From positions 18,355,309 through 18,419,308 of the forward strand of contig NC_081387.1 of the NCBI RefSeq assembly GCF_030684315.1: 64,000 nt of DNA, given 5' to 3'. Below, piece after piece: positions 1 through 64,000 of the stretch. The position numbers and the translations under genes are program-made. The notes beneath the pieces are model-generated. The model ran no database searches. It saw only the letters and a program-made list of their open reading frames with translations, and had not been told where the DNA came from. Each line of letters begins with the position of its first letter. Within the stretch, counting starts at the first letter, position 1. The DNA is from Stegostoma tigrinum. Its lineage: Eukaryota.

Positions 1-1665
1 AACAATTCTAAGAGAGGGATAGACCAACCAGTCGTGGCTAATCAAGCAATTTAAGGACAGTGTTAATTTGCAAGGTAAAACATATAAGGAGGTAGAAGTC
101 AGTGATAGCCTTGAAATCTGGGATAAATTCAGGATTCAGCAAAGGAGGACTAAAAAGAAAATTTAAAGAAATAGAAAATGAACTACGAGGGCAAATCAAC
201 AAGGAATGTAAAAACTCAAGTACGATCTTCTTTAAATAAATCACAGTTAAGGGAGAGGCCAAAGTAAACATAATCCCTGAGAAAATGAATCGCAGAGTTA
301 CTTTCAAGGAACAAAGAAACAGAATAGAGGATAAATAAAGATTTTGTACCAATGCACAAAGTGGAAGATATTTCGATCATGCCATTAAATAATAAAGAAT
401 ACATTGAAGGAATTAAGGCCCATCTCCATCACCAATGAAGGAGTATCAGACAAATTAATGGGGCTGAAGGTAAATAGGTTCCCTGGGCTTAATAGTTGCC
501 ACACTCCAATTCAAAAATAGGAAGAGATATCGGATGCATTGATTCTAATTTATGGATTCTGGAGAAATACCAGAGGTTTGGAAAACTGACAATGAAACAT
601 CAGCATTTAAAAATGGGGGAAGTAAAAGTGGATTACTTTTCTATTGGTCAAAAAGCATTTTGATCAATTATTAAGAAAGATATAGCAGAGTTTTGTAAAC
701 TCCTCCTCTCATCAAGCAGAATAAACACAGCTCATGAAAGGGAAATTGTGACTGACGAGATCATTGGAATTTTTTGATGAAGTGCCAAGCAGAATGGACA
801 ATGAGTAACCAGGAGATGTGTTGTATTGGGACTTTGAGAAGGCATTCTCGAAGGGTCCTCATAAAGTAAGACCCCATGGTATTGCCTCCTTTTTTGTATG
901 GATAGAGAATTTGCTAATGACCAAGAATTATTGATTGGGACTAAGAGATTCTTTCTTCGGGTTGGCAATCCATGGCCAGTGGTCACAGGGATCAGAGCGA
1001 GAGTTACAACTGTATACAATATATATTAGTAATATGGAGGAAGGAAGTGAATATACTATAGCCAAATTTGCAGGTGACAATAAATATGTGGAAGAGCAGA
1101 TTGTGTAAGATATACGAGCTGAGCATGGAGAAATATTCATAGGTTAAGGGAGAGGGCAAAAACTCGACAAACGGAACATAATGTGAAGGTGAAACAGAAC
1201 AACAGCTTTTTATTTAAGTAGACGAAAACCTTCAGAATGCTGGAACACAAAGGGACTCGTGGTACTTGTCCATGAAACACCGAACGCCTGCGCACCGGTA
1301 CAGCCAGTATTCAGCAAGGTGAATGGATTTGTGGCCTTTATTTTAAGGAGTTTGGAAATACAAGAGTGGGAAAATATTATTGTTATTGTGCAAGTTGCTA
1401 GGAGTGAGCATGTTCTGAGTAATGTGGGCAGTTTTGTTCTTGTTATTGAATGAAAGATACTTTTTCATAAGAGGAAGTTCAGAAAAAAAGTTGACGTGGA
1501 TAATCCCAGGTAAATTGGGAATGTCTTATGAGCAAAGGCTAAGCAGGTTGGGATTCCAATCACTGGAATATAGGCGGATGACAGAAGATCTCATTGAAAT
1601 ATGTAGAATTCTTAAAGAGCTAGGAAGGCTAAATACCAAGAGTACACTTCTCAACAAGGCAGAGT
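1..1665 (+). mobile_element. Old degenerate CR1 LINE ORF2 fragments (inside intron 1 of GPCR copy 1)
   Basis: Broken CR1 RT motifs (KFAGD-like at ~1060; MSYEQRLSRLG..LEYRRM..DLIE in ORF 1422-1700); colinear with similar fragments in the other introns. Confidence 0.75.
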
Positions 1666-1671
1666 GCTTTC

Positions 1672-1810
1672 AATGCTACTGCTTTCACCTGAAAATTTGA
1701 GCACACACACTTCTAACAGAAATTCTCAACACCATCCTTGTAAACCTTCAAATTCCATTTCAGTGGTTAAAAGCTGTTGCAACATTTTTCTTGTCTGTTC
1801 TGTTTTGATT
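1672..1810 (+). other. Degenerate duplicate of GPCR exon 1 ('shadow exon') in intron of copy 1
   Basis: gctttcacctgaaaattt...agaaattctcaacaccatccttgtaaaccttcaaattcc aligns to exon 1 plus intron start; ATG mutated to ATT, no GT donor. Confidence 0.65.
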
Positions 1811-1880
1811 GGTTCCACAGGCCAAATCTCTGAGGAAAGGAGTGTCAATTTCAGATTGAGATGGAGAGTGATTTCGAAGC

Positions 1881-2222
1881 GTGGCACAATGGCGCAGTTG
1901 TGGGCACCTCTGCCTAACAGCACAAGAGACCTCGGTTCAATTCTAGCCTTGCATGACTGTCTCTGTGAAGTGTGCACATTTTCCCTTTGTTTGTGTATGT
2001 TTTCTCTGGGTGCTCAGGTATCCCCCCACAGTGCGAAGATGTGCAGTTTAGGAGCATTGGCTGTACTTAATTACCCATAGCATCCAGGGACAGACAGGTT
2101 AGGTGGGTTAGCCATAGGAAGTGGAGGGTTATAGGGGTGGGTCTGTTTGGGATGATCTTCAGAGGGGCAGTGTGGACGAGATCGGCTGAAATACCTGCTT
2201 CCACAACATAGGGATTCTATTC
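1881..2222 (+). mobile_element. HE1-like tRNA-derived SINE
   Basis: A-box/B-box-like tggcgcagttg / ggttcaattc, V-SINE-like core (gtgtgcacattttccc), gattctattct tail. Confidence 0.75.
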
Positions 2223-3136
2223 TCTCGGAGGGTCGCCAGTGTTTGTAAATCTTTGTCATGGAGAGGGTTGTGGGGTCGTGTCCTTGTGTATTTTTAGAGC
2301 TGATATTGAGAGATTCTTGATGGTAGCAGCAGGTATTTGAGACAACTGAAAAATACATATTTTGATAAACGTTACCCATAGAAGAGGAATAAAGGAACAT
2401 GTGAATTTGGAACCAGAATAGGCCATTTGGCCCTTTGAATCCATTCCCCCTTTTAATGGCATCATGACTGATCAGAATGAGCTCCAAAATCCTGCCTGCA
2501 TTCCACAGACCTCAACTCCCTGTGTATCCAAAATCTATCTACCTTAGCTTTACACACCCAACACCCATTACCTGAAGTAAGTGGATTCCGAAGAGTAGCC
2601 AAACTCTGAAAGAAAAATAAAACTCCTTATCTTGTTTGAAGTGGGAAACTGCTCATTGCTGAACTGTATCCTCTGATTTTAGTATCCCCCATCAAGAGGG
2701 AACCTTCTCGTGCTGTCCCACTTTATCCAGTCCCCTCAAAGTACTACCTGTTGAAATAAGATCTCCTTACATCCATTTTGACTTGAATGGAATTTGGCTT
2801 AAGCTTTCTGCACAAAATCAAAACCGGGAATGGGGGAAGGAATCTCTCTGACCTGCTTTGAAAGCAATAATATTTGTTTTCTTGAACTAGGCAAAGTAAA
2901 TGGTTCAAAGTAACTAACAATTTTCCATAATACTGCTGAAATTCCCTTCCAATTGTTTCCATGACAGAGCCAATGAGTTTCCAATAAGATGTTGCTGAGT
3001 TTTATGATTGGACAAGTCTAGAATTACTAACAGCACCCAACAATCTTATGACTCCCTCCTCCAGAATCCCAGACATCATCCACACACATCTCTACTGGGC
3101 ATTTCAAACCTCTCATGATCTGGATTTTCTTTTCAG

Positions 3137-4043
3137 CAAACCTGATAACTGTGCTGATTCTATGCCAAGGGAAGTGCGGCCTATCCAAAGGAATCACTCG
3201 CTACATGATGGCCATGGCAATGGGAGACCTCATGGTACTTATCTTCAATGTGATTGTGAGCCAGGTTGTCGGGTATCATTTCCCGAGCCCCCTGCTGAGT
3301 AACACTCCTGCTTGCCGATTCAGTGTTTTCCTGCAAGGGCTCAGCCTCCAGCTCTCCATCTGGTTTACCATATTCTTCACCTTTGACAGTTTCGTAGCAA
3401 TTTGCTGCCACAGATTGAAGGCGAGGTATTGCTCTGAAAGAACGGCCAATGTAGTCATATTCATCGTGAGCGCTCTTAACATTATAGTAAACATGCCCTT
3501 GTCTTTTCGCTATGAGCCTGCTTACATTCTGAACAATATCCAGTGGGGTTGTCGTACTATTACTGGTTACCTGACTTCACCGGCTTGGGAGTTCACCGCT
3601 GGCTCACCAATATCTCAAACATGTTTCTCCCTATTCCCCTGCTGCTGCTGTTGACTTCTCTCACTGCCCGGCACATCCTAGTGGCCAGCAGAGCTCGCCG
3701 AGTCCTGAAGCGCAGCAGGAGTGGTGTTTCTGGGAAGATGGGCAAAGACCCCGAGCTGAAGAGCAGGAGGACTTCTATCATTCTGCTCTTCTCCATCTCA
3801 GGCTGCTTTGTGTTGATGTCGGCACCCATCACTGTCATTCACATCTGTGTCGGTGTCACTCAGACAGTGGCTTTCCAAGGTGCAAGCTCAATCTATTTGG
3901 TAATCAGGGTGACGTTCCTGCTGATGTGCACCAGCTCCTGCACAAACACATGTATTTACGCAATGACCCAGAAGAGATTCAGGGAGGAGATGAAGAATGT
4001 GCTGAAATCTCCCTATTCTCTGCTCTGTACGCTCTGTAAATAA
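3137..4043 (+). pseudogene. GPR139-like: GPR139-like orphan GPCR copy 1, exon 2; 1-nt frameshift near 3589; exon 1 upstream of window
   Basis: Acceptor ttttcag at 3136; ANLITVLILCQGKCGLSKGITRYM..AMGDL, FDSFVAICC, SSCTNTCIYAMTQKRFREE; ORFs 3115-3654 and 3543-4043 overlap in different frames (TGG G-A GTT CAC vs TGG GCA GCT CAC in paralogs). Confidence 0.85.
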
Positions 4044-4055
4044 CTTCCACTTGCA

Positions 4056-4397
4056 GGGGGAGGTGGTGAACTAATGATAACCTCACTGGGCAGGTAAACC
4101 AGAGCCCAAAGCTGACACAGATAGCAGACACAGTTTCAAATTGCACCATTGCAATAAATGGATTTTTCCTTCCATAAAAAAATAGCATCATGGTGACCGT
4201 GTCACGATTCGTGGTTGTAAAGCCATAACTTTAATTTTAGGAAGAATGTCTTTTGGCATGAGTTCTGCCATCTTTACCTGCTCAGTGCTACATGTAACAT
4301 CAAACCCACAGCCATGTGGTTGCCTCTTCACTACCCTCTGGGCAATAAATGCCAACCTAGCCAGTGATTTTCACACTCCCAAATGAACAAAATAAAA
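4056..4397 (+). mobile_element. Ancient tRNA-derived SINE (MER131-like) directly after the stop codon
   Basis: ggaggtggtg head, cccacagccatgtggttg core, gggcaataaatgcc..gccag tail; contains AATAAA at 4153 and 4344. Confidence 0.6.
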
Positions 4398-5479
4398 AGG
4401 CACTAATAAGAAGCCACTGCAATTGTACAGTGTTTTTTTGGCTTTGTGAAACTCTCAGTGCAAGATGTCTTAATGGTTTGGAAGAATTTATTTGGTTTCT
4501 GAAAGAAGTTGATGAAGTTAAAGTCAGTGAATATGTACGGGATATAAATGAAGTGATAAGGATCATGTTATGCAGCAATAGTGTTCCTACCTCTGATCCT
4601 GAAGATCTGACTTACACACCTACATTTGCACAGATTCCTTATATCACAACTGACCAGGTTGGTCCAAGTATCTAGAACATAGAACTTTACAGCACAGGAT
4701 AGGTCCCTTAAGTTCATGATCTTGTACCAAACTTGACGCCAAATGAAACTAATCACTTCTGCCTGCCGTCAATCCATATCCCTCCATTCCTTGAGTATTG
4801 ACGTACTTATCTAAAAGCCCCTGAAATGCCCCGATTGTATCTGCCTCCACCACCACCCCGGTGGTGCATTCCAGACTCCTACAACTCTCTCTGTCATGTA
4901 TGTGCCCATGGCATCTCTTTTGACCTTCCCCATATATAGTCAATCTACACCAGACATTAGCAACATCACAATTGCAGAGTTCGGTGTTATTCTGGGCATC
5001 AAATTAGCAGTTTGGGGAAAATGTTGAAGGTACTGAAGAGATTCGTTGCGATAATACCAGATGCACATCCCTGTAATTATGAAGCAGAATGTGACACATT
5101 GAGTTTCTTTTCATTCTGAATCAATGAGATTGAACAGTTAGAGGCAGTTCCAGTGATGAAGGGTTGCCTCGGGTTGAATAAGAACAATCATTTATTGATC
5201 TAGATGCAGTGGATGTCAACATCAAGGTAACGTGGAAGGACTTCCTTTGGCTGACTGAAAGTGTGAGATTGACTGCCAGAGTTACTGAAAGTTGAAAGAT
5301 GCCGCCCCAGGAGCCTTGCTCAGTTGTTGCAGTGCATCTTGTAGATGGGACACATCGCAGCATATCAATGTTTGTGTTAGAAGAAATGCATTTCAAATGT
5401 TTTAGATTGTGCATCAATACATCCAAAGAATCAGCCCAAGCCTGAATATGGTCCAGATCTTGTCACACATGGACATGGA

Positions 5480-6245
5480 GTGGACAATGGAGTTTAATTC
5501 AGATAAATTCATGTTTATGAGACAGACCAAGGTGGGCTGTGCACTGAATGGTAGGGCCTGGAGAGTGTTGCTGAACAGAGAGACCTGGATATGCAAGTAT
5601 GTCGATTCAGGAAAACGGTGTCATGAGAAGACAAGTTGGTATAGAAGGCATTCGGCATGTATGACTTCATCGGTCAGAACAATGAGTACAATATTTGAGA
5701 CAGCATGTTGCAGCTGTACAGGACATCAGTATAGTCACATCTGGAGCATACCATACAGCTCATGTCACCCTGCTATTGGTATGGTATTCTTAAAATGGAA
5801 ATGGTGCTGAACAGATTTAAAAGGAGTGCTTGAGTTCGAAGAAGCAGTTGGATAGGCTGGGACATAAGAAAACTGAGGGGTGACCTTATAGAAGTTTAAG
5901 AAATAATGAGAAGCACAGATGAGGTCAACTGACAATGTCTTTTTCCCAGGGTATGAGACTCCACAGCTAGATGGCATATGCTTAAGATGACAGAGGAACG
6001 ATGGGCAACTTTCTAGCACAGCGGATTGTGCAACTGTGCAACAAGCCTAAAAGGCAGGGTTAGAGGTGAATACTCTAAAAACCATTTAAATGATTTTTGT
6101 AATGGCACATGAATGGAAAGGTTTTCGAGGAATATGAGCCAATTACACACAAATGAGAATAGTTCAGATGAGGAAACTAGTTATCATCGATGGGTTGGAG
6201 TTAATGGTCTTTTCCAGTGCTGTGTGATGCTATGATTGTATGATT
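5480..6245 (+). mobile_element. Old CR1 LINE 3' fragment
   Basis: WTMEFNSDK; agggtgaccttatagaagttt; tatgatt tail. Confidence 0.7.
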
Positions 6246-6714
6246 GCTTCATATTCTATATGATTTTTTTGCAATTAACAATGAAAATAGCAAGACTATG
6301 GACATACAAGGAATAGTGTAGATTAGATGGGCTTGAGATCGGTATGACAGTCCCCCCAAAGGGCCTGTACTGTGCTGTAATGTTCTACGTTCTATGTTCT
6401 ATGGCTTTATCTCATGCTGGTGGGATGGCCATTAATGAATCAATATAAGTTACTCACGAATGATGAAGCAATCGTTTGACCAATTGATCGAACAGAATCT
6501 TGAAGTTCGGTGAAAAATTAGAGTGATTCAGTTGATCAGTTTATGGATACCTTTCTTCCATACAAATTGCTGACTGAATCTCCAAGAGTCTTGTACATCC
6601 AGCACAAGTAGGTTGTTCTATTCCTCAGTGTGACTGAGGAATAGCTGTAAACCTATAGGAGGATATCATCGGTCAGATAGTCAGAACATGCAAATTAAAA
6701 TTAATCCCCCTTTT

Positions 6715-6932
6715 GCCCACACACCCCTGAACACTATCGGCAATTTAACATGGCCGATCCACCTAGCCTGTACATCTTTAGACTATGGGAGGAAACTGGT
6801 GCATCCGGAGGAAACCCCACAGACACGGGGAGAATGTGCAAACTCTACACAGCCTGTTGCCTGAGGATGGAAATGAACCCGGGTCCCTGGTGCTGTGAGG
6901 CTGCAGTGCGAACCACTGAGCCACCGTGCCAC
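6715..6932 (-). mobile_element. HE1-like SINE
   Basis: Reverse complement reads ggcacggtggctcagtggtt...gacccgggttcatt...gagtttgcacattctccccgtgtctg. Confidence 0.75.
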
Positions 6933-7339
6933 CATCAATGCTCATTCCTTTTCCAGATTCACTTCATTCAGAGTATTCCTTAAACGTTCTGACAACTGCA
7001 ACCGGTTTCCAGATAAAAGTCCAACAAAGAGGTTTTGTATGCCTAGCATTATTTCATTTGATGCATGTGCTTTTGTCTGTATCATTCCAAGTTCAGTATT
7101 TTCAGCTTTCTGGCTTTTTCATCCATCCTGGTGCTCATTTAAACTCATTATACGCTGAGATATTCAGTCCCTCCAATATCCTTCTGAATTCCCACATGAC
7201 CAAATCCCCATTTGTAAAAATCAGAATGAGACGTCATTGACGTGCAAAAACTGCTGTTTCTTCAATCTTTGATGCTTGCCAAAGTAATTTCCTCATGTGG
7301 GTCTATCTAGAATGAGTGGTCACCATAATAAGATAAGTA

Positions 7340-7592
7340 TGGTGGCTCAGTGTTTAACACTGCTGCCTCACAGCACCAGGGACCCAGTTTTGATTCCAGC
7401 CTTGAGCAATTGTCTGTGTGGAGCAGAACTTCCTGTGTCTGCATGGGTTTCCTCTGGGTGCTCCGGCCTCGTGCTACAGTCTAAAGATGTGCATGTCAGC
7501 TGGTTTTGCTATTCTAAATAGCCCATAGGGTCAGGGGTGGGTCTGGGTGGCGTGCTCTTTGGAGGGTCAGTGTGGGCATGTTTACATATTGT
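7340..7592 (+). mobile_element. HE1-like SINE
   Basis: ggtggctcagtgtttaacactgctgcctcacagcaccagggacccag head. Confidence 0.7.
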
Positions 7593-8073
7593 AGGCCTTC
7601 TCTGATAAGCAGTAGCAGATTTAAGGCAGAGATGAGGAAAAACATTCTGACGATAAGGTACATGAACTGTGCAATGTGTGCTCGATTCTGCAACATTATG
7701 TAAGATTACGAGGAGACAGACAGATTGTTTAATTAGAAATGTTAAAATAGGGTTAAAGTGTTACCCCTGGTTTGTAAGATGAAAAGCAAAATTCGCTGAC
7801 TCGAATGGATTCTATTAGAAGATCATTCTGAATTTCAGCACAAAAGTGGCTCCTTCCAGAAATTTATTGTAAAATGAAAAAAAAAATTAAATGTACACAG
7901 GAATGTGAGAGGAGCTATGATAACTTGAAACTTCTGCTGGCAGCCACATTTGCTGTTAGGAAATTCAAATTTTGAGAAACTATTAAAAAAAAGACTGCTG
8001 ATGCCAGGAAAAAATGATGGGAGTGTCAGTTTCTTGTGAGAACATGAGATGGAGATTGAACATACGAACATAC

Positions 8074-9143
8074 ATAGAACATAGAACATAGAACATAGAA
8101 CAGTACAGCACAGAACAGGCCCTTCAGCCCACAATGTTGTGCCGACCATTGATCCTCATGGATGCACCCTCAAATTTCTGTGACCATATGCATGTCCAGC
8201 AGTCTCTTAAATGACCCCAATGACCTTGCTTCCACAACTGCTGCCGGCAACGCATTCCATGCTCTCACAACTCTCTGCGTAAAGAACCTGCCTCTGACAT
8301 CCCCTCTATACTTTCCACCAACCAGCTTAAAACTATGACCCCTCGTGCTAGCCATTTCTGCCCTGGGAAATAGTCTCTGGCTATCGACTCTATCTATGCC
8401 TCTCATTATCTTGTATACCTCAATTAGGTCCCCTCTCCTCCTCCTTTTCTCCAATGAAAAGAGACCGAGCTCAGTCAACCTCTCTTCATAAGATAAGCCC
8501 TCCAGTCCAGGCAGCATCCTGGTAAACCTCCTCTGAACCCTCTCCAAAGCATCCACATCTTTCCTATAATAGGGCGCCCAGAACTGGACGCAGTATTCCA
8601 AGTGCGGTCTAACCAAAGTTTTATAGAGCTGCAACAAGATCTCACGACTCTTAAACTCAATCCCCCTGTTAATGAAAGCCAAAACACCATATGCTTTCTT
8701 AACAACCCTGTCCACTTGGGTGGCCATTTTAAGGGATCTATGTATCTGCACACCAAGATCCCTCTGTTCCTCCACGCTGCCAAGAATCCTATCCTTAATC
8801 CTGTACTCAGCTTTCAAATTCGACCTTCCAAAATGCATCACTTCGCATTTATCCAGGTTGAACTCCATCTGCCACCTCTCAGCCCATCTCTGCATCCTGT
8901 CAATGTCCCGCTGCAGCCTACAACAGCCCTCTACACTGTCAACGACACCTCCGACCTTTGTGTCGTCTGCAAACTTGCTGACCCATCCTTCAATTCCCTC
9001 GTCCAAGTCATTAATAAAAATTACAAACAGTAGAGGCCCAAGGACAGAGCCCTGTGGAACCCCACTCACCACTGACTTCCAGGCAGAATATTTTCCTTAC
9101 TTCCAGGCAGAATATTTTCCTTACTTCCAGGCAGAATATTTTC
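8074..9143 (-). mobile_element. Young 5'-truncated CR1 LINE (RT C-terminal ORF 8170-9072, 300 aa uninterrupted)
   Basis: GVPQGSVLGPLLF, KFADDTK, RPHLEYCVQFW motifs; (CATAGAA)n tail at 8074-8100; near-identical to 17245-18390. Confidence 0.95.
9075..9143. repeat. 24-bp tandem repeat x2.9 (ACTTCCAGGCAGAATATTTTCCTT) at the CR1 5' junction
   Basis: Units at 9075-9098, 9099-9122 and 9123-9143. Confidence 0.9.
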
Positions 9144-9994
9144 ATACTAAAACCTAGCTGCTCGGCCCTTCAAGCCTGCTTTGACATTCAATAAGTTAAT
9201 GGTTAATCTGATTTTAACATCAACTCTACGTTCCAGTACATCCTCAATAAACTTTAATCCCCATGGTAATCAAGAGTCTCTCGACCTGCTGTTTGAAAAA
9301 TACTTAAATATCCCTCACAGCCTTTTGAAGAATGGAATTTCAGAGCCTTCCAACTCTCACAGAGAATTTTCTTTTTCTTGTCATCTTTATTTTAAATGGG
9401 CAACTCCTTATTTGTGGACCCGAGTTCTGGTGTTATTGTCAGGGGTAGGTTAGAGGTAGGTAACTCTGTTATTTTTCACAAATAATGGAGTGATGGTCAA
9501 TCATGTCTACAGTGTAGAAAGAGACACTGAGTCTTATATTGAGTCGGGAGGTGTGCAAAATGTGCAGGTCCATAGTTCTTATGATGTTAAGATATAAATA
9601 ACTTTTGAGGGACTCGTTAATATTGACCACAATCTTCGCTTTTTTTTTGAAGAGACTTTGTGTAAACCTAAATTCAACAGCTCTTTTGGGGCATAATAAT
9701 ACAACAGTATTAATTAAAAATAATTCATTTGACTGGCCAAAACAACATTTTAATGGGCACGCTGGCAGGAGCAAATGTCAATTAAACCAATGTGTTCAAA
9801 CCTCCTGATCAAAACAGACTTCAATATAATATGGTGGCTATGATAACCAGTGTAATTTATTTCATTATTGTTGGTGTGCCATAGAAATTATGTCATAAAT
9901 GACTTTAATGGAATATCAAACTGCCTCTTAAGAGCGCCATTTCATTGTTGAACAGATGCAGTAACTAAACGGAGAAAAAAAAGAGTTGTGACTG

Positions 9995-10407
9995 AGGGCT
10001 CATGTGGCACAATTGTAGAATCCCTCTCTCTGGGCTAGAAGGCGTGTCTTCAATTCTCACTGACTCCAGAGCCCTGTCATAGCACAGATTGATTGAAAAG
10101 GGTGAAAAGTGATATTTTGTATCTACCTCCTGGGCTACTTTACTCTCAGTCTCTGATTGAAGTTGAACTGCAGCAATTAGGTTTCTCATGGGCTTCTCAG
10201 AAGTCATTGCTCTGGGGACTGGGTGACACTGGCTCTGATTCCCTGCGGATCGAGAGTTCTTGGTGAATAATGCTCAATAACCTGTTTGTTAGAAATGTTG
10301 AGGTTATTGAAATGTGCTCACTGTTTCATGGGAGGTTTCGCTTGTGTATAAATTGAGTACATTTCAATGCATACCCTCATTTCGATTGTTGCTGGTTTCA
10401 CCTTAAA
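9995..10407 (+). promoter_or_regulatory. Conserved GPCR upstream block with TATAAAT at 10347-10353
   Basis: Colinear with 35085-35493 and 57443-57859; TATA-like element starts 61 nt before the ATG in all three. Confidence 0.65.
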
Positions 10408-10471
10408 ATGGGATTACAGGCACTTCCGATGGAAATTATTTTTCCCATTCTTGCAATCTTTGGAATTCCTG
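10408..10471 (+). pseudogene. GPR139-like: GPR139-like copy 2 exon 1 (MGLQALPMEIIFPILAIFGIP)
   Basis: ATG at 10408, G|gtaag donor, phase 1 joins exon 2 at 13920 to give GIP-ANL. Confidence 0.85.
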
Positions 10472-10659
10472 GTAAGTTGTTAAAAAAATCTGTAACTTTT
10501 TTGTTGCTCGTTCTGCATTGAATTTCACCTCTACAATTTGTAGCTACATCCCACGAATAGATCGCCTGCTTATTGCTGAGTTTGTCTGCACTTCATCACT
10601 ACCAGTTTCGGACTGAATGCAATTAGTCCTATCGCAAGTGTCTGGTTTGGAAAAATCTG

Positions 10660-12780
10660 TGTTTAAACTGAGTAAAGGGAATTACAATGATATGACGAGT
10701 TAGCTACCGTGAACTGGGTTGATAGTTTAGCAGAAACAACTGTAAGCAAGAAATGGCAGACATTTAAGGAGGTAATTCAAGGCTTTCAGCAAAAATGCAT
10801 CCCAAGTAAGAAGTAAAGATTCTCAGAGAGGGATAAACCAGCCATGGCTAATCAAGGAAGTTATTGAGGTGAATGTTAAAGCATACAAAGAGGCAGAAAT
10901 CACTGAAAGCCCTGAGGACCGGGATAAATTTCAAATTCAGCAAAGTAAGAAAAATGATAATCATGAGCAAGAAAATAAACTATGAGAGCAAGGCAGCAAG
11001 CATGATAAAAACTGACAGTAAGAGCTCCTTTAAATATGCAAAAAGGAAGACCATGATCAAAGTAAACACGTACCCTTTAGAAAATGAGTTGGGGCGATAG
11101 TCACAAGGAACAAGGAGATGGCATAGAACTTATCCAGATAGTTTGCATCACTCTGTACATCGGAACATACTTCGAACATGCAATTAATTTGAAATAATTT
11201 GATGGAGAAATTGAGTCTGATCTTAATCACTAAGGAAGGCGGATGAGAAAACTGAATGATGTTGAAGGCAAATAAGTTCCTTGACTCTGATGGCTTGCAT
11301 CCTAGTACCAAACAACAGATATCTGCCGAGATAGTGAATGCATTGGTTGCCGTTTCCTAAAATCCTTGGAATCTGGAGCAGTGCCAGATATTTAGATAGC
11401 TGTCAATGTGCCATCCCACTCAAAACAGGTGGGAGGCAATAAGTAACTCAATGCATTGGTGAAAACATATTGGAAACAATTAGTAAAGATGGGAGAGCAG
11501 AATATTTGGCAAATCCCATTCTCATCCAGCAGATTCAGCACAACATAATGAAAGTGAAATCATGTCAGAGAAATTGTTTCGAATACTTTCAGGAAGACTC
11601 TATCAGAATGGATTAAGGGGTAACAACAGGGATGTTATATTTGAACTTTGTGTTCAGCAAGGTACCTCCCAAAGGTTACGTGCTGAGATTAGAGCCCCAT
11701 GCTGCTGGAGGTAGTACATTGGTATGGAGAGAGAATTGAGTAATGGCCAAGAAACAATGAGTGAGGATAATGGCTCCTTTTTTCAGGTTGGCGATCCAGA
11801 ATCAGTGCGGCTACACGGGGGTCAGTGCTGGGATTGCAGCTGTTTACAATGCATATTAATGAAGTGGAGAAAGGAAGGAAATAGCCAGGTTGTCAAATGA
11901 CACAAAACATAGTGGAAAAGGCAGATTGTGAGGGGGATACAAGCACTTCACAGAGATTTAACGATGGTTTAAGAATGGGCCAATCAGCTGGCAACTGAAA
12001 TAAAATGTGGTAGAATTTAAGTTTTTCGTTTTGTAAGGTAGAACAAAACAACTGAGTTTTATCAAAATAGAGAAACGTTGTAAAAGCTGAAACACAAAGG
12101 CACTTTGGGTTCTTGTGCACAAAACACAAAAAGATAGCAGACAGGTCGAGACAGTAATTATGGAGGGTCATGAAATGTTGGGCCTTTTTCAAGAGTTGAT
12201 TTGATTTGATTTATTATGGTCACATATACCTGAGCACAGTGAAAAGCTTTGTTGTGCAAGCAGTGCAGGCAGATCAGAGCAAACAAGGACATACATATCA
12301 TTGCATGTTTAGACAGTGAAGCATCGAGGTTACAGCTGCACAGTGGGTGCGCAAAGCAAGATCACCATGAGCAAGAACAACATTACTTGAAGTTCGAGAA
12401 TCTATTCAGCAGTCTAATATTGGCGGGGAAGAAGCCAGTGTTGAACTTGTTGTTGTCTGTGTTCAAGTTGAACGATAAGAGGAGGGACGTCACATTTCAG
12501 TTATACAAGGTTCTGCTGAGGCCAGATCTGCAGGTCTGTGAGTAGCATTGATCGTGTTATTGAGGGCAAGATACCATTTTATAGTTAGCAGATCAGAGAA
12601 GGTTTGTTAGGGTGATCACAGGTGTGGAAGGATTGTATAATGAGTTAAGGTTAAACATTTTGGGACTCTACTCACTGGAGTTGAGAAGAACGAGAGGTGA
12701 TCTCATTTTGATATATGTGATTCTTAATGTGAGTGACAGGGTAAATGATGAGAGAATGTTTCTCCTCATGGGGGAGTGAT
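10660..12780 (+). mobile_element. Old CR1 LINE ORF2 remnants in intron 1 of copy 2
   Basis: Degenerate CR1 RT segments (FKYAKRK..; FQLYKVLLRPDL; gagaggtgatctcatt). Confidence 0.7.
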
Positions 12781-12782
12781 TT

Positions 12783-12925
12783 AGCTATTTCTGCTTTCAC
12801 CTGAAAGGGCACCACAAGCACTTGTGACAGAAATTCTTGATCCCATCCTTGTGATCCTTGAAATTCCTGCTCAGTGGATCAAAGCTGTTGTAACATTCTT
12901 CTTCACTGTTTTGTTTTCAAATGTT
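12783..12925 (+). other. Shadow exon 1 duplicate in intron of copy 2
   Basis: ctgctttcacctgaaagggcaccacaagcacttgtgacagaaattcttgatcccatccttgtgatccttgaaattcctg; CR1 sequence on both sides. Confidence 0.7.
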
Positions 12926-13919
12926 TGAAAGAACATCATCTCAGAAAAATGAACTCCCAATTTCAGACTGATGTTGAGGAGGAACCTTTTCTCTCAAAGG
13001 ATTGTGAATGTTCGGAACTCCTTGACACAGGCAGAGCTGTGGAAGCAGAATCCTCATGTACATTTAAGGCTGAGATGGACGAATTCTTGATGGCAGTGTC
13101 AGACACTTCAAAAAGATAACGCTTTTTCTAAGACATTAGCCATAGAAAAGGAATCTAGGAACACGTGAAATAAGAGCAGGAGTAGGCCTTTTGGCCTCTA
13201 GAGCATCTTCCAAATTTTAATCAGATCATGGCTGATCTCAGTGAGCTCCGTCATCCTACCTGCTTTCCATAACTCTCGACTCCCTGGTGTATCCAAAGTT
13301 GATCTAACTCAGTCTGATGGGCCCAAGTCCCGTGCCCCATCAGGGTAGCAGGATTTTGCATAATAACCAATTTCTGACAGTATAGAAATGGAACTCTCCA
13401 TATTTATGTTTGAAACAGGAAACTGCTCATCCCTAAATGACGTCCCGTATTTTATATGTCTCCCATCAAGAGGAAACTACCTCCTGATGTTACAATTATT
13501 CCATTCCACTCAAAATATCAAATGTTTCATTGAGATCACCTCATATTCTTCTCGACTCAAATGAATCCAAACATAACTTTCCTTCACAAAGCAGGACTTT
13601 AAACCTTGGAATGAGACATGGAAACCTTCCCTGGGCTGTTTCTAAAGCAATAGTAATTGTTTTCTTGAAATCGGGAGACCACGAAGTTCAATGAGGCAAC
13701 CACTTACATACTCCTTGTTAAATCCTCTTCCAATTACTTTCATAATATACATATTGCATTACAAATGAGATGTCAGTATTTTTCATCGTTGTACAAGTCT
13801 ATAATTATTAGCAGTCTTGCGAGCGCCCGCCCCCCCCCCCACAACCTCTTCAAATTTCTAACATTGTGCATCTCTGTTGCATGTTTTGATCCATCTCAAA
13901 ATCCAGATTTTCTTTTCAG

Positions 13920-14827
13920 CGAACCTGATGACAATGTTGATTCTTTCTCAAGAGAAGTGCGGACTTTCCAGAGGAATCACTCGTTATATGACTGCCATGG
14001 CAACATGAGATCTGATGGTCATTGTCTTCAATGTGATTGTGAGCCAAATCATTAATTATCATTTCCCGAGCTCGCTGCTGAACTACACTCCTGTCTGCAG
14101 ACTCAGTGCTTTCCTGCAAGGGCTGAGCATCCAACTCTCCACCTGGTTTACCACAGCCTTCACCTTTGACCGCTTTGTAGCAATTTGCCTCAACAAATTA
14201 AAGATGAGATATTGCACTGAAAGAATGGCCAACGTGGTCATATGCACCATAACTGTGCTTATCATTTTGGTCAACATTCCCTTGTCTTTTCGCTACAAAT
14301 CCACTTACATTCTTAACAAAGTGCAGTGGGGCTGCCAGACCATTACTGGTTACCTGACTTCACCGATTTGGGCTGCTCATCGGTGGGTGACCAGTTTCTC
14401 AAGCACATTTCTTCCTATTCCCCTGTTCCTGTTGTTGAATTCTCTTACTGCCCGGCACATCCTAGTAGCCAACAGAGCTCGCCGAGCCCTGAAGAGTAGC
14501 AGCAGTGATGGCGTTGGGAAGCTGAGCAGCGACCATGAACTGAAGAGTAGGAGGACCTCCATTGTTTTGCTTTTCACCATCTCTGGGAGCTTTGTAGTGC
14601 TGTCGGTGCCCATCTCTGTCATCCACATTTGTGTCGGCTTCACCAGCCTTCTGGCTTACCAAGGTTCAACCTCATTCTCTTTGGCACTTAGGGCAACGTT
14701 CCTGCTGATGTGCACCAGCTCCTGCACAAACACTTGTATTTACACACTGACCCAAAGGAGATTCAGAGAGGAGATGAAGAATCTGGTGAAATCTCCCTAT
14801 TCTCTGCTGCGTAAGCTACACAAATAA
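13920..14827 (+). pseudogene. GPR139-like: GPR139-like copy 2 exon 2; one premature TGA at 14006-14008, otherwise full length (323 codons spliced)
   Basis: Acceptor ttttcag at 13919; ..AMAT*DLMV.. (GGA or GCA at this codon in paralogs); FDRFVAIC; NTCIY; ORF 14015-14827. Confidence 0.85.
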
Positions 14828-14839
14828 TTTATATTTGCC

Positions 14840-15150
14840 GGGCGAGGTGGTGATCAAGTGATAATCTCAGTGGGTCAGTAATCCTGAAGCCGAACCTATC
14901 AACCCATGAACACAGTTTCAAATCATGTCTTGCCAATTAGTGAAATTCCCAGTCAATAAAAATCTCACATAACGGTGATTATGTAGCCAATCATAATTAT
15001 CAAGTCTGAAGGTTAATTGTCATCTCAGAGTTCATGCCCTTCAGGGAAGGTTTTCTACCCTCTTTGTCCACACACGTGAAATCAGGCCCACAGCCAACTG
15101 CTCAAGAGATGCTTACTGAGTTGGTAATGACCATGTCTCCAACTGTAGAA
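14840..15150 (+). mobile_element. MER131-like SINE after the stop of copy 2
   Basis: Same head and position as 4056-4397; AATAAA at 14955. Confidence 0.55.
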
Positions 15151-16379
15151 AATACATTTGGACATCATTTGTTTTTATAATTTTCAATGTAACACATTTG
15201 ATCGTAAACGCTTGGGCTAAGCTCCACCTGCTCCAGCATTGCAGTATAATATACATGACCAGGCTGGTTCAAATATCAGCAGATGCTGGGACTTCCAGTA
15301 ATTTTACACCATACCTTAGTGAGACCACAATTGCAGAGTTTGATCGGTTTTCACAGTTTGGCTGTCATACAGATTGTGTTGAAGAGGTTCCCACCCTGCC
15401 TTGTTCACTCACAGAATGAGGGTTGGGCCAGCATCCCCAGAGGGCGGTCCAGAGTAAACCACATTTAGCCAGGCCAGGTGAGGATGAATAGAGAGTAAAA
15501 TTTCAATCTTTGAAAAGAGGTTTAGACAGATTCTTGAATAGGAAAGCTTCAGTGGGATATGGGCCAAATACTTGCAAATGAAACGAGTTTAGTTTTGGCA
15601 ACCAGATTGGCATGGAGGAGTTGGACTCTAGGGCCTTTTTCCGTGCTATATGACATTCTGACGTTATGACTGCTCTTGTCTCTGTGTAGTTGTGAATGAT
15701 GTGGAACATTATGCAATGAACAACAATAACAGCATCAACAAAATCTGACATTTTGACCTTACGGTGGTGAGAAGGTCATTGACAAACCAGCTTCAACTGC
15801 TGGAATCTGATAACTCAATCATTTGGCCAAGCGATTTTATGGAAATCTGAAGTTAGATTAAAAAATTAGAATGGTTCTGTTGGTTAGTCTCGAAAGAATT
15901 TCCTTCCACACTGATTAGTGTGAAATATCCTACCCATCCTCAGTGTGACTGACGAGCACTGCAGTAAAATGCAAGAAGGAATGCACAGACTGTTCGGAGG
16001 CGTGGAATAGACAAATGAAAACTATGGCAGAAAATCTGAAGAAATGGACTTGATGAGGGACAATGGCAACAAGGCAAGCATTTACCATAGTTCTAGATCC
16101 ATATTGCATTTTACAGCAATATGACTTAACAATCTTTTCATAAGTGGTACTTTGGGAATTCATGATGATAATACGACTGGATTCCACATTAAGCTTGAGA
16201 GAGTCTTAATGAGTCGAATGCAAAACCTTAAACTTGTATTTGAACAAAGCCAATTGTATGCATGCAAGAAGAAAACTGAATAAAGTTGCTTGAGGAATTA
16301 CCCTGAGGTTTGTGGCTGCAAATTAACCTTGGAAAACCTTTGTAGAAATGGACAACTCAGCAACATGGAAACATGAGTT

Positions 16380-18650
16380 GAGTGTGACTGTCTTTGACAT
16401 CAAGGCCAGCCAGATTTGTCCATATATAACATGAAGGCGTCTGAGCTAAACTTGACTAAATAGGACTTGGTGTCAGCAACACTCTGCTGGTTGGAGTCCT
16501 GCTTGGTACACTGGAAAAGAGTTGTGGTTGTTGGAAGCCAGTCATTTCAGCTCTAGTACATTACTCCAGGTGTTCCTTGGGATTGTGTGGTTGGATTATA
16601 AATTATTCCATCAATGATCCTCCCTTCATCTTTTGGTCAGAAGATGTGGTGAACACTGATGATTGCACAAAATTCAGTTCCATTCATGACTCTGCAGATT
16701 CATTCGTAGCCCATGTTCGAATGCAACAAGATCTCTACGATATCAGGATTGGGTTGACAAGAAGTTACTACATTTGTGCCAAATAAATGTCAGGCAATGA
16801 TCATCACCAGTAAGAGAGAAAATGCTATCCCTTGGCATTCCATAATATTACCATCACTGAATCCCCAGTATCAATGTCCTAGAGGTTACCACTGGCCATA
16901 AATTCAACTGGACTCAAGTTATAATTACATACACACAGTGGCTACAAGAGCAGGTCAGAGACTAGAAAAAAACTGTGGCAAGAAACGAATCTCCTATTTT
17001 TCCCAAATTCAGTTCACTTTCTTTAAGGCTTGAGTCAGGGGGATGGCTGAGTTTCCCCAGTTGCCTCAGTCAGTGCAGCTCCATTAATGCTCAAGAAGGT
17101 CAAAGTGTCCAGCATAAAACAACCCTCTTAACTGACATCACATCCACAAGCATCCATTTCGTCCACTGGCGCAAAATAACAGTAGTGTGTACTATCACGC
17201 TCTTTAGAAATTCATCGAAGATCCAGAGAGAATGCTTTATGAAAACATAGAACATAGAACATAGAACATAGAACAGTACAGCACAGAACAGGCCCTTCAG
17301 CCCACAATGTTGTGCCGACCATTGATCCTCATGGATGCACCCTCAAATTTCTGTGACCATATGCATGTCCAGCAGTCTCTTAAATGACCCCAATGACCTT
17401 GCTTCCACAACTGCTGCTGGCAACGCATTCCATGCTCTCACAACTCTCTGCGTAAAGAACCTGCCTCTGACATCCCCTCTATACTTTCCACCAACCAGCT
17501 TAAAACTATGACCCCTCGTGCTAGCCATTTCTGCCCTGGGAAATAGTCTCTGGCTATCGACTCTATCTATGCCTCTCATTATCTTGTATACCTCAATTAG
17601 GTCCCCTCTCCTCCTCCTTTTCTCCAATGAAAAGAGACCGAGCTCAGTCAACCTCTCTTCATAAGATAAGCCCTCCAGTCCAGGCAGCATCCTGGTAAAC
17701 CTCCTCTGAACCCTCTCCAAAGCATCCACATCTTTCCTATAATAGGGCGCCCAGAACTGGACGCAGTATTCCAAGTGCGGTCTAACCAAAGTTTTATAGA
17801 GCTGCAACAAGATCTCACGACTCTTAAACTCAATCCCCCTGTTAATGAAAGCCAAAACACCATATGCTTTCTTAACAACCCTGTCCACTTGGGTGGCCAT
17901 TTTAAGGGATCTATGTATCTGCACACCAAGATCCCTCTGTTCCTCCACGCTGCCAAGAATCCTATCCTTAATCCTGTACTCAGCTTTCAAATTCGACCTT
18001 CCAAAATGCATCACCTCGCATTTATCCAGGTTGAACTCCATCTGCCACCTCTCAGCCCATCTCTGCATCCTGTCAATGTCCCGCTGCAGCCTACAACAGC
18101 CCTCTACACTGTCAACGACACCTCCGACCTTGGTGTCGTCTGCAAACTTGCTGACCCATCCTTCAATTCCCTCGTCCAAGTCATTAATAAAAATTACAAA
18201 CAGTAGAGGCCCAAGGACAGAGCCCTGTGGAACCCCACTCACCACTAACTTCCAGGCAGAATATTTTCCTTCTACTACCACTCGCTGTCTTCTGTTGGCC
18301 AGCCAATTCTGTATCCAAGCAGCTAAGTTCCCCTGTATCCCATTCCTCCTGACCTTCTGAATGAGCCTTCCATGGGGAACCTTATCAAATCAACATGACC
18401 TCTTCCATCTCGAAGGACAAGTATAGACCATACAAAGTAAAACCACCATGTGCAATTTCCCCTGTAAGCCACTCGCCATCCTGATTGGGAAATATATCAC
18501 AGTGCCTTCAGTGTTGCTGGATCAAAATCTTGGAATTCCCTATCTCATGTCCAGAGAATGCAACAGTTTGAGCAGGCAGATAATCATAATATACTTCGGG
18601 GTAGGTAAGAAATGGTAATTAATTCTGGGCTAGCTATTCACCCTCAGAAA
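16380..18650 (+). mobile_element. Old non-LTR LINE 3' part (CR1/L2-group), split by the young CR1 at 17245-18390
   Basis: Degenerate RT (INDPP..TDDCTKF..MQQDL); sequence resumes at 18391; 3' tail resembles the SINE tail. Confidence 0.65.
17245..18390 (-). mobile_element. Young 5'-truncated CR1 LINE (ORF 17343-18281, 312 aa)
   Basis: Protein matches ORF 8170-9072 over their shared length; (CATAGAA)n tail. Confidence 0.95.
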
Positions 18651-18914
18651 ATATACAATTTAATCTGGCAGTCAACTATCAGACTATCACGCAATATTGT
18701 ACAGGGATTCCACCTTCTTCATTACATTGATGGCTAAGCACGGGACTTGATCCAATGACCCTGTGACTGTGAAGTGAAAGGACTGGATTGGCTGTCACCA
18801 TATTTTATGTTCAGTAAATATCTCAAAGGGAGGGAGAGTTTCGGGGAAAATTCAAGGTGAATAATAAATTCTTTTATCCAGCTTCAAAGCGAAAGACAAA
18901 AGCGTCGATAGTAG

Positions 18915-19080
18915 CAGAGATAATGGGAACTGCAGATGCTGGAGAATTCCAAGAAAAAAAAATAAAGGTCTAGGCCCGAAGCGAGCTCTGATGAAGGGTC
19001 TAGGCCCGAAACGTCAGCTTTTGTGCTCCTGAGATGCTGCTTGGCCTGCTGTGTTCATCCAGCCTCACATTTTATTATCT
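18915..19080. mobile_element. 166-bp Penelope-derived mini-element with 14-bp TSD (AGCGTCGATAGTAG)
   Basis: TSD at 18901-18914 and 19081-19094; built from Penelope terminal sequence (compare 28571-28699) in both orientations. Confidence 0.85.
18983..19020 (+). ncRNA. Minimal type I hammerhead ribozyme motif
   Basis: gagct-CTGATGA-aGGGtctaggCCC-GAAAC-GTC-agctt: intact core, stem II GGG/CCC, 5-bp stem I, palindromic ACGT stem III. Confidence 0.7.
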
Positions 19081-19444
19081 AGCGTCGATAGTAGTCCGTT
19101 TTTGATCATTATTCCATGTGGTATGTGTCCAATGCTGACGTCAATATTGGGGAAGTTTTAAAAGAGAGGGCAGCGGAAGCTTGCTCATCAGAAGGGAGGA
19201 TATCTGGAGAGACTTTGATGAAAAGATGAGAGTTAAAACACGTCGATGATTGAAAGAGCTTCATCAGATGCAACGTGTTTGAAAGTAACCCAGTGTGCTG
19301 CAAATTCCAAAGCTGGGAAGTATTAAATTAAATATTCTGGACATGAATAACCATTATCTATGCCCCATATCAGCACGCAGAAGGAAGAACTGAAAATGAT
19401 TCTTCAGATGTTTTGCAGCTTGAATGGTAGCTCTGTGATGCTAA

Positions 19445-19595
19445 CAATGTCAGTTCAATTCCCATGACCAGCTGAGGTTAACATGAAAGATTTCTAATCC
19501 TCAGTCTGTCCCCTTGCCTCAGGCATGGTGACCCAGAGCTCAAACTCACCACCAGTCTTGTCTCTCTCTAATGAGAGAGTGACAATATGCTGACA
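19445..19595 (+). mobile_element. tRNA-derived SINE fragment
   Basis: B-box-like agttcaattccc followed by gctgaggtt...tctctctaatgagagag hairpin. Confidence 0.45.
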
Positions 19596-21249
19596 TTAAA
19601 ATAATTTCAACAGTAGTACTTCAATGTGTACTAGTTTGATAGTTATGAATGAAAATGTCGTCGGCAAGATGTGTCCTTTTTTACAGCCATAGTCTATATA
19701 CCACCAAGGGACAATTTCAATCATTTTCTTTGTAAAGCACCAGAACAGCACCAAAGTTCTCGAGAACCTGGTCAAAGATTTGTAGCCGATAAATGTGGCA
19801 AGAGGGGTAAATGTGGCAGATGCTGTCATTTAAATTCAATAAACGTCTACCCTAATTGCACCAATTTCACTATTTCTGAATGAAGTAGAGCCCATTTGGT
19901 TCACAGAATCCTTTTGGTACCCGGCGTGGCCGACATACACCTCCATACTGACAGCAGTATGGGTGATTCTAAAATGGCCTCGCAAGTCAGTCAGCACATG
20001 AGCATTTAGGGAGATGCAATGAATCTGAGCCAGCCAGCATCCCACAAAAGAATAAAATAAATATTCCAGGAGTTTGTCTCCATTGTACCAGCATTAGATT
20101 TACCCAGTTTATACGTGAATTATACTCACCCAATGTTATTGCATCCCCTTTGTTACATGCACCTCTCGTATCCTAACTAATATCTTTTCCAAACTGTCAC
20201 TGCTGTTTTGTGTTCTAGAAGCAGCCCTAATCAATTATTGTCACCTTTTGTAGTTTATTACAGTTCATGCTGTTCATCTTTACCCAAAGATACTCAGTTT
20301 CAAATTTTGGTCACCCTGCAGCCATGACTCCATTATGGCAATCTGATCATATCTATTTATTCTGTGCACGTCATCAATTCACCTTCATTGTTGCAAATGT
20401 CGCTTGATCCCTCAATGATCATTACTCCCTAATTTTACCCAACTGATGGTTTAATGCCCTTCAAGAAAGACGTTAGAATCATAGATTCAAACAGCATGGA
20501 AACAGGCCTCTTAGTCCAACCTACCCATGCCGACTATGATCCCAAGCTGTGCCAGTCCCAAGTGACTGCACTTGGCCGATTCCTCTAAATATTTCTTATT
20601 CATGTAATTATCTAAATGCCTTTTAAACATCACAAATACATCTGCTGGATGATCATTCCACACACATGATGTTCACTGTCTCTCAAAATCCCAAAGTTGA
20701 TCTTGAAAATGATGAAAGCCTTGAGGCTCTTGATTGAGGTGTGGATTGGACTGAGTTAGAGATCTGAGTTGCGGAGTTAAATTCTCATGGCAGATACTAG
20801 GAAGAATGGGTTTCGAAGGATTTGTTGGTGAAGCCAGTGTTTACTGTATATTCTACCAACATTTGGACTCCAGACCTACTGAAAGTCTTGACTGTGATAT
20901 GGATGACAGAATGGAAATCAACTGATGCATTCTCATGATCCACTGGGAACATAAGATGATATTCAGTTTTGTACTCCTGGGCCATCACAATGTTAACGTT
21001 TCATCGAATAACTAAAAAGCCCTCAATTTACATTTCTGATAACCTCAGGAAAATGGGAAACACCAACCAGCTTGTTCTGGGGCAAACATCTTAAAGGGAG
21101 CATTTAAGCAAACAGGTCACCAGATAGCTTGTCAAATCACTTTACTTCAGTCGCATGGTTTTTCAAAATTGTGTTTTCACTGAATGAGAAAGAACATCTT
21201 TTTCTGATGCTTACTAAAAACAAGTCATCTGTGATATCATCCCGACAAT

Positions 21250-21490
21250 GCAGAAGCAGGCCATTTGAGTCTACAACCAACCCTGTGAAGAGCATCCTAC
21301 CCTAGACAAAATGGGCATTTTATCATAGCCAATCCACCAAACCTGCAATTCTTTGGACTGTAGGAGGATGCTGGAGCACGCAGAGGAAATCCATGCAGGC
21401 GCTGGGTGAACATGCAAACTCCAGAAAGACAGTCACCCGAAGGTGGAATTGAACCCAGGTCCCTGGCGCTGTGAGCCTGCAGTACCAACA
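21250..21490 (-). mobile_element. HE1-like SINE
   Basis: aattgaacccaggtccctggcgctgtgag; catgcaaactcc. Confidence 0.7.
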
Positions 21491-21819
21491 ACAGCAGCTT
21501 TTTGCTTCTCACAATGAAAACCAAAACTCAATGTTCCCGCATATTAGTATTGCTTAATAAACATTAATCACAGGCTCAAAACAAGCCTGTATCTTGATAT
21601 GAAATAGGTTGTTTCAAAGGTCATCCAATATGTGTCCAGAACTTCGAATGCCATCAATCTATTGCCGCTGACAGTTTTCTCACAATTTGTGAAGGATAAG
21701 CGTAATTTCACAAATGTTCTTATAATGAAGGAAACCATGCCTCTGTGCAGTGTATAATTGCAAGATACATCCTTATAAATGAAATGTATAATTTGTAGCT
21801 TCAAAGAACCGGACTTGTT

Positions 21820-22335
21820 CCTTTCTTCTTTCATTTGTTCATTTGTTTGTTCCTTCCTTCTCCTCCCCCTTTCTTCCTTGGTATTTGCCATCCTTCTTCC
21901 TCTCTTCCTTCCTTCTTCCCTCCCACCATCTTCCCTCCTCCCATTCCTCAATTCCTTCTTTGCTTTCTCTCTTTGTTCGTTCCTTCATTCCTTCCTTCTT
22001 TAGCCCCTTCCTTCTTCCATCCTTTCTTTCTCTCTTTGCTCTTTCCTTCCTTACTTTCTCTCTTTGATCCTTACTTCCTCTCTTCCTTCCTTCTTTCCTT
22101 TCTCTCTTCCTTCTTTCCTTCCCCATTACTTCCCTTCTCTTTTCATTGTTACCTTCCCTCCATTCCCCCTTCGGTCAGGAACTCCTTCTTTCCTTCCTTG
22201 CTTCTTCTCTCGCTTTCTCTCTCTTTTTTTGCTTCATCTCAGTCTTCCCCTCTTTGCACCCCTCTCACTTTCTTCCTGTTTCATTTTCTCTGTCCCTCAA
22301 TCGTTCCCTCTTTCAGTCAGTCTTTTTTGCTCTCG
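21820..22335. repeat. Polypyrimidine (CCTT/CTTT)n low-complexity tract
   Basis: About 500 nt almost entirely C/T. Confidence 0.9.
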
Positions 22336-22598
22336 CACCACAGATGCTGACTGACCTGATATGTGTTGATGATCATTTCTGTCGTTATTTCAGATTCTCC
22401 TGAAATCTGCTTTTGTCGAAATTCAGCTAATCTGGGAGCCTCAATGTCTTGATTGCCTCCTGAAATAACTGCTTGAAGAATCTAATATGTGACACCAGTT
22501 GATTTTTTTTTCTTTTTTGGTCACCTGACATGTGTTGTAAATCTGTTTTCTGAATTGTTTGTAACAAGAGTCAAACCAACTGCATAAGTGATTGTATC

Positions 22599-22720
22599 AG
22601 TGATAATGGGAACTGCAGATGCTGATGAAGGGTCTCGGCCCGGAACGTCAGCTTTTGTGCTCCTGAGATGCTGCTTGGCCAGCTGTGTTCATCCAGCTTC
22701 ACACTTTGTTATCTTGCCTC
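22599..22720. mobile_element. ~120-bp Penelope-derived mini-element (hammerhead core mutated, GAAA to GGAA)
   Basis: gataatgggaactgcagatgCTGATGAagggtctcggcccGGAAcgtc; flanking agtgattg repeats. Confidence 0.7.
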
Positions 22721-23807
22721 AGTGATTGCTTCATTTCTGATTTTCCACCATTCTCTACTCCTGAACAAGTATTTATCCAACTTTCTCAATGAGCTTTTGA
22801 TCTGTTTAATTAATTTTAAAGGAATCGAGTTTTTTTTCTGTAATTTGTGAGAATATAATGTGCCTTATTAATGAGCCCAGCATGAATCTGACCAAAATAA
22901 GCAACTTTCCAACAAATAAGTGAATACATAGAGTCATTGACAATGGTATGTAATGTTCACATCATAGTTGACTAGACCTAGACAGGTAGAAAAAGAAAAA
23001 TGACGATGTTTCTTCATCATCAGTGTACACATAGGTACAATTGAAATATTAAACTGAAGTTCATTGTCCTGCTAACATCTCGATTGGAAATGGGGCACTG
23101 GAAATCATCCCACTAATCTCAGAGTCATGAAAATGTTTTTAAAAAGCTTAAAAGTAGCCATTTTACTTTGCATTCCATTCCCCTCACAATAAATGATAAC
23201 TCTGTCTTTTTTAATCTCATGCCTTGCTACACCTCGATACTATCATTTTGAAATTCAAACATTCAAACAACCCGATCCCTCTGCATCTCAGAGCTCTATC
23301 ATCTCATCACTGAAAAAAGGCGTTTTCTTTTTTCAATTTCTTCCTGACAAAGTTGACAATTTCACGTTTTTCATGTTCTCTTTTGTTTTCCATATCATTG
23401 CCAGTGCTTAACTTGTCTCGATCTTTTAATAGCTACCTTATGCCCTCAGGACAATTTAACTTTCGACCTATTTTTGTCAGAAAAGCAAATTTAGCGATGG
23501 TTTAACTCCATGTGATTTAAATAAATAGTACAAAGGTTGAGGCCTCAGCACTTGTCATATATTGCCACCAGGAAATTGTCTATTTATGCCTTCTCTCTGC
23601 TTCCTGTTAGCAAGCCAATATTTTTCCCGTGTCAATATGTCATTCGCTATAATATGAGGCTTCATTTGCTGCAACAGCCTTTGACGTAGCAGCTCATAAA
23701 ATAGGTTCTGGATCTCAAACTACAGTCAGCCACTGGCTCCCTTCACAGCTGACCAACTTTTCTGAAAGAACTTCAAAATTGGCTTTCATTCGCTGGTGAA
23801 TTTTGAT

Positions 23808-24408
23808 TTTCATTGGCAGGGGAATTGAGTTTAAGAGCCGCAAAATTATGCTGCAGATCTATAAAGCCCTGATCAGACCACATTTGGGATATTTTCTTCT
23901 GTTCTGGTCACCTCAATATAAGAATGATGAGGAATTTTTAGTGATGGTGCAGGGAAGATTTGCAACGATGCTGCCTGAACTGAAGGGCAGGTATTATCAG
24001 GAAAGATTGAGGGAGCTAGGGGATTTTTCATTGAAGGGAAGAAGGATGAGAGGTGACTTGATAGAGGTATACAAGATAATGGTGGGCATAGATGGAGTGG
24101 ATGGCCAGAGACTTTTTCCGAGGGCTGAAATGACTATTACAAGGGGACATAATTTTAAGGTGACTGGAGGAAGGTATAGGAGAGATGGTAGAGGTATGTT
24201 CTTTCCACAGAGAGTGGTGGGTGTGTGGAATGCGCTGCTGGCAGTGGTAGCTGAGTCAGATACTTTGGAAACTTGTAAGCAACCTTTGGACAGGCACATG
24301 AATGATAGTATAATGTAGCGTTTGATCTTAGTTGGCTAATAGTATGGCACAATATAGTGGGGCGAATGGCCTGTACTGAGCTGTATTGTGCAATGTTCTA
24401 TGTTCTAT
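23808..24408 (+). mobile_element. CR1 LINE 3' end
   Basis: ORF 23803-24318 GIEFKSR..RGDLIEVYKIM..; ctatgtt tail. Confidence 0.85.
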
Positions 24409-27173
24409 ATTGATTGCAAGACAGTCTTGATTCACCTCGATCTTTTCTATCTGTTCTACAAAATTGTAACTAACGATAACTCTAATATTTTCTACTATCA
24501 TTTGGTCTGTGTGCTAGTCCTTAAGGTACTTAATGCAGTCCCGATTTCCTCATTCACACTTTGTCCATGATATAATTAGATTGTTTCTTCTTCTGACTCA
24601 GTATGTGAGTAGGCTGCTTGGTACATCTCTTAATTCAGGCATTGATTTTCCGTTGGCAAAGATAAAGTAAACATGTCAGCCTCTCGTTATTTTTCTTCAT
24701 CTTACGTGATGATTTTTTGTTTGAAGATTGTGTCAAAGAACTGAATTTCCAAATCACATCCCTATTCCAAAGACTCATCTCATCCTTTCTAATGCTATTG
24801 GCCTGAAATATATTGGGGACAATATAGTCAGGAAGCATCTTAGATTTCTTATTTCACCTGGTTCACCCCCAATGAGGCCAATATTTTTGAATAACCAGGG
24901 AATTTTGCAAAATAAAATCAATGGGTACTTGTTACACTGTTCCTGTCACAACTTTGCCATTTATTTAGTAATTCTTTAATCCAACACAATATAGTGGAAT
25001 TGGATTGTATTCTCTCTGTTTGCTGACAATTCACATTTTCTCTTTCACTAAGCTTCCTGGAAGACAAGTTGTATCATCAGTCAACATTAATCATTGATTT
25101 GCAACCTTCTGAGCATCATAGAGACATACAGCTCAGAAACATACTCTTTGGTCCAATGATTCCGCGCCAACCAGCCATCCCAATCTGACCTAGTCCCATT
25201 TTCCAACATTTGACCCATATGGTCCAAAACACTTCCAAGGTTGTTCAGTTAGCATAACAGACTGGATGCTAACCTTCCAAATTTTGATTGGAAACTTCTT
25301 AGTTGTAATAGTTTAGATGGAGCGGACTTTGTCCAGTGTGTTCAGAAAGGGTTCCTGACACAGCAGGTAGACATATCAACATGAGAAGAGGCCACTTTGG
25401 ATGTGGTGCTTGGCAATGAACCGGGCCAGGTGTTAGACGTGTTGATAGGAGACCATTTCGGTAGTAGCGATCATAGCATTTGTTAATTTTGCAACAGTCA
25501 TGGAAAAGGATAGGTAAATACAGCAGGGTGAGGCTTATAATTGGGGGAAGGGTGATTATAATTCTGTTAGGCAAGAGCTGGATAACATAAAATGGGAACA
25601 GATGCTGTCCGGGAAGTGCACTATTGAAATGTAGAGATTGTTTAAGGAATGCATACTCCGTGTGCTCGATATGTTTGTCCCTCTCAGGCAGGGGGCGATG
25701 CAGTCAAGTGGGGGAGCCTTGGCTCTCAAGTGAGATTGAATGAGTAGTTAAGAGGAAGAAGGATACTTATCTCAGGTTTAGGAAATAAGGATCGGGAAAG
25801 GCTCGAGAGGGATACAAGTTAGCCAGGAAGGATCTGAAGAAAGTATTTGGAAAGCGAGAAGGGGGCATGAGAAAACCTTCGCAGATAGGATCAAGGAAAT
25901 CCCCCATGGCTTTTAACATGTACGTGAGGACAAAGAGAATGACCAGAGAAATGGTAGGGCCGAACAAGGATTGTAAAGGGAATTTGTGCACGAAGCCTAA
26001 AGAGATTGAAGAGGTCCTTAATGAATACTTTTCTTCGGTATTCACAGCTGGGTTGCACCTAGTTGTAGGGGAGAACAGTGTGAAACATGGTTGGCTGGAG
26101 GATGTGGATGTCAGTAAGGAAGGCGTCCTGTGAATTTTATGGAACTTGAAGATAGATAAGTCCCCTGGGCCTGATGGGATTGAACAAAGTATTCTATGGG
26201 AAGTGAAGGATGAGATCGCAGCGCCTTTGGCGATGATCTTTTTGTGTACATTACCAACAGACATAGTGCCAGAAGATTGGACAGTGGCAAACGTCATTCT
26301 CTTGTTCAAAAAAGGGAATAGGATAACCCTGGAAATTACAGGCCAGTTATTCTTACATCAGTGGTGAGTAAATTATTGTAAAAGTGTCTGAGAGATAGGA
26401 TCTATGATCACTTGGATAGGCTCTGTTTGATTCATGATAGTCAGTTTGGGTTTGTGAGGGGTAGATCATGCCAGACAAACCTTAGTGAATTCTTTGAAGA
26501 GGTGACCAAACACATAGATGAAGTATACATGGATTTAAGTAAAGTGTTCAATAAGGTTCCCATAGTAGGCTCATGCAGAAATTAAGGAGGCATGAGATAG
26601 GAGGAAATCTGGTAGATTGGATTCAGAATTGGCTGACGCTTAGAAGACCTTGAGAAGTGGTAGTGGACAGGAAATATTCAACATGGTGTCAGTTACGAGA
26701 AGTGCACTGCAAGGATTTGTTCTTGGTCCTCTTCTATGTGAGATTTTTGTCAATGATTTGGATGAAGGTGTGGAAAGGTGAATGAGTAACTTCACTGACT
26801 ACACAAAGGTGTGTCAAGCTATGGATATTACGCAGGGCTGTTCTACGTTACAAAGAAATGTTGATAGGATGCAGAGCTGGGCTGAGAAGTGGCAGATGGA
26901 GTTTAACCCTGAAAGGTGTGAGGTGATTCATTTCAGAAGGATGAACTTGAAAGCAGAATACAAGGTTCACGGGAAGATTATTGGCAGTGTGGAGGAGCAG
27001 AGTGATCTTGGGGTTCATGTTCATAGTTCCCTGAAAGTTGCCACCCAGGTGGATAGAGTTATTAAGAAGGCATATGGTGTGTGAGCTTTCATTAATAGAG
27101 GGATTGAGTTCATGAGCCGTGAGGTTATGCTCCAGCTATACAAAATCCTGGTACAGCCACGTCTGAGTATTGT

Positions 27174-28699
27174 AAAATGTGAGGCTGGATGAACACAGCA
27201 AGCCAAGCAGCATCTCAGGTGCACAAAAGCTGACGTTTTGGGCCTAGACCCTTCATCAGAGAGGGGGATGGGGAGAGGGAACTGGAATAAATAGGGAGAG
27301 AGGGGGAGGCGGACCGAAGATGAAGAGTAAAGAAGATAGGTGGAGAGAGTATAGCTGGGGAGGTAGGGAGGGGATAGGTCAGTCCAGGGAAGACGGACAG
27401 GTCAAGGAGGTGGGATGAGGTTAGTAGGTAGAGGGGGGTGCGGCTTAGAGTGGGAGGAAGGGATGGGTGAGAGGAAGAACCGGTTAGGGAGGCAGAGACA
27501 GGTTGGACTGGTTTTGGGGTGCAGTGAGTGGGGGGGAAGAGCTGGGTTGGTTGTGTGGTGCAGTGGGGGGAGGGGGCGAACTGGGCTGGTTTAGGGTTGC
27601 AGTAGGGGAAGGGGAGATTTTGAAACTGGTGAAGTCCACATTGATACCATTAGGCTGCAGGGTTCCCAGGCAGAATATGAGTTGCTGTTCCTGCAACCTT
27701 CGGGTGGCATCATTGTGGCACTGCAGGAGGCCCATGATGGACATGTCATCTAGAGAATGGGAGGGGGAGTGGAAATGGTTTGCGACTGGGAGGTGCAGTT
27801 GTTTGTTGCGAACTGAGCGGAGGTGTTCTGCAAAGCGGTCTCCAAGCCTCCGCTTGGTTTCCCCAATGTAGAGGATGCCACACCGGGTACAGTGGATGCA
27901 TTATACCACATTATACCAATGTGGTATACTGCATCCACTGTACCCGGTGTGGTTTCCTCTACATTGGGGAAACCAAGTGGAGGCTTGGAGACCGCTTTGC
28001 AGAACACCTCCGCTCAGTTCGCAACAAACAACTGCACCTCCCAGTCGCAAACCATTTCCACTCCCCCTCCCATTCTCTAGATGACATGTCCATCATGGGC
28101 CTCCTGCAGTGCCACAATGATGCCACCCGAAGGTTGCAGGAACAGCAACTCATATTCTGCCTGGGAACCCTGCAGCCTAATGGTATCAATGTGGACTTCA
28201 CCAGTTTCAAAATCTCCCCTTCCCCTACTGCATCCCTAAACCAGCCCAGTTCGTCCCCTCCCCCCACTGCACCACACAACCAACCCAGCTCTTCCCCCCC
28301 ACTCACTGCATCCCAAAACCAGACGAACCTGTCTCTGCCTCCCTAACCGGTTCATCCTCTCACCCATCCCTTCCTCCCACCCCAAGCCGCACCCCCCTCT
28401 ACCTACTAACCTCATCCCACCTGCTTGACCTGTCCATCTTCCCTGGACTGACCTATCCCCTACCTACCTCCCCACCTATACTCCCTCCACCTATCTTCTT
28501 TACTCTCCATCTTTGGTCCGCCTCCCCCTCTCTCCCTATTTATTCCAGTTCCCTCTCCCCATCCCCCTCTCTGATGAAGGGTCTGGGCCCGAAACGTCAG
28601 CTTTTGTGCTCCTGAGATGCCGCTTGGCCTGCTGTGTTCATCCAGCCTCACATTTTATTATCTTGGAATTCTCCAGCATCTGCAGTTCCCATTATCTCT
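27174..28699. mobile_element. Palindromic Penelope-like element (GIY-YIG 3' part plus pLTR): 739-bp inverted arms, 5-nt spacer, 16-bp TSD
   Basis: TSD CACGTCTGAGTATTGT at 27158-27173 and 28700-28715; arms 27174-27912 and 27918-28656; VVYCIHC..CGFLYIGETK..LGDRFAEH. Confidence 0.9.
28571..28598 (+). ncRNA. Penelope-associated minimal hammerhead ribozyme core
   Basis: CTGATGA aGGGtctggGCCC GAAAC GTC; only ~2-bp stem I locally. Confidence 0.6.
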
Positions 28700-28737
28700 C
28701 ACGTCTGAGTATTGTGTCCAGTTCTGGTCGCCTCATA

Positions 28738-29806
28738 ATGGACTTCAGTAAGGCATTTGATAAGGTTCCCCATGGCAGGCTCATTCATTAAGTCAGGAGG
28801 TATGGGATTCAGGGTGATTTGGCTGTGTTGATTCTGAATTGGTTGGCTGACAGGAGGCAGAGAGTGGTTGTAGATGGTAAGTATTCTGCCTGGAGGTCAG
28901 TGCTGAGTTGTGTCCTGCAGGGATCTGTTCTTGGGCCTTTGCTCTTTGTAGCTTTTATAAATGACTTGGATGAGGAGGTTGAGGGGTGGGTTAGTATGTT
29001 TGCTGATGACACAAAGGTTGGAAGTGCCATTGATAGTATCGAGGGCTTTGCAGGCTTCAGCGAGACATTGACAGTATGCAGAGCTGGGCTGAGAAATGGC
29101 AGATGGAGTTCAACCTGGATAAATGCGAAGTGATGCAATTTGGAAGGTCGAACTTATATGCTGAATACAGGATTAAAGGCAGGATTGTCGGCAGTGTGGA
29201 GGAACAGTGGGATCTTGGTGTTCAAGTGCATAGCTCCCTCAAAGTTGCCTCCCAGTTGGATCAGGTTGTTAAGAAAGCATATGGTGTTTTGGATTTCATC
29301 AACAGGGGGATCGAGTTTAAGAGCCGCGAGGTTTTGCTGCCGCTCTCCAAAACCCTGGTGAGACCACACTTGGAATATTGTGTCCAGTTCTGGTCGCCCT
29401 ATTATAGGAAAGATGTGGAGGCTTTGGAGAGGGTGCAAAGGAGGTTTGCCAGGTTGCTGCGTGGACTGGAGGGCTTGTCTTACAAGGAGAGGTTGACTGA
29501 GCTTGGACTTTTCTCTCTGGAGAGAAGGAGGAAGAGAGGTGACCTGATCGAGGTCTGCAAGGTAATGAGAGGCATGGATAGAGTCGATAGCCAGAGAGTT
29601 GTGAGCACATGGAATACTTTGCCAGTGGTAGTTGTGGAAGCAGAGTGACATTTAAGCGATTGCTGGACATGCACATGGACAGCAGTGAATTGAGGGGAAT
29701 GTTGGTTAGGTTATTTTAATTTTGGATTGGGATTATTCCACAGCACAACATCGTGGGCTGAATGGCCTGTACTGTGCTGTACTTTTCTATGTTCTATGTT
29801 CTATGT
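28738..29806 (+). mobile_element. Younger CR1 3' fragment nested in the older CR1
   Basis: MDFSKAFDKVPH start, MFADDTK, (CTATGTT)3 tail; internal deletion near 29596. Confidence 0.85.
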
Positions 29807-31644
29807 TCATTATGGAAAGGATGTGGATGAGTTGGAAGCGGTGCAGACGAGATTTACCAGGATATTCCCTGGAATGGAGGGTAGGTCTTATGAGGAAAGG
29901 TTGAGAGAGCTCGGGCTTTTCTTTTTCGAATGATGAAGGATGAGAGGTGACTTAATAGAGGTGTCCAAAATGATCAGAGCTATAGATAGAGTGCACAGCC
30001 AGAGACTCATTCCTAGGGTGAGGGTCGCTATTACAAGGGGCCAGGTAGTTATAGGGAAGACATCCGAGGTAGGTTCTTTATTCAAAGAGTGGTAGGGGCT
30101 TGGCATGCCTTGTCAGAGATGGCAGTGGAATCAGCCACGTTCGGAGCATTGTTGCAGCTATTAGACACGCATATGGATGATAGTATAAGATAGGGGTGGA
30201 TGTTAGATACACCTTAGGTTTAGTGTAAAAGTTCGGCACATCATCATGGGCTGAAGGGCCTGTACTGTGCTGTACCTTTATGTTCTATGCCTTCGAAATG
30301 TTGTAATCATATCTGCATCCACCACTCCCTCTCGCAGCTCATTCCATACAGGCACCACCCTCTGCATGAAAATGTTACTTTTCAAGTTCTTTTCAAAAAT
30401 TTCCCCTCTCGCTTTAAACCTATCCCCAGTAGCTTCCAACTCCACCCTCCACCCCCGAGAAAAAGACATTAGCTACATACTGTGTCCATTCCCTGCCTCC
30501 AATATCTACTCTGCTGGAAGCATCCCCAAATAGCTCAAAAACTTTGTCAAAACTGATTAAATGTTGTAAATCTACAGCAATTGAGTCCAATCATGTTATT
30601 ACTTACTGTGTGTGCAGTGACCACATTGTTTAGAATATATTCAGCATTTTTCTTACCACTCATATCAGGCTAACAGTATCGTAGTTCTGTGTTTCCTGGG
30701 ATCACATTTGTAACATTGTCTATCTGTCAGTACCATTCCAAAAGCCATAGAGTTTAAGAGATGATCGGCACTATATCCAGAATTTCCTCACTAATTCTTT
30801 CCAACCTCTAGAATGTCAACTTTTAGGTCCCAGAGATTTGCTAAACTTCAGCTCCATGAGTTTGTCTGGGACCTCTTTTTGCATTAACAGTAACCTTTCT
30901 CAGTTCTTTAGTCCCTTTGACCGACTTAATTTGTCTGAAACTCCTCATATCATTTTCTGAACAGACAGACTGACAGTAATTATTATGAATCTCTGTCATT
31001 TCTCTATTTCTCGTTATAAATACTCTAATCTCCAACCTTAATTGGCAATATTTGTCTGTGTTAATTGCTTTCTATTTACAGAAAGTCTGTAGTGTTTGCA
31101 GTCTTTCTTTCTCATTTATATACATATTCTGCACTTCCTTATTTTACCGATGTCTTGGGTTTCCTTTGCTGAATTCTGTAATATACCTCATCCTCAGGCT
31201 TACTATTTTTGGGCAAATGTGAGATCTTTTGATCAAATGCCATACTTTACTTGCATAAAAAATGAAAATGCTGGAGAAGTTCAAGATATTTGAATAAGGG
31301 AGAGACGTTGATTTATTGATTTTTTTTTTCACAGGCCAATTCATCTTTAAGTATTTAGCTTCATGTGGCTGGCTCAATTCCCCTGTTGGGTTTTAGTACC
31401 TCAAAGGAATGTATGTTTGCACAAAGCCAATCACTAATGATTTCAGCACTGGACATTGCCCATCAAACACCATCGCAATTAAATCAAGTCTTAAATGATC
31501 ACTCGTGTAAAATCAGTCTTTCACAACGAGGCTGTTAATTAGCCCTTTCTTGTTGCATGATGCAGAGTGTAAAATAACCTCACTTCTAAGTTGTTTCCTC
31601 ATAAACGGCTCCAGAATGCCATCTCATGCACATTCTACAGAGGA

Positions 31645-31965
31645 ATGTGGTAATGTCATGGTAAAGTCATCGAGCAAAATACATAGATTCCCGTGTTAAT
31701 GTTCTGATGTCAGAGATTCCAATCCCAAATGGCAGTTGTTGTCATTTGAATTCGCAAAAATTATACCCTAATTGCAAAGAGGCCAGTACTTCTGATCATT
31801 CGGTTCACTGACCTCCTTTAGATATCTGGTATAGCCTACATTTGACCCAGGTTGACAGCAATATGGCTGACTCTGAAAATGGCCGACAAGGCAGTCTGTC
31901 CACAGACAGTTTGTGATAGGCAATAAATCTGGGCCAGCCAGCATTCTACAAATGCATAAAATAAA
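31645..31965 (+). mobile_element. MER131-like SINE (paralogous copy at ~19750-20060)
   Basis: ggttcactgacctccttta; ggcaataaatctgggccagccagc tail. Confidence 0.55.
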
Positions 31966-34189
31966 CATTCCAAGAGTGTGTTTCCATTGTGTTGGTATTC
32001 ATTTGATTTTCCCGGGTTAGACATAAATTGTTGTCACCCAATATAGTTGCATTACCTTTGTCGCACGTACTTCATGTTCTAAATTAATTTCCTTCCCAAA
32101 CTCACTGCTATTTTGTGGTCTATGAGCTCGCCAAACAATTATTATTGCTTATCGTGGTTTAGTAGCTTTGATACTTCATATCTTTACCTTCTGTTACAAG
32201 ACCCTCAGTTTCAAACTTCGTCACCCTGCAACCATGTCTTCTGTATGCCAATCAAATCACACCTATTTATTCTATGTATGCCAGCTATTGATCTATTTTG
32301 CTGCAAATATCATACATATTCTGTCTATTTAATATTACTGTGTGTTTTGAACCTGTTTAATTTTGGAAAACTCAATAAGAAATGCCTTAGGATTAGAGTT
32401 ACATGGCATGAAAGCAGACCCTTCAGCACAATCAGTTCCTGCCAGCTAAAATCTAAAATTGAAATAGTCCTATCTGTTTTTGATTGACCAATAACCCTGC
32501 AAATATTTCTTATTCATATACTTCTTCAAATGTCTTTTAAACATTAAAACTGCCCTCTTCACCTCTTCCGCTGTAAGTTCATGCCACACATAAGGCATTG
32601 AATATACCTCAAAAAACCCCAATGTATATGACGATGAGGAAAGTCTTGCAGTTTTAGATTAAGATTATGATTGACATTTCTTGGTGCGTCGAGCCCAGGG
32701 TTTGTACGCATTGGATTGTCAACATGCATTCTTGGAATATCTGAGGGAAAAATGTCTTTTGAGGGATTCTATGGTGAAACGATGATTCAGTTCTGATTCC
32801 GTCAGATCATTTGGAATCGAGACCGACTAAAATTCTTGATTGGGATATAGATAACAGAATGAAATTCAACCGCGGCACTTTCATGACCCAGTGGGAAAGT
32901 GATCTGACAATCAAACCCTGCTGATGCTGGTTTAGCATGAAGTTAAAAGGTTTAATTAAAGTAGCAAAGAGGGCTCAATTTTCTTTTCTCATAAACTCAC
33001 GCGAATAGAAAATGCTGAATAGGTTTCTGCAGATAATAAAAAAAATTACTTTTCATCGTGAAGATATCAGCTCGAATCAAGAGAAAGCAAAATATGAAGC
33101 ATCAATTTACAATTGTATCAGTTGGAACTCTAGCCCTCTTTTTATTGCTCTAAACACACATGCACAACAAACAAAGAAAGTGCGATGTGAAATGAACCCC
33201 AATGAATTGATGTTCACTCCCCGCTCTTATTTGACTTATAGGATCACAAGCATTTCCCTTCTGTGATTTTACACACATTCATCAGACATGTTTCTCTCCA
33301 TCAGTCCCTCTCTCTCTCATCAGGTGATACACACAGAAGCTACATCTGTAAAAGGATATTGTTACATTTTCCCAGCTCAATCTACATGAGCTGCAAATGC
33401 AGCTTATGACTTTTTTCCAAGTTTAATGACCTGGTTACTGTCAAATCAATATGCATTCTGCTGGTACATGTCTTTTCTCTTCAAGCTGGACCTCCTGGGG
33501 TTCTCTCATCATCAACCTTAGTCTGGGTTTTAAATCATAAACTCAGCACTCAAACTGAAGTTTAACTTCACCAGATAGCATGTCTGGTCATTTAGCTTAA
33601 ATCACATGATTTCTCAGAAATGTTGCTTTGCCCATAAGCTCAATAAATGATTCTCTGAAGCTTTGCTTCAGCAAAATACCTCCACAGAATAAAAAAACAA
33701 AAAACCGAAAATCATTTCGCTCTTCCTTCAAACTCAATGTGCCCAGCTATTAGTGATGCTTCATCAACATTCATCACAAGCTCAAAAGAAGTCTCAATCT
33801 TGATTTGAAGCAGGGCTCACTTTCAAAATAAATATCTGCGGGTGAGGGAGATCAGAAACTAAAGCAGAAATCACTGCAGATACTCAGTCGATCTGGCTGT
33901 ATATTGGAAGAGAAAGCACAGGTAATATTTCAGGACCAATGACCCTTTTCCAGACACTTCTTCAATGGTGGAAATTGTCTGTCAATGCCTTCCTTGTCAC
34001 GGCCTTTCCACATAACAGTACTTCCATCAATCACACAATTTGGTAGCAGAAATTCTGTTTTTTTAATTATCCTGCAGCAGCTCACTGAAATTCATTCTGA
34101 TCAATGTGGAAAAATGGCAAATGTCATGAATTTTTCACTGCCTTTCTCTCTAACATTGACCCACATTTCCCCTTCCTGAGATCTCCTGG

Positions 34190-34380
34190 CATTTTTTCTT
34201 TCTTTCTTTCTTTCTTTCTCTGTATCACTATTGTGCTCTCCCACTACTTCTACACGCTGGCTCACACTCTTTCTCTGCCTCTCTCCTTCTTTCCATCTTC
34301 CTTTCTGTCTTTAGTTCTCTGTCTCTCTATGTTGTGCTCTCTCTCTCTCTCTCTCTCAGTCTCAGCCTGCTCTCTCTCCC
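34190..34380. repeat. CT-rich low-complexity tract
   Basis: (TTTC)n and (CT)n. Confidence 0.8.
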
Positions 34381-35493
34381 AATGATGCTTCCTAACCTGC
34401 TGTGTATTTATGATATTTTCTGTCATTATTTCAGAGTCTTGATGATTTTGCTTTTGTGTAAGTTCAAGTAATCCGAAAGCAGTAATATAATGTGAATATC
34501 CCATAAAACACTGTTCAATGTTTCACATTGGCTGAACTTTCTTCCTTTTTGGTCAGCTCACATATATTGTAAATCTGTTTTCCAAATTGATTGTAACCAG
34601 AGTCAAAACTACTCAATGAATGAATTTAAGCATTTCTTATTTTTCAACCTTCCCTTCTCATGAGCAAATGCAAATTCCAGGTTACAAATGAGTTTAAAGG
34701 CATTTTCAAATCTTTGAAAGAACATAGGAGTGGTAAGGGACATTTTGCTTCCTTTGCAAAGATCTCTTGGGAAAAAAGTTGTTTTCCTGGAGTTTAACAC
34801 TACAGGTGTACGCTGATGAGAACAATTTTCATTGACAACGGCAATGTAAGATAAAATGCCCTGATTTAAACACATTTGAATAAAATTTCCTGACTCCGAC
34901 AAACATTTTAATTTGTATATGTATATATCATAATCTTCATGGTGTATAGCATAGAAATCATGGTAGAAAGATCTTTCTGCTGGAAAATGAAATATGTCTC
35001 CTTAAGAATGCTTTTTCATTTGTCACGAGATGTACATACTACAGGTAGGAAGAGAAGGAAAATGTTAGGAAAAGGAAACTTGGGCTAATGTGGCACAATT
35101 GTAGGATTTTTCTGTCTGGGCTACAAAGCCTGCGTTCGATTCCCAGTTTCTTCAGATCCATGTTGCAGCAAAGGTTGATTTTAAAGGGTGAAACTTGATT
35201 CTTTAAATCTACCTCCTGGACTATATTAGGGTCAGGCCGAGAGAATCAGATCTCTCGTGTCTCTCTCAGAAGTCAGATCTCTCGAGCATGAAAGACACTG
35301 ACCCGGGTTCATTGGGGATCACAGAGTTCATTGTAAATACTGCTCAATGCCACAACATGTCAACTTGTTTTTTTTTCAAAATGCTGAGCATAATGAGCTC
35401 TGTTCATGCTCCCACGAGATGATCAGCTTGTGAATAAATTGAGATCTATTCAACATAATGCCTCATTTTGACTGCTTCTGTTTTCAGCAGAAT

Positions 35494-35557
35494 ATGGGAT
35501 CACAAGGCCTTCCAATAGAAATTCTTTACCCCATTCTTGCAATCTTTGGAATTCCTG
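35494..35557 (+). CDS. GPR139-like: GPR139-like copy 3 exon 1 (MGSQGLPIEILYPILAIFGIP); intact although its exon 2 is dead
   Basis: ATG at 35494, G|gtaag donor at 35558, conserved upstream block. Confidence 0.75.
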
Positions 35558-35739
35558 GTAAGTAACGAGGAGAGGCTGTAACAATTTTCTGGCCTGTTTT
35601 GTTTTGAATTTCTTCTCTTCAATTTGGCTCAACATCCCCTGAAAGGACGTCCTGCGTATTGCAGAGTTCACCTGTTCTTCATTCCATCGGTTTAGCTCTG
35701 AGCTCAGTGAGCACTGTCCCAACTAACTTCGTTGGAAGA

Positions 35740-37085
35740 AAATATTGTTAAACTCAGTAAAACAATAAGAAAATAGCAGAGGAATTAAACAGATATTTTG
35801 CACCAGATTTTGTGAAAGAAGATCCTTTGAACATTGCATTAATTATAAAGAATGTAGTGGAGGAATTAAGAACCTTCACCATCACTCAGGAAAGGGTATT
35901 TGGTAAACTAATGGGGTTAAATGTGAATATGCTTCCTGCTGTGAAGGCTTACAACCACGGATTGTAAAACAGGTAGCTACACAGTTTGTGGATGCAATTT
36001 CTGTAATTTACAAAAATCCTTGGATATTGGAGAAGTGTCAGAGATTTGGAAAACTGACAATGTGAAACTTGTGAAATCTATTTTAAAAGAAAGCGAGGCA
36101 AGGTAGATGTGAGAAAATCTATTGTTGAAAAAGGAACGTAATTCATTAATAGGAGGAGAATAAGCAAGTTGAGAAAATATACTCATCACACAGAGTCAAT
36201 ACAGCTTCATGAAGGGTAATCGTGTCTGACTAATTTCTGTGAATTCTTTGCAGAAGTCTCAACTAAAATGCATAGAAGGGAATCAATGGATGTGTTGTAT
36301 TTGGTTTTTGAGAAGGCTTTCAATAAGGTACCTCTCAAAACATTATGCCATAAGATCAGAGCTCATGGTGTTGGAGGTTTCTTCTTGGAACCCATGACCT
36401 GTGGGGTTCCACTGGGATCAATGGTGGTATTGCTGCTCTCTACAATATATATTCAAAGCTTGGAGGAAGGAAGTGAATGTACTGTAGCTGAATTTGCAGA
36501 TGACACCAAATACAGATGCAAAGGTACATTGTGAGAGGGATATCAGTCGTTTACAGAGAAATATTGCAAGTCAAGCAAGTGGTCAAAAAGTTGTTAAATG
36601 GTGTATAATTGTGGGAAAATATCAAGTCATTCATTTTGGAAGGTAGTACAAAAGAACAGAGATTGATTTAAACGGTGAAAAGCTGCAAAAATCTGAAACA
36701 AATGTACGTAGAACATATGTAAAACAAAAAAGAAAGCTAGCACACAGGTACAGCCAGTAATCAGTAAGGTTGTCCTCTTATTTGAAGGGAGTTGGAGTGT
36801 AAGAGTAGGGAAGCCTTACTGAAAATGCAAAAGGTGCGAATGAGATCACAGCTGGAGTGCTGTGAGCAGTTTTAGTCTGTTACTGTAGGAGAGTAAAGTT
36901 CAGAGAAGGATCATCAGAAGGATGATTACAGGCAGGGGGTGCTTGCCATGTGCACAGCAATTAAAGTTTGAGACTCAACACACTGGAGTTTAGAACAGTG
37001 AGAGGTGATGTCATTTCGACGTATAGAATTCTTACCGGGATCAACAGGATAAACGCTGAGAGGATGTTTCCCCTAATGGGAGAGT
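35740..37085 (+). mobile_element. Old CR1 remnants in intron of copy 3
   Basis: MDVLYLVFEKAFNKVP; EFADDTK. Confidence 0.75.
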
Positions 37086-37359
37086 CTTTTGATTGTTTCT
37101 GCTTTGTCCTGAAAATGGGAGCAGTGTTGGACAGCCAGCCCCCATTACACTCACAGGAAGACAATTCCATAAAATAACCACCTTCTGGGAGAATAGAGAT
37201 CTCCTTATTTCTGATTGAAAAGGGAAACTGTTCATTCTTACATTGTATCTTTTTTTTTCTCCCTCTCAAGAGGAAACTACTTTCTGGTGTTGCATTTTAT
37301 CCTGTCTCCACACGATCTGATAAGTTTCAATGAGACAACCTCACGTTCTTCTGGCACAA

Positions 37360-37570
37360 AATCTAAATTGCTGGAAAAGCTCAGCAGGTCTGGCAGCACA
37401 TGTGAAGGAAAAAACAGAGTTAATGTTTTGTGTCCAAGGCCCTTCCTCAGAATGTCACCAGGCCTGAGACATTAACTCCGTTTTTGCCTTCACAGATGCT
37501 GCCCAGCCGGATGAGCTTTTCCAGCAACTTTGTTTTTGTTCCTGATTTACAGCATCTGCAGTCCTTTCAT
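37360..37570. mobile_element. Older Penelope-terminus mini inverted repeat
   Basis: ttgctggaaaagctcagc...gttaatgt and acattaac...gagcttttccagcaa arms. Confidence 0.6.
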
Positions 37571-37918
37571 TTTTCACCTCCTTCTCAACTCGAAAGACCT
37601 TAATCCCAGGACTCAGGCAAGTGAATCCTCTCTCCATTGCTTCTGACGCAATAATATTTCTTTTCTGGTAACAGTGTAACCACATGGTGTAATGTGACAA
37701 CAATTGTGCATACTGCCCCTGAAATCCAATTCTGTATCATTCCCATGACAGAGACAATGGGCTGCCAATGAGATTTCACTGTTTCCCATTGTTGTTCAAG
37801 TCTGGAATTACCACCAAACCATACAGTCTTGTTATTCCTCCTTTTGGAATCCCAGACTTCATCCTTGTGCATCTCTGCTGGACATTTTGATTCATCTCAC
37901 GATCTGATTTTTTTTCAG

Positions 37919-39285
37919 CCAACCTGATGACAGTGTTGATTCTTTTCCAAGCTAAGTGAGGACTTTCCAAAGTGTCGAAGGATTATTAGAGTGCCAATTG
38001 AAATAAGTTGTAGAATGTAGTTTAAGCTTAAAATTAGAGGTTGGAATGATGGCGAAATAAGTCATGTCAGAGATATGCGACAAATTGTTGCCCATCTGTA
38101 GAAAGCTTAGAACCTGTTGTTCAATGTTGAACCAAAGCCCTGGACATGTTCTGCTTAAAGATAACGTGTCAGCAACTGCAAATGTGGAGTCATGATGTAT
38201 AACATGGCATGGGGCCTTCCTTAAGGGGATGTGTTGAACTGTGTACATGCTTATCTGCTTACAACAACTGTGTCAAACTATAACATCACATATATGTATT
38301 GCCTTGTTTTTGTACTCGGGGGGACTACTGGCCCAAACTTTTGTTGGTCCGCATGATAACACGAATAAAGCCTCTTTACCTCCAAGCCTAAAGATCCAGT
38401 GGGTGATTCAATTAATATCTTCGTCACAAAGGAGTAACTTGCTGCATGAGGGCCATGGCAATGGCAGGTCTAATGGTTCTTGTCTCCAATGGAATTGGAG
38501 GCCAAAGCATCAGGCATCATTTCCCAGGCTCGCCTTTGAGCTACACTGCCACCTGCTGACTCGATGCCTTCCTGGACGGACTGAGCCTTCAAGTCTCCAT
38601 CTGCTTCGCCAGAGGCTTCACTTTTGACTGCCTTTTTTGCAATTTACTGCAACAGATTGAAGGCGTGACATTGCATTAAAAGAACAGCCATCCTTGTCAT
38701 CTCCATTGTGAGCGCTCTGAATATTTTGGTCAACTTTCCCTTACCTTTTCTTTCCGAACCCTGTTGCATTGTGAATAATGTACAGTGGGGCTCCCGCATC
38801 GTTGCTGATTATCACACTTCCAGTCTGGGCAACTCATCGGTTGTTCAACAACATCTCAAACACGTTTCTGCCTATTTCACTGCTGTTTCTATTGAATTGT
38901 CTCATTATCTGGCACATTCTAGTAGCCAACAGAACACGTCAGGCCGTGAAATGCAGCAGCAGTGGGACTGGAGAGACAGGGAGATATCCCGAATAGAAGA
39001 GTAGGAAGGCCACCATCATTCTGCTCTTTGTCATCTCCAGCTACTTCGTGGTACTGTCGATGCCCATCATTATCCTTCACATCTGTCTTGGCTTTACTCA
39101 AGTGGTTGATTACTGAAGCTCAAACTCGCTCTACGGACCATTCAGGGCAACGTCCCCGCTGTGTCGAACCAGCACCTGCACAAACACTTGCATTTACGCA
39201 CTGTTCCAGAGGAGATGCAGACAGGGGATGAAGAATGTGGTGAAATCTCGCTATTCTCTGCTCTGTAAACTAACTCAATATTTGA
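37919..39285 (+). pseudogene. GPR139-like: GPR139-like copy 3 exon 2, heavily degraded (stops, frameshifts, LTR insertion)
   Basis: Acceptor at 37918; ANLMTVLILFQAK*GLSK; homology resumes at 38427; ISNTFLPISLLFLLNCL..HILVANR. Confidence 0.85.
37973..38426 (+). mobile_element. Solo LTR (454 bp, TG..CA ends, 5-bp TSD CAAAG)
   Basis: TSD at 37968-37972 and 38427-38431; imperfect terminal inverted repeat TGTCGAAG/CTTCGTCA; AATAAA at 38364. Confidence 0.75.
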
Positions 39286-39529
39286 ATCTCTTTGGCTGGT
39301 TGGGGAGGTGACAAGTGGTGTAATGATAGCATCACTAAGTCCCTAACCCAGACCGTGTCCTGCGATACAGTTTCACATTCTCAGACAAATTTTCAAATGT
39401 CTCAGAGTGGGAGAAAAAAGCAGAGACATTAGTGGCACTGCCTCTACTCCAGACATTTGAGGCTCAAGTCCTACTCTCAGACATGGAACTAAGGATGGTG
39501 ATTTCTGAAGGTTTTCAAACAAGTTGATC

Positions 39530-40320
39530 AAACTTGGCAGATGGAGTACAATGCTGATAAGTGTGAGGCCATCCATTTTGCAGCACGCTGCTGTGCAGAG
39601 GTACTGAGGAGTACACGTGCATGAATCGCTAAAAGTCGGACTGCTCGTGAAGCAGGTCAATAAAAAAAGGCAAATGGAATTTTGTCTGTCATTGCTCTCG
39701 GGATGGAGTTTAAAAACAGGGAGGTTATGCTGCAGCTGTAGAGGGTCCTGGTGAGGCCACACCTGGAGTACTGTGTGCAGTTTTGGTCTCCTTACTTGAG
39801 AAAGGACATACTCACACTCGAAGTGGAGCAGAGAAGTGTCACTCTGTCGATTTTAGAGTTGAGAGGGTTAGATTATGAAGAGACACTGAGTAAACTGGGA
39901 TTATACTCATTGGAATTCAGAAGAATGAAGGGAGATCTTTTAGAAACAGGGAAGATTATGAAGGGAACAGATAAGCTGGAAGCAGGGAGGTTGGTTCCAC
40001 CAGCAGGTGAAACTAACACTTGGGGGCATAGCCTCAAAATAAAGGGAAGCAGATGTAGGACTGAGGTCAGAACGAACTTCTTCACCCAAGTGTTTGTGCA
40101 TCTGTAGAATTCCCTGCCCAGTAAAGCGGATCAAGCTACCTCACTGAATGTTTTTAAGGCAAGGCTAGATGAATTTTGAACAGTAAGGGAATTGAGGGTG
40201 ATGGTGAGTGGGCAGGTAAGTGGAGCAAAGTGTCAAAAAGATCAGCCATGATCTTATTGAATGGCAGGGCAGGATCAAGGGGCCAGATGGACTACTCTTG
40301 CTCCTAGTTCTTATGCTCTA
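39530..40320 (+). mobile_element. CR1 LINE 3' fragment
   Basis: RPHLEYCVQFWSPYLRKD; LYSLEFRRMKGDL. Confidence 0.85.
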
Positions 40321-41202
40321 ATATTGTTATGATTGTCAGACGGTACATCCTCCCAACCAATGCCACCAGCAGTTGGTCAGAGCAAGAGCTGTCCCCTTAT
40401 CAGCTGAATCCTCAGCTACAGCTGTCCTCCAGACAACAACAAGCACGAGCAAGGTTCACGTTGTCACAGGTGCTCGAACTCACCGAGCAAACAGTAACAT
40501 GTTGCTGCATGAAATGATTTCTCGTTCATCGAAACAAGAAGCAGCTATTCAGACGAGTTGCAGCTTTTCATTCTTGATGGAACTTCTTGGCAACGGGACA
40601 GTGAGTCTTTGAAGTTAAATTGTTGGGGTGTCATACCAGGAGCATTAGTACTAGGAGCAGGAGGAGGCCAAACAGCCCCTTCTGCCAGTTCTGCCATTTA
40701 ATGGAATTGTTTTTGATCTCATCTCAACCTCAACTCCACTTTCCTGCCCATTCTCTTCGACTTTCAACCCGTTACTCATGATAAATTGGTTTATCTCTTT
40801 CCTATATTCACTCAATGTCCTTTGCACAGATTCATGGCACTTGGAGAGAATTATTTCCTCCTCATTTCTTTTTTAAATTTGCTTGTCCCTGAACCTGAAA
40901 CATTGGCTTCTGATTCTAGACTGTCGCAGCATGAGGAAACATCATCTCTATGTTTACTTTGTCAATCCATCCTGCACTCAGAAGTTCTTCACATGGATTT
41001 CCTCTCATTCTCTCTCAACTTTGTTCAGGACGGGCTGAAAATGCTCAACCTGCCCTCAGAAGACAAACCTCTCATCTCTCATCTCTCAAATCAATCCAGT
41101 GAATCTCCTCTAAACTCCATCCAATGCAACTCCATCCCTCCTACAGCTAGAGACCCAAAACTGTACAGAATACTGCAGTGGAAGCTCAATAATGCTTTTT
41201 AC

Positions 41203-42133
41203 TGGATGTGAGTTTGCTCGCTAAGCTGGAAGGTTAGTTTTCAGACGTTTCGTCACCATTCTAGGTAACATCATCAGTGAGCCTCCGACGAAGCGCTGGT
41301 GTTATGTCCCGCTTTCTATTTATCTGGTTAGGTTTCCTTGGGTTGGTGATGTCATTTCCTGTTCTTTTTCACAGGGGATGGTAGATTGATTTGGAGCCAA
41401 TGTGTTTGTTGATGGAATTCCGGTTGGAATGTCATGCTTCGAGGAATTCTCGTGCATGTCTCTGTTTGGCTTGTCCTAGGATGGATGTGTTGTCCCAATC
41501 AAAGTGGTGTCCTCCCTGATCTGTATGTAAGGATACGAGTGATAGTGGGTCATGTCGTTTTGTGGCTCGCTTCCTGCCAGTTTGTCCAATGTCGTGTTTG
41601 TCACAGTTCTTGCAAGGTATTTTGTACATGACGATAACGTCATCTACAAAATACCTTGCAAGAACTGTGACAAACACTACATTGGACAAACTGCCAGGAC
41701 GCTAGCCACCAGGATACATGAACATCAACTAGCCACAAAACGACATGACCCACTATCACTCGTATCCTTACATACAGATAAGGAAGGACACCACTTTGAT
41801 TGGGACAACACACCCATCCTAGGACAAGCCAAACAGAGACATGCACGAGAATTCCTCGAAGCATGGCATTCCAACCGGAACTCCATCAACAAACACATTG
41901 GCTCCAAATCAATCTACCATCCCCTGAGAAAAAGAACAGGAAATGACATCACCAACCCAAGGAAACCTAACCAGATAAATAGAAAGCGGGACATAACACC
42001 AGCCCTTCGTCGGAGGCTCACTGATGATGTTACCTAGAATGGAGACGAAACATCTGAAAACAAACCTTCCAGCTCAGCGAGCAAACTCACATCCAGAACC
42101 TCAACCTGAGCTACAAATCTTCTCAAAACTCGC
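41203..42133. mobile_element. Palindromic Penelope (Poseidon-type) element: arms 41203-41633 and 41638-42095, 13-bp TSD
   Basis: TSD TAATGCTTTTTAC at 41190-41202 and 42134-42146; VIYKIPCKNCDKHYIGQT..RIHEH..REFLEAWH GIY-YIG. Confidence 0.9.
41244..41277 (-). ncRNA. Hammerhead ribozyme core in Poseidon-type pLTR (partner at 42021-42054 on + has GAAACATC)
   Basis: Minus strand: tca-CTGATGA-tGTTACCtagaatGGTGAC-GAAAC-GTC-tga. Confidence 0.7.
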
Positions 42134-42429
42134 TAATGCTTTTTACATTTGCCACAGAATGGCACTATATTTATGTCCCATTCCTTGAGTAGCAAATGCC
42201 AAGGTACCATTTGCTTTCTTTATTAGAGGAAGGTGAATTGCCCTGAACAGTCCATTATCTGTGTATCAGTGTGCCCCAGTTTCAAGTCAAAGACATTCAG
42301 CACATCCTCAGTGACTGGCAGTCCGAAATGCCTTTCCCCTTATTCTGCAACTGTATCCATTCGAATAGCCAGGGAATACCTCCTTTCTGTTCTATCCTCA
42401 GACTTTGCATCCTTCCAATATCGAAATAG

Positions 42430-42715
42430 TCCCTTCAGCCCAACAAATTCACACTGACTCCGACCCAGCCCCACCCTTCTATAACCAACCTAACCTAAAT
42501 CCTCCCTGAACGCTGTGGGCAATTGAGCATGGCCAACGCACCTAGCTTGCACATCTTTGGACTGGGGTGGAAACTGGAGCACCCAGAGGATACCCAATAC
42601 AGACACAGGGAGAATGTGCAAACTCCATACGGACTGTCAACAAAGAGTGGAATTGAACCTAGCCCGTGAGTTGCTGTGAGGCAGCAGTGCTAGCCACTGA
42701 AGCAGCATGCCACCC
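42430..42715 (-). mobile_element. HE1-like SINE
   Basis: gggagaatgtgcaaactcc; aattgaacc; gctgtgaggcagcagtgctagccactga. Confidence 0.7.
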
Positions 42716-44899
42716 ACGTTGAGCATTTTCAGAATTTCAAAAGTCACAAAGACATCACCTCTCATTTTGTTACACTTCAGAAAATACAATCCTTGTCTCC
42801 TCAATCTCTCCCAACAGGAAAAGCAGACTGTCCTGAGAATCAGTCTGGGAAATCACTTTGCATACCCTCCGTGGAAATATACTTATTTCCTTGGCAAGGA
42901 GACCAAAATGGCATGACTTCCTAACAAATGTACATTAATTATCCTACACTCACAACAATAAACCATTTGCTTTCCTAATTGCATGTGGCATCGACATGCT
43001 CCTTTTCATTCACCAACAAACAAAAGCACTCAGGTATCTTTCGACCTCAGCAATTTCTAATTTTTAGCCATTTAATATATAATGTATGCAATGCATACTT
43101 CTAACAAAGTGGATAACCTCACAATTATCCGAATGATACTCGATTCAAATTTCCTTACCATTCACTCAGACTGTGAAATTCTTGCTGATGCTGTCAGCTT
43201 GACAGTAAACGTTTCGACACAGTTTTCTGTCACACGCAAACTTGCAAGAAAGATACGGATAGAGCTCTTAAAGATACTGGAATCAAAGGTTTGGGGTTAA
43301 GGCAGGAACAGGATACTGACTGTGGATGATCACCATGATCATAATGAATGGTGGTACTGGCTGGAAGGGCTGAATGGCCTACTCCTGCACCTATTGTCGA
43401 TTGTATTCAATACATTCCCCCAAATCCAAATCATAGATTATGAACAACTGGGATCCACGATGTATTCCTTGCAGTACATAACTCATCACAGCTTGCAAAT
43501 CTGAGAATTGCCCTTACAGATCTATTGTCTGATATGCCATTTTCTGAAGAAGGGTTTAGGCCCAAAACGACAGCCTTCCTGCTCCTCTGATGCTGCTTGG
43601 CCTGCTGTGTTCATCCAGCTCTATGCCTTGTCATCTCAGTTCGTTGTCTGTTCCCATTTAGCTGAGCAATCCTCAATCAACCTTCTACAACCATGTACTC
43701 TAAATTTGCTCTAAACGCAAATAGAATTGATCAAAAAGCATTCTTGAAATGAAGATACACTGCACTGAGTGTTATAATTACTCCAGGATGTGGGCATGAC
43801 TGTCCGGGCCAGCATTTATTGTTTATCCTTTATTGTCAAGAGGGTAGTTGAGAGTCAGCCACATCTGGAGTCAAATGTAAGCCAGATCTTGAAGGGCAAA
43901 AAGGTGCTTCCCTGAAGGTCATCAGTTAAAAAAAAGCCTTTCAAACAATAGACAATGGATTTTTTGTCTTGGTTAGAAATTCCATTTCAGATTTTTTTTA
44001 AACTTTGAATAACATTGTCTTTGCCTCTAGATGAATGGCCCAGTGCTCGTATCACTGAACAAAGAACAAAGAACAATAAAGCACAGGAACAGGCCCTTCA
44101 GTCCCTGAAGCCTGCGCCAACACCTTTGCCCTTCCTTCACTCACAGGAGCTGTGTCTCTCTATTGCATTACTGTTCACGTATTCTTCCAGGTTCTCCTTT
44201 GAATGAGACTTTTGTGCTTCCTTCCACTACCTACTACGGCAGTGTATTCCAGGTACTTACCACCATTTGTGTGTAGGATTTGCCTCACACATCTTTTTTA
44301 AACTTTCCCCCACCCTGCCCCCGCACCTGCAACCTGCCTCCCCTCCTAATTGACCCCTCCACCCTGGGGAAGTGCTTAATTCTTTCCTCTGTCCCCATGC
44401 CATTCATAATCTTATAAACTTGCATCAAAAAACGGCCAGCTCTTCACAACCCTGCTTCGCCAATCTGCTGGCAACATCCTCAAATAGCTCGATTACTTTG
44501 TGAAAGTGATTTCCATAGATCTATGGTGATTCAGCCCAATCATCATATTGTTTGAATTATATCCTTGGATTTTCCTGACCACTCGTATCAGTTTAAAAAT
44601 AAATGGTGTTCTGTGCTATCACTCTCCAATCTTTTTATGCAGTGGGATCACATTTGCAACATTGCCACCTCCAATCAATTATTCTTACCCTTTACCGTTC
44701 TGTAGGATTCATAGTAATCACCCTGATCCATTGTTGCAGAAAGTTCAGTTTCCTATCTTGGTCACCCTCCATTATGGCAATCAGTTCATAATTGTTTATT
44801 CTATTTGTGTCACCAATGCACCTACATGGCTGGAAATATCACACAATCTCTCACTGCTTGATATTACCTGAAGGAACTCCTATCAAGAAAGGTGATAGT

Positions 44900-45441
44900 T
44901 TCTGAGAGTAATACAACATGGAAACAGCAAGGTAGAGGTCAGTACGCCAGACTCCAACAGCACCACCCTTATCCGCAGGCTTGATGACAACGTGAGGGTT
45001 AGATCTGAGTGCATGGAGTGCAATCAGTTCGGAGAGAGTTCGGTTGGATTTGTTGAGGGGGCAGTGATATGGCGGGGTCTAATGTCAAGTCGACAGTTCT
45101 CAATGCAGATCGAGTGCAGGTAAATGGCTGGAGGGAGGGGTCCAGGTGGAAGGAGAATGTTGGAGTTGGGCAAAGAGGTCCGTGGGATGGGGAGTGGCCT
45201 CTTGTCCAAAGGAATGAGCACGGAGGTGTGTGTGAGCAGAAAATACTTGACTGCTCAGCCTGTCGAACAGTGCCAGTTGAGATAGAAACGAGGTCAAAAT
45301 CGAAGGTGGTTGCAGAAAGACTTTCTGATGGCAGTTCAGTAATGGAGGGTGCAGTTTCAACAGTCATGTGATAATAAGGTGTGGAACTGCATGTAGACAG
45401 CAGGCCAGTCAGCATCAGAGGAGCAGGAAAGCTGACATTTC
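44900..45441 (-). mobile_element. Penelope 5' fragment (pLTR piece plus ORF N-terminus)
   Basis: Minus strand encodes LRAHSFGQ..PSTWTPP and VVIKPADKGGAVGVWRTDLY (PLE DKG motif). Confidence 0.75.
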
Positions 45442-45444
45442 AAA

Positions 45445-46775
45445 ACCGTGAATGATTTAAGTCCTCTCTCCATCCCTCAAGAAGGAATATTCAAAAAACT
45501 AATGCGGCTAAAGGCCCTGATCTAAAAAAAAGAGACAGATCCAGGGATACTGGATATATTGACTGTAATTTACTAAAATCCTTGGATTGTGAAGAACTAC
45601 CAGATGCTTGGAAAATCGACAATATGACACTGCTTTTCCAAAAGCAAGTGATGCAAAACATGGGTTAGTACCTCGATTGTCGAAAATATATTGGAATCAA
45701 TTGTTAAAGATGAGATCGTGTGTCATTTGGAAACGATTAATCTTATCAAGCAGAGTCAGCCCAGGCCCATGAAAGGAAAATTGTGACTGCCTAACTTAAA
45801 GGAAAATTTGAAGGATATCTCAACTGGAATGGACAGAGTGAAATCAGTAGACGTGTTTTAATTAGGCTTTGAGAAGGTGTTCACAGAAGGTTGAGTCATA
45901 AGAGCCCATGCTGTTGGACGTAACTTATTGGTCTGGATAGAGAATTTTCCAATGGCTTGGAGACAGTCAGTATTGATAAGGTATTCATTTACAGCATAGC
46001 CATCCATGGCCTTTGAGGTTCCACAGGGATCAGTGCTGGAATTGCTACTGGTTGTTATAAATATTATCAACCTGGAGAAAAGAAATAAATGTACTGGAGC
46101 CAAATTTGCAAATGGCACCAAACACAGGTGGAAAAGCAGATTCTGCTCCTTCGATGCTGCTTGGCCTGCTGTGTTAATCCAGCTCAACACCTTGTTATCT
46201 CTTGTGAGAAGGTACAGCGGTTTACAGAGAAATATTGAAAGGTGAAGTGAAACATTGTCAAAAGTCGTGTGGTTAAATGTCACATTGTTCATTTTGGAAG
46301 GTAGATCAAAAGAACAGTTTTACTTAAACAGAAAACAAAGGCTGCAGAAATCTGGAAAACTAAGGGAGTTAAGGTATTTTGTACGAAACAGAGAAAGCAA
46401 GCACAAAGCTGCAGCTAGCAACCAAGAAGACTTATGGAATGTTGATACGTCTTTCAAGAGGATTGGAATATCAGTTTATGGAAGTCTTATTGCAACTGTC
46501 CATGGTGATGGTACAACCACACTTGAAGTATTGTGCGCAGTTTTGGCCTGCTATTGAGGAAAAGAAAAAAAATAATAAAATCTTCGAACACAATTCAGAC
46601 AAGGAGCATCAGGATGATCGCACATTTGGAGGGACTGTCTGATGAGCAAAAAATCAACAGATTGGGACTCTACTCACTGGAGTGTAGGAGAATGAGAGGT
46701 GACCTCATTGAGACATATTGGATTCTTTTGGGGCTTGACCAGGTAATTGCTGGACGAAGATTCCCCTCATGCGTG
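45445..46775 (+). mobile_element. Old CR1 remnants in intron of copy 4
   Basis: VPQGSVL; PHLKYCAQFW; colinear with 58215-59430. Confidence 0.75.
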
Positions 46776-46778
46776 TGC

Positions 46779-46915
46779 TTTGGCTGTTTCTGCTTTCAAC
46801 AGAAAATGGGACCACCAGCAGCTCAAAGAGAAATTCTCCTTCCCATCATTGTAATCCTCGAAATTTCTGAAAGAAAAAGCTTTTGTGACATTTTCTTGCC
46901 TGTTCTGTTCTGAAA
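46779..46915 (+). other. Shadow exon 1 in intron of copy 4 (ATG 46806, MGPPAAQREILLPIIVILEIS, no GT donor)
   Basis: 64-nt open frame 46806-46869 homologous to exon 1, followed by aaag instead of gtaag. Confidence 0.75.
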
Positions 46916-47863
46916 TGTCCAAGAGAGAATAATCATAAAGGAGTAATGAATTAATTCTGAGATGAGGAGGAATTTGTTTTCTCAGTGGGTTGTGAATGTT
47001 TGAAGCTCCTTGCCACAGACAGAGCTGTGAAGGCAGAATCCTCATTGATATTTAACACTGAGGAGGACAGATTCTTGATGGCAGCGGCAGAAATTTTAGA
47101 CATTTCAAAATGACAACATTTTTGACAGAAGTTAGCCATAGAAGAGGAGAATCGGAACATCGGACTGAAAAGCAGGAATAGGCCAGTTGGCCGTTTGAAC
47201 ACCTCCCATCTTTCAGGAGGATCATGGCTGATCTGACAAATCGCCACTTTTCTTCGTGCATTTCATCACCCTTGAATCCCATGTGTATCCAAAATGTATT
47301 AAACTCAATTTTCGAGATTCAGCTGCCACGATGTTGAAGGGAAGAGCGTTCCATGTACTTAACACCCTCTTAGGGAATAAAAATCTCCTTATCTCTGTTT
47401 GAAATGGCAAATTGCTTGTTCCTAAACTGTGCCCTCTAGTTATAATCTTCACCTCAAGAGAACTCCACCTTATCCACTTTGTCCAGTGCCCTCAAGATCT
47501 TAAATACTTCAATGCGATGACTTCACATCCTCTTGGACTCAAATGAATTTAGGCATAACTTTTCTTCACCAAACAAGGCATGATTCCCAGGGGTGAGGCA
47601 GGTAATTTTTTTCTGTTCTGCTTCTAAATTAGAAAAAAAGTGTTGTCCTAAAATATTGAAACCGCGCAGTGCAAAATCACCTTCCAATTAATTCCACAAA
47701 ACAGACAATGCGTTGCCAATAAGCTGGCACTGTCTTTCATTGTTGTGCAAATCTAAAATTATCAACAGCTTCCAAATGTCTTGCAATTCCTGACCGTATC
47801 CATGCACATATCTACTGAGCGTTTGGTACATCTCATGATCTGCCTTTTTTCTTTATTTTTCAG

Positions 47864-48771
47864 CGAACCTGATGACAGTGTTGATTCTTTCTCGAGGTAA
47901 TTGTGGCCTTTCCCACGGAATCACTTGCTACATGAAGGCCATGGCAACGGCAAATCTGATGGTCCTTGTCTTCACTGTGCTTGTGAGCCAGATCATCAGG
48001 AATCATTTCCCAGGCTCACCGCTGAACTACACTCCCATCTGCCAACTCAATATTTTCCTGCAAGGGCTGAGCCTCCATCTCACCGTCTGGTTCACCATAA
48101 CCTTCACCTTTGACCGTTTTGTAGCAATTTGCTGCCACAAATTGAAGGCGAGATATTGCACTGAAAGAATGGCCAATGTGGTCATATCCACTGTGACCGT
48201 GGTTAACATTATAATCAACATTCCCTTACCTTTTCGCTATGAGGCTGCTTATGTTGTGAACAGTGTGCAGTGGGGCTGCCGCACCATCACCAGTTATCAC
48301 ACTTCACCGGGCTGGGCAGCTCACCGGTGGGTCAGCAACATCTCAAACTCGTTTGTTCCTATTCCCCTGCTCCTGTTGATGAATTCTCTCACCACCCAGC
48401 ACATCCTAATGGCCAGCAGAGCTCGGCGAGCCCTGAAGAGCAGCAGCAGTGCTGGTGCTGTGAAGATGGGCATTGACCCCGAGTTGAAGAGCAGGAAGAC
48501 CTCCATCGTTCTACTCTTTACCATTTCTGGATGCTTTGTGATACTTTCGGCGCCCATCACTGTGATTGATATGTGTGTCGGTGTCACCCCGACAATGGCT
48601 GTCCAAGATTCGAACTCACTCTACTTGGCAATCAGGGTGACATTCCTGATGATGTGCTTCAGCTCCTGCACAAACACGTGTATTTACGCACTGACCCAGA
48701 GGAGATTCAGAGAAGAGATGAAGAATCTGGCAAAATCTCCCTCTTCTCTGCTCTGTAAGCTACATAAATAA
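47864..48771 (+). CDS. GPR139-like: GPR139-like orphan GPCR copy 4, exon 2 intact (own exon 1 not found)
   Basis: Acceptor tttttcag at 47863; open 908 nt; FDRFVAICC, WGC, NTCIYALTQRRFREE. Confidence 0.85.
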
Positions 48772-48784
48772 GTTACATTTACCG

Positions 48785-49060
48785 GGGAGCTCCCGGTGGA
48801 AGGATAACCTCACTGGACCAGCAATCCAAAATGCTAAGCTAATATCTGTGGTTACAGAGTCAAATCCCAACATAAAAAACAGTGAATTATCTATTCAGCA
48901 AAATGTTCACCTGAGAATGACCATGGGGCCATTATTGATTGGTAAGTTTGAAGTTATTTTCCATCAGAGACCTAATGCCCAAAGGAATTCTACCATCTTT
49001 TGGTCTGTCCTGTATGCGACATTAGAACTACGGCCTGGTTTTTGACTCTTAAAATACATC
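48785..49060 (+). mobile_element. MER131-like SINE remnant after the stop of copy 4
   Basis: gataacctcactggaccagcaatcc...tcaaatccca, as in the other copies. Confidence 0.5.
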
Positions 49061-50686
49061 CGTCTCTGCATGAATGCCATCTGACCCACTGCAATCTCCA
49101 GCATTTGTTGCTCGCAGTACAGTTTCCAGCATCTGCCATAATGTTTCAAAAATACATTTGTCCTGTGTCTATGTTCGTTTTTGTAATTCTCAATGCAACA
49201 CATCTTACAGTTTAGAAGTGTCCACTCAATGTCTGAATTCCCCAAAAGACTTGAATAATTCGGGGTGAAGAGAGGTATATTATGTCGTGGTCGGGTCATG
49301 GTATGCAGTGGTAGTGCCTCTATCACTTATCCTGAAGGTCAGCGTTCAATTTCACCTGTTTTGGAGATGCATTTTCACACAGCTGACTAGGTTGGTTCAA
49401 GTGTCGATATGTTTTGGAGCTCAGAGTAAATTTGCACCAAATGATCACGAGACTGCAGTTGCAGAATTTGATGTGGTTTTGGGAGTCACATCAACAGGCT
49501 GGGATGACTAGTGAGGGTGTAGAAGTGTTTCACCGGAAAAAAAACTGAATACAAATCCCTGTCACAATGAAGCAGAATCTGGCACATTGTGTTTCTTTTC
49601 ATTCTTAATTCCAGCGACGACATTGACAGAGGCAGTTAGAATGATAGAGGGTTAGCTCAGTGTGCAGACGAACAATGTTTTATTGGTCTGGAAGGAGTGG
49701 ACATTGATGTGGAGATGAGGTGCAAGGGCATCCGGCTGACAATAGATGAACGTGGCGACTCTTGGCTATCTGAAACTGCGGGATTGATGGTCAGAATTAT
49801 TGAGGGAAGCAACAGCCAGACCAATATTGAGAATGAGCGAAGGCTGAGTCAAGGAGATATATTGATTGGGTAACAGTGAAGGAATGACAATATCTTGCCA
49901 AGTCAGGATTGTATGGTTTGAAAGGCAGTTTGTAGCAGTGGCATTTCCTTGCATCTGCTGTCCTTGTCATTTCCAATGGCCGGCTTGGAAGATGCTGTGC
50001 TGGGAGCCTTGGGAAGTTGTTGCAGTGAATCTTGTAGATGGTGCACATTGCTGCACATGTGCCATCATGGTGGAGGGAGTGAATGATGAAAGTTTTAGAT
50101 GATACATCAATACTTGCCACTTAGCAGTTTAAGTTTCAATGTTGTCCAGCTCTTGCTACATATTGACATGGATTGGCACATGGAATTTAATTTAGATGGA
50201 TGCAAGGAATTACATGTCATAAGAGAGGCCTAAGCAGGACTTTCACATTTAATTATAGGTCCCTGGGCAGTGTCGGTGAACAGAGACCGTAGGGGTGCAG
50301 GTACATAGTTTCTTCAAAGTGGGTCAGATAGATATTTCACTGAAGCCGGCTTTTCTTCACTGATCAGAACATTGAGTATCTGTGATAGGATGTCATCTAA
50401 ACTCTGAGAGCACATTAGGAATACTGCATACAATTCTGTTTACCCTGCAAAAGTAGAATCTGAAGAAAACAAGAAATGTGCCGGCATGTCTGGGGAACCA
50501 ACTACCAGGTGAGTCGGTAGAGATCAATACAATTGCAAGACTTAAAAGACATTTGGACATATCAATCGTTGGGAAAGTTTCAGGCAGATATGGGCCCAAT
50601 GTGGACAAATTGAGCTCGTTCCGTTCAGAAAGCCTCGTTGTCATCGATGATTTGGGCCAAAGGGTCTGTTTCAATGCTGCATGACT

Positions 50687-51050
50687 TGTTATGTGCCAGA
50701 CCAGACCTCCTCAAAATATTTTAAGAAGGTAGATGAAACCCCATCCTTTTCTTATTTTAAAGGCAAAAGTGAAGTTCCAGATGCAATGCGATTAGTTAAT
50801 CTACTCAATGTTAAGCGATACAATTCTTGTATATGCTATTTTTAAAATATAACCAAAGAAAGAAGTTAGAATAGAGTAACTCTATTGGAAATAGTAACAG
50901 AATTACAGATAAAGTATGCATTATTAATGTTCCAACATAGTAACATCCTTAGGAAAAAATGGCAAATTCAGACAAAAAAATTCTTTTCACAAGTAATTTC
51001 ACAGCAGAGAGAAACCCCAGCTTCCAGCTGCAATCAAGAGAGAGAAAAGC
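50687..51050. mobile_element. Possible LTR fragment
   Basis: Starts TGTTATG after a CR1 tail; resembles shark LTR sequence from memory only. Confidence 0.3.
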
Positions 51051-51052
51051 TC

Positions 51053-52410
51053 CATGTTTTCCCCCTTGGTCCAGGAACTCCCTACCTACGTCCATGACGC
51101 CAACCACGCCCTCCACCTCCTCCAGAACTTCCATTTCCCCGGTCCCCAACACCTTATCTTTACCATGGACGTCCATTCCCGACACATCTGAATTCCCCAC
51201 ACAGATGGCCATAAGGCCCTCCGCTTCTTCTTGACCCATAAGCCAGAACAGTCCCCTTCCACTTACACCCTCATCCGCTGAGCCAAACCCATCCTCACCC
51301 TCAACAACTTCTCTTTCAATTCCTCCCACTTTCTGCAGACAATGAGGGTGCCCATGGGTACCTGCATGGGCCCAAGCTATGCCTGCCTCTTTGTAGGTTG
51401 TGTGGAACAATCCCTATTCCGTAGCTACTCTGGCTCTAAACCCCACCTCTTCCTCCGTTCCATTGATGATTGTATTGGCGCTGCCTTGTGCTCCCACGAG
51501 GAGCTTGAACAGTTCATCCACTTCACTAACACCTTCCACCCCAACCTTAAGTTCACCTGGACTATCTCCCATCTCTCTCTCTCCTTCCTGGAACTCTATC
51601 GTTCCATCTCCAGCAACCATCTAGAAACCGATATACACTTCAAGCGCACCGACTCCCAAAGCTACTGAGAATGCACCTCCTCCCACCCACCTTCCTGCAA
51701 AAATGTCATCCACTGTTCCCAATTCCTTCGCCTCAGCCACATCTGCTCCGAGGATGAAGCATTCCACTCCCGTACATCTCAAATGTCCTCGTTTTTCAAG
51801 GACCACAACCTCCCTCCCGTCAGTGGTCGGGAATGCCCTCGAACATATCTCCTGCATTTCCCGTAAATCATTCTTCACACTCTCTCCCCGCAATAACAAC
51901 CAAAGCAGAATCCATTTGCTCTTTATGTACCACCCCACCAACCTTCAGATCCAAAGCATCATCATCTGTCACTTCTGCCGTCTGCAATCCGACCCCACCA
52001 CCAAAGGCATTTTTCCCTCCCACTCTTATCTGCTTTCCAGATGGATCATTCTCTCCATGACTCCCTTCTCCGCAGGAAGTGCTACACCTGACCCTCCACC
52101 TCCCACCTCACCCCTATCCCTGGCCCCAGGACGACTTTCCACATTAAGCAGATGTTCACTTGCACATCTGCTAAAGTAGTATACTGTATCCGCTGTTCTC
52201 ATTGTGGCCTCCTCTACATCGGGGAAAACAAGCGGAGGTTCGGGGACTGCTTTGCGGAATATCTCCACTCGGTTCGCAATAAACAGCCTCACCTCCTAAC
52301 AACGAACAATTTCAACTCCCCCTCCCATTCCTCAGACGACCTGACCATCCTGGTCCTCCTGCTGTGCCACAACGATGCCACCTGCAGGAACAGCATCACA
52401 TACTCCACTT
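51053..52410 (+). mobile_element. Penelope-like element RT and GIY-YIG region (degenerate)
   Basis: PMGTCMGPSYACLF, FLRSIDDC, VVYCIRCSHCGLLYIGENKRR. Confidence 0.85.
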
Positions 52411-52729
52411 GAGAACCCGGTTGAATCATCGATGAACATCCCCACTTCTAATTTTAAGAATGCACGAAGGTCCTTGTTGAAGCAGCTGAAAATGCTCGGG
52501 CCTCAGACTCTATCTTCAGAAGCTCCTGCAGAGGTCTCCTGGAGCTGAGGCAACTGACCTTCAACAACTATGACGACCTTCCTCTGTGTCTGGTACGTCT
52601 CCAACTACCAGAATGTTTGCCCTCTGATACTCATGGATTACATTTTTCTCGTGCTCTTTGATTCCACAGTCGGACAAATGCAGACTTGATATCAACCTCT
52701 TTCTTGCTGAACAAAGCGACCTCGGGCTG

Positions 52730-53362
52730 CGGCTGCACAGTTCTTTGGCAGTGGAGTTCAAAGTAGACAACGTGGCAAAGAAGATGTTTGGCATGTGTTT
52801 TTTCATTGGTCAGAGCACTGAGTATAACAATTGTAATGTCATGGTGTGGCTGCACTGGGTATCTGTGAGGCCAATCTTAAAATACTGTGTACAGTTATGA
52901 TCTGATGAGGGATGTCCGAGCTATGGAGGTCGTGCAAGTCATTTTACCAGTCTGATTGCTGGGATGGCAAAACTGACATGTAAGGAGATATTGGATTAGT
53001 TAGGATTTTATAAAATTCTAAAATGCATCGATAGGGTTCAGGTCCAGAATCTTTTTATCAGAGTTGGAATGTCTCATACTGGGGGCGTGCATTGAAGGTT
53101 GGGGGAAAGTTCAAACGGGATACGATGGGTAAGTTTTTTACACAGAGAATTGCAGGAATGTGAAATGCACTGCCAGGGGAGGTGGTCGAGATAGATACAA
53201 TAGGGACATTAAAGGAACTTTTAGATAAGCACACAAACAGACAAGCAGTGGAAGGGTACAGACCAAGGGCCAGCAGAAAGGACTGGTTTAAAATGGCATC
53301 CTGTTCAGCTCAACATTGTAGGCTAAAGGCCCCGCTGTTGTGCTGTACAGTTCAATGTCTTA
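52730..53362 (+). mobile_element. CR1 3' fragments
   Basis: VRPILKYCVQ; tatgttctatgtttctatg tail. Confidence 0.7.
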
Positions 53363-53617
53363 TGTTCTATGTTTCTATGTTGTGAGGACAGGCAAATGCA
53401 TGGTGGATTGAGATGGCAGGTGGAGCAAAGTGAGGTTATCCAATTTGATAAAATGAAAAGGCAGATGGCTTATTATCTGAATGGTGATACATTTGCAGTA
53501 AGGAGTTGCAAAACATCCTGGATGTCCTTGTAAACAAATTCCTGAAAGTAAGAATGCAGGAGCAGCAGATAGTGAAGAAAGCAAATGAAATGTCATCGAC
53601 ACAGCAAGAATATTTTC

Positions 53618-54868
53618 AGAGATAATGGGAACTGCAGATGCTCGAGAATTCCAAGATAATAAAATGTGAGGCTGGATGAACACAGCAGGCCAAGCAGCAT
53701 CTCAGGAGCACAAAAGTTGACGTTTTGGGCCTAGACCCTTCACCAGAGAGGGGGATGGGGAGAGGGAACTGGAATAAATAGGGAGAGACGGGGAGGCGGA
53801 CCGAAGATGGAGAGTAAAGAAGATAGGTGGAGAGACTATAGGTGGTGAGGTAGGGAGGGGATAGGTCAGTCCAGGGAAGATGGACAGGTCAAGGAGGTGG
53901 GATGAGGTTAGTAGGTAGATGGGGGTGCGGCTTGGGGTGGGAGGAAGGGATGGGTGAGAGGAAGAACCGGTTAGGGAGGCAGAGACAGGTTGGACTGGTT
54001 TTGGGATGCAGTGGGTGGGGGGGAAGAGCTGGGCTGGTTGTGTGGTGCAGTGGGGGGAGGGGACGAACTGGGCTGGTTTAGGGATGCAGTAGGGGAAGGG
54101 GAGATTTTGAAACTGGCGAAGTCCACATTGACACCATATGGTTGCAGGGTTCCCAGGCGGAATATGAGTTGCTGTTCCTGCAACTTCGGGTGGCATCATT
54201 GTTGCACTGCAGGAGGCCCATGATGGACATGTCATCTAGAGAATGGGAGTGGGAGTGGAAATGGTTTGCGACTGGGAGGTGCAGTTGTTTGTTGCGAACT
54301 GAGCGGAGGTGTTCTGCAAAGCGGTCCCCAAGCCTCCGCTTGGTTTCCCCAATGTAGAAGAAGTCGCACTGGGTACAGTGGATGCAGTATCCCACATTGG
54401 CAGATGTGCAGGTGAACCTCTGCTTAATGTGGAATGTCATCTTGGGGCCTGGGATAGGGGTGAGGGAGGAGGTGTGGGGACAAGTGTAACATTTCCTGGG
54501 GTTGCAGGGGAAGGTGCTGGGTGTGGTGGGGTTGGAGGGCAGTGTGGAGCGAGCAAGGTAGTCACGGAGAGAGTGGTCTCTCCGGAAAGCAGACAGGGGT
54601 GGGGATGGAAAAATGTCTAGGGTGGTGGGGTCGGATTGTAAATGGCGGAAGTGTCGGAGGATGATGCGTTGTATCCGGAGGTTGGTAGGGTGGTGTGTGA
54701 GAACGAGGGGAAACCTCTTAGGGCGGTTGTGGCGGGGGCGGGGTGTGAGGGATGTGTTGCGGGAAACATGGGAGTCCCGGTCAAGGGCGTTCTCGATCAC
54801 TGTGGGGTGAAATTTGCGGTGCTTAAAGAACTTGGACATCTGGGATGTGTGGGAGTGGAATGTCTTAT
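53618..54868 (-). mobile_element. Young Penelope-like 3' part (GIY-YIG ORF 54078-54839 plus pLTR)
   Basis: VGYCIHCTQCDFFYIGETKRRLGDRFAEH; terminus matches 28571-28699. Confidence 0.9.
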
Positions 54869-57442
54869 TTGAATATTTGAATATTGGGACAGGGATGTCT
54901 TGCTACAATTGTCTAAATCCTTGGAGCGACCACACTGAAACTATTTGTGAAGTTTTGGACTTTTCATCTGGTGAATGATGTTTTAACGATGGAGGGATTT
55001 TGGAGAATTTTAACCCGCTGTTTGGATGGCAGGGCTGACTTATGAAGGAAGACAGATTAGATCGTTCAAGTGTATACTCGTCGAAGGCTATAGGAAAGGC
55101 AGAGTGTGGTGTATGTATATCTAAAAATTATATAAAGCTCTAAGACAATTGCACAGAGCAAGAAGAGGAGGAATGATCCAAAGACCAGGGTGTCCAGAGG
55201 CTGACGTCACAGTCTTAGGAAACAGAGTAGAGTATTCAGGTCTGAGATGATGAGAAACCTCTTCACCTAAAGAATGGTGAGCTTCTGTAATTCCCTGCAA
55301 CCGGAACAGGTTGAGGTGAAAACATCAAATGTACTCAAGTGGAAGTTAATTTTGTTCTTAGGGATACAGGGATCAAGCCGTGTGAGGAGAAAGCAAGAAT
55401 GGGATCCTGAGTTGGATGAAATTGTGATTCCCAGAATTTCAAAATGACAGCAATTTTAAACTGAAGAACTATCACTGAATGTGTTGTTTTGAATTACGTA
55501 GACGTCAGTAAGTCAAAAGAAAGGAGTTTACTTAACGACACAAATTCACTTGCAATTCATGATAAACATAATTGTTCTCCTTTAAAGAACATATCCAACA
55601 TTGACTTCTCCAACACATTTACTGAACAGTCCAATCATCATTTGGAGCACAACTTTCAGAGATAATTCTGCCACAACTCTACATTTCCTCCAATGGAATT
55701 CTACATACTTTCTTGGAGGATTTTGCCACCAATTACCTTCTTAAAGCAGCCCCCAAACAAACAATGCTCCACAAGCACAGTCTTCTTCAAAATGATGGGC
55801 TGCTGTGGAACCTCCTCAGCACTGTTCATGAGAATATTCATATTGTTGTCCCACCAGTCGCCTTTATCTGATGCTTCAGTTACAGCTGTGTACAATGTCT
55901 GTTCGTAATCAGCACCTCATTCCAGAAAAATAAAGGAAGCAGTGACTGGCTTCTTAGTACTCCTCCAATTTTGTTCTTTTTCCTCCTATTGACTACAGCT
56001 TCCAGTTCACTCCAATCAAGAGTTTGGACCACTCCAGGCCTGTCACATTTCACATCCGATGTTTTTTCTATCACTTCAGGAGCTCTTGACTTTGAAATAA
56101 AAGCTGATAAAACCTTGATTCCTTTTGTCAATAATTGAGGAAAAAAATGTTTAACACACTTACGGTTTCAATAACGATTTCATTTCCAGCTGCCCTCTTT
56201 TCTGAGGATTCCTTCAAAATCCCCAACACTACAATTGGTGTCCCACTGAAACTCCAACAATTGTATTTCAATCATCATTTGAATGGATGCATGTCATTTT
56301 CGTGATGTCATTTTTGGTTTAGAATTTTCAGTTTTATGAGCTTTGCATCCTTCAGCTTTCTCCCAAACTCTCGTCCCATCCCCAGATATTCTGTCCCTCC
56401 TATCTACTTCTGAATTCCAACATAACCATCAGGCAACATGAAATGACGTATGTGAGACATCATCGGCATTTGCTAAAACTACTGCATCGTGTATATTTGA
56501 CACATGGCTTGATACTTGACAAAGTAGACATAGAAACAATGTTTTCTCATGTGTGGAAATCCAGAACAAGACTCATCATTTTAGAATAACAGGTCACTGA
56601 TTTAATACAGAGATGAAGAGACATTTCTTCCCACAAGGGTATCTATGTAATGAGTGGTGAATGCTGATGTAGGAAATTTTCAAAAGAGTTTAACAGATTT
56701 TATATTCGTGAGGGATTAAAGTGTTATGGTTTTCCTGGTACCTAAGACAAAAAGTAAAATTCTGTGTTACATTGCCATGTATTAGTTTTACCAGAACTTT
56801 ATTCTAATGTTCAGTAAGGTGTTGGCTCCTTCCAGAAATTTCTTGAACAATGGAAAGCCACTAAAATGAAACAGGAGAGTTAGAGGGATGTTGACAGCTT
56901 GGAAGTTGTGCGGACAACCACACTTGTCATGAGAATGAGAGGTTCTCACTGCTTATTGATGTCAGCGCATTGATTTGAGACATTTTACCACATGATTGTG
57001 AGACAGGAATTGAAAATACAAGCATAAAAAAAAGAGTTGGCCTCTTTGCACTTTCAGTCTGTCCTGCTGCTCAGTGAGATAATCGTTGATCATGATTTTG
57101 ACATCACCTTGATATTCCTGAATGGCCTCGATAATCTTTAATCCACTTTATCATCAAGAAACTTGCGAACCTGCAGTTTAAAAGAGCTTAAGATTCTGCA
57201 TCCACTGCTTTTTGAGGAAGGGAATCTCAAAGACTGTCAACCCTCCGAGAGAAATCTTTTATTGTCCTCTCTGTCTTAAAAGGGCAAAACCTTATATTTA
57301 AGCAATGGACCAAGTGCTGGTGCGACGGTGAGGGTGGGCGATGGCCAGTCAGTAATTTTGCTTAGAATCCTTTCTCATTTCTCACTGGATACATAATGAA
57401 AGGGAGGAAGAGGAGGGGCAGATTGGAATGGTGCAATTGTGG

Positions 57443-57859
57443 GCTCATGTGGCATTCTTGTATGATTTCTCTTCAAGGGCAAGAAGGACTGGGTTATAGT
57501 ATCACTTTATCCAGGGACAAATGTAACACAGTTTGATTGAAATGGGTGAAACTCGAAGCTGTATCCCTCACTCCTGGATGAGCTTACACTCCACAATCAA
57601 TTAAGGTCACACCAAGGCAGGCAGCTCCCTCATGGCCCTCTGAGAAGCCAACGCTGAGAGATGATGACCCGAATTCTCTGGTGATCACAGTGCTCAGTGT
57701 AAATACTGCTCAAGGATGTGAGATATTAACTTGTTTGTTAAAAATGCTGAGATTAATGAAATCTTAATGAATGAAATTCAGTGGAGGATTGTCTTGTGTA
57801 TATATTGAGCGTGTTTCAATGCATTGCCTCATTATGACTGTTCTGGCTTGCACCTGAAA
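57443..57859 (+). promoter_or_regulatory. Conserved GPCR upstream block with TATATAT at 57799
   Basis: Homologous to 9995-10407; TATA-like element starts 61 nt before the ATG. Confidence 0.65.
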
Positions 57860-57923
57860 ATGGCACCTGGGGCACTTCCAATAGAAATTCTCTTTCCCAT
57901 TCTTGCAATCTTTGGAATTCCTG
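57860..57923 (+). CDS. GPR139-like: GPR139-like copy 5 exon 1 (MAPGALPIEILFPILAIFGIP)
   Basis: aaaATGG start context, G|gtaag donor, phase 1. Confidence 0.9.
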
Positions 57924-58099
57924 GTAAGTTGGTAACAGCCGCTTTGACATTTTTCTTGCCTGTTCGGTTTTGAATTGAGTCTCTGCAATTTGGACCTACT
58001 CCAACCAAATGAATCTCCTCCTTGTTATTGAGTTTGTCTGCTCTTCATTACTGCTAGTTTCAGTTTGAGAGCAATTCCTCCTGCCTGGGTTAGAAACGA

Positions 58100-59430
58100 C
58101 TGTGCTTCACCTTAATGAAGAATACATGAAAATGACAGAGGACTGAAACAGATATTTTACATCATTCCTTACGATGGATGACACTTTGAGCATGTTACCA
58201 TTGCTACAGAGTATGGTGGATTATTTAAGTCCTATCTCCATTGCTGAAGAAGGAATATTTGAAAAATTATTGGAGCTAAAGAAAAATATGTTCCTGGGTC
58301 TGATCCAAAAAGAGATACAGAATGCTTTGGCTGTAATTTACTCAAATACATGGGTTGTGGAGAATTACCAGAGGTTTGGAAAACTGAAAATGTGACACTG
58401 CCATTCCAAAAGAAACGAAGGCAAAACATGGGTTATTATATCGATTGTTGAAAATACATTGGAATCAATTCGTAAAGATGAGATCGCGTACCGTTTGGAA
58501 AATTTTAATCACATCAGGCAGAGTCAGCTGAGCTCCATGAAAGGAAAATTGTGAGTGGCAAATTTATTGCAAAACGTAGCCTCATCGAGATGGAAAGAGG
58601 GAAATCAGTAGATGTGTTTTAATTGGGATTTGCGAATGAGTTCAACAGTGTCCCTCACAGAAGGTGGAGTCATAACAGTCAATGTTCTTGGAGGTAGATT
58701 ATTGGTTAGGATGGAGAATGGTCCAAGAGACAGCGAGAGTTGATGCTGTATTCATTTGTAGTTTTGTCATCCATGATCTGTGGGATACCACAGGGATCAG
58801 TGTTGAGATTGCTACTGTTTACAGTATATATTCACAACTTGGAGGAAGAAATGAATGTACTGCAGCTAAATTTGCAGATGACATCTAAGCATAGTTGGAA
58901 AAGTAGATTGTGGGAAGGTACAATGTTTTGCAGAAAGATATTGATAGGGTAAACAAATCATTGTCAAATGGAGAGTAATGTGGAAACATGTCATGTTGTT
59001 CATTTTGGAGGGTAGAACAAAAGGACAGAGTTTTATATGAACAGAAAAAATCTACAGAAAGCTGGAAGACAAATTGAGTTGAGGTACTTGCACATGAAAC
59101 ATCGAAAGCTAGCACAAAGGTGCAACCAGTCGCTTGGCAGGGTCACGGAATATTGGTCCATATTTCAAACCATATGTTACACCGCTGGGGTACTGTGTGC
59201 AGTTTTCGTCCTGTTATTGAGGAAAAGAAAAAAACTACATCAGAAGCTATTCAGACAAGGAGCATCAGCATGATCAAGTGTGGAGGAACTGTGTTATGAG
59301 CAAAAATTAAAAGATTGGGTCTCTTCTCACAGGAATGTAGAAGATTGAGAGTTGACCTTATTGAAACATATTGGATTCTTAAGGAGCTTGACCAGTAAAT
59401 GGTGGAGGATCATTCCCTTCATGGGAGTTC
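58100..59430 (+). mobile_element. Old CR1 remnants in intron of copy 5
   Basis: GIPQGSVL; KFADDI. Confidence 0.75.
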
Positions 59431-59570
59431 TTTGGCTGTTTCTGCGTTCCCCTGAAAATGGGACCACAACCTGTTCTAATAGAAATTCTAACAGAAATTC
59501 TCCTTCCCACCATTGTAATCCTTGAAATTCCTGATTAAACCTGTTGTGATATTTTTCTTGCATGTTCAGT
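59431..59570 (+). other. Shadow exon 1 in intron of copy 5 (ATG 59458, in-frame 12-nt duplication, no donor)
   Basis: MGPQPVLIEILTEILLPTIVILEIP followed by G|att. Confidence 0.75.
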
Positions 59571-60496
59571 CACGAAGTGTCCCTGAGAGAGTAATCAAAC
59601 AGTAAAGGAATGATGAATTAATTCTGAGATTAGGAGGAATTTGTTCCCTCAGTGGGTTGTGTGTTTGGAACTTTTTTCCACAGACAGAGCTGTGGAGGCA
59701 GAATCCTCTTTATGTTTCACACTGAGACACACAGATTCTCGATGGCAGTGGCAGACGTTTCAGACATTTCAAAATGACAACTTTTTTGATGGAAGTAAAC
59801 CACAGAAGAGGAGAATGGGAACATATGAATGAGAAGCTGGAATGGGCCAATTGGCGCTTTGAACTGCTTCCACCTTTCAGAGGGACCATGGTTTGAGTGA
59901 TCTCCACTGTCCTGCCTGCATTCCATTGCCCTTGAATCCCTTGTGTGTCGAAAATGTATCTAACTCACTCTTCTAGATTCAGCCACAACTATGTGTTGGG
60001 GGAGAGGATCCATATAATAACCAACTTCTGAGAGAGTAAAAATCTCCTTATCTCTATTTGAAATGGGAAACTGCTTATTCCTAAACTGTGTCCTCAATTT
60101 TAATCTCCTCACTCAAAAGAAAACCATTTCCACGTGTTCCACATTATCCAGTTCCCTCAAGATCTTAAAGGTTTCAATGAGATCACCTCACATCCTTCTG
60201 AATTCGAATGGATACAGGCATAAACTTTCTTCACAAAACAAGATCGTAATCAACTTGTGAGACAGGTAAATCTTCTCTGATCTGTTTCTGAATGAGAAAG
60301 AAAACGTTCTCTTGAAGTTTGGAGACCAAGCAGTGCAAAATCACCTTCTAATTAATCCCACAATACAGACAATGTGTTGCTGATGGCACGATGTTTCGTT
60401 GTTATACAAGCCTCGAATGACCAGCAGCATCTCAGAGACTTGCAATTACTGACCTCATCTGTGCACATATCGACTGATTGTTCTTTCTGTCTTCAG

Positions 60497-61440
60497 CGAA
60501 TCTGATGACACTGTTGGTTCTTTCTCAAGAGAAGTGTGGCCTTTCCCGAGGAATCACTTGCTACATGAGGGCCATGGCAATCGCAGATTTAATGGTACTT
60601 GTCTTCAACGTGATTGTGAATGAGATCATCGTGAATCATTTCCCAGACACGCTGATGAAATACACTTCCATGTGCCAACTCAATGCTTTCCTGCAAGGGC
60701 TGAGCCTTCAGCTCGCCATCTGGTTCACCACAGCCTTCACCTTTGACCGCTCTGTAGCAATTTGCTGCCACAGATTGAAGGCGAGATATTGCACTGAAAG
60801 AACGGCCAATGTGGTCATATCCACTGTGAGCGTGCTTAACATTATAATCAACATTCCCTTACCTTTTCGCTGTGAGGCTGCTTATGTTGTGAACAGTGTA
60901 CAGTGGGGCTGCCACACCATCACCAGTTATCACACTTCACCAGGCTGGGCAGCTCACCAGTGGGTCACCAACATCTCAAACATGTTTCTTCCTATTCCCC
61001 TGCTACTGTTGTTGAATTCTCTCACTGCGCAGCACATCCTAGTGGCCAGCAGAGCTCGCCGAGCCCTGAAGAGCAGCATCAGCAGTGGTGGTTCTGGGAA
61101 GTTGGGCAGTGACCCCGAGCTGAATAGCAGGAGGACGTCCATCATTCTGCTCTTCACCATCTCTGGGTGCTTCGTGGTGCTGTCGATGCCCATCACTGTG
61201 ATCCATATCTGTGTCGGTGTCACCCAGACAGTGGCATTTGAAGGATCAAACTCACTCTATTTGGCAATCAGGGCGACAATTCTGATGATGTGTACCAGCT
61301 CCTGCAAAAACACATGTGTTTATGCATTGACCCAGAGGAGATTCAGAGAGGAAATGAAGAAACTGGTCAAATCTCCCTGTTCTATTCTCTGTAAGCTAAA
61401 TATGCAATTTTCATTTACGGAGAAGTTGATGGTGTCATGA
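60497..61440 (+). CDS. GPR139-like: GPR139-like orphan GPCR copy 5 exon 2; spliced CDS 64+944 nt = 335 aa, intact
   Basis: Acceptor cttcag at 60496; AMAIADL, FDRSVAICC, WGC, NTCVYALTQRRFREE; seven hydrophobic segments when joined to exon 1. Confidence 0.9.
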
Positions 61441-61804
61441 TGACCTCACTGAATCAACATTCCTCAGTACAAAGCTAATATTGTGGCTTCTGGGGACAAA
61501 GCCCTCCACGAAAGGCTTCCATTTAATTTAAAAAAAAACTCAACGAATGGTGACCACTGAGACATTACTGATTCTTAAGCTCGAAAGTTACTTGCCAGCT
61601 CAGAACTAACATCATTAATGAATTCTAGCATCTTTGATGGGTCTGTCCAACATGCGACATCAGGCCGATAGCCATGTTTTCGGCTCTTAACCGCCTTCTG
61701 GTCAATAGATGCCAATCTCATTAATGTCCAAATGAACACAATTTATGTGTCTCTGCATGGAAGCCATTTGACAAACTGTGATCTCCAGCATCTGAGATAT
61801 TAGG

Positions 61805-62620
61805 ACCTGCTGCAGCTGGAGAATCTGTGATAGTAGGGTGCTCGATGAACACAGCAGGCCAAGCAGCATCAGAGGAGCGGTAAAGGTGACGTTTCGGGCC
61901 TAGACCCTTCTTCAGAAATGTGGGAGGGGAAGGGGTTCTGAAATAAATAAGGAGAGAGAGGGAGGTGGATATAAGATGGCTAGAGGAGGAGACAGGTGGC
62001 GAGGAGACAGACAGGTCGAAGAGGTGGGGATGGAGCCAGTAAAGGTGAGTGTAGTTGGGGAGTAATGGCGGCTACATGTCAGTCCAGGGAAGATGGACAG
62101 GTCAAGGGGGCAGGAAGTGCTACACCTGCCTCTAGACATACCCTCACCCCCATCCCAGGCCCCAAGAAGACTTTATACATCAAGCAGATGTTCACCTGCA
62201 CATCTGCAAATGTGGTATCCTGTATCCACTGTTCCCATTGGGGCCACCTCTTCATCACGGAAACCAAGCAGAGGCTTGGGAACTGCGATGCACGGATCAC
62301 TCTAAACAACTGCAGTCTCAGTCCCGAACCATTTCAACAACCCCTCCCATTCCTCAGATGACATGTCCATCCTGGGCCTCCGGCAGTGCCACGACGATGC
62401 CACGCAAAGTTTGCAGGAATAGCACCTCATATTTTGCTTGGGAACTCTGCAGCCCAATGGTATCAATGTGGGTTTCATAAGCTTCAAAATCTCCAGTGCC
62501 CCACCACATCCAAAAAGCAGCCCAGCTTGTCCCTGCCTCCCTATCCTTCTTCCTTCTTATCCCCTCCTCCCACCTCAAGCCCCACCACCATCTCCGACCT
62601 ACTGGCCTCATCCCAACCGC
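61805..62620. mobile_element. Older inverted Penelope element (minus pLTR 61805-62110, plus GIY-YIG 62115-62620); hammerhead core at 61888-61915 (-)
   Basis: FTCTSANVVSCIHCSHWGHLFITETKQRLG; minus strand CTGAAGA agggtctaggccc GAAACGTC. Confidence 0.75.
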
Positions 62621-62624
62621 TTAG

Positions 62625-64000
62625 AGCTGGACCTCCTTGGGTTCTCTCATAATCAACATTAATCTGGCTTTGAAATAATTAATTAAGCACTCAAGCTGAA
62701 GTTTAACTTCATCAGATAGCATGTCTGGTCATTTTGCTTCAGCCACATGATTTCTCAGAAATATTTATTTGTCTATAAGCTCAATAAATGATTCTCTGAC
62801 ACTTTCTTTTAGCTACTCACCTTCATAGAATAGAAAACCAAAAACCCAAAATCATTTAGCTCTTCCTTCAAACTCAGTGTGCCTGGATATTAGTGATGCT
62901 TCATCAACATTCATCACAGGCTGATAAAAAGTCTCAATCTTGATGTGTAGCAGGGCGCAATTTCGAAATGAATAACTGCATGTGCTGGAGATCAGAAACT
63001 AAAGCAGAAATCGCTGCAGATTCTCATCTGGCTGTATATTGGAAGAGAAAGCATAGGTAACATTTCAGGGCCAGTGACCCTTTTCCAGACACTTCTTCTA
63101 ATTTCCACATTAATGCTTGTCCTTGAAATAATAAATCCCAAGATTTGTTCTGAATTAGTATCGAAGTAGGCTGTTTGGTGTAACTCTGTCAATTCAGGGC
63201 CTGAATTTCTATTAGCAGTGATGAACTAAACATGGCAGCCATTCTCTCTTTTCAATCAGCTTCTGATCTGAGTTTTTGTTTGGTGATTGTGTTAGACAAC
63301 TGAATTTCCAATTCATCTCCCTTTTCTGAAGATTCCTCCACTTCACTTCAAATTCGATTAATCTAACGTGTAGTTGCAAAATCGTCAAGAAGCATCTCAA
63401 GTGTTCTAACTTTGACCATTTCATCCTAAGTGAGTCCAACATATTTGAAACAGCCAAACTGAAACAGCTGATTGCGGAGTTCGCCCGTTCTTCATTCCAT
63501 CGGTTTTGCTCAGAGCTCAGCTAGTCCTGTCCCAGCTAACTTTGTTGGAAGAAAATATTTTTAAACTCTGTAAAAAAAACAGAAGTATTGAACAAATATT
63601 TTGCATCACACTTTGTGACAGAAGATACTTTGAACATTCCATTAATTATAAAGAATGTAGTTGAGGAATTAAGACCCTTCACCATCACTGAGGAAAGGGT
63701 ATTTGGTAAACTAGTGGGGTTAAAGGTGAATATGCTTCCTGCTGTGATGGCTTACAACCTCGGATTGTAAAACAGGTAGCTACACAAGTCGCGGATGCTA
63801 TCTCTGTAATTTACAAAAAACCTTGGATATTGGAGAAATGCCAGAGATTTGGAAAACTGACAATGTGAAACTCCTATTTAAAAAAAAGCAAGGCAAAGTA
63901 TCAGTGACAAAATCTATTGTTGAAAAAGGATTGGAATTAATTAATGAGAGTAGGATAGAGAACATTGAGAAAATATTCTTCTCGTCAAACAGACTCAGTA
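62625..64000 (+). repeat. Start of a sixth duplication unit (paralogous to 33485-33963 and 35658-36200), lacking exon 1
   Basis: Colinear high similarity on both sides of an unrelated ~370-bp segment (63099-63470). Confidence 0.75.

Follow-up and report, generated by a model that had tools for sequence, protein, structure and literature searches.

Within the 64-kb window, the whole stretch of Stegostoma tigrinum NC_081387.1 that was analysed, shark 'GPR139-like' 7TM genes form a tandem cluster, five units of which carry, inside a CR1 remnant, a degenerate copy of the gene's own segment from +3 to ~+143; the CR1 lies in sense in intron 1. These copies, referred to here as shadows, comprise 5'UTR, coding exon 1 and ~50 nt of intron; they are the product of one old event, and any function is putative. 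Tentatively, we propose that the CR1 reverse transcriptase made a double template jump onto the gene's nascent unspliced RNA during CR1 insertion, and that the shadow is now a non-coding relic. Coordinates of the cluster features are collected in Table 1.

Table 1. Positions in the window of the host exons, the real exon-1 segments, the shadows and the CR1 remnants that precede them
Feature	Position	Strand	Remarks
Exon 2, unit 1	3137..4043	+	one frameshift
Exon 2, unit 2	13920..14827	+	one in-frame stop, codon 51 of spliced frame
Exon 2, unit 3	37919..39280	+	insertion, frameshifts, five stops
Exon 2, unit 4	47864..48771	+	open, 7tm_1; window without unit-4 exon 1 or promoter
Exon 2, unit 5	60497..61440	+	open, 7tm_1
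Source segment, unit 2	10347..10521	+	TATA-like 10347, predicted +1 10379, ATG 10408, exon end 10471, GT donor
Source segment, unit 3	35433..35607	+	TATA-like 35433, predicted +1 35465, ATG 35494, exon end 35557
Source segment, unit 5	57799..57973	+	TATA-like 57799, predicted +1 57831, ATG 57860, exon end 57923
Shadow 1	1668..1808	+	profile match 1672-1808, E 7.2e-20; ATG lost; donor GT reads TT
Shadow 2	12780..12919	+	profile match 12786-12917, E 1.4e-21; ATG lost (1-nt deletion + substitution); donor GT reads CT
Shadow 3	37088..37123	+	profile match 37087-37124, E 1.3e-3; ATG kept; truncated
Shadow 4	46779..46913	+	E 5.3e-22; ATG 46806; 35-codon frame; donor deleted
Shadow 5	59431..59575	+	profile match 59431-59570, E 4.4e-17; ATG 59458; 26-codon frame; donor deleted
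CR1 ORF2 remnant 5' of shadow 1	364..1665	+	approximate edges; continues further 5'
CR1 remnant 5' of shadow 2	11105..12777	+	unit-specific insertion near 12200-12475; CR1 resumes ~12926-13090
CR1 remnant 5' of shadow 3	35764..37085	+	
CR1 remnant 5' of shadow 4	45448..46776	+	unit-4 homology begins 45448; CR1 resumes ~46920-47080
CR1 remnant 5' of shadow 5	58130..59428	+	CR1 resumes ~59582-59740

Only unit 5 (335 codons) is present in the window as a complete gene, and units 4 and 5 are sisters. Real exon 1 lies within the window for three units only (2, 3 and 5); that of unit 1 would fall before base 1. A TCA(+1)TT initiator with a TATA-like box at -32 predicts the start site in 3/3 real genes, and a promoter profile matched these three promoters alone across the 64-kb window. 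The cluster proteins belong to 7tm_1 and, among the top 12 matches, are 72–94% identical to carpet-shark 'probable G-protein coupled receptor 139', an automatic annotation name that does not imply orthology to mammalian GPR139. The elasmobranch expansion bearing this name has the same 21-codon exon 1, ending in GIP, as the cluster genes. Nothing relevant to the gene family was found in the literature listings searched.

Searching the 64-kb window by nhmmer with a profile of +1..+143 from the three real genes gave exactly five further matches, the next standing at E 0.18. The original observation of ~140-nt degenerate exon-1 copies at five sites is thereby borne out (E 1e-17 to 1e-22, and 1e-3 for the truncated copy), as is their similarity against shuffled controls: in local alignments, 0/500 dinucleotide shuffles reached the observed score in 14/15 shadow-vs-exon pairs, and 5/500 did so in the remaining pair, truncated shadow 3 against the unit-5 exon. 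The claim that every intron hides such a copy stands for 5/5 units whose site falls in the window, but only three of the units have a real exon 1 here; a sixth fragment (63466-64000) ends short of the shadow site. Also as first noted, the GT donor is missing from all four full-length copies, and copies 4 and 5 retain an ATG with an open frame; the ATG is kept in 3/5 copies (3, 4 and 5). Shadow 5 contains a 12-nt internal tandem duplication, and the deletion that removed about three quarters of shadow 3 also took the CR1 3' end. An assembly artefact is ruled out because the copies differ by 18–28% and because sequencing contigs carry the shadow-type 3' junction (4/4 runs of one sample). Another shadow, nearer to the real exon around the donor, seems to be represented by one sequenced contig.

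All five shadows come after the same point in CR1 ORF2, in agreement with the initial reading of the sequence, and CR1 ORF2, shadow and gene share the + strand and hence transcriptional orientation. The segment does not belong to the CR1 family in general: it is present in 0/8 other in-window CR1 copies, and the 8/8 that align across the site have just 16–21 nt there. Summed contig depth, which is not copy number, was 2765–8642 on the CR1 bin before the shadow vs 174–622 on the two shadow bins (4/4 runs, one sample). The insert replaced ~6 nt of CR1, the first six of the 20 expected CR1 letters failing to match CR1 copies (0.13 vs 0.45 for letters 7–20), and two unmatched letters stand at the 5' junction. 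No target-site duplication was found at the insert, the longest word shared across the junctions being 4–5 nt and different in each of four units, nor was a poly(A) or A-tract. Over -46..-1 the sequence matches the real gene with an identity of 0.30; the value is 0.10 at +1..+2 and rises to 0.72 over +3..+29. The best changepoint for the 5' edge is +3, on a shallow likelihood with +2 to +9 within about 1.3 log units, and this position in the predicted initiator of all three real genes upholds the earlier placement of the edge near the TATA-predicted TSS. The 3' edge lies at ~+143..+149, giving a length of ~143–149 nt.

The shadows form one clade with support 99/99, and they therefore represent a single event copied by duplication, as expected from the original proposal that the insertion is older than the cluster expansion. 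Pairing of a shadow with its own exon 1 is rejected (p-AU 0.0002 and 0.003); the tree thus dismisses both five independent insertions and copying from each unit's own exon. Since their common node the copies have accumulated ~0.24 changes per site. By the time the units diverged, the host CR1 had gathered only two shared stops and up to four shared frameshifts over 285 codons; the internal branch between shadows and exons, 0.116, is compatible, with wide error, with CR1 arriving together with the shadow. Judged from sequence divergence, these shared lesions and this branch fit simultaneous arrival, on a dating too coarse to tell against an older CR1. Whatever its origin, the insert provides a clean marker for dating and ordering the carpet-shark GPR139-like expansion.

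Turning to the origin of the insert, we favour an RNA-templated double jump over DNA-templated repair. RNA-templated capture of the gene's nascent 5' end had been suggested at the outset; it is plausible, given the edge at predicted +3, the sense orientation and the lack of flanking homology, though unproven. The insert keeps intron sequence, and any RNA template was therefore unspliced. In the proposed mechanism, the CR1 enzyme would copy CR1 RNA from its 3' end and then leave it, for example at an RNA break; it would copy a short promoter-proximal transcript through to the 5' end and return to the CR1 RNA ~6 nt further on. The two unmatched letters at the 5' junction could be untemplated additions, and the donor GT may have been lost by decay or selected away as disturbing splicing. 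LINE template jumping with untemplated additions is shown for L1 ORF2p (PMC10830420), and double template jumps are proposed in PMC2104539. The start site used here is a prediction, germline transcription of the gene is required and presumed, and the retained intron and local source would be equally natural with a DNA template. No extra cap-derived G is demonstrable; copies 1, 2 and 4 do have a G at +1, but it stands in place of the A and not ahead of it. If the RNA origin is true, the insert would represent a germline case in which a LINE reverse transcriptase took the nascent transcript of its host gene as a template in cis before going back to its own RNA, and it suggests a screen for host inserts in LINE bodies with edges on start sites.

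A DNA-templated local insertion is a serious, if less probable, alternative. Here a break in CR1, or the CR1 enzyme during insertion, would have copied 143–149 nt of nearby genomic DNA and been rejoined, whether by end-joining with templated insertion or by template switching during replication; that the edge lies near +1 would then be due to chance, or to the start-site DNA having been open or R-looped. Such a template needs no germline transcript, and its source is just 1.6–2.4 kb away today (donor segments 2399, 1621 and 1598 nt upstream in units 2, 3 and 5). The small deletion, absent duplication and unmatched junction letters are features of class 2 TSIP (PMC5110952), and pieces of local genomic DNA are known at L1 insertions in three cases (PMC11702581). 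However, if a 143-nt patch were placed at random so as to overlap the coding exon, the probability of its starting at +1..+3 or within +-3 would be 0.02–0.09, so that the edge meets predicted +1 at 2–9% chance, and sense orientation adds a one-in-two coincidence. Neither junction has microhomology or homeology: between CR1 and promoter, 12–96% of control positions score as high as the 5' junction ungapped, and with gaps 11–61% of controls match the 5' junction and 67–98% the 3' junction. A by-eye resemblance of the CR1 end to the promoter, which would favour DNA invasion, is not above control.

Distinctly unlikely, in our assessment, is a later RNA patch, in which CR1 came first and a reverse-transcribed piece of the gene's nascent transcript was subsequently used to mend a break within it. 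The edge and orientation evidence applies to this reading as it does to the template jump, the shared-break count permits an older CR1, and TSIs of 73–414 bp derive from RNA and show sensitivity to RT inhibitors (PMC5110952); yet those TSIs come from distant loci and not from the host gene, and a reverse transcriptase would have had to be recruited to this intron a second time. A processed pseudogene or class 1 TSIP is ruled out by the ~50 nt of intron kept, with no tail and no duplication.

Several known systems resemble the shadow in part. Tripartite LINE chimeras attributed to double template jumps (PMC2104539; discussed in PMC4476161) likewise consist of three directly joined pieces in one orientation, at least one of them LINE, for which one RT event is proposed. 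They unite three different RNAs whose 5' parts are full-length abundant RNAs, whereas the shadow has the order CR1-host-same CR1 with an unspliced host 5' end in the middle; they are also expected to have a single outer target duplication, and outer duplications are unreadable here at ~25% decay. The mRNA first-exon/LINE-1 chimeras of Law and Burns (10.1101/2025.02.02.635956) similarly join a transcript 5' start in sense to a LINE (15/17 of their cases are sense). Those chimeras lie at the LINE 5' end, are spliced, often end at the donor and are inserted elsewhere, whereas the shadow has an internal position, extends ~50 nt beyond the donor and sits in the very gene it was copied from. With the shadow, class 2 templated-sequence insertions (PMC5110952) share their size (73–414 bp in the experiments of that paper), microdeletion and unmatched junction letters, without target duplication or poly(A), but their donors are distant and they are polymorphic, while the shadow donor is 1.6–2.4 kb upstream in the same gene and the insert is fixed and ancient. 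In the local pieces at L1 insertions (PMC11702581), nearby host sequence is likewise copied into a LINE insertion, which that paper attributes to reciprocal DNA end processing before ligation; unlike them, the shadow lies inside the LINE body, ~150–170 nt from its 3' end and with LINE on both sides. A CR1-host-same CR1 geometry involving the host gene's own nascent transcript was not found in the main texts of the literature searched, and the supplements of PMC11702581 (Fig. S10) and of Law and Burns (Supplementary Table 4) may hold similar cases.

On sequence grounds, the shadow today is probably a non-coding relic. The original proposal that it serves as an alternative or decoy first exon, or as a gene-conversion donor for exon 1, appears highly improbable. 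The ATG in 3/5 copies and the open frames in two of them are in its favour, as are the contig with what resembles another shadow, nearer to the real exon around the donor, and the state of unit 4, whose exon 2 is open (private dN/dS 0.49, p 0.05) yet whose exon 1 is absent from the window. Little weight attaches to the kept ATG and frame of copies 4 and 5, since the two units are sisters and the chance is 20–30% per lineage. None of the four long copies has an in-phase GT with at least 5/9 matches to the real donor, the one in-phase GT noticed, in copy 4, having 4/9, and there is no TATA or initiator ahead of the shadows. Differences by codon position (0.30/0.23/0.19 in shadows vs 0.10/0.16/0.22 in real exons) give no coding pattern, the invariant Gly of real exons is Glu or Gln in shadows, and among the best 120 of 904 homologues 0/120 N-termini are shadow-like and 41/120 real-like. 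For want of a usable donor, a coding substitution pattern and shadow-like homologues, the first-exon role is not supported. Nor is there a convincing conversion run between shadow and exon: 1/12 pairs reached p<0.05 uncorrected, which is not significant after 12 tests, and private shared columns number 0–3, no higher in same-unit pairs.

The shadow evolves slowly, which the template-jump reading leaves unexplained and which stands against relic status. The comparison with its flanks called for at the outset, from which unit 3 was left out as truncated, gave a divergence of 0.64x the intron rate (ML, LRT p 2.6e-4) and 0.489 vs 0.690 steps per column (p 0.0008), with windows as slow as the shadow in 0/14 non-overlapping and 0/170 sliding cases. 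The slowdown persists when CpG-prone columns are dropped (p 0.004) and in columns distant from gaps (p <1e-4 to 0.02), so that CpG decay and gap-side misalignment are not sufficient causes; exon-to-shadow conversion is not supported as one. Independently of origin, the shadow could be weakly constrained because it acts in cis, as DNA or within the pre-mRNA, as an intronic duplicate of promoter-proximal +1..+143, although we consider this unlikely. The rate and its robustness argue for it, as do a 27-nt UTR part less diverged among shadows (0.20) than among real UTRs (0.35) and a blind scan whose slowest segment, 59442-59570, falls inside shadow 5. However, the blind-scan p is just 0.13, the youngest pair (units 4 and 5) has no clear slowdown (0.189 vs 0.213, p 0.57), indel density equals that of the intron (5/153 vs 80/2424), copy 3 has lost most of the element, and there is no conserved fold (-1.08 kcal/mol) or Rfam match. 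If the slow rate does reflect selection, a regulatory element would have been born from an exon copy. A fuller version, which we regard as quite improbable, would have a LINE inserting in an active gene catch that gene's nascent unspliced 5' end mid-cDNA (CR1-host-CR1), fossilising its start and premature-termination point, with the copy then kept by selection as an intronic promoter-proximal duplicate. The 130 nt of CR1 directly downstream are also somewhat slow (0.52–0.56), which tells against constraint on the shadow and is consistent with a rate that varies by region or with an old patch of conversion between paralogues. Models with free and with proportional branch lengths do not differ (p 0.51), a result with which a one-off conversion among shadows would be compatible.

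Two-exon receptor genes of the rhodopsin family (7tm_1) form a tandem cluster in the window; among their best 12 matches, the nearest named proteins come from carpet sharks and are annotated 'probable G-protein coupled receptor 139' (72–94% identity). Self-comparison resolved five units and the beginning of a sixth. Unit 5 is the sole complete gene in the window; unit 1 contains a frameshift, unit 2 a stop and unit 3 multiple breaks. Unit 4 has an open exon 2 but, within the window, lacks both promoter and exon 1. The exon-2 tree and the CR1 tree both join units 4 and 5 as sisters.

Intron 1 of these units harbors a shadow, a degenerate copy of the gene's own 5' end embedded in a CR1 LINE. A profile of the real region (+1 to +143, n=3) recovered the five shadows with E values of 5.3e-22, 1.4e-21, 7.2e-20, 4.4e-17 and 1.3e-3, the next match in the window being at 0.18, and shuffled controls scored as high as observed in 0 of 500 trials for 14 of 15 shadow–exon pairs (5 of 500 for the remaining pair). 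The similarity to exon 1 asserted in the original prediction is therefore significant, and, as it also stated, all five shadows sit after one and the same position in a sense-oriented CR1 ORF2 remnant. This site spans about 165 nt in the units versus 16–21 nt in eight further CR1 copies from the window. Summed contig depth (four DNA runs, one sample) is 2765–8642 on the CR1 bin that precedes the shadow and drops to 174–622 on the shadow bins; because this depth does not equal copy number and low values also occur on other diverged CR1 bins, the drop is supporting evidence only. The four long shadows form one clade against the three real exons (support 99/99), and pairing shadow 2 or shadow 5 with its own unit's exon was rejected (p-AU 0.0002 and 0.003, respectively). 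The five copies thus represent one insertion, which predates cluster expansion as originally proposed, and their common features are not independent. The shadow is a real, single, ancient templated insertion.

Features of the shadow-bearing units and associated CR1 fragments
Feature	Coordinates	Strand	Detail
Shadows 1–5	1668–1808, 12780–12919, 37088–37123, 46779–46913, 59431–59575	+	third truncated
Real exon 1, unit 2	ATG 10408		64 coding nt
Real exon 1, unit 3	ATG 35494		64 coding nt
Real exon 1, unit 5	ATG 57860		64 coding nt
Identical exon-1 end + GTAAG	10444–10476, 35530–35562, 57896–57928 (approx.)		three real genes
Antisense CR1 3' fragments	~2580–2780, 13330–13570, 37150–37360, 47310–47560, 59970–60228	-
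Young CR1 3' fragments	8072–9098, 17245–18389	-

Turning to the junctions, a TATA-like box lies 32 nt upstream of TCA(+1)TT in all three real genes, two of which satisfy the strict initiator pattern. Shadow–gene identity is 0.30 upstream, 0.10 at +1 to +2 and 0.72 at +3 to +29; the 5' changepoint is best placed at +3, with +2 to +9 within about 1.3 log units, in keeping with an edge near the TATA-predicted start site. For a random patch of equal length that overlaps the coding exon, the chance of starting so close is 0.02–0.09. On the 3' side, similarity to the gene stops at about +143 to +149, and about six CR1 letters are replaced. The insert shows neither a duplication nor an A-tract, and homology at either junction is not above control.

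The arrangement CR1(5')–host start–CR1(3'), with every part in sense, together with the edge at predicted +3, leads us to favor, tentatively, the originally proposed RNA template, copied during CR1 insertion. L1 ORF2p adds untemplated bases and then jumps to a new template past its template's 5' end (PMC10830420), and double jumps are proposed as the origin of tripartite chimeras (PMC2104539), for which PMC4476161 gives two separate insertions as the alternative. Were L1-like jumping extrapolated to CR1, its reverse transcriptase would have inserted a few hundred bases downstream of the gene's promoter, copied a short unspliced transcript up to its 5' end and then returned to its own CR1 RNA. 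A DNA-templated insertion is nearly as likely: the junctions fit class 2 TSIP features (PMC5110952), and pieces of local DNA are known at L1 insertions (PMC11702581). A later RNA patch is improbable. Before the units split, the host CR1 had two common stops and up to four common frameshifts in 285 codons, and now has 2–10 stops in total per unit; these counts are compatible with the shadow–exon branch of 0.116 and are no proof of co-arrival. Known first-exon/L1 chimeras (10.1101/2025.02.02.635956) are 5'-terminal and spliced, whereas the shadow is CR1-internal and retains intron sequence. Searches of an open-access library, mostly at the level of listings, turned up no account of the element or of its exact CR1–host start–CR1 geometry.

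The substitution rate, a check raised by the original prediction, proved slower in the shadow than around it: 0.489 changes per column versus 0.690 in the other 1952 intron columns (units 1, 2, 4 and 5; p 0.0008, or 0.004 without CpG-prone columns), with an ML rate of 0.64x (p 2.6e-4). None of 14 non-overlapping windows was as slow, and the result persists under gap filters; a blind scan placed the slowest segment at 59442–59570 (scan-wide p 0.13). This slowness counts against a plain relic. Selective constraint could produce it but is unlikely, given that the youngest pair (units 4 and 5) shows no slowdown, shadow indel density is at intron level, three quarters of the shadow is gone in unit 3, neither a fold nor an RNA family was found for it, and the CR1 immediately downstream is also mildly slow. 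Regional mutation rate, old paralogue conversion or chance are jointly the probable causes.

Roles as an alternative or decoy first exon, or as a conversion donor, find no support. Differences at codon positions 1/2/3 are 0.10/0.16/0.22 in real exons versus 0.30/0.23/0.19 in shadows, and pN is at least as high as pS in 4 of 6 pairs of shadows versus 0 of 3 pairs of exons. The retained ATG and 21 open codons, once read as a functional hint, are expected by chance in 20–30% of simulated neutral lineages. None of the four long shadows contains an in-phase GT with at least 5/9 matches to the real donor; the best 120 of 904 homologues include no shadow-like N-terminus and 41 of the real type; and P0001, the homologue model most like unit 4, uses other upstream sequence. 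A shadow–exon identity run occurs in just one of 12 pairs (p 0.037, uncorrected).

P0001 matches 40448–40600, 42158–42202 and exon 2 at 92–100%, so a second copy or orthologue has the same truncated unit-4 layout. Despite its missing promoter and exon 1, unit 4 (45448–48771) keeps 301 open exon-2 codons with a private dN/dS of 0.49. The sixth duplicate (62625–64000) is unit-3-like (84–86% to 33484–33963 and 35658–36201) and lacks the roughly 1.7 kb that would carry exon 1 and its promoter, marking an independent second loss of exon 1. The three real genes share an identical stretch, third positions included, made up of the final 28 coding nt of exon 1 and the GTAAG that follows, amid segments otherwise differing by about 25–35% (identity runs p 0.000–0.024); this may reflect conversion among the real exons or nucleotide-level constraint on a splicing element. 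Contig joints 59509/59489 to 57911 and 57974 to 59618/59603 hint at extra copies of the shadow, one of which matches the real exon more closely near the donor; an exon 1–shadow recombinant is a further possibility.

Older antisense CR1 fragments, inherited with the cluster, lie downstream of the shadow in every unit's intron. Units 1 and 2 retain about 400 nt of extra CR1 5' sequence (~10680–11105) relative to units 3, 5 and 6, whose common deletion may help to order the duplications. The two young CR1 fragments (99.6% identical, open RVT_1 reverse transcriptase frame) represent a recently active subfamily separate from the shadow's host. Inverted arrangements at 27173–28699, 41202–42096 and 53616–54902 are presumably Penelope-like elements; the second is an inverted repeat (~90%) with a weak GIY-YIG match at 41546–42034 (E 0.001).

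Follow-up and report, generated by a model that had tools for sequence, protein, structure and literature searches.

The question raised by this locus is what kind of receptor family could leave a row of mostly broken class A GPCR genes in a 64,000-nt stretch of the Stegostoma tigrinum genome (the window), and what such a family might detect. The window carries five two-exon class A GPCR paralogues in tandem on the + strand (U1 to U5; Table 1). They had been described previously as same-strand paralogues with one shared architecture. The first claim is borne out by five + strand copies of exon 2, each starting at a splice acceptor, with the Pfam 7tm_1 profile matching four of the five receptor stretches. 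The second applies in part. Exon 1, with 64 nt from ATG to a GTAAGT donor in phase 1, was located by blastn at three positions and is therefore present for three of the five copies (a relaxed tblastn search gave mostly noise). The length of ~908 nt given for exon 2 is exact for U2 and U4, while outside U3 the range is 907 nt (U1, with a 1-nt deletion) to 944 nt (U5). Fragments of LINE and Penelope-like elements are abundant in the window.

Table 1. Positions of receptor exons, exon 1 copies and unit remnants in the window
Feature	Position	Strand	Remarks
U1 degenerate intronic exon 1 copy	1695..1758	+	no ATG, no GT donor
U1 exon 2	3137..4043	+	1-nt deletion near 3582-3590; R3.50 to S
U2 exon 1	10408..10471	+	64 nt, ATG, GT donor; TATA-like element ~60 nt upstream
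U2 degenerate intronic exon 1 copy	12807..12870	+	
U2 exon 2	13920..14827	+	single premature TGA at 14006-14008
Gene-less patchy copy of U3 5' flank	19814..22581	+	66-81% identity
U3 exon 1, intact	35494..35557	+	64 nt, ATG, GT donor
U3 exon 2, heavily degraded	37919..39281	+	~455-nt insertion, more indels, stops at 38557, 38666, 38994, 39114
U4 intron remnant	45448..47863	+	degenerate exon 1 copy at 46806-46869 with ATG, without GT donor
U4 exon 2	47864..48771	+	open frame; D2.50 to N; without own exon 1
U5 exon 1	57860..57923	+	64 nt, ATG, GT donor
U5 degenerate intronic exon 1 copy	59458..59570	+	
U5 exon 2	60497..61440	+	F3.51S, T7.48K, longer C-terminus
Start of a sixth unit	62625..64000	+	84-86% like U3 flank and intron; no exon 1 block

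Judged from its reading frames, the cluster is mostly decaying, with four of the five copies broken. U1 and U2 are likely pseudogenes, each by a lesion read from the assembly sequence, where it may be an assembly error. The true exon 1 of U1 is expected ~400 nt upstream of the window start, outside the sequence covered. Exon 2 of U3 contains four premature stops. The exon 1 of U4 has been deleted, since its homology with U5 begins ~290 nt past the position of the exon 1 donor. U5 is the sole full reading frame in the window (exons 1 and 2, 57860-61440; 335 aa) and departs from the consensus at 7 of 87 near-invariant columns, the median being 2 in the 51 annotated family members from which these columns were themselves defined. 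The claim that every stage of decay is represented stands for the lesions in U1 to U4, but "intact" is too generous for U5. Two further units had been reported to lack a gene or exon 1. This is correct for the one at the window end, of which any exon 2 would fall past the last position; the other is patchy and may be either a unit remnant or a generic repeat.

Purifying selection, a check proposed with the preliminary description, was found among the window copies, all ten pairwise dN/dS values falling between 0.31 and 0.60 with bootstrap upper bounds below 1. The value for U4 versus U5 was 0.60 (0.40-0.91), and outer-half values among the window copies were 0.34-0.75. No positive selection was seen among these copies in the pairwise counts. 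Taken alone, the window is an ordinary decaying cluster, and its interest lies in the wider family.

A homologue search returned 625 protein clusters at E<=0.001. Residue tallies and organism identities are based on the best 120 of these 625, i.e., 52 closest homologues and 68 wider members, the remaining 505 clusters being unlisted. The 117 named among these 120 all came from 18 elasmobranch (shark and ray) species, and at least 33 distinct clusters among the same best 120 belonged to Heptranchias perlo. Four 317-aa catshark proteins, sharing one 90% cluster and one contig, are recent near-identical duplicates. By these sequence comparisons, the "GPR139" label of the databases covers a large and ancient cartilaginous-fish receptor family. 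Tandem paralogues, pseudogenes, lineage-specific blooms and purifying selection were all found, and together with the 625 clusters they uphold the earlier proposal of an expanded, uncharacterised receptor family undergoing birth-and-death evolution. A published description of the shark expansion was not found in the literature searched; in the 24 supplements of the whale shark paper GPR139 does not appear, and GPR142 appears in a single orthogroup line.

All trees were built without true GPR139 or GPR142 and were rooted with protostome rows, which fall outside the chordate group. The elasmobranch rows formed one clade (95/80), sister to amphibian and sturgeon receptors (99/96). With a chimaera gene added these values were 97/93 and 98/97, and the chimaera nested inside the shark family; an elasmobranch-only clade was rejected (p-AU 0.026), the group for this AU test having been picked after an earlier tree was seen. 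Author-chosen subsets of 42 and 34 rows were used for the sister-group and chimaera trees. Many deep subfamilies are common to sharks and rays. In a larger 85-row mixture-model tree, whose thorough search is incomplete, the window copies lay in an 18-row clade made up exclusively of carpet-shark proteins (SH-aLRT 99). "Lineage-specific", as the family had been called, is therefore too narrow for a chondrichthyan-wide group with a chimaera gene nested inside it, and fits only the carpet-shark bloom that holds the window copies.

The sister group is, on these trees, a conserved amphibian/sturgeon receptor that is apparently single-copy in amphibians. It is an orphan annotated as "probable GPR139" (XP_031757816 in Xenopus tropicalis, XP_069092602 in Pleurodeles, RXM35349 in the sterlet), with one cluster per species in 20 amphibian species, 66-74% identity to the amphibian query and a conserved pocket. 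A short N-terminus, both the TM3 and ECL2 cysteines and a similar basic motif before TM6 are shared with the shark family, but its identity to U5 is only 25-31%. The cysteine pair and overall profile of the shark family recur in another non-mammalian GPR139-like lineage (coelacanth XP_005988539, teleosts, crocodile) and in the receptors of amphioxus, which form separate clades outside the shark and amphibian group. They are possibly the "Orphan 139-like" and "NMOGPR" rows in Table 1 of PMC5207463, which gives names only.

The family is class A (rhodopsin-like), with a 7tm_1 match and seven helices. The AlphaFold model of a close paralogue, P0002, has seven TM helices and helix 8 (mean pLDDT 86.8); in Foldseek it reaches TM ~0.7-0.77 with many class A receptors, GPR139 ranking 12th among near-equals, so that structure does not discriminate the family. 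The OR, TAAR, V1R and V2R families resemble the shark family in their clustered birth-and-death with many pseudogenes, but are unrelated to it in sequence. Membership in OR, V1R, V2R or T2R was rejected, as the shark proteins match Pfam 7tm_1 only. TAAR membership was rejected because position 3.32 is Q and not the amine-binding D in the four window copies compared (U3 left out) and there were no amine receptors among 25 profile matches, and srw membership because PF10324 matched none of the six proteins tested. In a language-model search the neighbours were srw-bearing, FMRFamide-receptor-like and mollusc "Chemosensory receptor A" clusters, so that the invertebrate srw and Aplysia chemoreceptor expansions are near neighbours of the shark family. 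An origin of srw from peptide-receptor-like rhodopsins has been described (PMC3963977), as has expression of clustered lineage-specific rhodopsin-type families in Aplysia chemosensory organs (PMC2700072).

Among solved structures, human GPR139 matched the family profile best (2e-24, against 2.2e-15 for the next), with chemokine receptors far behind (1.5e-14), which agrees with the earlier name "GPR139-like"; the closest relatives, in trees lacking true GPR139/142, are nevertheless the amphibian/sturgeon orphans. On the family profile GPR139 reaches only 89 bits, compared with 243 for the salamander receptor, 217 for that of the coelacanth, 148 for amphioxus and 122 for an Aplysia receptor. U4 matched GPR139 over TM1-TM4 only (E 4.8e-9), and P0002 was 18% identical to it in the structure alignment. 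Like the family, GPR139 has two exons, compared by number (PMC7318219), a non-Pro residue at NPxxY and a shared TM1-TM3 signature. Unlike it, GPR139 is not an expanded family but a conserved gene with 70% human-zebrafish identity (PMC7318219). The window copies are probably not GPR139 orthologues, because they lack the Trp/Phe pocket residues and carry the TM3/ECL2 cysteine pair absent from GPR139; in the profile alignment position 3.25 of GPR139 is D, and its ECL2 lacks a cysteine. Orthology was rejected as improbable on the low identity and on the pocket F3x33, H5x43, W6x48 and N7x38 (F109, H187, W241 and N271 of GPR139, counted on the alignment of the family profile with GPR139): in U1, U2, U4 and U5 all four are replaced, by G, T/S, S and F/I, respectively. 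The GPR139 pocket has been described with F109, W241, R244 and N271 (PMC5430874; PMC7318219); the amphibian orthologues have F3.33, W6.48, K6.51 and N7x38 in 20 of 20, thus retaining three of these four key residues.

Several of the motifs listed in the preliminary description are, by comparison with the homologues, private substitutions of decay. The usual family sequence is DRF (R3.50 in all and F3.51 in 117 of the best 120 of 625 clusters), and DRS and DSF were rejected as family motifs, DSF occurring only in U1 and DRS only in U5. LSxP survives at subfamily level but not family-wide: 29 of the 52 closest homologues have S6.48, and all 68 others W6.48. Inner-half motifs are near invariant over these 120 proteins, and the TM3 and ECL2 cysteines, both present in the window copies, are kept in 62 and 60 of the 68 wider members. 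Mean column identity of the outer versus the inner half was 0.41 versus 0.69 in the 68 wider members and 0.74 versus 0.83 in 23 carpet-shark members, and was reversed (0.85 versus 0.77) in the 20 amphibian orthologues, the alignment columns in these comparisons not being independent. In the 68 wider members, six or more residue types occur at each of the pocket positions 3.32, 3.33, 5x43, 6.51 and 7x38. Since the outer half, the ligand side in class A, is so widely variable, the family likely detects many different outside chemicals; this variability supports diverse ligands.

The reading we favour, with a probability that stops a little short of even, is that the five tandem copies in the window, of which four are broken, belong to a cartilaginous-fish GPCR family acting as a chemosensory-type repertoire. 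The members would likely differ in the peptides or amino-acid-like molecules that they bind from outside, and would likely signal via a common G-protein face. The family could go back to a single receptor of jawed vertebrates whose pocket resembled that of GPR139 and which underwent repeated duplication, probably through unequal crossing-over, from before the shark-chimaera split; copies would have retained the signalling side and altered the pocket, and carpet sharks would have had their own bloom, of which the window may be a decaying portion. Against this reading, no positive selection was seen (outer-half dN/dS 0.34-0.75), srw matched 0 of 6 proteins, and a published description of the shark nose has V2Rs dominating and its neurons covered by microvillous markers (PMC10116579). 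Moreover, a variable outer half would suit any paralogue family with differing ligands, an immune one included. The main rival, unlikely as we judge it, is a repertoire for immune or barrier surveillance, in which this family would sense microbial or damage-derived peptides on leukocytes or in mucosa. Formyl-peptide receptors and MRGPRs provide the analogy in mammals. It would equally explain the clustered birth-and-death and the variable outer half, and it gains from the recent near-identical duplicates, such as the catshark proteins, and from the V2R-dominated nose (PMC10116579). However, GPR139 stands well above chemokine receptors among the structure matches, the language-model neighbours are neuropeptide and chemoreceptor clusters, and the lack of visible positive selection in pairwise counts of the window copies weighs here too.

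It is quite improbable that these are endogenous neuropeptide or metabolite receptors which divided tissues or ligands after duplication, although this is near the likely ancestral role. The wider clade includes MIP, FMRFamide, proctolin and myosuppressin receptors alongside GPR139/142 (PMC8514136), the wider members keep W6.48 and mostly the cysteine pair, and the amphibian orthologue keeps its GPR139-like pocket. At least 33 clusters in one species, frequent pseudogenes and a highly variable pocket speak against such a role; to our knowledge no endocrine receptor family is so expanded, pseudogene-rich or pocket-variable. Slightly less probable still is that the copies arose by mostly neutral duplication in shark DNA rich in repeats, a few ancestral genes being functional and most copies short-lived passengers. 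The four broken copies, the seven conserved columns lost in U5, the LINE and Penelope-like pieces and the dN/dS of U4 versus U5 would all be consistent with it, but the ten pairwise dN/dS values below 1, the numerous deep subfamilies common to sharks and rays, and the near-invariant inner-half motifs in the best 120 of 625 clusters are not what it would predict.

The chemosensory-type reading has a wider form, put forward more tentatively: that this is an overlooked cartilaginous-fish chemoreceptor family the size of the V2R repertoire, derived from a GPR139-like peptide or amino-acid receptor that did not multiply in amphibians or sturgeon, and repeating in vertebrates the route from peptide receptor to chemoreceptor taken by the invertebrate srw type. 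Shark V2Rs number 8-43 complete genes (PMC10116579); for the present family, Heptranchias perlo alone has at least 33 clusters. Cartilaginous fishes have been characterised by a relative paucity of GPCRs (PMC8455134) and by few olfactory receptors besides V2Rs (PMC10116579), and dozens of members per genome under one automatic label challenge this picture. For ligand finding, Xenopus offers a handle in the amphibian orthologue, which is conserved and has a GPR139-like pocket, and existing catshark organ RNA-seq allows a direct test of the family reading. The wider form, if true, would help to explain the keen chemoreception of sharks despite their very few ORs, TAARs and V1Rs.

The tandem cluster is real, and the chondrichthyan class A GPCR family to which it belongs is a real and large receptor repertoire of the clustered birth-and-death GPCR type. 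Five plus-strand copies of the rhodopsin-class GPCR exon, named U1 to U5 in order, were recovered by six-frame scan and tblastn of the 64-kb window, as the preliminary description had claimed. Pfam 7tm_1 matched four of the five submitted receptor stretches, the exception being the C-terminal half of U1 alone. The architecture said to be shared, with a 64-nt phase-1 exon 1 (placed here via homologue N-termini), holds for U2, U3 and U5 but not for U4. In these three, a TATA-like element lies about 60 nt upstream of exon 1, and the introns measure 3448, 2361 and 2573 nt, respectively. Since homology between units extends across introns and flanks, whole units were duplicated as DNA. Of two further units proposed, one was found as a sixth unit and the other only as a patchy stretch.

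Features of the window (positions in nt)
Feature	Position	Strand	Remarks
U1 exon-2 acceptor	3137	+	tblastn; 1-nt deletion, R3.50S; exon 1 would fall just upstream of window
U2 exon 1	10408 (start)	+	64 nt, phase-1 GTAAGT donor
U2 exon-2 acceptor	13920	+	tblastn; one premature stop, 14006-14008
U3 exon 1	35494-35557	+	64 nt, phase-1 GTAAGT donor; intact
U3 exon-2 acceptor	37919	+	tblastn; ~455-nt insertion, indels, four stops
U4 exon-2 acceptor	47864	+	tblastn; exon 2 (47864-48771) open, exon 1 absent, D2.50N
U5 exon 1	57860 (start)	+	64 nt, phase-1 GTAAGT donor
U5 exon-2 acceptor	60497	+	tblastn; sole full frame among the five copies, 335 aa
Sixth unit	62625-64000		without exon-1 block
Patchy copy of U3 flank	19814-22581		status uncertain
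Intronic exon-1 copies	~1695, ~12807, 46806 (U4), 59458		degenerate
Inverted pair	27173-28657		740-nt arms, 97% complementary, 5-nt spacing
Third copy of the 740-nt arm	~53618-54400		
Second inverted pair	41202-42096		366-nt arms, 97%, 163-nt spacing
LINE 3' pieces	8072-9098, 17245-18271	-	mutually 99.6% identical

Four of the five units also carry a second exon-1 copy inside the intron, about 1.0-1.4 kb upstream of the acceptor and without a GT donor, which is an internal duplication older than the unit duplications; that of U4 retains its ATG and an open frame. Both inverted pairs show a weak GIY-YIG match under the Pfam cutoff, and the 740-nt arms are likely pieces of a Penelope-like element. 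The two LINE pieces, presumably of CR1 type, have a reverse transcriptase match and a 7-bp tandem tail, and represent recent retrotransposition.

The proposed decay series, with lesions read from the assembly sequence alone, stood for the frameshift in U1, the nonsense codon in U2, the degraded U3 and the loss of exon 1 in U4. Its supposedly intact member, U5, may be decaying as well, because it differs at 7 of 87 near-invariant columns; the median is 2 in the annotated members (n = 51), which themselves defined these columns and so bias the comparison toward them, and its closest partner, the zebra shark paralogue P0002, differs at 1. All five departures of U4 at conserved columns are shared by P0001, another zebra shark relative. 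U3, with its second exon ruined, precedes U4, and a full frame could, speculatively, be obtained by splicing exon 1 of the former to exon 2 of the latter.

With U4 exon 2 as query, 625 clusters (90% identity) were matched at E<=0.001. The composition was taken from the best 120 of the 625, of which 117 were named and came from 18 shark and ray species (Heptranchias perlo 33, Heterodontus francisci 21, Pristiophorus japonicus 16), mostly under the name 'probable G-protein coupled receptor 139'; two others were unnamed and one was the window's own. The closest named proteins among these 120 were from zebra shark. Since each of four window copies pairs in the tree with one zebra shark protein (P0001, P0002, P0010 and P0020; 79-94% identical), and these four come from a contig equal in length to that of the window-encoded protein, a duplicated block nearby is suggested. 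A 30-member profile gave 141 matches at E<=1e-30 among 1.84 billion representatives. Among 30 representatives and relatives checked were the chimaera Callorhinchus milii and, as named non-chondrichthyans, salamander, Xenopus, sturgeon, coelacanth, two teleosts, crocodile, amphioxus and Aplysia. The salamander protein as query returned 25 matches. Twenty were amphibian clusters, each from a different species and sharing 66-74% identity with the query; the remaining five were a sturgeon protein (46%) and four from sharks or rays (32-33%). Within this word-limited search, the result would fit a single conserved amphibian gene.

All trees were built without U3 and without true GPR139/142. In the 42-row ML tree, for which one Aplysia row and three unnamed ones served as root, the 28 elasmobranch rows formed one clade (bootstrap/SH-aLRT 95/80) sister to amphibians and sturgeon (99/96), with coelacanth/teleost and amphioxus genes outside this group. 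In the 34-row tree, the chimaera gene was nested in the family, with support of 95/96 for its 17-row clade, 97/93 for the family and 98/97 for the sister group. A clade restricted to elasmobranchs, a group picked after an earlier result was seen, was rejected (p-AU 0.026). Four window copies fell in an 18-row carpet-shark-only clade (SH-aLRT 99) within a 34-row subfamily of sharks and rays in the 85-row quick tree. Based on the nested chimaera gene and the carpet-shark-only clade, the expansion likely predates the shark-chimaera split and went on within carpet sharks; 'lineage-specific' therefore describes the latter clade but not the family, which takes in rays and chimaera. P0217, P0227, P0252 and P0257 represent a second non-mammalian GPR139-like lineage (coelacanth, teleosts, crocodile).

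The label 'GPR139' is accounted for by human GPR139 being the best solved-structure match (2e-24; runner-up 2.2e-15). To that extent 'GPR139-like' is justified, but the tree sister, with GPR139/142 not among the rows, is the amphibian/sturgeon receptor. The AlphaFold model of P0002 (pLDDT 86.8) was similarly close to many class A receptors and did not separate families. Against the family profile, human GPR139 scored 89 bits, less than Aplysia (122), amphioxus (148), coelacanth (217) and salamander (243). The cysteines noted earlier in TM3 (3.25) and ECL2 occur in all 52 closest homologues, 20/20 amphibian proteins and 7 other relatives, whereas human GPR139 has D at 3.25 and an ECL2 without cysteine (solved-structure profile alignment). 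The Trp/Phe pocket of GPR139 requires F109, H187, W241 and N271 (PMC5430874), and R244 adjoins it (PMC7318219). At the required positions the residues are G, T/S, S and F/I in four window copies compared, whereas F, Q, W and N occupy them in the amphibian orthologues, in which 6.51 is K (20/20). Since pocket residues and cysteine pair differ, the window genes are probably not GPR139 orthologues, an identity also opposed by the lower profile score, and they would probably not recognise aromatic amino acids in its way; the amphibian sister gene may do so. This conserved amphibian/sturgeon orphan (P0208, P0275-P0294), which keeps three of the four key residues and a basic 6.51 in 20 amphibian proteins, is a candidate amino-acid or peptide receptor.

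As to function, mean column identity in the outer (ligand) versus inner (signalling) half, set by the helix limits of the structure model and with columns not independent, was 0.41 versus 0.69 in wider members (n = 68), 0.74 versus 0.83 in carpet-shark members (n = 23) and 0.85 versus 0.77 in amphibian orthologues (n = 20). A changing ligand face with a fixed signalling face has the look of a many-ligand repertoire, and does not indicate the tissue. A chemosensory role is tentatively favoured because of family size, turnover and language-model neighbours, among them srw-bearing, FMRFamide-receptor-like and mollusc chemoreceptor clusters. GPR139/142 have a common origin with MIP, FMRFamide and myosuppressin receptors (PMC8514136), srw chemoreceptors are derived from peptide-receptor-like rhodopsins (PMC3963977), and expression of clustered rhodopsin-type families is documented in sensory organs of Aplysia (PMC2700072). 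Against it, Pfam srw matched none of six proteins, and V2Rs are described as dominating the catshark nose (PMC10116579).

Immune surveillance would be a less likely use of such a repertoire. That the copies are endogenous peptide receptors is improbable. Largely neutral duplication is held to be more improbable still. Pairwise dN/dS (Nei-Gojobori) was 0.31-0.60 in 10/10 pairs, and the upper 95% bootstrap limits, 0.44-0.91, were all below 1. Purifying selection thus acted on the window copies through most of their history. For U4/U5, dS was 0.21, consistent with the intron distance of 0.23. In the outer half of the window copies dN/dS was 0.34-0.75, and an excess of dN over dS was not found.

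Non-mammalian relatives have been noted before, since 'Orphan 139-like' and 'NMOGPR' are placed beside GPR139/142 as unclear families (PMC5207463, Table 1). Databases already contain the genes, as the proteins are publicly annotated under automatic names. These names are inconsistent (melatonin, opioid, vasopressin V2, C5a, capa or cephalotocin receptor-like). Such naming may have kept the expansion out of sight and may mislead gene counts. GPCRs are described as relatively scarce in cartilaginous fishes in PMC8455134, and the portion of PMC11979771 examined does not mention the family. A literature search, mostly without subscription papers, found no description of this receptor expansion; with 625 clusters, the view of an expanded, uncharacterised repertoire is upheld. 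The repertoire is apparently so far undescribed, and, within the literature searched, it apparently lies in a receptor branch without an earlier known vertebrate expansion of such kind.
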